From positions 1 to 36,195 of the IMG/VR virus record IMGVR_UViG_3300011335_000134: a stretch of 36,195 bases of DNA; one strand, written 5' to 3'. The notes under the pieces are model-generated. The model saw only the letters and a program-made list of their open reading frames with translations. It did not search any database and was not told where the DNA came from. Position 1 is the first letter of the stretch, and each line of letters opens with the position of its first letter. The stretch comes from a virus. Its lineage: Duplodnaviria; Caudoviricetes. Made by a program: the position numbers and the translations under genes. This document shows positions 1-36,195 of the stretch, one piece after another.

Positions 1-222
1 ACATCAATTCTACTTGTGCCAGCAAATAATGGTCCTGGATCAATCATTCCAATATGTCGCTCTTTGCGGCTGACTTTGGGGCAGGAGAAATACTTTTGGT
101 AGTCTGGGATTTCACCTAAGACATTGGCGGGGAAGCGGCCAGCATCGTTAGCAACTGGCACTTGTTCTGGTTTTAGAACAGTTGTCATTGAATCACTCAT
201 TTCAGTTGTGTCAGCATATACT
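1..222. repeat. Terminal direct repeat (circular assembly overlap), copy 1
   Basis: 1-222 matches 35974-36195 except at position 85 (G vs T) and 127-129 (GCG vs CTT); the methyltransferase frame runs through it. Confidence 0.97.
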
Positions 223-881
223 CCTCGTTTTGATAGTTGGGGTGTTTCGCCAGGCCATGGCACTCTAGTAGCATCAATGTTTATGGCACCTGTGCCATAC
301 TTCAAGCAGTTCTCACGGATGCTGGTTTTAATAGGTTTGCGGGCCAAGGCGATTGGTTCGTGTGCTGGCTTTAAGGCTGTGCCCCAACCTGACCATTGCT
401 GTGCTTCAGGATCTGTGACTTTAGGCTTGCCAACTTGTGTTTCTTTGGTGCTCCACTCCTGGCCAACTTTTTGTCGTGCTACATCCATTTGACCAAAGCC
501 AGCATTCTTTGTAGTATCAACAAAGCCTTCATATTCTTTAACGCCAAGTTTTCTTTGTATCTGCTTGCCAATATCCTGACTCTTGGGAAAGCCACTTGAA
601 TAGATCCACATAATCTGATCGCGGATCTCAAAGCCTGCCGCTTCTAATGTGATGGCCAAGTGATGGTAAGTTCGTGCGGCTGAGAATGCCAAGATATGAC
701 CACCTGGTTTCAATACGCGAAGGCATTCTTGGTATGTCTCAACGGCTCCTGTATTAGCATCCCAGCTCTTGCCTAAGAAGTCAATGCCATAAGGTGGGTC
801 AGTGATAATGGCATCTATGCTGTTGTCAGCCAGGGTTTTTAAGGTGAGTCTATTGTCACCTGTTAAGATAGTGTAGTTCAT
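1..881 (-). CDS. DNA methyltransferase (N6-adenine/N4-cytosine, beta class), N-terminal part; continues across the circular junction to 35652 (about 400 aa in total)
   Basis: Absent from the ORF track because it runs off the end. Manual translation from ATG 881 (RBS AAAGGA) gives MNYTILTGDNRLTLKTLADNSIDAIITDPPYGIDF...ECLRVLKPGG...GFEIRDQIMWIYSSGFPKS...GWGTALKPAHEPIALARKP...GRFPANV. It has the DPPY catalytic motif IV and is in frame with ORF 35652..36173. Confidence 0.95.
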   Translation of the reverse strand, partial: MNYTILTGDNRLTLKTLADNSIDAIITDPPYGIDFLGKSWDANTGAVETYQECLRVLKPGGHILAFSAARTYHHLAITLEAAGFEIRDQIMWIYSSGFPKSQDIGKQIQRKLGVKEYEGFVDTTKNAGFGQMDVARQKVGQEWSTKETQVGKPKVTDPEAQQWSGWGTALKPAHEPIALARKPIKTSIRENCLKYGTGAINIDATRVPWPGETPQLSKRGVYADTTEMSDSMTTVLKPEQVPVANDAGRFPANVLGEIPDYQKYFSCPKVSRKERHIGMIDPGPLFAGTSRID

Positions 882-930
882 TTTGTTTCCTTTGTAGCAA
901 CTATACTAGTAGTTATCCTATGGCAGAATG

Positions 931-1137
931 TCAGTCTTGTTCGTCTAATAGATCTGGGTCAAAGTCAAGTTCAAAGCCTTCTCCACCTAGGATTTGGCTA
1001 TAAGCATCATCTACGCAGTTCTTGAGAACTTGTATGGCTTGATACCCACCTTTGGATTTTGGATGAGCAATGGCATCATTTAGATACATTTGTATTATCA
1101 GATGTGCTTTGGCAGTTGCTTCTTTGTAATAACTCAT
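931..1137 (-). CDS. Hypothetical protein (68 aa, acidic C-terminus)
   Basis: ATG preceded by GAGGAA RBS; same strand as neighbours. Confidence 0.7.
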   Translation of the reverse strand: MSYYKEATAKAHLIIQMYLNDAIAHPKSKGGYQAIQVLKNCVDDAYSQILGGEGFELDFDPDLLDEQD

Positions 1138-1199
1138 TTCTGATTCCTCTTTGAATTACTTATTGAGATTTGTTGTCTGCTACGCACACAACACATACA

Positions 1200-1430
1200 T
1201 TCGCTTCGCTGTCGCTTCGCTTCTGTATGAGTCTTTTGTAAAAGTAATTTGTCTTCTAGGCGTAGCCTCTCGCAGAGAGCGTAGCAGAAGTCAAATTCGT
1301 CTAGTGCGTTAGCACTGGACGACTTAATCAACAAACACAATCAACAATATTCATTCAAGCAGTTCATAGGATAGCAACACAATTTTTTCTTGGGAGAAAT
1401 TGTGTTAGCAGATGTCCAATCTGGATTAGT
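1200..1430. other. Structured, probably non-coding region with clustered mini-hairpins; candidate replication origin or ncRNA
   Basis: GCGAAGC twice on minus (1203-1209, 1214-1220); AGGC-GTA-GCCT (1258-1268); CTCTC-GCA-GAGAG (1267-1279); GCGTAGC (1279-1285); GTCTAGTGC-GTTA-GCACTGGAC (1299-1320); AACACAATTT...AAATTGTGTT (about 1376-1406). Confidence 0.4.
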
Positions 1431-1597
1431 TGTTCCTTAGAACCCACCATGTTTATCTAAATTATACCCTTGGCCTAATCAGCCTAGCATATAACTTCTC
1501 TTGTTCCTTGCGTCTTTGATCACGGACTTTTAATCCAACCCTCATTTGTAGGTAACCGCATTAGCCTAGGCTGCTTACGCCATTGGCTAGGGAAAAG

Positions 1598-1897
1598 TTA
1601 TAGCATACGGGTGGGTGCTGTTTTCACCCCACGGTTTGCTTTTTTATATTTGAGCCAGCGTTTGTCGCGTTTGATTCTTTTGTTGAGTGTATGGTTGTCT
1701 TTGAGTGAGAGTTTGTCTCTATTGGGAGTAGTTGCTAGTTTTAAGCCTGAGTTGATACAGACTACAATTTCTTCATTGGTGAGCCATTTAATCCAGTGTT
1801 TGTGGGGTTTACAATATAAGCCTATGTGCGGACCTTGTTTTTGTAATTCACAAGGACAGCGATCGTGTAAATTTGGTTTGAATAATGTATTAGCCAT
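1598..1897 (-). CDS. Hypothetical basic protein with Cys/His cluster (possibly Zn-binding or nucleic-acid-binding)
   Basis: CPC...H..LYCKPHKH motif and Lys/Arg-rich C-terminus; TATACT -10-like box upstream. Confidence 0.6.
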   Translation of the reverse strand: MANTLFKPNLHDRCPCELQKQGPHIGLYCKPHKHWIKWLTNEEIVVCINSGLKLATTPNRDKLSLKDNHTLNKRIKRDKRWLKYKKANRGVKTAPTRML

Positions 1898-1946
1898 AAT
1901 AGTTTAATCAGTAGTATATATGCGTTAAAACTGTGCGTGTTTATCC

Positions 1947-2267
1947 TTAACCAAAGATGTCGCTTAAACGATCTTCAATTTCACTACGGCGTGCAACCAA
2001 TTCAGGAGCACTATCTGCGTCAATAACATTGCCACGCAGTTTGCCTTTAGGGAAGCGGATCAGCACATCACGATAAGGACGACTTAGGATTTCTTCCCAT
2101 AACTTACAGTTCTTGAAACCTTCTACAATGTAGGTCCTATATTCTTGCTGGTCTAGGACACCTTTGAAGATGATGTGTATAGTAGGGATGCCCAGGGTCT
2201 TGCTGACCTTGCTGTCTGCGGTCCATTGTTTAACAATGGTAAATTCTTGGTTTAAATGTAATTTCAT
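1947..2267 (-). CDS. Hypothetical protein (about 106 aa, beta-rich)
   Basis: ORF 1947..2288; ATG 2267 (MKLHLNQEF) preferred because of an AAGG RBS; lies directly downstream of a sigma70-type promoter. Confidence 0.7.
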   Translation of the reverse strand: MKLHLNQEFTIVKQWTADSKVSKTLGIPTIHIIFKGVLDQQEYRTYIVEGFKNCKLWEEILSRPYRDVLIRFPKGKLRGNVIDADSAPELVARRSEIEDRLSDIFG

Positions 2268-2308
2268 ACTAGCCTTTATGTTTAACAACTGATCTTGTTG
2301 TTGTTATT

Positions 2309-2337
2309 AGTATATAGCATCTTTGTGCAAAAGTCAA
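2309..2337 (-). promoter_or_regulatory. Sigma70-type (early) promoter
   Basis: Minus strand TTGACT (2337-2332), 17-nt spacer, TATACT (2314-2309). Confidence 0.7.
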
Positions 2338-2558
2338 TCGTTATGGCAGAATTATTGCAGTTTTGAATACACACGCACTTTTCGTTACGATAACTATATT
2401 ATACACTACCTGCAATGGGCAAGTGTTAGGACTACAACACAATGTGTTTTTTATAGCCATTTGAAACGCCTCTTGGTAGTCTGGTAATTGAAGTCTGGAC
2501 TGTCTGATCAACAGTTTACCGTGGGTTTTAGTAAGGCATTTCCCACAAAAGGACTCTT

Positions 2559-2849
2559 TTATTTTTCGCTTATGGTCCTACCTGTTGTCATCATAACTAC
2601 TGTAAAGTCAGTAGTCTCAAACTTCTGATTCAACTTTTCAGCGAGGTTAAAAGCATGGCCAGGCGTAGGAAAACTAGTCTTAGCATATTTAGGACCAGGG
2701 TAATCAATTTCAATGTTGGCCTGCGTTTTAATCTTGATAGGACGCCCTTTATAACACACCGCGAAAACAGCATCCGCTTCACATACCTGATAGGCACTCA
2801 TGTCTGGGCCTATACTTTCAAGAAGCACACGGGGCTTAGGTCTTGACAT
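2559..2849 (-). CDS. Conserved phage protein of unknown function (MSRPKP...YPGPKY.KTSF..PGHA.NLA.KLN type), 96 aa
   Basis: ATG 2849 with AGGA RBS; from recollection it resembles a small conserved protein of large uncultured aquatic myoviruses (not verified by search). Confidence 0.75.
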   Translation of the reverse strand: MSRPKPRVLLESIGPDMSAYQVCEADAVFAVCYKGRPIKIKTQANIEIDYPGPKYAKTSFPTPGHAFNLAEKLNQKFETTDFTVVMMTTGRTISEK

Positions 2850-3447
2850 GTGGATTTCCTGCTTGTAATCTAATGCCTGCTCGTTTGGCAATACCTTGAA
2901 CTGTTGCTTGCGACACACCATGCTTCTCACCAATTTCACGACAGTTCAAATACTTGTGGTTTAGGTCTGCTATTACTTCAGCTAAGTTGTATTTCTTTTT
3001 GTAGTGCGTTTTACAATCACCAAATAAGGGAGCACCTGGTGAGTTGGGTGGGCGTATCTTATTACCAGTTTCATCTCTAGGGGGAGGTTCCCAATGGTAA
3101 GTCATGGTTTGAACATGACCTTTCAACCAGGCTATAGCACCTGATGCTCGTGCCAGTTCAATCCAGCGTAAGGGATCCAGTGTGCTGACTATAAGCATAC
3201 GCCATTCAGGATCACGGTAACTTAATGCCCAAGGCTCATTCAACAAGTGTTCAAATGGCACATCAAGTGGCATGACCACTGCGGCTCTAATGTGTTCTGT
3301 TGTTACTGTTTCACTTATAAACTTATACTCTGTGGCACCCACTGCTAATCGTAATACACTTTGTGGTGTTGGATATGGGATAGTGTAAGTTCTGCCAGGA
3401 CCGCGGTAATGTGGATACCACTTGTTTGCTACTAACGAATCTGTCAT
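2836..3447 (-). CDS. Hypothetical protein with C-terminal helix-turn-helix
   Basis: LNCREIGEKHGVSQATVQGIAKRAGI is a typical HTH pattern. Confidence 0.7.
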   Translation of the reverse strand: MTDSLVANKWYPHYRGPGRTYTIPYPTPQSVLRLAVGATEYKFISETVTTEHIRAAVVMPLDVPFEHLLNEPWALSYRDPEWRMLIVSTLDPLRWIELARASGAIAWLKGHVQTMTYHWEPPPRDETGNKIRPPNSPGAPLFGDCKTHYKKKYNLAEVIADLNHKYLNCREIGEKHGVSQATVQGIAKRAGIRLQAGNPHVKT

Positions 3448-3448
3448 G

Positions 3449-3967
3449 TTAAACCGCTACATCAAAAATAACGCTGATTCTATCTTCTGTGGTGTTGTTC
3501 CAACTACAATGAACCTGTTTGTTGTTAAACCAAAATAGTGTGCCTGGCTCAATAGTTCTGCGTGTGTCTTCCACTGTGTAAATGTAGGTGCCTGTAATAG
3601 CAATATGATAGCGATGTCTTTGTTTATAATACTCACCATCATCCATGTGCGGGAACACAAACTTACCTGGCAACAGTTTGACAATGGCTATCCTTGCCAC
3701 CAGTTCAGGTGGAAAGTATTTGTAAATTAGTTTGAGTGTTTCTGGATAGCGTTTGAATACTTCAGTGGGCTTGTATTGGTGGTTGTCTCTATGATCCGCA
3801 ATAGGAACAGGACTCCATGATTTTACAAGATTGATTGTTTCAGTGCCACCTTGTTCATACAGCAAGGTTTGACGCTTGGTGTCAAGTAGCCAGTTTTCTG
3901 GCTGTGCTTGTATTTCTTCTGCGGCCTTGGCCACATTGAAGTTTTTGGTAATAATTCGTATGCTCAT
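3449..3967 (-). CDS. Aspartyl/asparaginyl beta-hydroxylase-like 2OG-Fe(II) oxygenase
   Basis: LLPGKFVFPHMD (HxD), RYHIAI, GTLFWFNNKQVH (distal His) and WN..TEDRISVIFD (2OG-binding Arg). Confidence 0.88.
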   Translation of the reverse strand: MSIRIITKNFNVAKAAEEIQAQPENWLLDTKRQTLLYEQGGTETINLVKSWSPVPIADHRDNHQYKPTEVFKRYPETLKLIYKYFPPELVARIAIVKLLPGKFVFPHMDDGEYYKQRHRYHIAITGTYIYTVEDTRRTIEPGTLFWFNNKQVHCSWNNTTEDRISVIFDVAV

Positions 3968-3978
3968 GCATATAGTTA

Positions 3979-4266
3979 TTACTTTAAATGAACCACGATG
4001 TAGCCAAGCAATCCAAGTAGGCCAACTATGATACTGCCAGCAACAGTGACCATGGTCTTAAACTTTTCATCTTTGGCATGTGTTAACATACTTTTGATTT
4101 CATTGAACTGAGTATCGTTGGTTGTTTTTAATTCTTTTAAATCAGCACTGATAGCGTCTACACGATCTTCAATATTGTCCATACGATTTTCCAATGCTTT
4201 GTAGCGTTCAGCACACACTTGTTCATGTGTGCTGAGCCTTGCTTCTGTTGAGTCTATTGTTGACAT
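3979..4266 (-). CDS. Holin-like/XhlA-like membrane protein (coiled coil plus one C-terminal TM helix)
   Basis: RLSTHEQVCAERY motif, heptad coiled coil and hydrophobic VTVAGSIIVGLLGLLGYIVV; directly after the tail fibre; ATG 4266 with GGAG RBS. Confidence 0.6.
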   Translation of the reverse strand: MSTIDSTEARLSTHEQVCAERYKALENRMDNIEDRVDAISADLKELKTTNDTQFNEIKSMLTHAKDEKFKTMVTVAGSIIVGLLGLLGYIVVHLK

Positions 4267-4267
4267 G

Positions 4268-7200
4268 TTATGCTCCAACTGGTGTCACTGTTAATGCTGT
4301 TGATGGAATACCAGGAACAACACCTGCGGCAGCCACATATTCTAAGATAACTGAAGTATCTGTTGCAGCCCATGCAAGTTCATAGTAGTCGCCTGCTGCC
4401 GCTGTGACCAAATAATTCCATGACGCCATAATACGATCACCGTTGCCAGCAATACGAGTATCACCTGCTGTGTTAGCAACTGTGGTGCCGTTCTTCTTAA
4501 TCCAGATAAAGGAATTGTGTGCGCCGCCTGCTGATTGGCTTAACTGTGCTGAAAACTGCAGGTTGTAAATGCCTGCGTTGGCAAAAGTAATACGAGTTAG
4601 TGCTGTGCCATTGCTTACAATAGTCACGCCGTTGTTGGCATTTGTGGTGCCAAATATCATCAAGTTTTCTGCGTTGGCCACAGGATTGGCTTGTGTCACA
4701 AGGCTGGAAAAATCACCGTATTGACGACTGTAAGTGACTTTATTGCCAGGTAAACTTGCACCTGCGGCTGTTTGTAATGTGACAGCATCACTTTTAATTG
4801 TGGTTGCTAACTGTGTAAATTCAGCAGTTATAGCACTTGTGCCACCACCTGCAGGTGTTGCCAGGATCTTTGTTGAGGCTCTACTACCAATGTAGATACG
4901 ATCAGTGTCTGCTGTAAACGAGTCATCACTTACACTCAAACCAATTTCGTTATCGCCACTTGATTTGTAAGTGCCATCAATACGAGCAAAGTTACTACTT
5001 GTTACTGTGCCAGCAACACCTAAACGGAAGTCAGTGCTTTCATTATCTGCTGGGCCTGCCGCGGCTGTTTGTTGAGTCAGTAATAAACCAGTGCCTGGAG
5101 TGCTTCTGCTAATTGTAGTTCTACCACTATTGGTAATTTGTGCTGAGCCTGACGCAAAAGTTGCGTAGGCTGTTCCACTGGCTGCCAAGGTAGTTGATGT
5201 TGGAGCAAATGTAGCCACTGTGCTGACAGTTGAAGCACCTGGTGTTCCACTTGCTGTTCCTGCGCTAATTGTGGTTTGACTAATCTTACTTTGTAATGTT
5301 GCCAGTCCACTAAATGTAGCACCTGTTTGATCACCATTGGCCAAATATAATGTCCAGGCATTATCACCACCTGTTCTATAGACTGCTGACATATCAGCAA
5401 TGGTATAGTTTGTAGCATTTGAACCATTAACACGATAACGGAAACCTGTGCCATCTTGGTCATTTGGTGCGGCCTGATCACTACGGCTCAACTGAATGTT
5501 GAAACTTGGGCGGCTTTCTAACACACCAGGAGTGCCTACAGTGGTTCTTGTAATTGTGCTTAAACTTGTGCCACGAATATCTGTGCCAGTTGATACGGCA
5601 GTAATATAAGTGCTTGTGCCTGCTGTGTTTTTAACTGTAAATGTGTCTTGGTTGATACTACCAGTAGTAGCACCAAGTGTCATGTAGTTGGTTGCTGTCA
5701 GTGTGCTACCAGTAATAACTTCGTTGGCAAAAGTATATGCGTTAGATTTAAATGTGGCCGCACTAGCTGTTAGATCCATAAAGTTGAATCTGTTGGCAGG
5801 AGTTATGTTAGTGCTGTTGGCAAAGCCACGAATTCTAAAGCCCATACCAGCGGCTGTTACAGTATTAGCCGCCGCAATAGTTCCACCACTGGTAAAGCCT
5901 GTTGTAGCATTGGCATAACTGATACTTGAAGTTGTTGCGGCAGTAATTGTATAAGTGCCGTTGTAGCCACTTGGTGTCATGCCAGCAATGGTCACACTTT
6001 GACCCACAGCGTATGGTGCTGTGTTTTGTGTTGTAAATAAGAGTGTTGCTACTGAACCTGTTCCTGACGCACCTGTCACTGCTGTTGTAAAAGTAGTTGA
6101 GTTGGTAAATGCTTGACGAGCATAACCTTGTGCTTGTATTGGTTGAACAGCAACAAAGCCACCACCAGCATTGGCAGTAGCAATTTGTGAAACATAGTTG
6201 TTTGAAGTGCCTGCTGTATAACCATCAAAGTTTAATGCGCCTAATACTTGGTTAGCACTTGAACCTGCTGGTGCTGAACTACTACCTGTGGCACTTGACA
6301 ATACTAATGAAGCGGCATTGTTAACACCAGCACCTGTATCACCAGAATGATATCTGGCTGCAAAACTGGCTCCATATCCATTGGCACCACCAGCACTTGA
6401 AACAGCAACTACACCGTTATTGCCTGAGGCTGTGCTTAATGCACTGGTTGGTGGGACATAAGTTGTATTTTGTGTAACTAAAACTTGGCTACCGTTCACA
6501 GTCAAGTTGCCACTTGTGACTACTCGTTCAGCACCATCAGTTGAATCAATTTTTAAGATGCCTGCTTTGCCAGTAGCACCAATGCTTAATGCACTGGCGT
6601 TGTTGTCAACCACAGTCCATGTTTGTGCTACTGTGCTTGATATGTTAGGATCAGCAAGTTGTATGATACCACTGGCGCTGTCTAAGATTAGGTCACCAGT
6701 TGTTGTGCCAATTGTGTTATCAGTAGCAACACCCACTGTGATATTACCTAATGTGGCGCCTGATGCACTAAAGTTGCCAGAAGCATCACGAGCAACAATA
6801 GTGCTTACTGTGTTGGCATCTGTAGCATCACTACCTAATGTGACTTCTGTGGCACTGGTGTATGTGGCTGTGATGTGGCCAGCATTTGTTAGTTTAACTG
6901 TGTCAGTGCTTGAGTCTGAACCAGTTAAGTTTAAGTTAGCACCACCTGTTGCGCTTGTTGCCGCAAAGTCATAAGTTGTATTTGGACCAACTGGAGCATC
7001 AATTGTAATTTCATTTGGAGAAGTTTCACTAACAGTCACATTAGTGCCACCCAGGAACTTTGTTGATCCAACAATAGTAACAGTTGCACCAACAATTTCT
7101 TGTAAGTCTAATTCAACACCGCCTGTAACAGGCACAACATTTGTATCGTATGTTGGAACATTTGGAATTAGTCCATCAACATAACTCTTGGTTGTCAAGT

Positions 7201-8536
7201 CAGAGCCAACAGTAGGACCTGCTGGATTGATTGTAGCGTATTGTGTAGCACCATCTCTAATGCTAATGCTATCTCCACTGGCATTTAACACGCCAGCAAT
7301 GTATTCACCACTGACAATACGGAATGGTTCTGTTGTGCTACCTGTTGCTTGAACAGATAAGAACTTGTTGTTTGACGCATCATTCGTATTAGCAACACTC
7401 ATTGATGCTGCCGCACTTGTAGTAGCGTTTGGTGCTCTGACACGCCAGCCTGAAGTATTACCAGTTGTGCTTATAACACTAGGACGATTCAAGCGGTTGT
7501 TGTTTTCGCTATAACTGAATGCTGTATCTTGTGCCAAACTAACACTATTACCACCAATAGTTAAGTCATTGTCAAGAGCCAGGCTACCTGTGCTATCCAG
7601 GATCATCTTAGAAGTATATGCCGCACCATTCTCCATCAAACCAAAATACATTGAGAAGTCTTCACTGCCTGCTGTAATGTCAGTTAAGTTTACGCCAATA
7701 TAACCTGCTCGTTCAATATTGCCTGGTTGTGCTTCAACTTGCCATTCTAATGTATTACCAAAGCCCACAGCAGGTGTAAGAGAAGTTTCTGCACTTAATG
7801 CCAATGATCTAACAGCAGTAGTAACAGCACTATTTCTTGTTATCAAAGTTGGACCATCGCTACCACTGGTGATGTTGACACCATTATTACCAGTAGGAAG
7901 TAAGTTAAGATCACCACTTGTAGTAGCAATGGTATTTCCATCCACAACACCAATGGTGATGTTGTTAAAGTCGCCACTGTCTGCTACCAAGTTGTTGCGG
8001 ATTGTGGTAGTGCCAGTTGTTGCACCCATTGTAAGTGTAGTAGCACCTTGGAAAGCATTTACTGTAGTTGGACTATTCAACAAGAAGAAACTTGAACTGT
8101 TTGTGCTTAAAATACTTGTTGTGTTAGTATCAATCTCACCTGTGGCACTTTGTAATACAAGTTGGCCACTTGTGGTGTTAATAGTGTTGTCAGTTGTAAC
8201 ACCAATGGTGATGTTGCCAAAGTCAGCACCGCCACCGTTAATTGTGCCATTTACTACCAAGTTGTTGTTGATTGTTGTAGTGCCTGTGCTGGCACCAATG
8301 TTAACACTTGTAGCGGCATTACCCAAGTTAATGGTTGTTGCGTTAGTGGGGAAGATATTGCCAGTGGCTGCTGTAGTAAGAATGTTGCCTGACAAGACAT
8401 ACAAGTCTCCGCGAACAACTACATTGCCTGAACTATCTGGAATGGGCGTGCCAGCCTCACCATACAAACTGGTTGAGTTGCCTGAATTTGTGTTTTGTGT
8501 GGTTACTGAGCCGTATAAACTTGAAGAACTTGTCAT
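4268..8536 (-). CDS. Tail fibre / receptor-binding protein (1422 aa)
   Basis: Thr/Gly/Ser/Ala-rich; repeats G/NNITI/VGV..D/.NTI.TT.G.L.L (x3) and TT.N....AT....GA.TGTTTI.NNL (x2); C-terminal C1q/BclA-like jelly-roll pattern (GIYNLQFSAQL...WIKKNG...GDYYELAW); follows the adaptor. Confidence 0.85.
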   Translation of the reverse strand: MTSSSSLYGSVTTQNTNSGNSTSLYGEAGTPIPDSSGNVVVRGDLYVLSGNILTTAATGNIFPTNATTINLGNAATSVNIGASTGTTTINNNLVVNGTINGGGADFGNITIGVTTDNTINTTSGQLVLQSATGEIDTNTTSILSTNSSSFFLLNSPTTVNAFQGATTLTMGATTGTTTIRNNLVADSGDFNNITIGVVDGNTIATTSGDLNLLPTGNNGVNITSGSDGPTLITRNSAVTTAVRSLALSAETSLTPAVGFGNTLEWQVEAQPGNIERAGYIGVNLTDITAGSEDFSMYFGLMENGAAYTSKMILDSTGSLALDNDLTIGGNSVSLAQDTAFSYSENNNRLNRPSVISTTGNTSGWRVRAPNATTSAAASMSVANTNDASNNKFLSVQATGSTTEPFRIVSGEYIAGVLNASGDSISIRDGATQYATINPAGPTVGSDLTTKSYVDGLIPNVPTYDTNVVPVTGGVELDLQEIVGATVTIVGSTKFLGGTNVTVSETSPNEITIDAPVGPNTTYDFAATSATGGANLNLTGSDSSTDTVKLTNAGHITATYTSATEVTLGSDATDANTVSTIVARDASGNFSASGATLGNITVGVATDNTIGTTTGDLILDSASGIIQLADPNISSTVAQTWTVVDNNASALSIGATGKAGILKIDSTDGAERVVTSGNLTVNGSQVLVTQNTTYVPPTSALSTASGNNGVVAVSSAGGANGYGASFAARYHSGDTGAGVNNAASLVLSSATGSSSAPAGSSANQVLGALNFDGYTAGTSNNYVSQIATANAGGGFVAVQPIQAQGYARQAFTNSTTFTTAVTGASGTGSVATLLFTTQNTAPYAVGQSVTIAGMTPSGYNGTYTITAATTSSISYANATTGFTSGGTIAAANTVTAAGMGFRIRGFANSTNITPANRFNFMDLTASAATFKSNAYTFANEVITGSTLTATNYMTLGATTGSINQDTFTVKNTAGTSTYITAVSTGTDIRGTSLSTITRTTVGTPGVLESRPSFNIQLSRSDQAAPNDQDGTGFRYRVNGSNATNYTIADMSAVYRTGGDNAWTLYLANGDQTGATFSGLATLQSKISQTTISAGTASGTPGASTVSTVATFAPTSTTLAASGTAYATFASGSAQITNSGRTTISRSTPGTGLLLTQQTAAAGPADNESTDFRLGVAGTVTSSNFARIDGTYKSSGDNEIGLSVSDDSFTADTDRIYIGSRASTKILATPAGGGTSAITAEFTQLATTIKSDAVTLQTAAGASLPGNKVTYSRQYGDFSSLVTQANPVANAENLMIFGTTNANNGVTIVSNGTALTRITFANAGIYNLQFSAQLSQSAGGAHNSFIWIKKNGTTVANTAGDTRIAGNGDRIMASWNYLVTAAAGDYYELAWAATDTSVILEYVAAAGVVPGIPSTALTVTPVGA

Positions 8537-8545
8537 GTGCGATCC

Positions 8546-9754
8546 TTATTTGATTGAGTATTGGCGATACTGTCTTGGTTGCCATACACTGGTTAGTCGT
8601 GTGTGTCCACCTGACCATTTGCCTAAACTGTTTTGATCTGATACCACATTCCAAGCATCTTGGAACTTGGCCTGATATACTGCGGCATCTGTTTCATTGT
8701 GTCGTTTGATGTAGTATTCGCGTAGTGTAGCATACACATAACCCTCAGGCCATGTTTGTAAGACTGCGTTGTTTTGAACAATCAATCCTGTTTGTGTAAC
8801 GCCAGTAACTGTGCCTGCTGTAGGTGTAGTTCCACCTGTTGCTGTAAAAGAGATGCTGGTTGCGCTTAAGATACTGGCCACTGTATAAACACCACCTGTG
8901 CCTAATGAGCCTGTGCCTGCTGTTGCGTAAATTTCATCACCAACTTCCAAATCACCAACACCAGTCATGCCTGTGATTCTAGCAGTCCAAGGACCAGTTC
9001 CTGAGATAGTGCCAACTGTGCCAGTAGCACTAATAACTTCATCTGTAACAGGAGCAAACAACAAGGGCCATGCTTTGTAGTAATACAAGTTGATTAAGTC
9101 GCCTTCAGCAACATATGGTAAGAACTGATACTTGTTATACACTTCACTGAACTTACCACGGATAACTGCTGGCACATTCACTGGTTGTAGATATAACTGA
9201 GCAATCATACCTTGTGTGATAATATCTCTATCACCAATACGGTCATACACAATCCAAGGACCTGACTGACTTGATTGCTGACCTGTGGTAGTAAACAACA
9301 ATGTGCCACTTACTGTGCCTGTGTTAGGCAAACTCAGTGTAACAACACTACCAGATCCACCACCACCTGTGATGTTTTGAATAGTAGCACCTGACGCAAT
9401 GCCAGTGCCTGTGACCAACATGTTGTTGTTGATAGCACGACCTGGAGTGCTGGTTAGTGTGATTGTTGTTTGACCTGAGGTGCCTGTTGCTGTGGCACTG
9501 GTGTTGATTTGTGAGCCTTGTTTGAAGAACAAGATTGGCTTGTTCATATCACCTGGAATAGGAATACGACCCATTGAGTCAGCAACGCCAATATTCTCTG
9601 GTGCGTATGGATCACAGCGTAAGGCTGGTAGTTCAATGTTTCTCATTGACATTTCTGCCATAAAGATACATTGTTTTATTTCAGCATCATTAGTGCTACC
9701 TGTAAAGTCTTTGATGAATGTTACTAATGCATCACCAGTTGGAATGTTAAACAT
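8546..9754 (-). CDS. Head-tail adaptor protein with two inserted small beta-domains
   Basis: Position after the capsid genes; adaptor-like helical ends (FIFMAE-type IFMAEMSMRN; NAVLQTWPEGYVYATL...Y.AKF); two Thr/Gly-rich inserts. Confidence 0.65.
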   Translation of the reverse strand: MFNIPTGDALVTFIKDFTGSTNDAEIKQCIFMAEMSMRNIELPALRCDPYAPENIGVADSMGRIPIPGDMNKPILFFKQGSQINTSATATGTSGQTTITLTSTPGRAINNNMLVTGTGIASGATIQNITGGGGSGSVVTLSLPNTGTVSGTLLFTTTGQQSSQSGPWIVYDRIGDRDIITQGMIAQLYLQPVNVPAVIRGKFSEVYNKYQFLPYVAEGDLINLYYYKAWPLLFAPVTDEVISATGTVGTISGTGPWTARITGMTGVGDLEVGDEIYATAGTGSLGTGGVYTVASILSATSISFTATGGTTPTAGTVTGVTQTGLIVQNNAVLQTWPEGYVYATLREYYIKRHNETDAAVYQAKFQDAWNVVSDQNSLGKWSGGHTRLTSVWQPRQYRQYSIK

Positions 9755-9757
9755 ATT

Positions 9758-10336
9758 TTAGCGTCCTTGAAAGTATTTCTTTTCACCTGATTTAGTTGGG
9801 TATGGAACCGCAACTGGGATAGGCAACTTACCACCTGGGTAGCACACATATTCTGGATACTCTGTTTCCACTACTCTGTAGAATTGTGCTTTGAGTGTTC
9901 TGTCATGTTTTAGTGTATGCCAAGGCATGCCACCAAAGTATTCATCGCTGATGCGAACGCCAATAACTGTGGGCAGATCCATCCACTTGTGGCTTAACTT
10001 ACCATCATCACCAATGGGTGCTAGTGGATCAGGAATACCAAGTTCAGCCGCGTGTCTGTGATTCTTGACTGCTTTTTTAATTGCTTCAATATTTGTTTGT
10101 TCACGACGAATATAGAACTTGCCATCTTCGCGTCCAGTGGTTATAATGATATTACCACTTTTGTTATTTGAAGTGCGTTGCCAATCACCTTTCATGCTAC
10201 GATAAAGGTCATCGTTTTGTAGCAGTTTATCTGCCATACCATTATGGTTTGTAATCATACCGCCATGGTCGTTGCGGTAGTAGTCCCAGTTCTTTTCTGG
10301 GTCATTGTTATCTAAGTATTCTGGGTTATCGCTCAT
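9758..10336 (-). CDS. Conserved hypothetical protein between capsid and adaptor (putative head/neck protein)
   Basis: 192-aa ORF at a syntenic position; own TAAATA box. Confidence 0.7.
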   Translation of the reverse strand: MSDNPEYLDNNDPEKNWDYYRNDHGGMITNHNGMADKLLQNDDLYRSMKGDWQRTSNNKSGNIIITTGREDGKFYIRREQTNIEAIKKAVKNHRHAAELGIPDPLAPIGDDGKLSHKWMDLPTVIGVRISDEYFGGMPWHTLKHDRTLKAQFYRVVETEYPEYVCYPGGKLPIPVAVPYPTKSGEKKYFQGR

Positions 10337-10341
10337 AGTGT

Positions 10342-10348
10342 TATTTAG
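10342..10348 (-). promoter_or_regulatory. T4-late-like promoter box CTAAATA, leaderless start
   Basis: CTAAATA-ACACT-ATG(10336); no Shine-Dalgarno. Confidence 0.7.
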
Positions 10349-10356
10349 TGTCGTAG

Positions 10357-10380
10357 GAAAGGGCTCCTAAGAGCCCTTTC
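10357..10380 (-). terminator. Stem-loop after the major capsid gene (probable intrinsic terminator)
   Basis: Perfect 10-bp stem GAAAGGGCTC-N4-GAGCCCTTTC; U tract is short. Confidence 0.7.
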
Positions 10381-10406
10381 TGTGTTAAACTTAACCTGTT
10401 TAAAGA

Positions 10407-11591
10407 TTAAGGAGTAACATCGCCAGCGCCAATGTTTGTGCGCTGAACCAATGCGGCTGCACGAGCGGCTGGTAAACTTGCTTGTGCGTCTGTGCCTGCT
10501 TTGATGTTGTTTAGAACACCAACACCTGCTGGGTTACGAACAATCAATGTTCCTTCCATGATGAACTGGTCTAAACTAGCGTCAGCGTTTGAGAACACTT
10601 CGTTGTTAGGACCTAGGTCACGCAAACTACCCCACTGCAATACTTCGTCATTCAAGAAGTAAATTGCGTTGGCGTTAACTTGATCCATGATCCAAGAATC
10701 AAAGATTTCGTATGTGTAGTTGAAGTCGCCTTCGTAAGTTTGGATTGTGTCACCACGAGCACTATCAACACGGTTAATACCTCTTGACTGAGGAATGTTA
10801 TCGCTGATACTTGTGCGGATGCTTGTTGGAGCAACTACTGTGCGAATCTTCGCATTATAGCGTTGTTCAGCAACAGTAACCAACTGCTTGTATAACGCTG
10901 GGCTAAAATACTGGTTAGTAAATGTGCCAGAGTAGTAAGCACTACCGTCAGCATAAACACGCAAAGCGTTTGATGCTTGAACTGGAGTATCTGTTGATTC
11001 GTTGTTGATGAATGTGTCCAAACCACTTGTAGAACCACTAGTTGTATTGAAAGATTGAGTGCCTGCAAAAGAACTCAATGAACCCATACGACGACCAGTT
11101 TGACCACTTGGTAAGCCAGAGGCTGTGCCTGTTTGGCCAGCATACTTTGTTCCAATTTGGTCGTTACGAACTAATTGTAGTTCCACATCAAACATCAATT
11201 CAATCAATTGCTTGACTTCCTGATATGCTTGTGGATCACCACCAGATTGCATTACAGCACGGGCTGTGCCTGTTGCGGCAATAACTGTGCTGAAAATCTG
11301 TGTGTAGTTACCTAAGTTGTAACGCTGGTTGGCTTCAGCATTTGCTGAGTTTACAACTGCGCCTTCTAATTGGGCTTGAACTGCTGGAGCACGATAAATG
11401 TCGTCTGTCCATAGAGGTAAAGTAGAGTTTACTTTACGCTTCTTGCTCATACACATGTTTAGAACGGGAGTGTCATCTTTGACACGGTTTGAGACATCTA
11501 AGTCTAAGTCTTTAACAACAATGTCAGCACCGTATGCTGTAGTTCCGTTACCAATGTTTGTTGTTGAAATTGCGCCTGTTAATGCGGCCAT
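10407..11591 (-). CDS. Major capsid protein (HK97 fold, DUF5309/SU10-MCP-like)
   Basis: DTPVL...W.DD...EG...NYTQIF...TGTA.AV...YQ..K...EL..DVE...R.MG...D...Y.GDF...E.TL.VRNP pattern; follows portal and scaffold; strong codon bias; downstream hairpin. Confidence 0.88.
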   Translation of the reverse strand: MAALTGAISTTNIGNGTTAYGADIVVKDLDLDVSNRVKDDTPVLNMCMSKKRKVNSTLPLWTDDIYRAPAVQAQLEGAVVNSANAEANQRYNLGNYTQIFSTVIAATGTARAVMQSGGDPQAYQEVKQLIELMFDVELQLVRNDQIGTKYAGQTGTASGLPSGQTGRRMGSLSSFAGTQSFNTTSGSTSGLDTFINNESTDTPVQASNALRVYADGSAYYSGTFTNQYFSPALYKQLVTVAEQRYNAKIRTVVAPTSIRTSISDNIPQSRGINRVDSARGDTIQTYEGDFNYTYEIFDSWIMDQVNANAIYFLNDEVLQWGSLRDLGPNNEVFSNADASLDQFIMEGTLIVRNPAGVGVLNNIKAGTDAQASLPAARAAALVQRTNIGAGDVTP

Positions 11592-11610
11592 GATTTTATT
11601 CCTTTATGAA

Positions 11611-12765
11611 TTATCTACCACCTCTTGACTGTCGCAATCTTTGCAACTGAGCCATTAAGAGATTGTCGCCAGCTTTTTTATCGCCAGCCTTGGCTTGTTC
11701 ACGAAGTTTACTAATATCACCATCATTGCCACTACGCTGAGTGCTTGCACCTTTGCGTCCTGTTAATGCTGCCATACTTGCCCCTGCTGATTTCGTGCTT
11801 GGCTTGTCCCTGTAGCGTAATCCATCACGGACTAGGCTTAACAAGTTCTCATCACTAGAGATCAAGTCAATGTTAGGGATGCCTGGAAGTATCTCGTTCT
11901 TAGCGGAGGGCCACATCTTGGTCAACTTGTCGCGAATCTCATTAAAGACAAATTCATTTTTCAAATCCTTGTCTGTAAATGCCTTACGACCTTGATCCAA
12001 GTATTGTTGCACTTGCTGAGTTCTCACTTGTCTAAACTCATCAATGGCAGGTTTCAAGCTGCCAATTTGCTTTTGTTGTTGACGAATGTATTGCTCATTC
12101 TGTGCCATACTGGCCTGGATCCTTGCAACTTGTGCTGGATCCCGCGTTTGCGCCAATTGTTGTTGAAAAGTGGTTTGATAAGATTGCGTTTTAAGTATCT
12201 CATCATAGGCCTTCTGCAACTTTGGCTGAACGGTAAATTCCATGGCTAATGCCAAGCCTTCCTGTCTTGAACGAACATCAGTGAGGTATTCCTCAAACTC
12301 TGCTCGCTCAACTTTCAGTTGGCGTGCTTCTTCGTGTATTGCGCTTCCTTGGCCCAATATTGCCGCGGCCTTCTTCGCATCAATTACAATCTCTTTTCCA
12401 TTTTTCATGAACTTGAATTTGGCTTTTGGATTTGAGTCCGCAAATTCTAAGAAATCAATTAATTCATCTGCTGAAGAATCATTACTATCAGTGCTTACCT
12501 CTTCAGGGGCCTCTGCTTCTTGATTGTCGCTGGCGTTATCGTCTCCATAAGAGTCGTCAACTTCAACACCTTCTGGTGTCACGGGGTTTGATGTTTCTGC
12601 CGTCTCATCTTGACCCGTTGCAGTCTGTTCAGTAGGTCTAATCTGGTTACGCATTGTGGTTTCACGCATTGCGGTCATTTTAGCGGCTATTGAATCTAAA
12701 CTAGGAACTGCGCTTTGTTCAGTGCCCGTGCTCTGCGGAGCATTAGGGGTGATCGTTGTTTCCAT
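11611..12765 (-). CDS. Capsid scaffolding protein
   Basis: Acidic disordered N-terminus, KF.KNGKE motif, long Gln-rich coiled coil and basic C-terminal helix; immediately upstream of the capsid gene. Confidence 0.8.
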   Translation of the reverse strand: METTITPNAPQSTGTEQSAVPSLDSIAAKMTAMRETTMRNQIRPTEQTATGQDETAETSNPVTPEGVEVDDSYGDDNASDNQEAEAPEEVSTDSNDSSADELIDFLEFADSNPKAKFKFMKNGKEIVIDAKKAAAILGQGSAIHEEARQLKVERAEFEEYLTDVRSRQEGLALAMEFTVQPKLQKAYDEILKTQSYQTTFQQQLAQTRDPAQVARIQASMAQNEQYIRQQQKQIGSLKPAIDEFRQVRTQQVQQYLDQGRKAFTDKDLKNEFVFNEIRDKLTKMWPSAKNEILPGIPNIDLISSDENLLSLVRDGLRYRDKPSTKSAGASMAALTGRKGASTQRSGNDGDISKLREQAKAGDKKAGDNLLMAQLQRLRQSRGGR

Positions 12766-12810
12766 ATTTTTCCTTTAGTTGAGGGTCAGTATTACTGATT
12801 ACCTCTGCTT

Positions 12811-13161
12811 TTATTTAGTATCGTTTTGGTCTGAGTTCTCAGATCTAATCAATACATTTTTTTTGTAAACAGCACTTTTTAGTGTGTTCACGAAACTGTC
12901 AATACCACTTAACTGATTGGCAAGTGCTATGCGTTCAGCATTTGCTTCTTCAGTATGTGTTCTAATATTTGCCATTGCATCATTTACTTCAAACTTGAAG
13001 TGATGAACAAACATGGCCAGGTCGCGATTTGTTAGTAGTGCTTCTGCTAACGAGCCATAACTTTTTACAGCATCACGCTGACTTGGTGTTAACTTTTTAG
13101 GGTTACTTGTATCAATGGTGAGACGCTTGTTATAAGCGTCCACCGCTTCTTCACTTATCAT
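12811..13161 (-). CDS. Small helical protein between portal and scaffold
   Basis: 116-aa ORF with AAAGGT RBS at a position commonly occupied in such podoviruses. Confidence 0.75.
   Translation of the reverse strand: MISEEAVDAYNKRLTIDTSNPKKLTPSQRDAVKSYGSLAEALLTNRDLAMFVHHFKFEVNDAMANIRTHTEEANAERIALANQLSGIDSFVNTLKSAVYKKNVLIRSENSDQNDTK
12812..12818 (-). promoter_or_regulatory. T4-late-like promoter box CTAAATA upstream of scaffold-capsid operon
   Basis: Overlaps the upstream stop codon; 46 nt before the scaffold ATG. Confidence 0.55.
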
Positions 13162-13180
13162 TGCTATACCTTTCTTGTGT

Positions 13181-15463
13181 TTAACTATAAACTTTTGGAT
13201 CGCCTGCTGCCATACTCAGAAAGTCTAATTGACTCTCTGCGTCCTGACCTGCTACTTCCATTTCAATCTGCTTGGCCTTGATGTCATTCAAGTTGGCAGT
13301 TGATAGTTTAACCTTGTCTTCTGGACTTGGTTCTCTGTTCTTACCTGCTTCTTCTGCTTGACCAATCATTGCGGCGATTTCTTCATCGCTTGGCAAGTAT
13401 GTGTCGCAGTCTTTTACACCCAACACATACAATGTGTCTGCGAATGGACGCTTGATCTTTTTATACATTTCAGGTGTCAGTGTGCCTTGACCAACCATGG
13501 CTTGAACTGTTTGATACAACTCACCTTGGCACTTCTGAATAATCTGTAAGCGGTTTAGGGCGTTTTCTTCACTCAACATACCAAGTGCTAGTTCCAAATG
13601 AACTTGCTTGCGTTCAATAAAGTTCATTTCATCCCAGGCTGTGTAGTCCATGAACTCTGGCTTCTTGTCTGGGTGGCAACCTGCGGCCAGTTTCTTAACA
13701 CCATAGTCATCACCATACTGGATTAATGTGCGCCAAATTAGGTATAAGGCTTCTTTCAGACCTTCAGCCGCATTGCGAACAGTATTGTCTTGAATGATTT
13801 GGTTAGGACCCATTGCCATCTGTAGTTTGATGCCTGAGTTGCCTGCAGCCATAACTTCTGGATTGAATGTGTCTTGTGGTTGTGTCATACCAACCATTTT
13901 CATAACATCATTGTTGATACGATTCATAGCAGTTTCTAAGAATGCTAAGTTGCCACCTGGAGGAGGCATTTGGTAAATGTCTTTGGCTGGGTCAAATTTT
14001 GAGTCTAAGATAAAGATTGCTGATTCGCCATCCTGCATCATTTCAAAGTCAACGCGATCTGGCTTGACACCAATGCGTGGTGTTGCTGTTAGCAAGCCTA
14101 GTTGAATCTCAGCACGAGCCGCTGATGTGTTGTATTCCTGCATTGGGATAACACTTTCAGCAATACTCATACCATAGAAGTTGCCTGGTAGAGGACGAGG
14201 GCACATGTTGGCAACAGGAATGAATTCTACTTCACGGGCACTGATAATGTAGCTACCAGAGTAAATCATTTCAATTAGTTCTAGTTCACCATCACCATCA
14301 ATGTCATAACGATTCCAAATAGTTACGATACTGACTTGGCGACTGTCTGGATCTGCTGATGCCGCACTGGACACAGGAATACCCATAACTGGCACAGAGT
14401 CACGAGCATGGATAGCCAAGTTGTTTAATACAGAGCCTGCTTGATAAGCACCTGACTGATTGTATTCTGCGTGTTCACGGAACTCCTCTAACTTGATGTC
14501 AGGATATAGTTCACATGCTTCTTGAATTGTCATTGGATCGTAGTAGCCACAGAAAGGTTGGTTCTTCATTTCTGGAACTGTTGGATCACATACCCAGTAG
14601 TGCTGTGCAATTGGGTGGAATTGAATGTTGATGTTATAGCCAGTTAGTTTATACTTGGCTGTATAACTTGTGTTGCGACGAATAGCATCTTGTAGGATTT
14701 GTTCCTGGCTATCACGCTCACCCATTTGTATTTCTTGTTCTTCTGACTGAATGCTTTCAGTATCTAGTTCTTCTGGACTTTGACGCATTTGTTCTACCAT
14801 GCGATCCATTAGGCCATCACCAAATGCGGCCTTTTGTTCTCCAAATAGCTGTTGCACTTCAGCCATTACTTTTTCCATATCAACATTGATCTGACGCTTG
14901 CTTTGACGAGTTGCTGTGAGTCCTGACTCAGCAGCCTGTTGTTCAAATGCTTTTAATTGATCATTAGTGCCTGATGTTTCTACATAACGAGTTGTTTGTT
15001 CACGAATGGGTTTGATCATCATCATGCCGTTTTTGTGCATGTTAGCATCCATAACCCAACGCTCTAAGATAAAGTGTGGGTCATTCATTTGATTTACAAC
15101 TTTGGACACCATTTCACTTGCTTGTCTTGCGGCATCTTCATCTGACTCATCTTCTGCTACAAACTCAAAGTTGATTTCGCCATTGGGCATAAGTCCTTTG
15201 GCAATAACTGCTGTGGCATAATCCACTGTGGGCTTTACAGTTGGGTGAATATAGTCAATGCCGTTTACAGGTGCTGTAGAGTCTGTAACTGCCAAGCACA
15301 AGTAATGATAATCGCAAGCGCGATTAACTGCGTTCTTTGTGCCAAGATAACGCAGGTAGGATGCCATTTTGACATCCATTTGATTCTTCATGCGAACAAA
15401 ATTAGAATTAGTTTTTCTATTCTGATTTATGGCCTGCACGGGGATATTTTTAATATCAAGCAT
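13181..15463 (-). CDS. Portal protein (P22/SU10-like podovirus portal)
   Basis: 760 aa after the large terminase; motifs F.AEDESDEDAARQA, D.DGDG..EL, P.P..FYG.S.AE...Q. Confidence 0.9.
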   Translation of the reverse strand: MLDIKNIPVQAINQNRKTNSNFVRMKNQMDVKMASYLRYLGTKNAVNRACDYHYLCLAVTDSTAPVNGIDYIHPTVKPTVDYATAVIAKGLMPNGEINFEFVAEDESDEDAARQASEMVSKVVNQMNDPHFILERWVMDANMHKNGMMMIKPIREQTTRYVETSGTNDQLKAFEQQAAESGLTATRQSKRQINVDMEKVMAEVQQLFGEQKAAFGDGLMDRMVEQMRQSPEELDTESIQSEEQEIQMGERDSQEQILQDAIRRNTSYTAKYKLTGYNINIQFHPIAQHYWVCDPTVPEMKNQPFCGYYDPMTIQEACELYPDIKLEEFREHAEYNQSGAYQAGSVLNNLAIHARDSVPVMGIPVSSAASADPDSRQVSIVTIWNRYDIDGDGELELIEMIYSGSYIISAREVEFIPVANMCPRPLPGNFYGMSIAESVIPMQEYNTSAARAEIQLGLLTATPRIGVKPDRVDFEMMQDGESAIFILDSKFDPAKDIYQMPPPGGNLAFLETAMNRINNDVMKMVGMTQPQDTFNPEVMAAGNSGIKLQMAMGPNQIIQDNTVRNAAEGLKEALYLIWRTLIQYGDDYGVKKLAAGCHPDKKPEFMDYTAWDEMNFIERKQVHLELALGMLSEENALNRLQIIQKCQGELYQTVQAMVGQGTLTPEMYKKIKRPFADTLYVLGVKDCDTYLPSDEEIAAMIGQAEEAGKNREPSPEDKVKLSTANLNDIKAKQIEMEVAGQDAESQLDFLSMAAGDPKVYS

Positions 15464-15490
15464 TGTAATAGGTTCCCTTTACTGATATGT

Positions 15491-15497
15491 TATTTAG
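15491..15497 (-). promoter_or_regulatory. T4-late-like promoter box CTAAATA upstream of portal
   Basis: In the 36-bp intergenic gap, 27 nt before the ATG. Confidence 0.65.
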
Positions 15498-15499
15498 CG

Positions 15500-15751
15500 T
15501 CAATGGAACTCACCAGGGAGAATGATCTTGGGTGTTGAGGCTTCTTCATTTCTGCGTTCAACATATTCTTTGGCTTTTTGTAAATCACAAGCATGGCAGT
15601 AGTAAGGGCCGTCATCATCATCTAATTCATAGATTGTGTGTGGCACAGCCGCTGTAAGCATTGTTTCTTCAAATATCTTTGCGTGTTTTTCACACAAAAT
15701 AGCAGGCGATCGTTCGCCAATTGCTGTTAGGTATCGTCCTGTCTTTTCCAT
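15500..15751 (-). CDS. Small putative zinc-binding protein (83 aa)
   Basis: Start MEKTGRY at 15751, just after the terminase stop, with AAGGA RBS; CEKH...CHAC ligands; the track's longer ORF overlaps the terminase. Confidence 0.7.
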   Translation of the reverse strand: MEKTGRYLTAIGERSPAILCEKHAKIFEETMLTAAVPHTIYELDDDDGPYYCHACDLQKAKEYVERRNEEASTPKIILPGEFH

Positions 15752-15752
15752 A

Positions 15753-17369
15753 TTATCCTTCTGGGTTATAACTTTTCTTCCAAGCAGGCAATCCTGTTTC
15801 ATCTCTTGGTTTAATATACTTGTCTCTTGCCGCAGCCATTCGTTGTTGCGGGCTTCTATTGTCCCAGGGTTCAGCAATGCCTTGTAAGCAAGCAAGTAGC
15901 GCATAACGAGCAGAGTCAATGGTGTCATCTGGATCACTAAAGCGGCCCTTCTCATCCACATAGTAGTTGCGAGCATTGCTTAGGAACTGGGTGCAGTTTT
16001 CATTTACCATTAGGCTACCAACTTCAAGCATTTGACGCATTTGGTTAATACCATAACTCTTATGATTAGTTACTCGTCCTTCTTGATCTGGCGGATTCAT
16101 AATTGCTTTGTGATACACATTCAATTCATAACTTTCAAACATCTCACGGATGCTATTACTACTCATAGTGTATCTGCCAGGAGTGCTTGCGTCAGCAGGT
16201 AGCACAATAGGAGTGCCAAACACTTCAGGACGAAGGAGATGATTGATATACTGGCTGGGGACTGCTTCTTCAATACCCTGCACACAGATTTGTTTATGTA
16301 GGTAAGCAACTCGTTCATAAGGTTCCCAATACATTAAGGTAATAACAGTTTGGTCATTTACTAGACCCAAGTCAAGAGCAATAACTCTTTGTATGTTTGG
16401 TATGCGGCTGAAATCAATCTGCCCTGTGGTGTATGTGGGCCATTCACGGATTTGAAACACAGCACCTTTACCCATAACTGGCTTACCAGCAATACGAGCC
16501 TCACGCTCATGTGGCAAGTAATCACGCTCTAACTGACGGCGAGTCTCCTTCAGTAGAAATGCCTGTCCCCAAGGATCATACTCAGGAACATCATCCCAAC
16601 TCACACGAATGAATTCATATCCTTCTTCTTTGTTCCAGAACTTTGATACTAGACCGTTCAAACCTTTTAAGGGTGTGAATGAGCACAGGACTTTACCTTG
16701 TGTGGTAGCGGTTCGCGTAACAATTTCTGAGAAGAAGTCATCTGGTGGCTGTTCGTCAAACACAGCAAGGTTTAATTTGAAACCCTGTAACTGACGAACT
16801 TCCTGCGTATAGTTGGCAAACAGCAGGTAACTGTTGCCGCCTTTTGCGTGTTTGATTTCAACACCAATACAGTTGGCACCATCATTACGCATGGTGTCTG
16901 TTATAATGCAATCGCGAGGAATAGCACCCGTGCCCAAGTTCTCTGTAATCTTGACATCTTGAGTGCCCAGCAGTTCATTCTGTAATACAAGCGCAACCTG
17001 ACTCCAACCTTCACCTGCTACCATACAAGTGATTGGTTTGTCAAAGCGATAGCCTTCCCACCAGTCTGGATATAAGCCAGTTAAGTGGTAAGCAGTTTCA
17101 TAACAGGTGCTTACAGTTTTACCAATACGGTTCGCGGCTAGAATGCCACGGCGTTCACTAAGACCAGTCTTAAAGAATTCTAGTTGATGAGCAAAGGGCC
17201 TGAAGTATTTGATTTGATTATACTTCATGTCATCCGCAATTTCAATAACTAGATCCTGTAACTTTAATCGCGTATCAGTTGTCATGATAGCGTAAGTGGC
17301 AGGATCTACTTTACTGGTGTCTAAGGTATGACGCAAGGCACGAGCCATTAAGGTTTCTGTGCCTAGCAT
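15753..17369 (-). CDS. terL: Terminase large subunit
   Basis: HQLEFF (Q motif), ILAANRIGKT (Walker A), LAVFDEQP (Walker B), SFTP (motif III) and RNase-H nuclease residues ALDLG...DD.IDSARY. Confidence 0.96.
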   Translation of the reverse strand: MLGTETLMARALRHTLDTSKVDPATYAIMTTDTRLKLQDLVIEIADDMKYNQIKYFRPFAHQLEFFKTGLSERRGILAANRIGKTVSTCYETAYHLTGLYPDWWEGYRFDKPITCMVAGEGWSQVALVLQNELLGTQDVKITENLGTGAIPRDCIITDTMRNDGANCIGVEIKHAKGGNSYLLFANYTQEVRQLQGFKLNLAVFDEQPPDDFFSEIVTRTATTQGKVLCSFTPLKGLNGLVSKFWNKEEGYEFIRVSWDDVPEYDPWGQAFLLKETRRQLERDYLPHEREARIAGKPVMGKGAVFQIREWPTYTTGQIDFSRIPNIQRVIALDLGLVNDQTVITLMYWEPYERVAYLHKQICVQGIEEAVPSQYINHLLRPEVFGTPIVLPADASTPGRYTMSSNSIREMFESYELNVYHKAIMNPPDQEGRVTNHKSYGINQMRQMLEVGSLMVNENCTQFLSNARNYYVDEKGRFSDPDDTIDSARYALLACLQGIAEPWDNRSPQQRMAAARDKYIKPRDETGLPAWKKSYNPEG

Positions 17370-17370
17370 G

Positions 17371-17571
17371 TTACTCCTTGGGTTGTGCGTCTAAGTATTC
17401 AGTGATGATGTCACGCAAGAAAGCAAGATCATGCTTGTCAAAGTCATAATCAATTTCACATTCACCCATGCCATCTTCGTTGAGACGGAATGTCAAATGA
17501 CACAATTCTTTGCTAATCCATTTGCCTGTGACATCAAAGCCACTATCTTCATTACTTGCTATGTTCGTCAT
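17371..17571 (-). CDS. Hypothetical acidic protein (66 aa)
   Basis: ATG 17571 with GGAG RBS; tightly packed with neighbours. Confidence 0.65.
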   Translation of the reverse strand: MTNIASNEDSGFDVTGKWISKELCHLTFRLNEDGMGECEIDYDFDKHDLAFLRDIITEYLDAQPKE

Positions 17572-17875
17572 TTGCGATCTCCATTGGATAGATTTGACTA
17601 ATAACACTCAGGTGCCATAGTGCTTCACTTAGTTTGGCAATCTCATCTGCTGTGCTGGTCCATGTTTCTGGATCTGCTAGGTCAGTGGGCTTGCGTGTTA
17701 GTATTGCTTGTAAGCGTTCAGCAGTGAGTCTCATACAATGTTCAACTTGCCCTGGGAAGCGTGTCTTAAACCCTTCCCTGTGTGCGGCATTGACTTTTTG
17801 CATGATAAGCGTATCACGAGTAATACGCTCTTGCTGTGCTTGATGGATCATACCATCACGGACTTCGTTGTTCAT
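17552..17875 (-). CDS. Hypothetical helical protein (107 aa)
   Basis: ATGA overlap with the upstream stop at 17872-17875. Confidence 0.7.
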   Translation of the reverse strand: MNNEVRDGMIHQAQQERITRDTLIMQKVNAAHREGFKTRFPGQVEHCMRLTAERLQAILTRKPTDLADPETWTSTADEIAKLSEALWHLSVISQIYPMEIANDEHSK

Positions 17876-18669
17876 TCTAAGTCCCAAGGATTGCTTATTA
17901 CAGCATCACTTAAACTTGCAAATTCACGATCAATCCATGTGTCCCAATGGTTGCTGTTGTTGACACGAAACTTTTGCATCATGGCACGAAGTTTACGACC
18001 TTGTGGTGTCATTGTGCCATCATCACGAACAATAACTTGCTCACCTGTGCGTGGGTCAACCCATTTGATAATCTCTGGACGCTCACGACCATACTTGTCT
18101 AGTTTAACACCATGTGGGCGTTGATCAACTGGACCTACAATTTCGTAACTGATTTGACCTGTCTTATACTTGCGGAAGTATACTGACACTTTCTTGTCTT
18201 GCATACGACTTTCAAAGTCAGGGTGTGGAATTGAGTTGCTGACAAAGATGTTTTGCATTTCACTATGGTCAGGCAAACTCTTGTCTTTGGCTGGAACTGG
18301 TTTCAAGTCCTCAACTGGGATAAGTTCAGTGCGGTCAATGTAAGGATTGTCACCACCAACAAACTTGGCTTCTACTTCTTGTCCATTTAGAACATCCATA
18401 GCAACTTGATACTTTAGTTTATTGGCACGGCCTTTTAAGTTTAAGACAATCCCCGTCTCATCAAATACAAATCTCTCAAGTTCTTTGGCCGTGGGAAAGT
18501 CAGTCATTAGACCGTCCATGTCAAAGTCGCCTGCGTTTGTGGCAACAGGAGCGGCAGGTTTAACTACCCAATCAGTTTTAGATTTTTTTGTTTTAGTTTC
18601 TTTTGCTGGCTCAGCGGGAGCAGCCTTTGTGTCGTCCCAAGGATTCTCAGGAGGTGTTGTAGTCGTCAT
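17872..18669 (-). CDS. Hypothetical protein (265 aa) with NPWD motif at both ends
   Basis: ATG 18669 with AAAGGA RBS; ENPWDD at the N-terminus and SNPWDLE at the C-terminus. Confidence 0.8.
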   Translation of the reverse strand: MTTTTPPENPWDDTKAAPAEPAKETKTKKSKTDWVVKPAAPVATNAGDFDMDGLMTDFPTAKELERFVFDETGIVLNLKGRANKLKYQVAMDVLNGQEVEAKFVGGDNPYIDRTELIPVEDLKPVPAKDKSLPDHSEMQNIFVSNSIPHPDFESRMQDKKVSVYFRKYKTGQISYEIVGPVDQRPHGVKLDKYGRERPEIIKWVDPRTGEQVIVRDDGTMTPQGRKLRAMMQKFRVNNSNHWDTWIDREFASLSDAVISNPWDLE

Positions 18670-18692
18670 TTCATTTTCCTTTTCTATGCGAT

Positions 18693-18717
18693 ACATGGGG
18701 GAGTCTGTCCCCCATGT
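18693..18717. promoter_or_regulatory. Perfect GC-rich stem-loop directly downstream of a CTAAATA box
   Basis: ACATGGGGGA-GTCTG-TCCCCCATGT. Confidence 0.6.
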
Positions 18718-18718
18718 T

Positions 18719-18725
18719 TATTTAG
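18719..18725 (-). promoter_or_regulatory. T4-late-like promoter box CTAAATA heading the terL operon
   Basis: Immediately after the upstream stop codon. Confidence 0.6.
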
Positions 18726-19277
18726 TTACAATAATGTTTGATTTGCGTCAAATGTCTGATTTGGTTGATCCATAGTAGTATTAAAGAAACCAGGACCAGG
18801 ATTAAATGGCACATTGTAGCCTGGATCTATAATACCAGGACCTGGCATACCACCTTTACCACCGCCACCACCTTTACCACGCATTGGAGGAGTTGGACCA
18901 CCTGGTTGTGGAGCAGGCATACCTGGTTGTAATGGACCTTGACCTGGATTGACTTGTCTTGGATTACCATAGCGTCTTGGGTCACCTGCTGGTGCTCGCT
19001 GACGAGTATATGGACCAGTCATATCACCTGGTTGTGGCCTTGCGCCTGCTGGAGGAATCATACCACCACCTGGCATAAAGCGATTACCACCAGGTTGATA
19101 TAAATCACCTTGTTGTGGAGGCATACCAGGGATAGGAGCAGGACCGCCTATGGCTCTTGGAGGACCACCAAAGTTAAATTGGGCGCCCATACCTCCACCA
19201 ACTGGATTACCATTGTAGTCCATACCACCACCGCCAGAAGCGCGAGTGTCAGGACGATATTGAGATGTTGCACCCAT
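18726..19277 (-). CDS. Gly/Pro/Gln-rich intrinsically disordered protein (183 aa)
   Basis: Low-complexity composition; fills the gap between neighbours exactly. Confidence 0.75.
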   Translation of the reverse strand: MGATSQYRPDTRASGGGGMDYNGNPVGGGMGAQFNFGGPPRAIGGPAPIPGMPPQQGDLYQPGGNRFMPGGGMIPPAGARPQPGDMTGPYTRQRAPAGDPRRYGNPRQVNPGQGPLQPGMPAPQPGGPTPPMRGKGGGGGKGGMPGPGIIDPGYNVPFNPGPGFFNTTMDQPNQTFDANQTLL

Positions 19278-19282
19278 GATGT

Positions 19283-19570
19283 TTACTTCTTATACTTAGA
19301 TGGCAAACGGCTTCCGTCAGCAGTAGCGTTCTTCTTAGGACCTGTATTAGTGTTACCACTGATACCTTCTAATGCTGGATTGACTTTAGCGGCTGTGCCA
19401 CGACCACGCATCTCTAGTGCGTCAGTGACCATTTTGGCCAAGGTTGCTTTTTCACTTGAACTTGCGCTCTTCTCACTTTGAAACGCATCGCGTTTACTTG
19501 TTGTGCCTAAGTTGCCTGTGGTAGGACCACGCTTTTGATTGATAGGCTTGCTTTGTGGATTTGTTGACAT
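19283..19570 (-). CDS. Small basic disordered protein with INQKRGPTTGN motif
   Basis: AAGGA RBS; motif shared with 19937..20278. Confidence 0.8.
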   Translation of the reverse strand: MSTNPQSKPINQKRGPTTGNLGTTSKRDAFQSEKSASSSEKATLAKMVTDALEMRGRGTAAKVNPALEGISGNTNTGPKKNATADGSRLPSKYKK

Positions 19571-19580
19571 GTTGTTTTCC

Positions 19581-19937
19581 TTATACTAAATTAACTGGAG
19601 TAACATATACTGCTGTTGAACTTGCGGCAATTGCGGCAAAAAAGATTTCAACTGGAGCCTGTCCACCTGTGTTTACTTTGATATATTCTGTAGTGCCTGG
19701 AGCAATACATGTGCTACCTGTGTTGGTTGCTGTTACTGGGATAACTGCTGTAGGAGCAGTTGTGCCTGTTTCAAAAAACACAGGCACAGTGGCACTTGTG
19801 TTTACTACTTTTAAGAAGTTTGGACCATTAGAACCATCTTGTCCTTGGTTGGCACCTGCTGGAGCAATACTGCTACCACTTGATGAGGCTGTTGCTGTTA
19901 GGGCTACTGTTGGGCCTGCTACAATGTATGCGTTCAT
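19581..19937 (-). CDS. Small beta-sandwich protein, possible capsid decoration or structural protein
   Basis: 118 aa, Ala/Thr-rich alternating beta pattern (LKVVN.S...VFF...IAPG...VYVTP). Confidence 0.6.
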   Translation of the reverse strand: MNAYIVAGPTVALTATASSSGSSIAPAGANQGQDGSNGPNFLKVVNTSATVPVFFETGTTAPTAVIPVTATNTGSTCIAPGTTEYIKVNTGGQAPVEIFFAAIAASSTAVYVTPVNLV

Positions 19938-20278
19938 TATCGTTGATTCCCTTTAGTTGGACCACGACCTACATTGATCTTGTCTGCGTTGCCTTTGTAG
20001 TTTTGTGTGGCACTTGGATCAAATGCTCTTGTAGCACCATCGCTTACTGCTTGACGCTTTTGTGGATTGCTACTACCTCTGACCATTTCCATATCACATG
20101 AAGGCATCTTTGTGCCACCACCTGTAGGACCGCGACCTTTGTTGATCATGGCATTTGGATTGGTTGTCTGGTGTTGATTGCCACTGTATTTTGATGTGCC
20201 TTTATCAAACCCTGAGTTTGATGTGCCTGTGGCCGCATTGTAACCAGAAACGGCTCTTTGGCTGCTTGCTTCGTTCAT
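19937..20278 (-). CDS. Disordered protein with two IN.GRGPT.G repeats
   Basis: AAAGGA RBS; INKGRGPTGG and INVGRGPTKGN. Confidence 0.8.
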   Translation of the reverse strand: MNEASSQRAVSGYNAATGTSNSGFDKGTSKYSGNQHQTTNPNAMINKGRGPTGGGTKMPSCDMEMVRGSSNPQKRQAVSDGATRAFDPSATQNYKGNADKINVGRGPTKGNQR

Positions 20279-20302
20279 TTTAAGTTTCCTTTTAACATAA
20301 AG

Positions 20303-20653
20303 TTATTTAGCGTCTGGACTAACGCCCACAAGTTTGGCCATGGCTTCTGCAAAGGCCGCTTGTTTTGCTTCAATAGCATCCTTGCTATCTGTAATCTCTG
20401 CTTCAATAATAGTTGTAGCAGTCTTATCTAGAATCATCTTTTCGTAAACAACACGATTGCGTGTATCACCTGAATTGATTGTATCAATATAACCTTCCAT
20501 CAGCGCAACAACAAAGGGCTTGCCCAACATGTTCTCTGCTGTGTCAAGAATCTCTTTGGCTGTTAGCCTATTACTTGTGCCTTTTGGACGGCCAGCACCT
20601 GCTCTGGCACCTCCGTGCTTCTTTTCATTACTAATATTTTCTGTGTTTTCCAT
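20303..20653 (-). CDS. Terminase small subunit-like protein (116 aa)
   Basis: HGGARAGAGRPKG.SN motif typical of TerS-like N-termini, followed by helices; start at ATG 20653 set by the CTAAATAACACTATG element. Confidence 0.7.
   Translation of the reverse strand: MENTENISNEKKHGGARAGAGRPKGTSNRLTAKEILDTAENMLGKPFVVALMEGYIDTINSGDTRNRVVYEKMILDKTATTIIEAEITDSKDAIEAKQAAFAEAMAKLVGVSPDAK
20304..20310 (-). promoter_or_regulatory. T4-late-like promoter box CTAAATA
   Basis: Overlaps the TerS stop; 25 nt upstream of ATG 20278. Confidence 0.55.
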
Positions 20654-20658
20654 AGTGT

Positions 20659-20691
20659 TATTTAGCATCATTAAGTCAACAGGCTTAAATA
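20659..20691. promoter_or_regulatory. Back-to-back TAAATA boxes (divergent late-type promoters)
   Basis: Minus CTAAATA (20659-20665)-ACACT-ATG of TerS; plus TTAAATA (20685-20691) upstream of AAAGGA RBS and ATG 20713. Confidence 0.65.
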
Positions 20692-20712
20692 GCTTACTTG
20701 AAAGGATTTGAA

Positions 20713-21204
20713 ATGAACTATACATGGATGCCCGCAACGGGCGCAGATGTTCAAGACATCGTAAACATGGCAGAAGCCAACTTCCAGTCAGAGATTGATA
20801 ATATCTTTACACCTGAGCCTATAGCATACGCAAGGAATGTTATGCTGAGTGTTGTAAGCCAATTTTATCTACCCACTACTGAATTACTTTATATTGCTAG
20901 AGAGAATGAAACTGGCAAACTCTTGTGCTACACATGGGCCAAGAGCAGAGACTATGCAGCCTGGAGTGATGACCAAATGGTTGCCATTAGAATGGTTCAT
21001 CTTGATTTGGATCTAAGTCCTAGACTGCGTGTCAAATTGATTGTTGAAATGATGGATATGTGGGAACAGTTTGCTAGAGCGGCTGGAGCACCAATCATAT
21101 GCAGTAACACAATGCGACATGACCAAAGCGCATTTCTTAAACTGCATAAACGCATGGGATACGATGTGCGTGGATCCTATGCTTATAAAAGGTTGAGTGC
21201 TTAA
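20713..21204 (+). CDS. GNAT-family acetyltransferase-like protein
   Basis: W.PAT.AD..DI N-terminus, YIARE..GKLL.Y, VHLD.DL..R.R and FLKLHKRMGY C-terminal motif; AAAGGA RBS; only credible plus-strand gene. Confidence 0.65.
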   Translation: MNYTWMPATGADVQDIVNMAEANFQSEIDNIFTPEPIAYARNVMLSVVSQFYLPTTELLYIARENETGKLLCYTWAKSRDYAAWSDDQMVAIRMVHLDLDLSPRLRVKLIVEMMDMWEQFARAAGAPIICSNTMRHDQSAFLKLHKRMGYDVRGSYAYKRLSA

Positions 21205-21290
21205 CAAACTGGCCTGCCTATTCCTTGATGCCCCAGTTAGAAAGACACAAAATCTGCTGGGTTCTTGATAGCACTCTTGGTGTCTTAACT

Positions 21291-21722
21291 TTATTCTAGA
21301 GTTGACCTATACATCCAAATGTGCTTTTCTAAAGCAAGCACACGATCCTGTGCGTAGTTGGCAATTTGGTCTTCGCCTTCTTCAGTGGCAATAGTGATAA
21401 GTTCTCTATGTTCTTTGGCAAGGTATTCTAAGTCTTCCATACCTGCTTCAATAAGTTCATCTGCTGTGCCTTCAATGGCATCTGTTGAAATGTTTGCGTC
21501 ATCTAGCACTTCTTGTATATCACAAGGCATGTATTCTTGTAAAGTGCGTAAGAGTTCACCTAGTGTATCAATTTGGCTCTGTAGGTCTTCATAAGTCTTT
21601 TGTAGCAACTTGTGATCGCTGGCAAAGTTGCGGCCCACAATGTTTACATGTGCCGCATGGCTACGGAAATAAGCGACAAAGTTGTCTTTAAAGATTTGGG
21701 TTAGTGCTTCTGTTGTTGTCAT
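21291..21722 (-). CDS. dps: Dps / ferritin-like DNA-protection protein
   Basis: H(V)NIVG.NF...H, D...E with H-x11-H-x14-D-x3-E ferroxidase spacing intact; C-terminal EKHIWM. Confidence 0.92.
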   Translation of the reverse strand: MTTTEALTQIFKDNFVAYFRSHAAHVNIVGRNFASDHKLLQKTYEDLQSQIDTLGELLRTLQEYMPCDIQEVLDDANISTDAIEGTADELIEAGMEDLEYLAKEHRELITIATEEGEDQIANYAQDRVLALEKHIWMYRSTLE

Positions 21723-21726
21723 AGTG

Positions 21727-24207
21727 TTATTTACCCTTTTTTGGTTTTGGTTCTTTTGGATCTACTCGTGCTATTTCTTTACCACCAGACATATTGTCGC
21801 CTTCAACAAGTTTGTATCCTTTGGTTCCTAAATGATGGTTTGGTTCAATTTGTTGTATCCTATAAGTTGGAGTAGTTGCGGTAGCAGGCCTAATCCATTC
21901 TTCCCCTACTATATTATTATAACCAATTCCATATTCTTTTTTAATATTGAATACATCTCTTCCGCCTAACTGTTCTAATATGCCGTTAAACTTTTTATCT
22001 GTAATTTCAGGTTTAAAACTACTTCCTTTTCTTTCTGTAATTATTGGTCCAATTTTTTCATAATCGTGGGCACCACCTTCTTCAGCAAATTGTTTAGCAC
22101 GATTAGATAATGCTGGCATATTTGTAGGACGATAATGTATAGTGTAAGATGGTTCAGATGATCTTATTATATTTGCTTGTGCTTCACTCAATGGCAGAGA
22201 CTGAGTGCCATATTTCAAATTCTTAAATTGATTTACAGCAAGAGAAGTTGGAGTAGTTAAATCTTTTTCAACATTGACTATTATGCTTTGGGCTACGGTT
22301 CTTTTCTTACCAAGGTCATCCCAGTATTGTTCTTCAGTTTGTCCTTTTTTAAGTTTAGGCTCCCCTTCGTTTTTTCCATAATTTTTAATGTAATAGTCTT
22401 TCACTTCAGCAGGTGTTAAAACATTATAATCCCAAGAAGTTACTTGATTTGGCCCTGGTTTTACTACTTTAGTTGCTTGTATGCGATTATACATATCTTG
22501 AAGTTTAGGATCTAATGCATTAGACAAACCAATTGGACGGCCTGGTTGATATGGATGTTCAATAGCAGATACATTACCAAATATTTGTTCTATTTGTGGT
22601 ATTACTTTAATTCGTTCTGCGTTATTGGATAATTTAGAATAGTTTTCTAATAATTGTTTTTGTTCTGGTGTAAAGTGAGAATATCTATTAAATGCTTCAT
22701 CTGGTAAAACACGAGACATCTTTTCTGCCAATGCTGGTTCTGTATTCATTCCAAGTCCTTTTACTGCTGGAGTATTTACAGGAGCAGTTGCCACAGGTGT
22801 AGCCGCCGCAGGAACAGGTGCCATTTCAACAGGAGCAATAGGCGTAACAGGTTGTTCAGCCACTGGAGCACGATATCTATCACCCATAACTCGTTGTGCT
22901 TTTTGTGCTACAGTTTCTTGTGCGGCTGCTTGTAATGGAGTTGTTGGTGGTGTTATCTTTTCTGCTGCCATTTGTTGAGCAACAGCCGCAGGACTTACTG
23001 GACGCATTGTGGGTCTTGCTGTTTGTGCCTGGCCTGTATCAATTTGGTAAGGTAAGTTAAAACTTTCACCTTCAATGTTGACACGACGACCTGGACCACC
23101 CATTGGAATAACTGTAGGAGTTGGTTCAGGACTATAACCCAATTGTGGCTGAGCAGGTGGCATTGGTGCTGGTGGCATTGGAATTGATCCTGGACTTACT
23201 GGACCACTTACTGTGCCACCAGGATATGGTTTACCAGATTTTAGTGCGGCTGCTTCAGCAGTGGTCAATGGAGTAAAGCCATAACGAGATAATTCATTTG
23301 CGGCACGAACACCTTGAACACCTTGATAAGCCTTCATACCAAGACGAGCCACTGTGGGCACACCTGCCATGAAGTAATCACCTGCTATTTCAGCACCCAG
23401 TTTGTAAGGATTGCGATAATCTTGTCCCAGTTGTTCACCAAACGCACGAAGCCCTTGTCCTTCAAACGGAACAGTTCCGCCTGTTCTGGCTAAAGCCTTT
23501 TGTGGCAACTCACTTGTAGGACGAGTTTGTAAATTTGGTGTTTCAACTTCACCTGCTCTCCAACGAGCCAATTCTTCTTGTGGAATGTAAGTTTCACCAA
23601 TGGGTTGACGAGCACTGGCCTGTTGTCCAGGTCTTGGACGAGCACCAGGTCTTGCAACATCACCGCTAAATCCACCATACACACCTTGACCAACATCAAC
23701 AGCACCACGAACAGTATTCACTGCTCCACGACCAACTGCTCCTGCCACTTTGGGAACTACTGGTCCAGCGGCAAGCATAACAGAATTTACCATACTGGCA
23801 ACATCGCCTTCTGGTAAACCAGTATATTCACTTACAGGACGCACTACATTTTGTTGTATGCCTTCGCCAATAACTTTACCTGCACTACGCAAGGGTGCAT
23901 TTTCATATCCAGGTGTGCCAGTAACGCCAGTTAGTTTCCCAACTTGATCATTCCATAAAAATTTATCTGCCATCTGAGCAGCCTGTTGTTCAGGTTGGCC
24001 TACAAACCTACCAACATTATAGGCTGCTTCTCTTACAGCGGCTCCTGGTAATCCTAAAGCTGTATCAGCCAAACTGGCCGCACTACGCCCAAAGGTTTGT
24101 AGTGCTGACTCAGCTGGTTGTTGACTCATTAAGATCTTGCGTTTTGCTTCTGCAGGATCTGTAATGTCAATATCGTAATGTTGTCCTTGATATTCGTATA
24201 TTGGCAT
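21727..24207 (-). CDS. Internal virion (ejection) protein, 826 aa, with Pro/Ala linker and AT-rich C-terminal domain
   Basis: MPIYEYQGQHYD start typical of ejection proteins; Gly/Ala amphipathic N-half; last gene of the ejection cluster. Confidence 0.7.
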   Translation of the reverse strand: MPIYEYQGQHYDIDITDPAEAKRKILMSQQPAESALQTFGRSAASLADTALGLPGAAVREAAYNVGRFVGQPEQQAAQMADKFLWNDQVGKLTGVTGTPGYENAPLRSAGKVIGEGIQQNVVRPVSEYTGLPEGDVASMVNSVMLAAGPVVPKVAGAVGRGAVNTVRGAVDVGQGVYGGFSGDVARPGARPRPGQQASARQPIGETYIPQEELARWRAGEVETPNLQTRPTSELPQKALARTGGTVPFEGQGLRAFGEQLGQDYRNPYKLGAEIAGDYFMAGVPTVARLGMKAYQGVQGVRAANELSRYGFTPLTTAEAAALKSGKPYPGGTVSGPVSPGSIPMPPAPMPPAQPQLGYSPEPTPTVIPMGGPGRRVNIEGESFNLPYQIDTGQAQTARPTMRPVSPAAVAQQMAAEKITPPTTPLQAAAQETVAQKAQRVMGDRYRAPVAEQPVTPIAPVEMAPVPAAATPVATAPVNTPAVKGLGMNTEPALAEKMSRVLPDEAFNRYSHFTPEQKQLLENYSKLSNNAERIKVIPQIEQIFGNVSAIEHPYQPGRPIGLSNALDPKLQDMYNRIQATKVVKPGPNQVTSWDYNVLTPAEVKDYYIKNYGKNEGEPKLKKGQTEEQYWDDLGKKRTVAQSIIVNVEKDLTTPTSLAVNQFKNLKYGTQSLPLSEAQANIIRSSEPSYTIHYRPTNMPALSNRAKQFAEEGGAHDYEKIGPIITERKGSSFKPEITDKKFNGILEQLGGRDVFNIKKEYGIGYNNIVGEEWIRPATATTPTYRIQQIEPNHHLGTKGYKLVEGDNMSGGKEIARVDPKEPKPKKGK
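21728..21734 (-). promoter_or_regulatory. TAAATA box with leaderless start of dps
   Basis: GTAAATA-ACACT-ATG(21722); same spacer as at 10342 and 20659. Confidence 0.65.
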
Positions 24208-24208
24208 G

Positions 24209-26842
24209 TTATTTCAACTTAATTGGATTTTGTGCAGAGCCTAATGGAGCATTATTTTTAGGAACTGCTGTGGCAGCGCCACCACCACCACTGGCAATTT
24301 CACTTTCTGGTTTTGTGCCAAACTTGGGTGCTTGACCCAGTTTAACACGGTTACGATCAATACCACGAGTGATAATGTTGTTGAAATCTTGTGCGGCTGT
24401 TTTAAATTCTTTTTCACTTTGACTTGTGCTCATGCGTTGAATAGCTTTGGTTGCAGTTTCGCCTTCAAGGTTACTTAGGGCACCCATACCACGCAAGTTT
24501 TCAATTGCTTGTAGAAAACTCTGACCGCCAACTTCTTTGAATCTGGCTTGCCAATCTGAAGCATCAGTGCCTTCAAGGATAGGTTCTTTGGTTAAACCAA
24601 AACCATAACTCAAGCCCTTGCGACCAACACTGGTTTCAAAACCAGGATGTGCAACCAACTCATTGATTTTAGTAACCAAGTAATCTGCATTGGCTTCTGC
24701 TTTACCTTGGTTAGCACGAATAGTTCCAATGTCTTTACCAGTGATTTCTGCTTCTTCTTTGGCTTTGGTCCTGCCTGCTTCTCTTTCAGACACAATGTCT
24801 GCTGGAGACTGTGTCACCACTGGCTTCTGAGCAACTGCTGGTGCGGCTGGTAGTTGTCCAGGAGCAACTGAACCACCTGCTGGCGCTTGAGTAGCACCTG
24901 CTGTGCCTGCTGGTAATGGAGTTGGAGGAATTGCGCCACCCTGTGCTACACCTGGTTTGAGTGTGCCTTCAGGCGTAAAGTATTGAGGATTTTGTGTTTT
25001 ATAATCTTCAGCAAAGCGTGTGCCATTCTCAGCATCAAACTTACCATAGAATTCAAGTGCGGCTTTAGGAGCCAGGAAGCGTGTTTGCTCTTGTAGTTTT
25101 TGTCTTTGACTTGCAAGTTGATCTGACAAGGTGCCAGCAACGCTTGTCTTACGCAGACTATTGGCTTGTTCTTCTGTGGCAATTTTACCAGTGCCAACTT
25201 GACGATATTGACTACCACCAGGCTTGCGTTCTAATACCCAGTTGCCAGAAATTTTACCAGTAGGATCCATATAAGTTCCTGCTTCTACTTCAGTTCCTTT
25301 TTGTGCTGTGGCACCTGCGGCAACTTTGATTAGTTCATCTTGTGTTAGGTCTTTTTGTGTGTCAGCACTATAACCGCTAAGTGGTTTGCCACTTTCGCCT
25401 ATTTTGATTAGGTATGCTTTATTATCAGCACCCATAACTGCTACTTCTCTACCAAAGCCTAATTTGTCAGACTCTTCTGCGGCATGGCCATCCATACGCA
25501 ACATTTTATACATCCACAGTTTGACAGCAGAACCTTCTTCAGTTTTCTTGCGTAATACTTTAGCGGATTCAGTTGGAGTCATGCGAGACGCTTGCTCTTG
25601 GGCATTGGCCATTATGCGTTCTTGCTGAACCAAATCTGCCGCACGATTTCTAGCACGCTCTTTAATATAAGTTGGAACATTAGGATCATCACTAACACCC
25701 AACTTCATCAGTTCCATTGGATTGTCTTGAACTTTCTGATATGCGTCAATGGCACCTGCACTACTTGCTACAGGTTGTCGTGCGCCTAAACTATAGTCAA
25801 CTGCTCCTCTACCTGGATCCATGTTTCCTGTTGCTTGTCTGCGTTCATAATCAGCAACTTGGTTATTGATTACGCTATCATCTGGAGCAACAGGAGCAAC
25901 ACCTTCAAAGGCTGCGTTGCCTGGTCTGTTGCGATCATATGTTGGTTGTCCGCCTTCATAGGCAGCGTTGCCTGGTCTGTTGCGATCATATGCTTCAAAT
26001 CCACTGCTGCCTACATTGGCAGGTGGTTGTTGTAATGTGCCAGCCTGAGCACTTGGAATAACTGCTTCAACAACATTGCCAACACCACGCATTACTTTAT
26101 CTAAGTAGCCTTGTGTTTCTTGTGGTGCTTGTGCCACATTAAATTGGCCTTGATTGCGACCCATGTTGCGTTCAACAGCACCAGGACCTGCGTTATAAGC
26201 CGCAACACCTGCTGATTCACCAAAGCGATTACGCATGGCTGTTGAATAGTTCTGTCCAAACTCTTGATTAAGTGCTTGGTTAGCCAATAGTTGTTTTGCT
26301 GTTGCTTCACTACGATCAGGCACTTCAATACCACGCTGTTGTGCTAGAGTAAAGATATCTGGAACACCATAGCCTGGTTGCATTGCTGTAGCAGGCATAA
26401 TCTGAGCAATACCTAAAGCACCCTTAGGACTGGTCATTATTTGACCTTGACGATCATTTTGTCTGTTGCCTGATTCTGCTCTTAATTGATTCTGAAATAT
26501 GTCATCTGGAGCAACAGCAACTACAGGAGCACGAGACTGCTGACGCTGTTGGCCTTGTGGCGCTACTGGACTAATATTAGGACGGCCAGGTGCGTTGGCT
26601 GTGGCAGGAACTTCTGCTACATTGGTAATAGTTTTGCTACCATTAGCATAGGTAGTTACTTCTTGTTTGTGAACTGCTAGGTTGTCACGCTCTTTGGCAA
26701 GTCGTTCGTTCTCTTTACGAGCAAGTTCTTCTTCCTTACGCTTGCGTTCTTCTTCTTCACGCTGAGCAATGGCTTCTGCGGCTTGGTCAACATAACCAGT
26801 CACATTTCCCATTGGGTCGTATCCGTAATCTTCGTATGCCAT
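24209..26842 (-). CDS. Internal virion (ejection) protein with soluble lytic transglycosylase (SLT) domain
   Basis: AESG (catalytic Glu), SPKGALGIAQIMP, AAYNAGPG and ETQGY; C-terminal GALSN.EG motif typical of DNA-transfer proteins. Confidence 0.88.
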   Translation of the reverse strand: MAYEDYGYDPMGNVTGYVDQAAEAIAQREEEERKRKEEELARKENERLAKERDNLAVHKQEVTTYANGSKTITNVAEVPATANAPGRPNISPVAPQGQQRQQSRAPVVAVAPDDIFQNQLRAESGNRQNDRQGQIMTSPKGALGIAQIMPATAMQPGYGVPDIFTLAQQRGIEVPDRSEATAKQLLANQALNQEFGQNYSTAMRNRFGESAGVAAYNAGPGAVERNMGRNQGQFNVAQAPQETQGYLDKVMRGVGNVVEAVIPSAQAGTLQQPPANVGSSGFEAYDRNRPGNAAYEGGQPTYDRNRPGNAAFEGVAPVAPDDSVINNQVADYERRQATGNMDPGRGAVDYSLGARQPVASSAGAIDAYQKVQDNPMELMKLGVSDDPNVPTYIKERARNRAADLVQQERIMANAQEQASRMTPTESAKVLRKKTEEGSAVKLWMYKMLRMDGHAAEESDKLGFGREVAVMGADNKAYLIKIGESGKPLSGYSADTQKDLTQDELIKVAAGATAQKGTEVEAGTYMDPTGKISGNWVLERKPGGSQYRQVGTGKIATEEQANSLRKTSVAGTLSDQLASQRQKLQEQTRFLAPKAALEFYGKFDAENGTRFAEDYKTQNPQYFTPEGTLKPGVAQGGAIPPTPLPAGTAGATQAPAGGSVAPGQLPAAPAVAQKPVVTQSPADIVSEREAGRTKAKEEAEITGKDIGTIRANQGKAEANADYLVTKINELVAHPGFETSVGRKGLSYGFGLTKEPILEGTDASDWQARFKEVGGQSFLQAIENLRGMGALSNLEGETATKAIQRMSTSQSEKEFKTAAQDFNNIITRGIDRNRVKLGQAPKFGTKPESEIASGGGGAATAVPKNNAPLGSAQNPIKLK
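25902..25992. repeat. Intragenic repeat with 51-bp period (YDRNRPGNAA[YF]EG x2)
   Basis: Near-identical copies starting at 25902 and 25953. Confidence 0.9.
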
Positions 26843-26855
26843 ATATTAGATTCCT

Positions 26856-27596
26856 TTATTTAATTGGGGCATACATATCGCTCCACTTAGCACCAATATT
26901 ATAACCAGACTGGTTAGTTGTTTGTCCAACTGGTCCATAGTTGTTATAACTTGACGCTGGTGTTCCAAATGCCAGTGTGCCATATCTGTTAAACAAGTCT
27001 TGCGGAGCGCCAGCGGCATTCAATCTTGAAGCATAAGCACTCATAGCATTGTTTAATCCAGACTGTCCAATACCTGCTAATTGACTTGCGGCAGCGGCTC
27101 GTTGTTGAGCAATCTGATTACTAACACCTGCGGCTGTTTGTGCTTGTAGGGCTTGGTTAGCACCTGCGGCTTGACGACCTGCTAAGGCTTGTCTTGCGCT
27201 ACCTAATCCACCAGCACCACCAAACTGCGCTTGTTGTTGAGCAATGTTCTGTTGATACTGTCCTTGTGCTGGAGCCAGTGCGGCTTGGATTTGATTTGCT
27301 TCGTAATTCTTACCAAACAAGTTCTCTAAGCCACTGACACCAGTGCGTAGGGCTGACTCACCTGTTTCACCAAGTGTCATACCTGCTTGGCCAGCTGTGC
27401 GTCCCAAGTCTTGAGCGGCTCGTTCATAGCCTGGCGCCATTCTATTGTATAATTCAGTGCCACGACCTAGGACATCCTGGTATGTGGGCTGAACTGTTTT
27501 AGTAAAGAAGTCTGTTTGCGCTTTAATATATTGCTTTTGTTCATCACTTAGATTAGGGATTGTAGTTGAACTGCCCCCACTTTTTCCAAAACTCAT
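26856..27596 (-). CDS. DNA transfer/pilot-type ejection protein (Gln/Ala/Gly-rich, 246 aa)
   Basis: G.SGGSSTT start, GGLGSARQALA motif and helical Q/A runs; position before the SLT protein. Confidence 0.7.
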   Translation of the reverse strand: MSFGKSGGSSTTIPNLSDEQKQYIKAQTDFFTKTVQPTYQDVLGRGTELYNRMAPGYERAAQDLGRTAGQAGMTLGETGESALRTGVSGLENLFGKNYEANQIQAALAPAQGQYQQNIAQQQAQFGGAGGLGSARQALAGRQAAGANQALQAQTAAGVSNQIAQQRAAAASQLAGIGQSGLNNAMSAYASRLNAAGAPQDLFNRYGTLAFGTPASSYNNYGPVGQTTNQSGYNIGAKWSDMYAPIK

Positions 27597-27617
27597 ATTC
27601 GTTTTCCTTTAATGTAA

Positions 27618-27624
27618 TATTTAG
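27618..27624 (-). promoter_or_regulatory. T4-late-like promoter box CTAAATA heading the ejection-protein operon
   Basis: Intergenic, 21 nt before ATG 27596. Confidence 0.65.
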
Positions 27625-27628
27625 TCAT

Positions 27629-28780
27629 TTAGAATCTGCGTTTAGGAGCAACAGGTCCTGTAACTGGATATGAAAACTGATCATAAGGGTTGAAGCCATT
27701 GCCTCCACCATAATATTGTAGAATCTCTTCTGCTGTTGGAGCACGAGCGGCTTCTTGTATGCCCCAACCTTGTGTGCCAGCACCAGGAATGTTTTGGTCT
27801 AATGCTGGATTGTAAGTTGAACCATACTGTGTAGGATGTGTGCCCCAGTAGAACTTGCTTTGTGCAGGGTCTGTTGTTTGATAGTAAGCACTAATTGGAA
27901 TATCACCAGCGTTCATTACATTGGTAGTGCGTAATCCTTGTGATGGTCTTGGAACTACTGGGCCAGTAACTGGGGGTGGGGTTGTGCCACCTGTATCACT
28001 ACCACCTGAGTCTGTGCCACCACCTGTATCATTAGGGCCACCAGCATCTCCACCACCTGTATCAGTTCCACCACCTGTATCAGTGCCTCCAGTATCTGCT
28101 CCTGTATCACCTGAGTCAGCATTGCCTGTGTCTGCACCGCCTGTGTCATCTCCAGAACCAGTATCACTGCTACCTGAGTCAGCACTACCAACATCACCAA
28201 CACCTACACCACCAGTATCACTACCAGTATCTGCTCCTGTATCACCTGAGTCAGCATTACCAGTATCAGCACCACCTGTGTCATCTCCAGAACCAGTATC
28301 ACTGCTACCTGAGTCAGCACTACCAACATCACCAACACCTACACCACCAGTATCACTACCTGTGTCAGCGCCTGTGTCTCCAGAATCTGCACCACCTGTG
28401 TCAGCGCCGCCAGTATCAGTTCCTGAGCCTGTATCACTACTACCTGAGTCTGCACCACCTGAGTCTGCACCACCTGAGTCTGCACCACCCCCGTCAGCAC
28501 CGCCATCTCCACCATCACCGCCATCACCACCATCACCTCCACCATCACCTCCACCATCACCGCCACCATCACCGCCACCATCGTCATACTCTGGTAAGCC
28601 TGTGTGAGGGTTGATAGCACCAGATCCGCCATGCTGTTTTAGCATACGGGCTTCATCTGGATTAATGTGGGCTAGAATGGTGTCGTCTCCACGGCCTCGT
28701 TCGCGTAGCATTTCTGCTATACGATCTAGATCTTCATCAGATAACTGACTAAAGTCTATATTGTTGTTTTTCTTTGTCAT
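27629..28780 (-). CDS. Putative virion protein with conserved N-terminal GRG.DT.LAHINP.EA..LK..GGSG.INP.TGL.E motif and long Gly/Asp/Thr/Ser repeat tract
   Basis: I recall the N-terminal motif from aquatic podovirus proteins near ejection genes; about 200 aa of DxG-type repeats follow. Confidence 0.75.
   Translation of the reverse strand: MTKKNNNIDFSQLSDEDLDRIAEMLRERGRGDDTILAHINPDEARMLKQHGGSGAINPHTGLPEYDDGGGDGGGDGGGDGGGDGGDGGDGGDGGADGGGADSGGADSGGADSGSSDTGSGTDTGGADTGGADSGDTGADTGSDTGGVGVGDVGSADSGSSDTGSGDDTGGADTGNADSGDTGADTGSDTGGVGVGDVGSADSGSSDTGSGDDTGGADTGNADSGDTGADTGGTDTGGGTDTGGGDAGGPNDTGGGTDSGGSDTGGTTPPPVTGPVVPRPSQGLRTTNVMNAGDIPISAYYQTTDPAQSKFYWGTHPTQYGSTYNPALDQNIPGAGTQGWGIQEAARAPTAEEILQYYGGGNGFNPYDQFSYPVTGPVAPKRRF
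28090..28380. repeat. 135-bp (45-aa) tandem duplication within a low-complexity DTG/DSG tract
   Basis: CTGTGTCATCTCCAGAACCAGTATCACTGCTACCTGAGTCAGCACTACCAAC occurs at 28141 and 28276. Confidence 0.9.
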
Positions 28781-28802
28781 GGGTGGTGTCCTATTATACG
28801 GT

Positions 28803-28809
28803 TATTTAG
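28803..28809 (-). promoter_or_regulatory. T4-late-like promoter box CTAAATA
   Basis: Intergenic, 22 nt before ATG 28780. Confidence 0.65.
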
Positions 28810-28822
28810 CGCCCGTTATCAT

Positions 28823-29452
28823 TTAATGGATGGGGCCAAAGTCTGGTTCAGTCTTGAACTTCTTAACATACGCATTCCAACTCATTGCAAAGTCATCTAG
28901 AGTAAACAGACTAATCAATTCTTTTTGTTGGATATAATTTTCTGGATGTGTTGCTATTGTTTTATTCATTAACGCAACATACTGATCAGCAATGGGCAAT
29001 CCAAATGCTTCTAATACTCTAACACCATTCTTTAGGGTGTTTTGACTACCAGCAACATCATCTACTAGCAATACTGGTTTGCCATTAGGGCGACCTTCAC
29101 AGAAGTTTAGTAGTCCATATACCTTACGGTTCTTCTTGATTGAGATCATTGTTGTGCCCAACACAGTGGCCATAGCAAGGCCCAACACTACACCTGCGTC
29201 TTCGCAAGCACAGATCTGCACATCCTTATTGGGCAGTTTCTCTACTAACAATTCAGCCGCTGTGAATACAAACTTGGGATCAAACATACAACGGCGCAAG
29301 TAAACTTGCCATGTGTAATATGTGTTGGGTGCTTTACCAGGGATTGGACGATGTCCTGGGGCTACTCTATAAACAGCCGTATGCTCTATCATATCATGTA
29401 GATAAGCCATTTTGGTTTCTCTTGAGGCCAGGGGCATTTGTGTATTAATCAT
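28823..29452 (-). CDS. Type I phosphoribosyltransferase (PyrE/Apt-like fold)
   Basis: ICACEDAGVVLG, IKKNRKVYG flexible loop and VLLVDDVAGSQNTL PRPP-binding loop; ATG 29452 with AAAGGA RBS. Confidence 0.85.
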   Translation of the reverse strand: MINTQMPLASRETKMAYLHDMIEHTAVYRVAPGHRPIPGKAPNTYYTWQVYLRRCMFDPKFVFTAAELLVEKLPNKDVQICACEDAGVVLGLAMATVLGTTMISIKKNRKVYGLLNFCEGRPNGKPVLLVDDVAGSQNTLKNGVRVLEAFGLPIADQYVALMNKTIATHPENYIQQKELISLFTLDDFAMSWNAYVKKFKTEPDFGPIH

Positions 29453-29462
29453 TTCATTTCCT

Positions 29463-30437
29463 TTATTGTTTGACAACCTGAACGCTCATGCTACGGTTGA
29501 AAAACTTGCTTTGAGGAAAGACCACATCACCAGAAATGATGTCAATCTCTACTTCAAGTATATACCAATAGTAGCCCAGGCCTGGTGTATCAATAATACT
29601 TGTGAATATGGTTTCTAAAGGTGGCGCTGTCTTATAATAACTGGTGCTGTCTGGAGCAGGTGGTATAGTTCCTGAGCCTGCTGGCACTTTTAAGAAGTAG
29701 TTCTTAACTGCCACAGTTGAACTGTCACCAAACACAAAGTCAGGATTGATAGGATCATTGTTGTTAAAGGCTGTGCGTCTTGTTATTGTTACTGAGTATT
29801 CAAACTCACTTGCTGTGGTGCAGGTATAACTCAACAAGTTGTTTAACTGTCCACTAATGAACACTCTATCTGTGGCACCATTTACTGTTACTTTGGCTTG
29901 ACAGTCTGTTGACACTAACGCACCTCTGTAGAACGCATCATAGAATATAGTTCCGCCACCTGCCGCTGGGTATGTCAGACCATCTCCATTAAATCGTGCT
30001 ATAACATATTCAGTTGTGCATTCAACTACACCAGTTGGACTATTACGACCATTGTAGTTGCCATTCACGCCAGCAATAATAATAGGATTACCAATGGCAA
30101 ATGGTGGTGTGGCTTGTGTTTCAGCAAATGTATACTTGGCTGTTCTACTATCAATGTATTGACTTAGGGCCAGGGCAATAGGCGCAACATAAGTTTTGGT
30201 TGCTGAACTATCATTTGTAAAGGGTGTCCTAAAGTTGCCTGTTAGATACGCTGGTGTGTTGGCAGGAATCTGAGCAGGCAAGTCATACTTGGCCAGAGTG
30301 GCTTCATCATAATACTCAATGGTGGGATTGGTAAAGCCAGCAAAGTTTTGCCCTAGGCCACTGGGACCTGAAAGCAAGTTATTGACAGCATCAATGATGC
30401 CATCCTGGTCTTTTGATTCAACTGGATACTTGGCCAT
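29463..30437 (-). CDS. Tail-associated structural protein (324 aa)
   Basis: Coupled to the nozzle gene; contains the PFAIG..I.I.GV...YNG beta-domain also seen in the tail fibre and nozzle. Confidence 0.7.
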   Translation of the reverse strand: MAKYPVESKDQDGIIDAVNNLLSGPSGLGQNFAGFTNPTIEYYDEATLAKYDLPAQIPANTPAYLTGNFRTPFTNDSSATKTYVAPIALALSQYIDSRTAKYTFAETQATPPFAIGNPIIIAGVNGNYNGRNSPTGVVECTTEYVIARFNGDGLTYPAAGGGTIFYDAFYRGALVSTDCQAKVTVNGATDRVFISGQLNNLLSYTCTTASEFEYSVTITRRTAFNNNDPINPDFVFGDSSTVAVKNYFLKVPAGSGTIPPAPDSTSYYKTAPPLETIFTSIIDTPGLGYYWYILEVEIDIISGDVVFPQSKFFNRSMSVQVVKQ

Positions 30438-33400
30438 TATCTGTCATCCTCTGTTTGTGTATACTGCCATGTGGTGCTGTTACAGATCCAAATGTTTTCA
30501 GTGCTACTATTACTAATCTCTAGACTGTTGACACGATGTGCGTTCTGTGTAATCTGAACCCAAGGATAATCAGTATTGGTAGCCATGGTAATTGCTGTTG
30601 TTTCTAATGGTGCTTGCCCTACTGAGTTAGCACCTTCTACTTTGATGCTGACACTACCAACCAAGTAATCTTCTTGCACTGGGTTAACTGGCAAGCCAGA
30701 GTATGCCAAGTTGTTGACTTCTGGTAGGATACGATGAACCAACAACTTACCTGAGTAGTTGTCCAGGATCTTGATGTTGTCTCGTCTGAAGTTACTTTGA
30801 ACAGGATACTCTCTTGTTTGTGGGCCTAAGAAGTTATAACCTTCATCCTTGGTCACCAAGTTTCTATCTGTTATACCACGAGCATACACCACTGTTCTGC
30901 GTCCATCATTGTAGGTCCATTCATTGGCTCCTATGCCTGCTACAGTTAAAGTTAAGATTCTACCATTAAAGTTAGTTGCAGTGACAGTTACAACTGCGTC
31001 ATTGGCAGGAGTGTTGCCACCCAATGCTGTGCCTAATATCTTAATGGTATCTCCCACTGCATAACCTGATCCACGCACATTGGGTGTAACGCCACCTGTA
31101 TAGCCACTAGCATAGCGTAGTATGTTAAAGTGAGCACCAGTGCCAGTGCCTGTTAAGGTTGTGCCTGGCACATTGAAATACCATTGCTGGCTTGTCCATA
31201 CAGGACTTTCAGTAGCAAAGGTTGCGGCTTGAACTTCACGAGGTGCGTTAAAGCAGTCTAGGTCATGTCTGTAAGCCAACATCATGTTTGGCACGCCATC
31301 ACTTTCAAAGTCAAAGTCTACACCTAATACACTACCTGCTGTGGTTGTTACACCTGCGCCAGTTGGTGTCTCACTTAGTTGAAAGTATGTTACTCCATCT
31401 AGTGTGTAGTTGTCAACAACATAGTAAGTTGTTGGGCCACCAGTATAACCTGAGATACTGCCTGTGCCTGACTCAGTGCCACTTAGGATTACACTTAGTC
31501 CATTATGCATTGGACCAGTATCATAACCATACTCTAAGGCACAACTGAATGTGCCTGCTGTATCTACAATGGCTATGCCACTGATTACAGGAACCTTTGT
31601 GGGATAGTAAATCTCAATCTGATTTTTCTGTGTGTTGGACTGCATGAACACACGCTCAGTGTAAGCAGGATCTAGTTGATCATAGAACCAGTTCTTAACA
31701 CGCTGGTTGCCAAGGCTCTTAAAGTCTTGTCCATCAAATACCCAGATATCTCTAGCATCTAAACCATACACCATCTTGTCTGTGTTGGCCCAGCAGTTGC
31801 TTGTAAGCATACCACGACCTTGGTTGTGTAGTCTAACACCCAGAATAGGAGCTGAAGTGGTTGAATAGTTTAGCGGACTGAACACTACAGTATCCCAGTA
31901 TGAACTTAGGAAGAACTGTCCATTACAAGGGAAACCATCAATCACTGTGCCACGCAAGGGAACTTCAAGTTGGTTGGCCACATTAAGAACAGTTGGCTCC
32001 CATGTGTCAGGTGCTTCACTAAGACCAAACGCCTGACTCCATTGAACTGTTACTGGATACTCAACAATGCTGCCATCTAGTTCTGTTACTGTGAGACCAC
32101 CTGCTACCAAGATACAGCCCACATTGGGAGTATTGTATAAGCGCATGAACTGAGCGTGATAACCTATCCAGTTGGGATTATAGTTCCAGGCATACAAGGG
32201 AGCAACTGAGCCACCGCCTGGATAGGCTGCACCAGGCACGCTTGAGTATGTTATGGTATCTACAGTAGAACTTACAACTGTAAATGTTCCGTTGTAGTAA
32301 TTGGAGACACCTGAGATAACAATCTTATCACCAGTGGCATAAGGTGCTACTGCGTATGGTGTCTTCAGAGTAATCATTTGTGTGGTGGCATCTACATATT
32401 CAATGTCACTGATGTCACCAGGAACTGTATTGCTATACATGATCATGATGGGATGTGGATCACTGACACTACCAGGTGTTGTTTGTGGTCCTGCTGTAGT
32501 GCCAGCATAACTTACACTTGATTGCGTAACGCCTGTCACTATCTTAGTGCCACGGAAGCCAGTGGGCACAATGTTCTCAACTAGAATCTCTTGTCCAATA
32601 GCAAATGGGCTATACACAAATGTCTTTCCATCTAGTGTGCCTGCATCAGTTGTTATAGGAGCGCCAGCAAGTGTAGCACTCAGCGTAAATTGGTTATTGG
32701 CATTGGTGCTGACAATGAAGTATGTGCCGTTAGCAACTAAAGGAGGTTGAACACGCACACCAACAGCAGTGGTAACCAGGCCACCAGATGTTTCAATAGC
32801 ATCGCCAATGGCATCAACTAGAGTAAAGTATGTGGCACCATTTGTCTCACCAATGTAATAGGTTGTAGGATCAGAGTAGCCAGTTATTGAGGGGGCCAGG
32901 ATAGTATATGTTAAACCAGTTGGTGTTCCACCTGTTGTGTCAATGGCATTACCTTCAGCATCCACAAGTTTAAATGTTGTTAGACCGTTTGTGCTTTTAA
33001 TAACATAAGTTGTTGGATTGGTATAACCCACAATGGCAGGCTTTAGAACTTTGACTGTGGCACCTACACCCAAACCACCTGTTGTCACAATAGGCTCTAA
33101 TGTGTCTTTGTTTACCAGAGTGAATTCAGTTGATCCATTAGTGGCACTTATTAGATAACTTGTGGGACTAGTATAGCCTTGAATGTTTGGTGCCAGTAGC
33201 GTAAAGGTTAGACCAGCCAAGGTGCCACCTGTTGTCACTATAGGACTCCCATCCATATTGGTCAAGGTGAATGTTGTTGTGCCGTTAGTGGTCTTGATCA
33301 GATAGTCTTTGGGATTACTATAACCCACAATGGCAGGTGCGCTGACATTATAACTTAGACCAGTTGGAGTGCCTGGCACACTGGCTATGGCTGCTCCTGC

Positions 33401-35461
33401 TGTTGTGGTCAGCGTGAATGTTGTTGAGCCATTGGTAGCACTGATCAAGTATGTTGTTGGATTGGTGTAACCTACTACACCTGGAGGAGTAATAGCAAAG
33501 CCCAAGTCAGTTGGTGTGCCAATGTTGGTTACAAGTGCTGTGCCTTCTGCTGTGGTCAGAGTAAAGGTAGTTGTTCCATTGGTTGCGCTTATGGTATAAA
33601 CTGTGGGATTGCTATAACCAAAGATTGTTGTTTCATTTACATTTAAGGTTAAGCCTGCTGTAGTGCCAGCTGAGGTCACAATGGCATTACCACTTGTGTC
33701 TGTCAGCGTAAAGGTTGTTGAACCATTTGTGGCTGAAATACTGTAGGTAGTTGGGTTTGTATAACCTGTAATAGTTCCTGTGCCAGTGCGAGCGCCTGAG
33801 ATGGTAATGGTCTGTCCAACCTTTAAAGTTGATGTTGAAGCCGTGCAACTGAACTGTCCACCAGCACCAGTTATGGCAACACCACTAAGTGTAAAGCCTG
33901 TGTCCGCACCTGTGACTGCAATGCTCTGACCAATTGCTAGAGTTGTTGCTGTGCAACTAAACTGTCCTGCTGTGCCAGTTGCCGCAACACCAGCCAGTGT
34001 AGAACCTGTTGAAGTATTGGTTCCACTTATGACTACACTTTGGCCTTTAACAAGTGTAGCGGCTGTGCAACTGAACTGTCCAGTTGTGCCTGTGATCTTT
34101 ACTGCGCTGAGACTCTGTGGAGTCAGAGTGGTATCACCAGATACTCTAATGGTCTGTCCTGTCAACAGCGTTGTTGAGCCACATGAGAACTGTCCAGCAA
34201 TGCCTGTGGCTGCCACAGTGGTAAGTGCTACTGCTGGTGTTGAAGCGGCACCTGTTATCTCTACTGTTTGTCCAGTTTGGTATGTGCTTGCCGCACTTGA
34301 GAACTTGCCTGTGTTATCTAATATCCTAACTGAACTCAGAGTGGTATCAGTATTTGATATGGCACCTGATATGGTTAAACTTTGTCCTGCTCTAATGGTT
34401 GAAGTTGAACAACTAAAGTCCCCAGTGGCACTTTGGATCTGAACACCACTTAAGACTGTTGTGGCAGTTGGGAAGGTGCCGCTGATGATAACACTCTGAC
34501 CTTGTGTTAAAGGATACTGGCGCTGTCCTGTTATGGCTGTTCCAACAGCAATGGTCTGAGTCTTGCTCACTGTCCATACGCTGGCACCAGTTGAACTACC
34601 AGAAACATAAGCACTGATGTATGTGTCAGCAAGTATCTTTGTTCCTGTTGAGTCTGTGCCACTTAATAACATACCATTGTAGATAACGCCAGGACTTGTG
34701 ACTGAGGTAACTGTTAAGGTTGTGCCTGAGATGCTACCAACAAAGTCTGCTGGCAACATCATATTTGTAAATCTAAACTCACCTGTGTTGTTGGCTATGC
34801 TTACTTCATTTGCTCTGCTGGCATGCGTATTGGTGTTGGTTCCCCCTATGGTAATCTTCTGACCTGTCTTTAAGGTCTCACCTGATGTGTATACAAATGT
34901 GCCTGTGCCACCTGTATCAGTTCTAATGATGCTGACACCAGACACTTCATCTGCTTGTGGGGCAAAGGTCAGTGTGCTTGTGCCTGCGGCTGAACTTGCT
35001 GTTAGTGTTTCAAAACTCTGACCAGTGAACTCAGGCCAGAACATTGGAGGGTTGGATTCATCATTGTAGAAAGGAACAGTTCCATTCCAGGCTTCTGTAA
35101 TGTTAGTGCCTTGAGTATAGGTGGCAAATGGACCTTCTGCTGGCGTAATGTCTTGCCAGTCTCCATCACCATTTGATGCTAACCATTCACCTTCTGTGGT
35201 GGCCACAACAAAGTAGAAATCATTTTGTCTACCTGCTTGAGGCTTACGATATCCTGCACTCACAAAGGTTGGTGTGCCAGGAACAATGGGCAGTATAATC
35301 TCATCACCTGCTACTGAGCGTATGCCACGGATGTCTGTCTCCACATTGAGGCCACTGTTGTATTCATTTGGTCCTAATGCGCTGGATGGCACATCAGGAC
35401 TGAAGGTCATCTTTTGAAAAGGTATCTTGGCCTCTTCATATGCTTTTTTGGTTTGTGCCAT
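30437..35461 (-). CDS. Tail nozzle / DNA-stabilisation (beta-propeller) protein with large inserted beta-domain arrays, 1674 aa
   Basis: Propeller-like core segments (N-terminal SPD...NV, VQWS, DIWVFDG...LG..RVK.WF, EI.YP) interrupted by Thr/Gly-rich repeats; first gene of the tail/ejection block. Confidence 0.72.
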   Translation of the reverse strand: MAQTKKAYEEAKIPFQKMTFSPDVPSSALGPNEYNSGLNVETDIRGIRSVAGDEIILPIVPGTPTFVSAGYRKPQAGRQNDFYFVVATTEGEWLASNGDGDWQDITPAEGPFATYTQGTNITEAWNGTVPFYNDESNPPMFWPEFTGQSFETLTASSAAGTSTLTFAPQADEVSGVSIIRTDTGGTGTFVYTSGETLKTGQKITIGGTNTNTHASRANEVSIANNTGEFRFTNMMLPADFVGSISGTTLTVTSVTSPGVIYNGMLLSGTDSTGTKILADTYISAYVSGSSTGASVWTVSKTQTIAVGTAITGQRQYPLTQGQSVIISGTFPTATTVLSGVQIQSATGDFSCSTSTIRAGQSLTISGAISNTDTTLSSVRILDNTGKFSSAASTYQTGQTVEITGAASTPAVALTTVAATGIAGQFSCGSTTLLTGQTIRVSGDTTLTPQSLSAVKITGTTGQFSCTAATLVKGQSVVISGTNTSTGSTLAGVAATGTAGQFSCTATTLAIGQSIAVTGADTGFTLSGVAITGAGGQFSCTASTSTLKVGQTITISGARTGTGTITGYTNPTTYSISATNGSTTFTLTDTSGNAIVTSAGTTAGLTLNVNETTIFGYSNPTVYTISATNGTTTFTLTTAEGTALVTNIGTPTDLGFAITPPGVVGYTNPTTYLISATNGSTTFTLTTTAGAAIASVPGTPTGLSYNVSAPAIVGYSNPKDYLIKTTNGTTTFTLTNMDGSPIVTTGGTLAGLTFTLLAPNIQGYTSPTSYLISATNGSTEFTLVNKDTLEPIVTTGGLGVGATVKVLKPAIVGYTNPTTYVIKSTNGLTTFKLVDAEGNAIDTTGGTPTGLTYTILAPSITGYSDPTTYYIGETNGATYFTLVDAIGDAIETSGGLVTTAVGVRVQPPLVANGTYFIVSTNANNQFTLSATLAGAPITTDAGTLDGKTFVYSPFAIGQEILVENIVPTGFRGTKIVTGVTQSSVSYAGTTAGPQTTPGSVSDPHPIMIMYSNTVPGDISDIEYVDATTQMITLKTPYAVAPYATGDKIVISGVSNYYNGTFTVVSSTVDTITYSSVPGAAYPGGGSVAPLYAWNYNPNWIGYHAQFMRLYNTPNVGCILVAGGLTVTELDGSIVEYPVTVQWSQAFGLSEAPDTWEPTVLNVANQLEVPLRGTVIDGFPCNGQFFLSSYWDTVVFSPLNYSTTSAPILGVRLHNQGRGMLTSNCWANTDKMVYGLDARDIWVFDGQDFKSLGNQRVKNWFYDQLDPAYTERVFMQSNTQKNQIEIYYPTKVPVISGIAIVDTAGTFSCALEYGYDTGPMHNGLSVILSGTESGTGSISGYTGGPTTYYVVDNYTLDGVTYFQLSETPTGAGVTTTAGSVLGVDFDFESDGVPNMMLAYRHDLDCFNAPREVQAATFATESPVWTSQQWYFNVPGTTLTGTGTGAHFNILRYASGYTGGVTPNVRGSGYAVGDTIKILGTALGGNTPANDAVVTVTATNFNGRILTLTVAGIGANEWTYNDGRRTVVYARGITDRNLVTKDEGYNFLGPQTREYPVQSNFRRDNIKILDNYSGKLLVHRILPEVNNLAYSGLPVNPVQEDYLVGSVSIKVEGANSVGQAPLETTAITMATNTDYPWVQITQNAHRVNSLEISNSSTENIWICNSTTWQYTQTEDDR
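32609..34945 (-). repeat. Two abutting intragenic repeat arrays: 8 x A (about 38 aa) then 8 x B (about 49 aa)
   Basis: A = L..V.I.G..GQFSC..TL..GQ.I.ISG (34945-33773); B = I.GY.NPT.Y.I..TNG.T.FTL....G..I.T..GT..GL (33772-32609). Confidence 0.9.
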
Positions 35462-35487
35462 TGGCTATGGTCCTTTAGTTATTGAAC

Positions 35488-35494
35488 TATTTAG
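35488..35494 (-). promoter_or_regulatory. T4-late-like promoter box CTAAATA heading the tail operon
   Basis: Intergenic, 26 nt before ATG 35461 and just downstream of a hairpin. Confidence 0.65.
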
Positions 35495-35504
35495 TGCCAA
35501 AGGT

Positions 35505-35537
35505 AAAGCCCATGATGCTTCACAGCATGAGGGCTTT
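35505..35537 (-). terminator. Imperfect stem-loop after the methyltransferase gene
   Basis: AAAGCCC...ATGCT-TCAC-AGCAT...GGGCTTT; T-rich continuation on minus. Confidence 0.5.
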
Positions 35538-35651
35538 GGTTTCATCTTAGGCTGTTATTCTGCATGCCTACTGTTACTTATGGTGCCGCTAGACGCAGTT
35601 GAATCCTTTTCAAGCCTAATACTATTGTAGATCTAATACTATAGTAAAGTT

Positions 35652-36195
35652 TCACTCAAACAACTCCTTGGCTGGGTCTCTAGTGGCCGCATACCAAGCC
35701 TCTATACGCTTACTGGCTATAGTCACATAAGCAGGGTCTAACTCGCAACCAATGTAAGGGTGCCCTAACTCTACAGCCGCACAGCCAGTTGATCCTGAAC
35801 CGTTGAATGGATCAAGGACCGTGCCACCTGGTGGTGTGACAAGTTTGATTAGATACTTCATCAGTTCAATGGGCTTGACTGTGGGGTGATTATTAGTGCC
35901 TTCTGGTTGATTTTTTTCAATCTCACTAAAGTTTTTTCCTTCTTTTCGTTCCCCTTCTTTACCACTCATATATACATCAATTCTACTTGTGCCAGCAAAT
36001 AATGGTCCTGGATCAATCATTCCAATATGTCGCTCTTTGCGGCTGACTTTGGGGCAGTAGAAATACTTTTGGTAGTCTGGGATTTCACCTAAGACATTGC
36101 TTGGGAAGCGGCCAGCATCGTTAGCAACTGGCACTTGTTCTGGTTTTAGAACAGTTGTCATTGAATCACTCATTTCAGTTGTGTCAGCATATACT
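35652..36195 (-). CDS. DNA methyltransferase, C-terminal part (SAM-binding motifs)
   Basis: NNHPTVKPIELM.YL..L (motif X), VLDPFNGSGSTG (motif I FxGxG) and IGCELD; in frame with 1..881. Confidence 0.95.
   Translation of the reverse strand, partial: VYADTTEMSDSMTTVLKPEQVPVANDAGRFPSNVLGEIPDYQKYFYCPKVSRKERHIGMIDPGPLFAGTSRIDVYMSGKEGERKEGKNFSEIEKNQPEGTNNHPTVKPIELMKYLIKLVTPPGGTVLDPFNGSGSTGCAAVELGHPYIGCELDPAYVTIASKRIEAWYAATRDPAKELFE
35974..36195. repeat. Terminal direct repeat, copy 2
   Basis: 218 of 222 positions identical to 1-222. Confidence 0.97.

Follow-up and report, generated by a model that had tools for sequence, protein, structure and literature searches.

The 36,195-nt stretch of viral DNA analysed here at its full length (the window; IMG/VR record IMGVR_UViG_3300011335_000134) raises the question of how a phage that encodes a whole virion, and no recognisable replication or sigma gene, has its virion genes transcribed and its genome copied. 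Comparison with relatives suggests that it is probably a virion-building satellite, using a group-2.2 jumbo phage (here, phages of the PA5oct, Atu_ph07 and SCTP-2 type) for late transcription, presumably for lysis and, in this member of its family, for replication.

Genome closure and gene content

The two ends of the window (1–222 and 35974–36195) share a 222-nt overlap that has 4 mismatches and lies within one methyltransferase ORF, closing a 35,973-bp circle that constitutes the genome of an SU10-like podovirus. Closure through this overlap, as claimed in the initial annotation, is corroborated by a 195-nt contig of run X1, identical (0 differences) to positions 36042–36195 and continuing to position 263, 41 nt beyond the overlap (the run is possibly the source sample, so that this contig is not independent), and by relatives G001, G002 and G011, which have the gene order of the window and circularise at different genes. 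The mismatches, and the IMG/VR class 'linear' given to a record of 100% CheckV completeness, would suit a larger genome of which only a mis-circularised piece was assembled, with its replication and sigma genes left out, but this reading, which we consider extremely improbable, is already largely refuted by the contig across the junction, the three other closures and the size of the best 80 terminase relatives, all of ≤37,094 bp. The genome is complete, with a full virion gene set.

Family matches identify the adaptor, capsid, portal and large terminase, and the tail genes are putative; features lie on the minus strand unless stated otherwise. A 1422-aa tail-fibre-like protein, named for its composition and position, and an SU10-type adaptor (4268–9754; Pfam/PHROGs for the adaptor) are followed by the SU10-type major capsid protein with a likely scaffold (10407–12765; PF17236, E 8e-35), the SU10-type portal (13181–15463; PF23899, E 5e-46), the large terminase (15753–17369; Pfam, PHROGs) and, by position and comparison, a likely small terminase (20303–20653). 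Beyond these stand likely ejection/core proteins (21727–28780; Pfam, PHROGs), among them an 877-aa SLT protein, and likely tail structural proteins of 324 and 1674 aa (29463–35461; PHROGs, comparison). Three genes of this block had been overlooked, namely a plus-strand acetyltransferase (20713–21204; phrog_1249) with its own TAAATA, kept in 11 of 12 compared genomes, and, by family match, a Dps/ferritin-like protein (21291–21722) and a phosphoribosyltransferase-like protein (28823–29476). The Dps was discarded as a link to large phages, its 27–33% likeness to the Dps of G028 and G027 being too weak.

The remainder holds an N6/N4 DNA methyltransferase running over the junction (N-terminal part 3–881, PF01555 and phrog_67; C-terminal part 35652–35973, from the junction ORF and Pfam), a 68-aa early-region ORF shared, by comparison, with G002 and G018 (931–1137), a 99-aa ORF with invariant Cys/His that looks zinc-ribbon-like by eye (1598–1897), a 106-aa protein of predicted OB fold (1947–2267), a 96-aa protein (2559–2849), a 203-aa protein with a C-terminal HTH (2836–3447; family match), an Asp/Asn beta-hydroxylase-like oxygenase (3449–3967; family match), skipped in a close variant, and a holin-like membrane protein (3979–4266; PHROGs). 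Comparison also revealed a conserved non-coding element (2480–2560) 3' of the 96-aa gene, present in six other podoviral relatives. A sigma-70-type early promoter, TTGACT-17-TATACT (2309–2337), precedes the OB-fold and zinc-ribbon ORFs; the scan of 1–4400 as a whole gave 14 sites against 10.1 ± 2.7, so that only this best site, echoed in relatives, was retained. The initial annotation had missed both this promoter and the holin-like gene. A clamp-binding-like C-terminal ending of early proteins was tried and dropped, as it is not enriched (8/720, 9.4 expected), and tRNA and Rfam searches gave no match.

Searches of Pfam and PHROGs with 37 ORFs, PHROGs with six re-trimmed ones and NCBIfam with 23 returned no polymerase, primase, helicase, Rep, recombinase, integrase, sigma factor or free endolysin, in line with the earlier statement that recognisable replication, integration, sigma and free endolysin genes are missing. 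Nor does the window contain a partition or repressor-type gene, or the T4-related hallmarks of gp55 sigma, family-B polymerase and gp23-type capsid.

Late-promoter-like boxes and the sigma factor that may read them

The claim that (C)TAAATA boxes head the structural operons holds up well. CTAAATA occurs ten times on the minus strand and not once on the plus strand, that is, on the coding strand only, and nine of the ten lie within 50 nt before a start (33 hand-curated starts; p 8e-12 by a binomial test; highest among 105 permutations of the letters). As the 15 TAAATA of the window are fewer than the shuffle mean of 22.3, raw abundance was rejected as a signal, which resides instead in position and strand. 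The boxes stand either 5 nt before a start, predicting leaderless transcripts, or with a ribosome site, and have no -35 element; three end 5 nt before ATG. They are found ahead of the scaffold-capsid genes (12812–12818), the portal (15491–15497), an operon whose last gene is the terminase (18719–18725) and the tail operon (35488–35494, directly after a hairpin), at 20304–20310, and, 5 nt before ATG and predicted leaderless, at 10342–10348; another, 5 nt before ATG at 20659–20665, is back to back with the plus-strand TAAATA ahead of the acetyltransferase (20686–20691). A TAAATA lies 5 nt upstream of the Dps/ferritin-like gene (21728–21733), and further boxes occur in the ejection/core region (26857–26862, 27618–27624 and 28803–28809). 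The T4 late promoter is described as TATAAATA at -13 to -6, with CTAAATA from -12 predicted for Aeh1 (PMC1524935), and T4-type late promoters as devoid of a -35 (PMC2988020). In sequence layout the boxes of the window conform to this type, with a TAAATA core about 6 nt before +1 and no -35.

A scan of related genomes for the motif, which the initial annotation had proposed, found boxes at starts in 21 family genomes: 196 of their 390 TAAATA are no more than 70 nt away from a start and include 42 at 4–6 nt, TTGAC is scattered and accompanies only 18 of the 196 start-proximal sites, and the 196-site profile contains no conserved second element. The control phage MW202484, whose capsid is 62% and terminase 50% identical, has only one of 17 TAAATA near a start, and encodes an initiator, an endolysin, ERF and SSB. 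These comparisons bear on whether CTAAATA could be read by a host sigma factor. CTAAA resembles the sigma-28 -35 element, which was counted for this reading; however, boxes that stand 5 nt before ATG are too close to serve as a -35, the profile lacks a second element, the early promoters are canonical sigma-70 and the box is not in use in the related MW202484, which makes a host sigma very unlikely. The SLT domain and the sigma-70 promoter make an archaeal TATA box unlikely too.

Two gp55 profiles matched none of 12 small genomes, and one profile none of ten further small genomes; gp55 was found in T4, PA5oct, Atu_ph07 and five of nine large contigs bearing the 96-aa gene. The 415-kb G028, the best layout match (65 of 137 TAAATA near starts, 30 at 4–6 nt), gave no gp55 match in a genome 72% complete, nor did nine large fragments with the holin-like gene, 5–38% complete. 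Counting against the helper assignment, most large genomes examined prefer ATAAATA, as opposed to CTAAATA in the window, and the paper on PA5oct reports TATAATA/TTGAC promoters and not TAAATA. Borrowed late transcription, as put forward in the initial annotation, has gained comparative support from the boxes, the distribution of gp55 and the control, and is still unproven; we hold it probable that a helper supplies it. On this reading, host RNA polymerase with sigma-70 would transcribe the early genes, whereas the virion operons, with their -10-only CTAAATA, would be open to host polymerase only when it bears the gp55-type late sigma of the helper.

The phage might instead be autonomous, with an unrecognised protein of its own (either the HTH protein or a product of the small conserved genes at 15500–20653) guiding RNA polymerase to CTAAATA, and host enzymes and a cryptic initiator replicating it. 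About half of the ORFs match no family, six small conserved late-region proteins or the HTH N-domain may hide a cryptic factor, and the 282 terminase relatives point to an abundant family, a demanding position for an obligate co-infector. Full-length relatives of the HTH protein occur only in small phages (18 of 18 contigs ≤36.3 kb), one of them with a weak C-terminal match to a late-activator PHROG (E 1e-4); in the window itself nothing sigma-related appears beyond a Sigma70_r4 HTH match below threshold (E 0.037) in this protein, whose N-domain has no Atlas or cultured-phage match. Yet four box users that are 97–100% complete (G004, G005, G008 and G010) lack the HTH gene, the other conserved unknowns sit in box-headed operons and match no sigma family, and autonomy leaves the genes shared with jumbo phages and the absent free endolysin unexplained, so that we regard it as unlikely.

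Genes shared with jumbo phages, lysis and replication

The 96-aa protein, common to group-2.2 jumbo phages at 42–55% identity, matches 15 cultured-phage records, all jumbo phages of 284–490 kb, with no other cultured homologues; of its 80 IMG/VR loci, 79 have surroundings of the large-phage type, and in all 22 large genomes listed the gene has TAAATA ahead of it. A quick unrooted tree (97 columns; ten rows labelled small are of no known context) splits small-phage from jumbo copies with an SH-aLRT of 99, and shows an apparently old sharing, not a recent capture or a direction. The predicted fold (pLDDT 73) has no PDB match and only uncharacterised viral relatives. Homologues of the holin-like gene, 47–53% identical, are found in large-phage fragments beside SSB, UvsX, primase, DnaB and RNR. 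The same holin–HTH–96-aa module recurs with strand-biased boxes in an unrelated siphovirus lineage of 23–32 kb (such as G035, 23.5 kb with terminal repeats); against the reading, its members have few box-headed genes (5/31, 3/32 and 5/45). The helper originally envisaged, a T4-like myovirus, is supported as regards a T4-type late system and replaced as regards its identity, the shared genes pointing to group-2.2 jumbo phages and not to T4-sized myoviruses.

Given such a helper, its endolysin would quite probably accomplish lysis, since a holin-like gene is kept and a free endolysin is absent. The sole lytic domain is the SLT of the 877-aa virion protein, which also matches an 'endolysin' PHROG (1.6e-9) and could double as a lysin.

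That this member also uses the helper's replisome we rate as having a little better than an even chance. The earlier claim to this effect fits the window, which like a satellite has no genome-replication genes, and fails for the family, as four of the 13 near-complete members encode a primase/helicase themselves. Two more of the 13 have ORFs with family-A polymerase-like motifs; such motifs, in ORFs of G007, G018 and G034 that have no library or PDB match, were assigned by eye, and are presumed to be polymerase-like. The helper's replisome might enter at a hairpin-rich stretch (1180–1340; word count), a candidate origin partly common to L327, together with the OB-fold protein, a candidate ssDNA-binding adaptor that occurs in the siphoviral lineage too. 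Five of the genome's six GCT[TA]CGC-type words fall here within 250 nt; the cluster is not kept across the family, and there are no iterons in 870–2600. For the OB-fold protein, Foldseek gave nothing at E≤0.001, a PDB sequence search no match, and Atlas a best value of 0.81. The helper's replisome would also load onto this DNA the sliding clamp, the activator of T4-type late promoters. Other members replicate through a primase/helicase cassette that is exchangeable, occupies this slot and resembles satellite replicases; given these cassette-bearing members, dependence at the late promoters would be the family trait and replication dependence optional.

These four cassettes, the ParB-like gene of G054 and the sigma-70 early promoters might speak for a facultative exploiter that replicates alone or persists as an episome, the jumbo late sigma acting as trigger or boost for virions, and persistence would remove the problem of co-infection. 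We find this improbable, as the window has no integrase, partition, repressor-type gene or replicase, and a search of 185,579 genomes for capsid relatives returned two short MAG contigs, with no prophage and no carrier chromosome.

If the phage is instead an obligate user of a jumbo helper, its multiplication is likely confined to cells that a jumbo phage has also infected, by analogy with virophages and giant viruses. Beyond this locus, the odds seem to lean slightly towards an aquatic and widespread guild of bacterial 'virophages', in which two or more unrelated lineages of tailed phages (podoviruses of 36 kb and siphoviruses of 23–32 kb) would each have brought their virion operons under the group-2.2 jumbo late sigma independently and would swap one helper-interaction module (holin-like, HTH and 96-aa jumbo late protein), ranging from self-replicating to wholly helper-replicated. 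If true, ordinary-looking complete phage genomes of viromes include obligate jumbo-phage parasites, they could be recognised simply by late boxes in a genome that has no gp55, and modelling of jumbo-phage abundance and host mortality would be affected; the reading is also biochemically addressable, with jumbo gp55 on these promoters.

Relation to known satellites and virophages

Among SU10-like podoviruses, MW202484 and Sulfitobacter phage pCB2047 have capsid, portal and adaptor families as in the window; MW202484 shares its gene order, and differs in its initiator, recombination genes and endolysin and in lacking boxes. T4-family and group-2.2 jumbo phages have similar late promoters, with a -10-only TAAATA core, Aeh1-type CTAAATA and like spacing, but encode the box-reading sigma, to which the window has no match (PMC2988020, PMC1524935, PMC5259590 and PMC7824862). 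PLE of Vibrio cholerae, P4, PICI and cf-PICI resemble the proposal in relying on the helper's transcription programme, PLE also using the helper's helicase (PMC13595925, PMC10690885). These elements integrate and take helper capsids or tails, whereas the window encodes a whole virion, capsid and putative tail genes included, and has neither the integrase nor the chromosomal residence of the P4/PICI type.

For the notion that this phage reverses the P4/PICI logic, MiniFlayer is a described precedent (PMC10690885). Like the window, the Streptomyces satellites MiniFlayer, MulchRoom and Ando have their own terminase, portal and capsid and no primase (PMC10690885, PMC13587820); MiniFlayer is presented there as a parasite of a virulent helper, with no integrase (PMC10690885). 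They measure 13–17 kb and have siphovirus helpers of ~130 kb, compared with 36 kb and a full podovirus gene set here, and the dependence proposed for the window, on a jumbo phage and its gp55-type late sigma, is unlike theirs; neither main text contains the word 'promoter' (PMC10690885, PMC13587820). MiniFlayer and MulchRoom were not among 15 capsid matches in the phage collection, their inclusion in which is unconfirmed. A 2026 review treats undiscovered jumbo-phage parasites as an open question (PMC13282480), and a second names only one described capsid-encoding hyperparasite (PMC13359090).

Virophages differ in their eukaryotic hosts, PRD1-adenovirus-type capsids and virus factories, and the tailed-phage capsid, portal and terminase of the window set it apart from Maveriviricetes, defined by such a capsid and a eukaryotic giant-virus helper. 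The analogy, functional only and with no homology, is that Sputnik, Mavirus and Guarani have their own virion and carry the late-promoter motif of a giant virus before their genes, and that replication enzymes are their own in Mavirus and not in Sputnik, a mixed pattern, as in the present family (PMC6723459).

Genome closure and gene content

The two ends of the window overlap by 222 nt (4 mismatches) within a single DNA methyltransferase ORF. In sequencing run X1, possibly the source sample, a 195-nt contig matches the right-hand letters exactly and extends 41 nt beyond the overlap, and the contigs adjoining it tile both sides of the junction; thus the window is a 35,973-bp circle, and the closure claimed in the initial annotation holds. 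Family scans of the window identified SU10-type capsid, portal and adaptor genes, a large terminase, an SLT-bearing virion protein, and Dps, phosphoribosyltransferase, acetyltransferase, oxygenase, holin-like (3979–4266, minus strand) and HTH (2836–3447, minus strand) proteins. They found no polymerase, primase, helicase, initiator, integrase, sigma factor or free endolysin, confirming the annotated picture of a virion-encoding phage devoid of recognisable replication, integration, sigma or free endolysin genes, and the primases and helicases of relatives gave no significant tblastn match to it. The virion block also encodes low-complexity Gly/Asp-rich (27629–28780) and Gly/Pro-rich (18726–19277) proteins with internal repeats and no family match.

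Terminase relatives are encoded by 282 IMG/VR stretches, and none of the contigs bearing the best 80 is longer than 37,094 bp. Gene order is kept in ten near-complete relatives, three of them closing at other genes, and family scans of 149 of their 160 selected non-core ORFs (all but 11 short opposite-strand ORFs) revealed neither sigma factor nor endolysin. The proposal of a borrowed replisome stands for some members only, since primase and/or helicase genes are present in four (G001, G004, G005, G010) of the 13 near-complete podoviral members. ORFs with family-A polymerase-like motifs, recognised by eye and without a library match, occur in G007 and G034, and no recognisable replication gene was found in the window, G002, G003, G006, G008, G009 or G011, G006 and G034 having been scanned only in part. 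Replication-slot ORFs of 349–546 aa with such by-eye motifs (L101:15998–17047, L305:1431–3071, L110:9032–10447) gave no Pfam, PHROG, NCBIfam or PDB match in the scans run.

A close variant of the window in runs X3 and X5 skips the oxygenase, and its X3 contig jumps over 1142–2282 (the intervening letters are not known), so that the early slot appears to be exchangeable. One circular relative of 41.8 kb, MW202484, carries an initiator, endolysin, ERF, SSB, Cro and RusA, and has TAAATA near a start in only 1 of 17 cases. Two capsid relatives (L296, L297) are encoded on short phage contigs binned in an Actinomycetota and a Dechloromonas MAG, and are unreliable as host evidence.

Late boxes and early promoters

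CTAAATA occurs ten times on the coding strand of the window and never on the opposite strand. Nine of the ten lie no more than 50 nt upstream of a start (p 8e-12, top among 105 permutations), a figure slightly flattered by a few of the 33 curated starts having been picked with the box in view; the annotated association of such boxes with structural operons is thereby borne out. With TAAATA variants counted in, the distance from box to ATG is exactly 5 nt for three boxes and 14–46 nt for the remainder. Given a T4 late box at −13 to −6 and a predicted Aeh1 box of CTAAATA from −12 (PMC1524935), the 5-nt gap places +1 on the ATG. The motif scan of related genomes, suggested earlier, found 196 of 390 TAAATA sites no more than 70 nt from a start in 21 family genomes, with peaks at 4–6 and 17–27 nt and no upstream consensus beside them; T4 late promoters are described as having no −35 element (PMC2988020). 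The sole real plus-strand gene, the acetyltransferase, has a TAAATA of its own, and at 20659–20691 back-to-back boxes serve it and a likely small terminase (leaderless), an arrangement kept in most relatives.

The early ORFs are preceded instead by TTGACT-17-TATACT, and near-perfect sigma-70 sites occupy the equivalent slot of relatives. In G032 (L304, 11913–18769) a run of small early genes, reminiscent of a host-takeover cassette, contains eight promoters of near-perfect sigma-70 type. An identical 11-nt word at 919–929 and 2342–2352, upstream of the methyltransferase and of the early promoter, is a possible operator, and a conserved non-coding element at 2480–2560 (minus strand; CACGGTAA...TGATCAG), with no Rfam match, lies 3′ of the 96-aa gene in seven podoviral members.

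The module of holin-like, HTH and 96-aa genes recurs in 23–32-kb siphoviruses (G035, G054, G055, G053, G033, G042; e.g., L298/L299), whose terminase, portal and capsid are different ones and which also have genes for a tape measure and tail. Two of them, G035 and G054, possess terminal repeats. In the complete G035 all nine boxes lie on the coding strand, and a scan of 25 ORFs gave no match to a replication gene or an endolysin. Primase/helicase genes are carried by G033 and G053. The HTH proteins fall into two homologous subfamilies (probability 96%), both confined to small contigs. Because the gene is missing from four box-using members, its predicted product is not a general reader of the box. 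A base-modification-like set in G055 (L368:16136–19496; glucosyltransferase, pyrophosphohydrolase, thymidylate-synthase-like) and a glucosyltransferase with a ParB-like gene in G054 (L366:5070–6699) possibly match or evade helper DNA chemistry.

Gene sharing with jumbo phages

The 96-aa gene (2559–2849, minus strand) has 2025 database relatives, and its matches among cultured phages comprise 15 records, every one of 284–490 kb (Phosso, the PA5oct group, Atu_ph07, SCTP-2). At 79 of 80 IMG/VR loci of this gene, four of which derive from the five reference large genomes, at least 20% of the length is matched by proteins of those five. TAAATA precedes the gene in all 22 of the large genomes listed versus 0 of 9 small ones. 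Profiles of gp55, the T4-family late sigma that reads such boxes, matched five of nine partial large contigs as well as PA5oct, Atu_ph07 and T4, and none of 12 small genomes or of ten further small ones. Atu_ph07 is placed in jumbo subgroup 2.2, and group 2 is described as encoding sigma factors and gp33 (PMC7824862); CBB encodes a gp55-like sigma, and its structural genes are preceded by ATAAATA (PMC5259590).

Homologues of the holin-like gene (47–53% identical) occur in large-phage fragments beside SSB, UvsX, helicases, primase and RNR; nine such fragments, 5–38% complete, yielded neither gp55 nor the 96-aa gene. An AAA ATPase in G002 and G009 belongs to the same PHROG as that of large phages. 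The 415-kb G028 shares the [CA]TAAATA layout of the small phages (65/137), with no gp55 match in this 72% complete contig. G028 (L204–L223, L260), with 55% GC, has about 30 genes preceded by [CA]TAAATA in the leaderless arrangement, and an FK[LM]F-like ending is common to many of its short proteins. Against a named helper count the preference of G023, G024, G026 and PA5oct for ATAAATA and the other motifs given in the PA5oct paper (PMC7318152).

A proposed helper-dependent cycle and known satellites

Helper-dependent late transcription is the best, and a probable, reading of these sequence patterns, the helper most likely being a group-2.2 jumbo phage. Directly observed are the closed genome and its gene content, where the boxes lie, which genomes carry gp55 and which genes are shared; the steps of the cycle are inferred. 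The early slot would be expressed by host sigma-70 and the virion operons transcribed by the helper's gp55 holoenzyme, while the helper's replisome would replicate this member and also load the clamp, a strong activator of T4 late promoters (PMC2988020), onto its DNA; the helper's endolysin would lyse the cell. A 106-aa early protein (1947–2267, minus strand) has a predicted OB-like topology (pLDDT 79), nearly all top Foldseek rows being OB folds (E 0.02–0.1). It is a candidate adaptor for ssDNA binding and seems unlike an initiator.

No literature on virion-encoding phages using a jumbo-phage late sigma was found in a search that covered subscription journals thinly and main texts rather than supplements, whose promoter tables may bear on the helper motif. 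Capsid-encoding satellites as such, namely MiniFlayer, MulchRoom and Ando, have already been described, MiniFlayer fastening to its helper's neck (PMC10690885). Among other systems, virophages carry their helper's late promoter (PMC6723459), and activation of the Vibrio cholerae PLE tracks transcription of its helper (PMC13595925).

Follow-up and report, generated by a model that had tools for sequence, protein, structure and literature searches.

Nested FCCH-like beta-barrels in a podophage tail nozzle protein, predicted to form a single-chain rod

Long protein appendages are normally built as tandem beads, solenoids or trimeric fibres, and T4 gp18 has been likened to Russian dolls. In contractile tail sheath proteins and flagellins, accessory domains are formed from outgoing and returning parts of the chain, according to the available text of PMC9230969. 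In the cyanobacterial RNA polymerase subunit beta'2 (RpoC2), the Si3 insertion consists of nested sandwich-barrel hybrid motifs, of which SBHM-2 to SBHM-5 are discontinuous (PMC10895346, accessible sections). Si3 has eight domains on six levels with branch points, and it is the deepest example, at six levels, in a 2026 survey that covered 48,551 domain insertions (PMC13114784, accessible sections); the word 'phage' is absent from the text of that survey in its accessible form. E1 FCCH-like six-stranded beta-barrels have been described on phage tails, with FCCH domains directed outward from the tail tubes of siphophages, and the examples in the available part of that report are single copies (PMC13576161). 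Nozzle extensions are described for phage A1002 (PMC13730344) and cyanophage A4 (PMC12002296), with nested repeats unmentioned in the accessible text of either. The nozzle relatives of the protein studied here are SU10 gp17 (Kuravirus), Pa223 and VP1, SU10 gp17 being among the closest solved structures.

Here we describe a nozzle protein, P0001, with an array of split beta-barrels. As in Si3, copies of one small beta domain appear to be inserted into each other, giving an elongated out-and-back arm, and the array has the features of recursive self-insertion of the Si3 type (homologous, mostly discontinuous domains on several levels), in a predicted rather than a solved structure. Unlike Si3, which is an enzyme insertion of 8-10 domains, the nozzle array would be a virion appendage in which one barrel is nested to eight levels, or to nine if the outer barrel at its base is counted, against six in the 2026 survey; its copy number runs from 0 to 9 within one family, and it recurs in unrelated scaffolds. 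Si3 chains did top the list when the array was searched with Foldseek (E 1e-4), but at TM 0.06-0.08 and rmsd above 25, and no SBHM rows stood among the best structural alignments of the array model. The barrel thus appears to differ in fold from the Si3/SBHM (HABAS) family; the site differs as well, Si3 being inserted in the trigger loop of RNA polymerase and the array in a phage nozzle. The out-and-back layers of sheath proteins and flagellins are mostly different domains and few in number, in contrast to the regular series of copies of one barrel in the nozzle, and the FCCH-like barrels described on phage tails resemble the predicted unit fold. The array extends known recursive domain insertion, and it is valuable for how deeply it nests, for a natural series of lengths without gaps and for recurring elsewhere.

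The window, that is the whole stretch of 36,195 bases analysed, is a podophage-like contig with an SU10-type capsid and portal, a terminase and ejection-like proteins, its virion genes lying on the minus strand. The nozzle gene sits in this podophage-type virion module, with the capsid, portal, terminase and a transglycosylase-bearing ejection-like protein upstream or adjacent on the same strand. A profile of the conserved P0001 core matched the SU10 nozzle 7z47_G (E 1.3e-8) and also the VP1 nozzle gp16. The nozzle fold was assessed on the relative L011 (one barrel, 980 aa), whose core stands in for that of P0001 and is 79% identical to it over 197 aa. The L011 model (67-row alignment, pLDDT 85, pTM 0.83) aligned to the Pa223 nozzle 9nwi_Y with Z 30.1 (rmsd 2.5, 497 residues) and to SU10 gp17 (7z47_G) with Z 28.4, gave a Foldseek E value of 3.5e-23, and has the platform and seven-bladed beta-propeller of the SU10 gp17/Pa223/VP1 gp16-type nozzle. 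The core profile match to SU10 and VP1, together with these Z values of 28-30, bears out the nozzle label that the original prediction had given to the reading frame 30437-35461(-); P0001 is a podophage nozzle of this type. Its parts, and one barrel elsewhere in the window used for comparison, are as follows.

30437..35461, minus strand: tail nozzle protein P0001, 1674 aa, a platform and beta-propeller core with several inserted beta-barrels
34952..35017, minus strand: C1, first part of the likely outer (ninth) barrel (aa 149-170; weak C-profile match; intact at the same site in the relative L057)
34841..34945, minus strand: A1, first half of barrel 1 (aa 173-207; motif; model range 20..818, aa 169-967)
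34478..34813, minus strand: A2, first half of barrel 2, itself split by side barrel D (aa 217-328; motif)
34523..34756, minus strand: D, intact side barrel inside A2 (aa 236-313; model residues 87-164)
33794..34453, minus strand: A3 to A8, six first halves at a spacing of about 38 aa (aa 337-556; motifs)
33626..33889, minus strand: A8B8, innermost contiguous barrel and predicted stalk tip (aa 525-612; model range 373..459)
32609..33772, minus strand: B8 to B1, eight second halves at a spacing of about 49 aa (aa 564-951; motifs and model ranges)
32462..32608, minus strand: C2, second part of the likely outer barrel (aa 952-1000; C profile 53 bits)
32201..32419, minus strand: E, another C-like barrel, likewise intact (aa 1015-1087; C profile 26 bits; also in short relatives)
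31304..31588, minus strand: intact A+B barrel at a second nozzle site (aa 1292-1386)
5870..6094, minus strand: intact C-type barrel in a 1422-aa tail-fibre-like protein (4268-8536), a C-profile seed, for comparison only and not part of the stalk

Residues 173-951 of P0001 hold eight A halves and then eight B halves of an FCCH-like beta-barrel of about 88 residues. The A motifs start at aa 173, 217, 337, 375, 413, 451, 489 and 525, and the B motifs at aa 564, 613, 662, 711, 760, 810, 859 and 908, so that all 16 motifs of the original prediction were found where it had placed them. The central A8-B8 join is present as claimed, and the other elements it had named were located as well: the uninterrupted A+B copy later in the protein (aa 1292-1386), the further insert in A2 (aa 236-313) and the pieces of another domain split by the array (aa 149-170 and 952-1000), whose intact form lies in the tail fibre (E 6e-28). 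An assembly artefact is ruled out by the divergence of the units, which share at most 65% (A) or 71% (B) protein identity, and at most 69% DNA identity, by Tandem Repeats Finder, which reported no tandem repeat for the array, and by nine other proteins that parse to the identical 8+8 string. Judged by their sequence divergence, the P0001 units are old.

The balance between A and B was followed in a homologue set of 65 proteins, P0001 included, and 65 viral loci (130 sequences). An array was counted where the two flanking anchors were both located and enclosed more than 100 residues, as in 72 of the 130; the rest mostly lack an array and some are truncated. Sixty-eight of the 72 arrays are distinct sequences, although many are closely related, with one three-barrel form common to 18. 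The anchor-to-anchor distance forms a ladder of 112, 200-203, 282-288, 371, 458, 541, 624-643, 709-725, 806-818 and 895 aa, and array length is described by 20 aa plus 88.2 for each barrel and a further 83.6 where D occurs; in all 72 the residual stays within 12 aa, against the 38 or 49 aa that an unpaired half would add. Parsing relied on a profile for each of four motifs (a and c from A, x and y from B); the profiles had been trained on these very proteins and were thresholded on shuffled sequences. The arrays were read under the rule that a barrel reads a, c, x, y with any number of whole barrels allowed between any two parts. The four quarter-motif HMMs gave 1338 forward matches versus 1 on reversed sequences. 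Equal A and B counts, which had been expected across homologues, were returned automatically for 61 of the 72 arrays, as balanced nests of 1 to 9 barrels, and were read by eye in the other 11, in each of which one motif or a few had been missed or called falsely. Tokens placed in random order parsed as a nest in 15 of 200,000 cases for three barrels and in 0 of 200,000 for five or eight.

Intact barrels are inserted at three loops, a-c (P0016), c-x (P0055, two side by side) and x-y (P0006), and at the sequence level the arrays branch as well as deepen. The array is dispensable for the core job of the nozzle, because many relatives with 65-83% identical cores carry none. Eight-barrel arrays are kept across proteins only 54% identical in the array region. 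In two nozzles that lack the A/B array (L029:1481-3664 and L002:7038-9482), the E barrel is split by a D-type barrel when read by eye, a two-level nesting of different barrels.

AlphaFold was run on aa 150-1010 of P0001 with a 14-row alignment. The resulting model is all-beta (pLDDT 74.5, pTM 0.47); two of the five models were confident (pLDDT 74.5 and 61.2) and the other three reached 35-41. Pairing was read from the first and last aligned residues of structural alignments, for five of the eight layers. Individual barrels, 66-75 residues long, match the model over the ranges 184..706 (aa 333-855, A3 with the sixth B, hence A3+B3), 221..657 (aa 370-806, A4 with the fifth B, A4+B4), 259..609 (aa 408-758, A5 with the fourth B, A5+B5) and 374..461 (aa 523-610, A8 with the first B, A8B8), and a 105-residue match covers 20..818 (aa 169-967, A1 with the eighth B, A1+B1). 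The model is in the nested register, where parallel pairing would join A3 to the third B. The proposed pairing of each Ai with its Bi is therefore seen in the model for layers 1, 3, 4, 5 and 8; layers 2, 6 and 7 have no covering range, and against it stands one row, 223..694, which matches no single A-B pair. Taken with the balanced counts and the 88-aa length ladder, the nested model ranges support the topology A1(A2(...(A8B8)...)B2)B1, and we regard the nested split-barrel architecture predicted for the nozzle array as highly probable.

Mirroring between the halves was measured in 18 linear arrays of at least five barrels, themselves related to each other, by correlating A-A with B-B similarity. 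The mean rho was 0.59 for nested versus -0.15 for parallel pairing, and nested pairing was better in 18 of 18 arrays; for P0001 rho was 0.74 (permutation p 0.011). With the outermost layer removed the values were 0.45 versus -0.10 (17 of 18), and with the two outermost layers removed 0.23 versus 0.15 (10 of 18). The expectation that the A and B repeat trees would mirror each other is borne out through the two outer layers only: the signal vanishes without them, and the mirror is therefore mostly a base-to-tip age gradient, short of a full tree match. When units were mapped by best match onto the layers of P0001, 29 of 99 followed nested and 7 of 99 parallel order, a difference given little weight because consensus-like units attract matches.

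A ninth domain, split by the whole array, had also been proposed. The C profile was built from six intact C-type barrels, the tail-fibre barrel among them and none from P0001. Its positions 1-22 are matched weakly by aa 149-170 (4 bits) and its positions 21-73 by aa 948-1000 (53 bits). In L057 a C-type barrel is intact at the same nozzle site without an array, and in the model of the one-barrel relative L011 both outer-barrel parts are confident and stranded (ten-residue blocks 79-95). The P0001 model is at odds with this, as the outer barrel is unfolded there, with pLDDT below 50 at model residues 1-14 and 813-861. C second halves were found directly behind 17 of 72 arrays and first halves at 44 of 72, a count made uninformative by a poorly placed search range. 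The ninth domain is thus upheld by sequence and by L011 and not by the model of P0001 itself, and this more distant barrel is the likely base of the array.

The unit itself was compared with known folds and families. P0001 barrels align to the FCCH domains of UBA1 and UBA6 with Z 5.2-6.8 (rmsd 2.3-2.9, 73-75 residues), the A8B8 tip barrel aligning to the UBA1 FCCH with Z 5.2 (rmsd 2.9, 74 residues); these values, all below 8, are tied with those of EF-Tu domain II, reductase and ATPase barrels. Side barrel D scores Z 7.1 against EF-Tu domain II-type barrels and Z 5.7 against the E1 FCCH domain. None of 14 intact barrels matched Pfam PF16190 (E1_FCCH) at E up to 1, and the nearest named Atlas cluster is FCCH (score 0.89), which is a lead only. 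Because the Z values are all below 8 and PF16190 is without a match, the modelled barrel is called only FCCH-like and is kept outside the E1_FCCH family. Pfam and PHROGs gave no named family within the array, an intact-barrel profile found no sequence relative among solved structures (best E 0.036), and a single-barrel sequence search matched no annotated phage record. For the whole array, Foldseek matched no PDB fold (TM at best 0.09) and returned, among viral models, only uncharacterised or fibre/baseplate-like matches of low TM, and no look-alike by sequence is indexed. Literature searches, with most subscription journals and supplements outside their scope, returned no report of self-nested barrels in phage nozzles.

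The alignment of P0006 with P0001 contains one large gap, 85 aa at position 883, which corresponds to a whole barrel in the x-y loop of B2. Over the motif segments this extra barrel shares 75-77% identity with barrels from other phages and no more than 64% with those of its own protein. Because P0006 equals P0001 plus one barrel that is nearer to other phages' barrels, its sequence suggests that an intact barrel was probably gained in a single step, here from another genome. The claim that length could change only through matched A and B duplications gives way to a reading in which whole barrels are gained or lost at three loops. Growth would proceed by in-frame insertion of DNA for a whole intact barrel into one of the three tolerant loops, the usual site being the A-B loop at the tip (c-x). 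Repeated insertion at the tip would give A(AB)B each time, keeping the halves balanced with no unbalanced intermediate, and would leave the outer layers oldest, which matches the observed pattern. We consider it probable that the arrays grow by whole-barrel insertion.

The intact-barrel profile detected 645 representatives among 1.84 billion. Of the 147 new representatives among the matches listed, 88 carry a single x motif; the remainder include tandem barrels and nests within unrelated hosts. The same barrel is nested four deep (by eye) in a T4-like tail sheath, P0080, and is nested in a 2806-aa tail-fibre-like protein, P0071, and likewise in P0081, P0101 and P0179. A second nozzle family, very distant and barely detected by the profile of the first, carries between 3 and 9 barrels; the counts are equal in 46 of its 51 proteins, and reading by eye showed balance in the remaining 5. 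Because nests sit in unrelated hosts and in this second nozzle family, nesting of the barrel appears likely to have arisen more than once. We give even odds to the broader proposal of a mobile cassette of about 88 codons, passed whole between genomes and nesting into the loops of its own copies, by which unrelated nozzles, sheaths and fibres would grow branchable rods with a reach tuned barrel by barrel. If true, this would be a general class of length-tunable filament that differs from tandem repeats and keeps the two ends of the chain at its base. Two further proteins with the barrel, P0074 and P0066, one nest between them, have EGF-like or Sushi matches and look eukaryotic, a possible transfer.

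Our main reading, to which we assign a probability of about 0.8, is that the nested barrels form the single-chain rod predicted by the model, likely a built-in fibre projecting from the tail. Each barrel would sit in a loop of the previous one, the chain running out through the A halves, turning in the unbroken tip barrel and returning through the B halves; the ninth barrel would form the base, and side barrel D would hang off layer 2. By analogy with the nozzle hexamers of SU10 and A4 there would be six rods per tail. At a barrel size of about 3 nm each rod would be some 20-30 nm long, and it may reach through host surface layers or bind weakly to them. A side-fibre role is favoured because many close relatives lack the array, sheath and fibre proteins are decorated with the same barrel, and FCCH domains on tail tubes point outward; on these analogies a fibre-like role for the rod seems slightly the better bet.

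The same nested rods might instead act as in SU10, all six aligning on attachment into a cage or tube as an extension of the DNA channel. In SU10 gp17, blades 2 and 3 of the propeller are separated by four Ig-like domains, which straighten into a 277-angstrom nozzle (PMC9509320, accessible sections). The P0001 barrels differ in fold from these domains, and the array site seems to lie about 40 residues beyond the SU10 site, inside the next blade, in a weak alignment read by eye; aligning the kuravirus nozzle to place the insertion gave a weak N-terminal match only. In the kuravirus nozzle examined, the insertion is made of repeats that all run in the same direction and belong to another sequence type, with an acidic stretch behind them, and the SU10 structure models 912 of 1005 residues; we infer tandem Ig domains with a flexible return, unlike P0001, where the return strand is built into every domain. 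The kuravirus type of extending nozzle was accordingly rejected as a class for P0001, whose insertion consists of split beta-barrels. An array that is missing in many close relatives and otherwise has one to nine barrels with branches, and a barrel that also nests in sheath and fibres, where no channel is built, fit channel extension poorly, and we consider it unlikely.

It is also conceivable that the rod is real and does little, barrels piling up at tolerant loops and being kept since unbalanced forms misfold. The many relatives without an array, the presence of the barrel at many sites in many proteins and a tip without a distinct binding domain are what such a process would leave. Against this, the array takes up about 2.4 kb of a 36-kb genome and has kept its motifs conserved despite divergence to 23-58% identity at third codon positions, eight-barrel arrays persist at 54% identity and deep nests occur in two distant nozzle families, which makes this account distinctly improbable beside a functional rod.

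Domain swapping, in which the A array of one hexamer subunit completes the B array of its neighbour, would give the same sequence balance and mirroring, and SU10 nozzle domains do contact neighbouring subunits (PMC9509320, accessible sections). The single-chain model, however, pairs the halves within one chain, the tip barrel is unbroken, and branched forms and nests in unrelated scaffolds suit self-contained barrels better, so that we hold swapping to be very improbable. That A and B are two independent tandem arrays, solenoids or beads adjacent by chance, is suggested by the regular period of each (38 and 49 aa) and is already largely refuted by zero unbalanced arrays among the 72 + 51 examined, by contiguous A+B in most carriers (those 88 of 147 among the matches listed) and by the nested ranges in the model, the units being half-domains with nested pairing rather than the self-contained repeats in sequence order of a bead or solenoid fibre.

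A single-chain nested rod would be an alternative appendage design, monomeric, with both ends at the base and pluggable into any surface loop. The natural 0-9 series with its branches makes folding testable, with partner halves up to 700 residues apart, as well as growth without unbalanced intermediates and the tuning of appendage length by phages to host surface layers. The nested array also offers protein design a ready-made scaffold, and it escapes both repeat finders and Pfam.

Several other features of the window were observed. The nozzle carries another Gly/Thr-rich insert of a different type at 30926-31180 (aa 1428-1512); P0063 has several units like it, in what looks like a nested array of its own at a different site. 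The adjoining 324-aa gene (29463-30437), without a family match, has a C-type barrel at aa 99-144 (E 5e-7). A virion structural protein at 8546-9754 (phrog_2941, perhaps an adaptor) shows two barrel-like inserts by eye and none in the C and D searches. Among the ejection-like genes, a 383-aa protein without a family match (27629-28780) contains an extended region of Gly/Asp/Thr/Ser repeats. This small podophage genome also has ferritin/Dps-like (21291-21722), phosphoribosyltransferase (28823-29476) and Asp/Asn hydroxylase-like (3449-3967) genes. A DNA methylase gene spans both window ends (35652-36195 and 1-881), and the contig is probably a complete circular genome, because the joined ends give one 480-codon frame across both methylase pieces.
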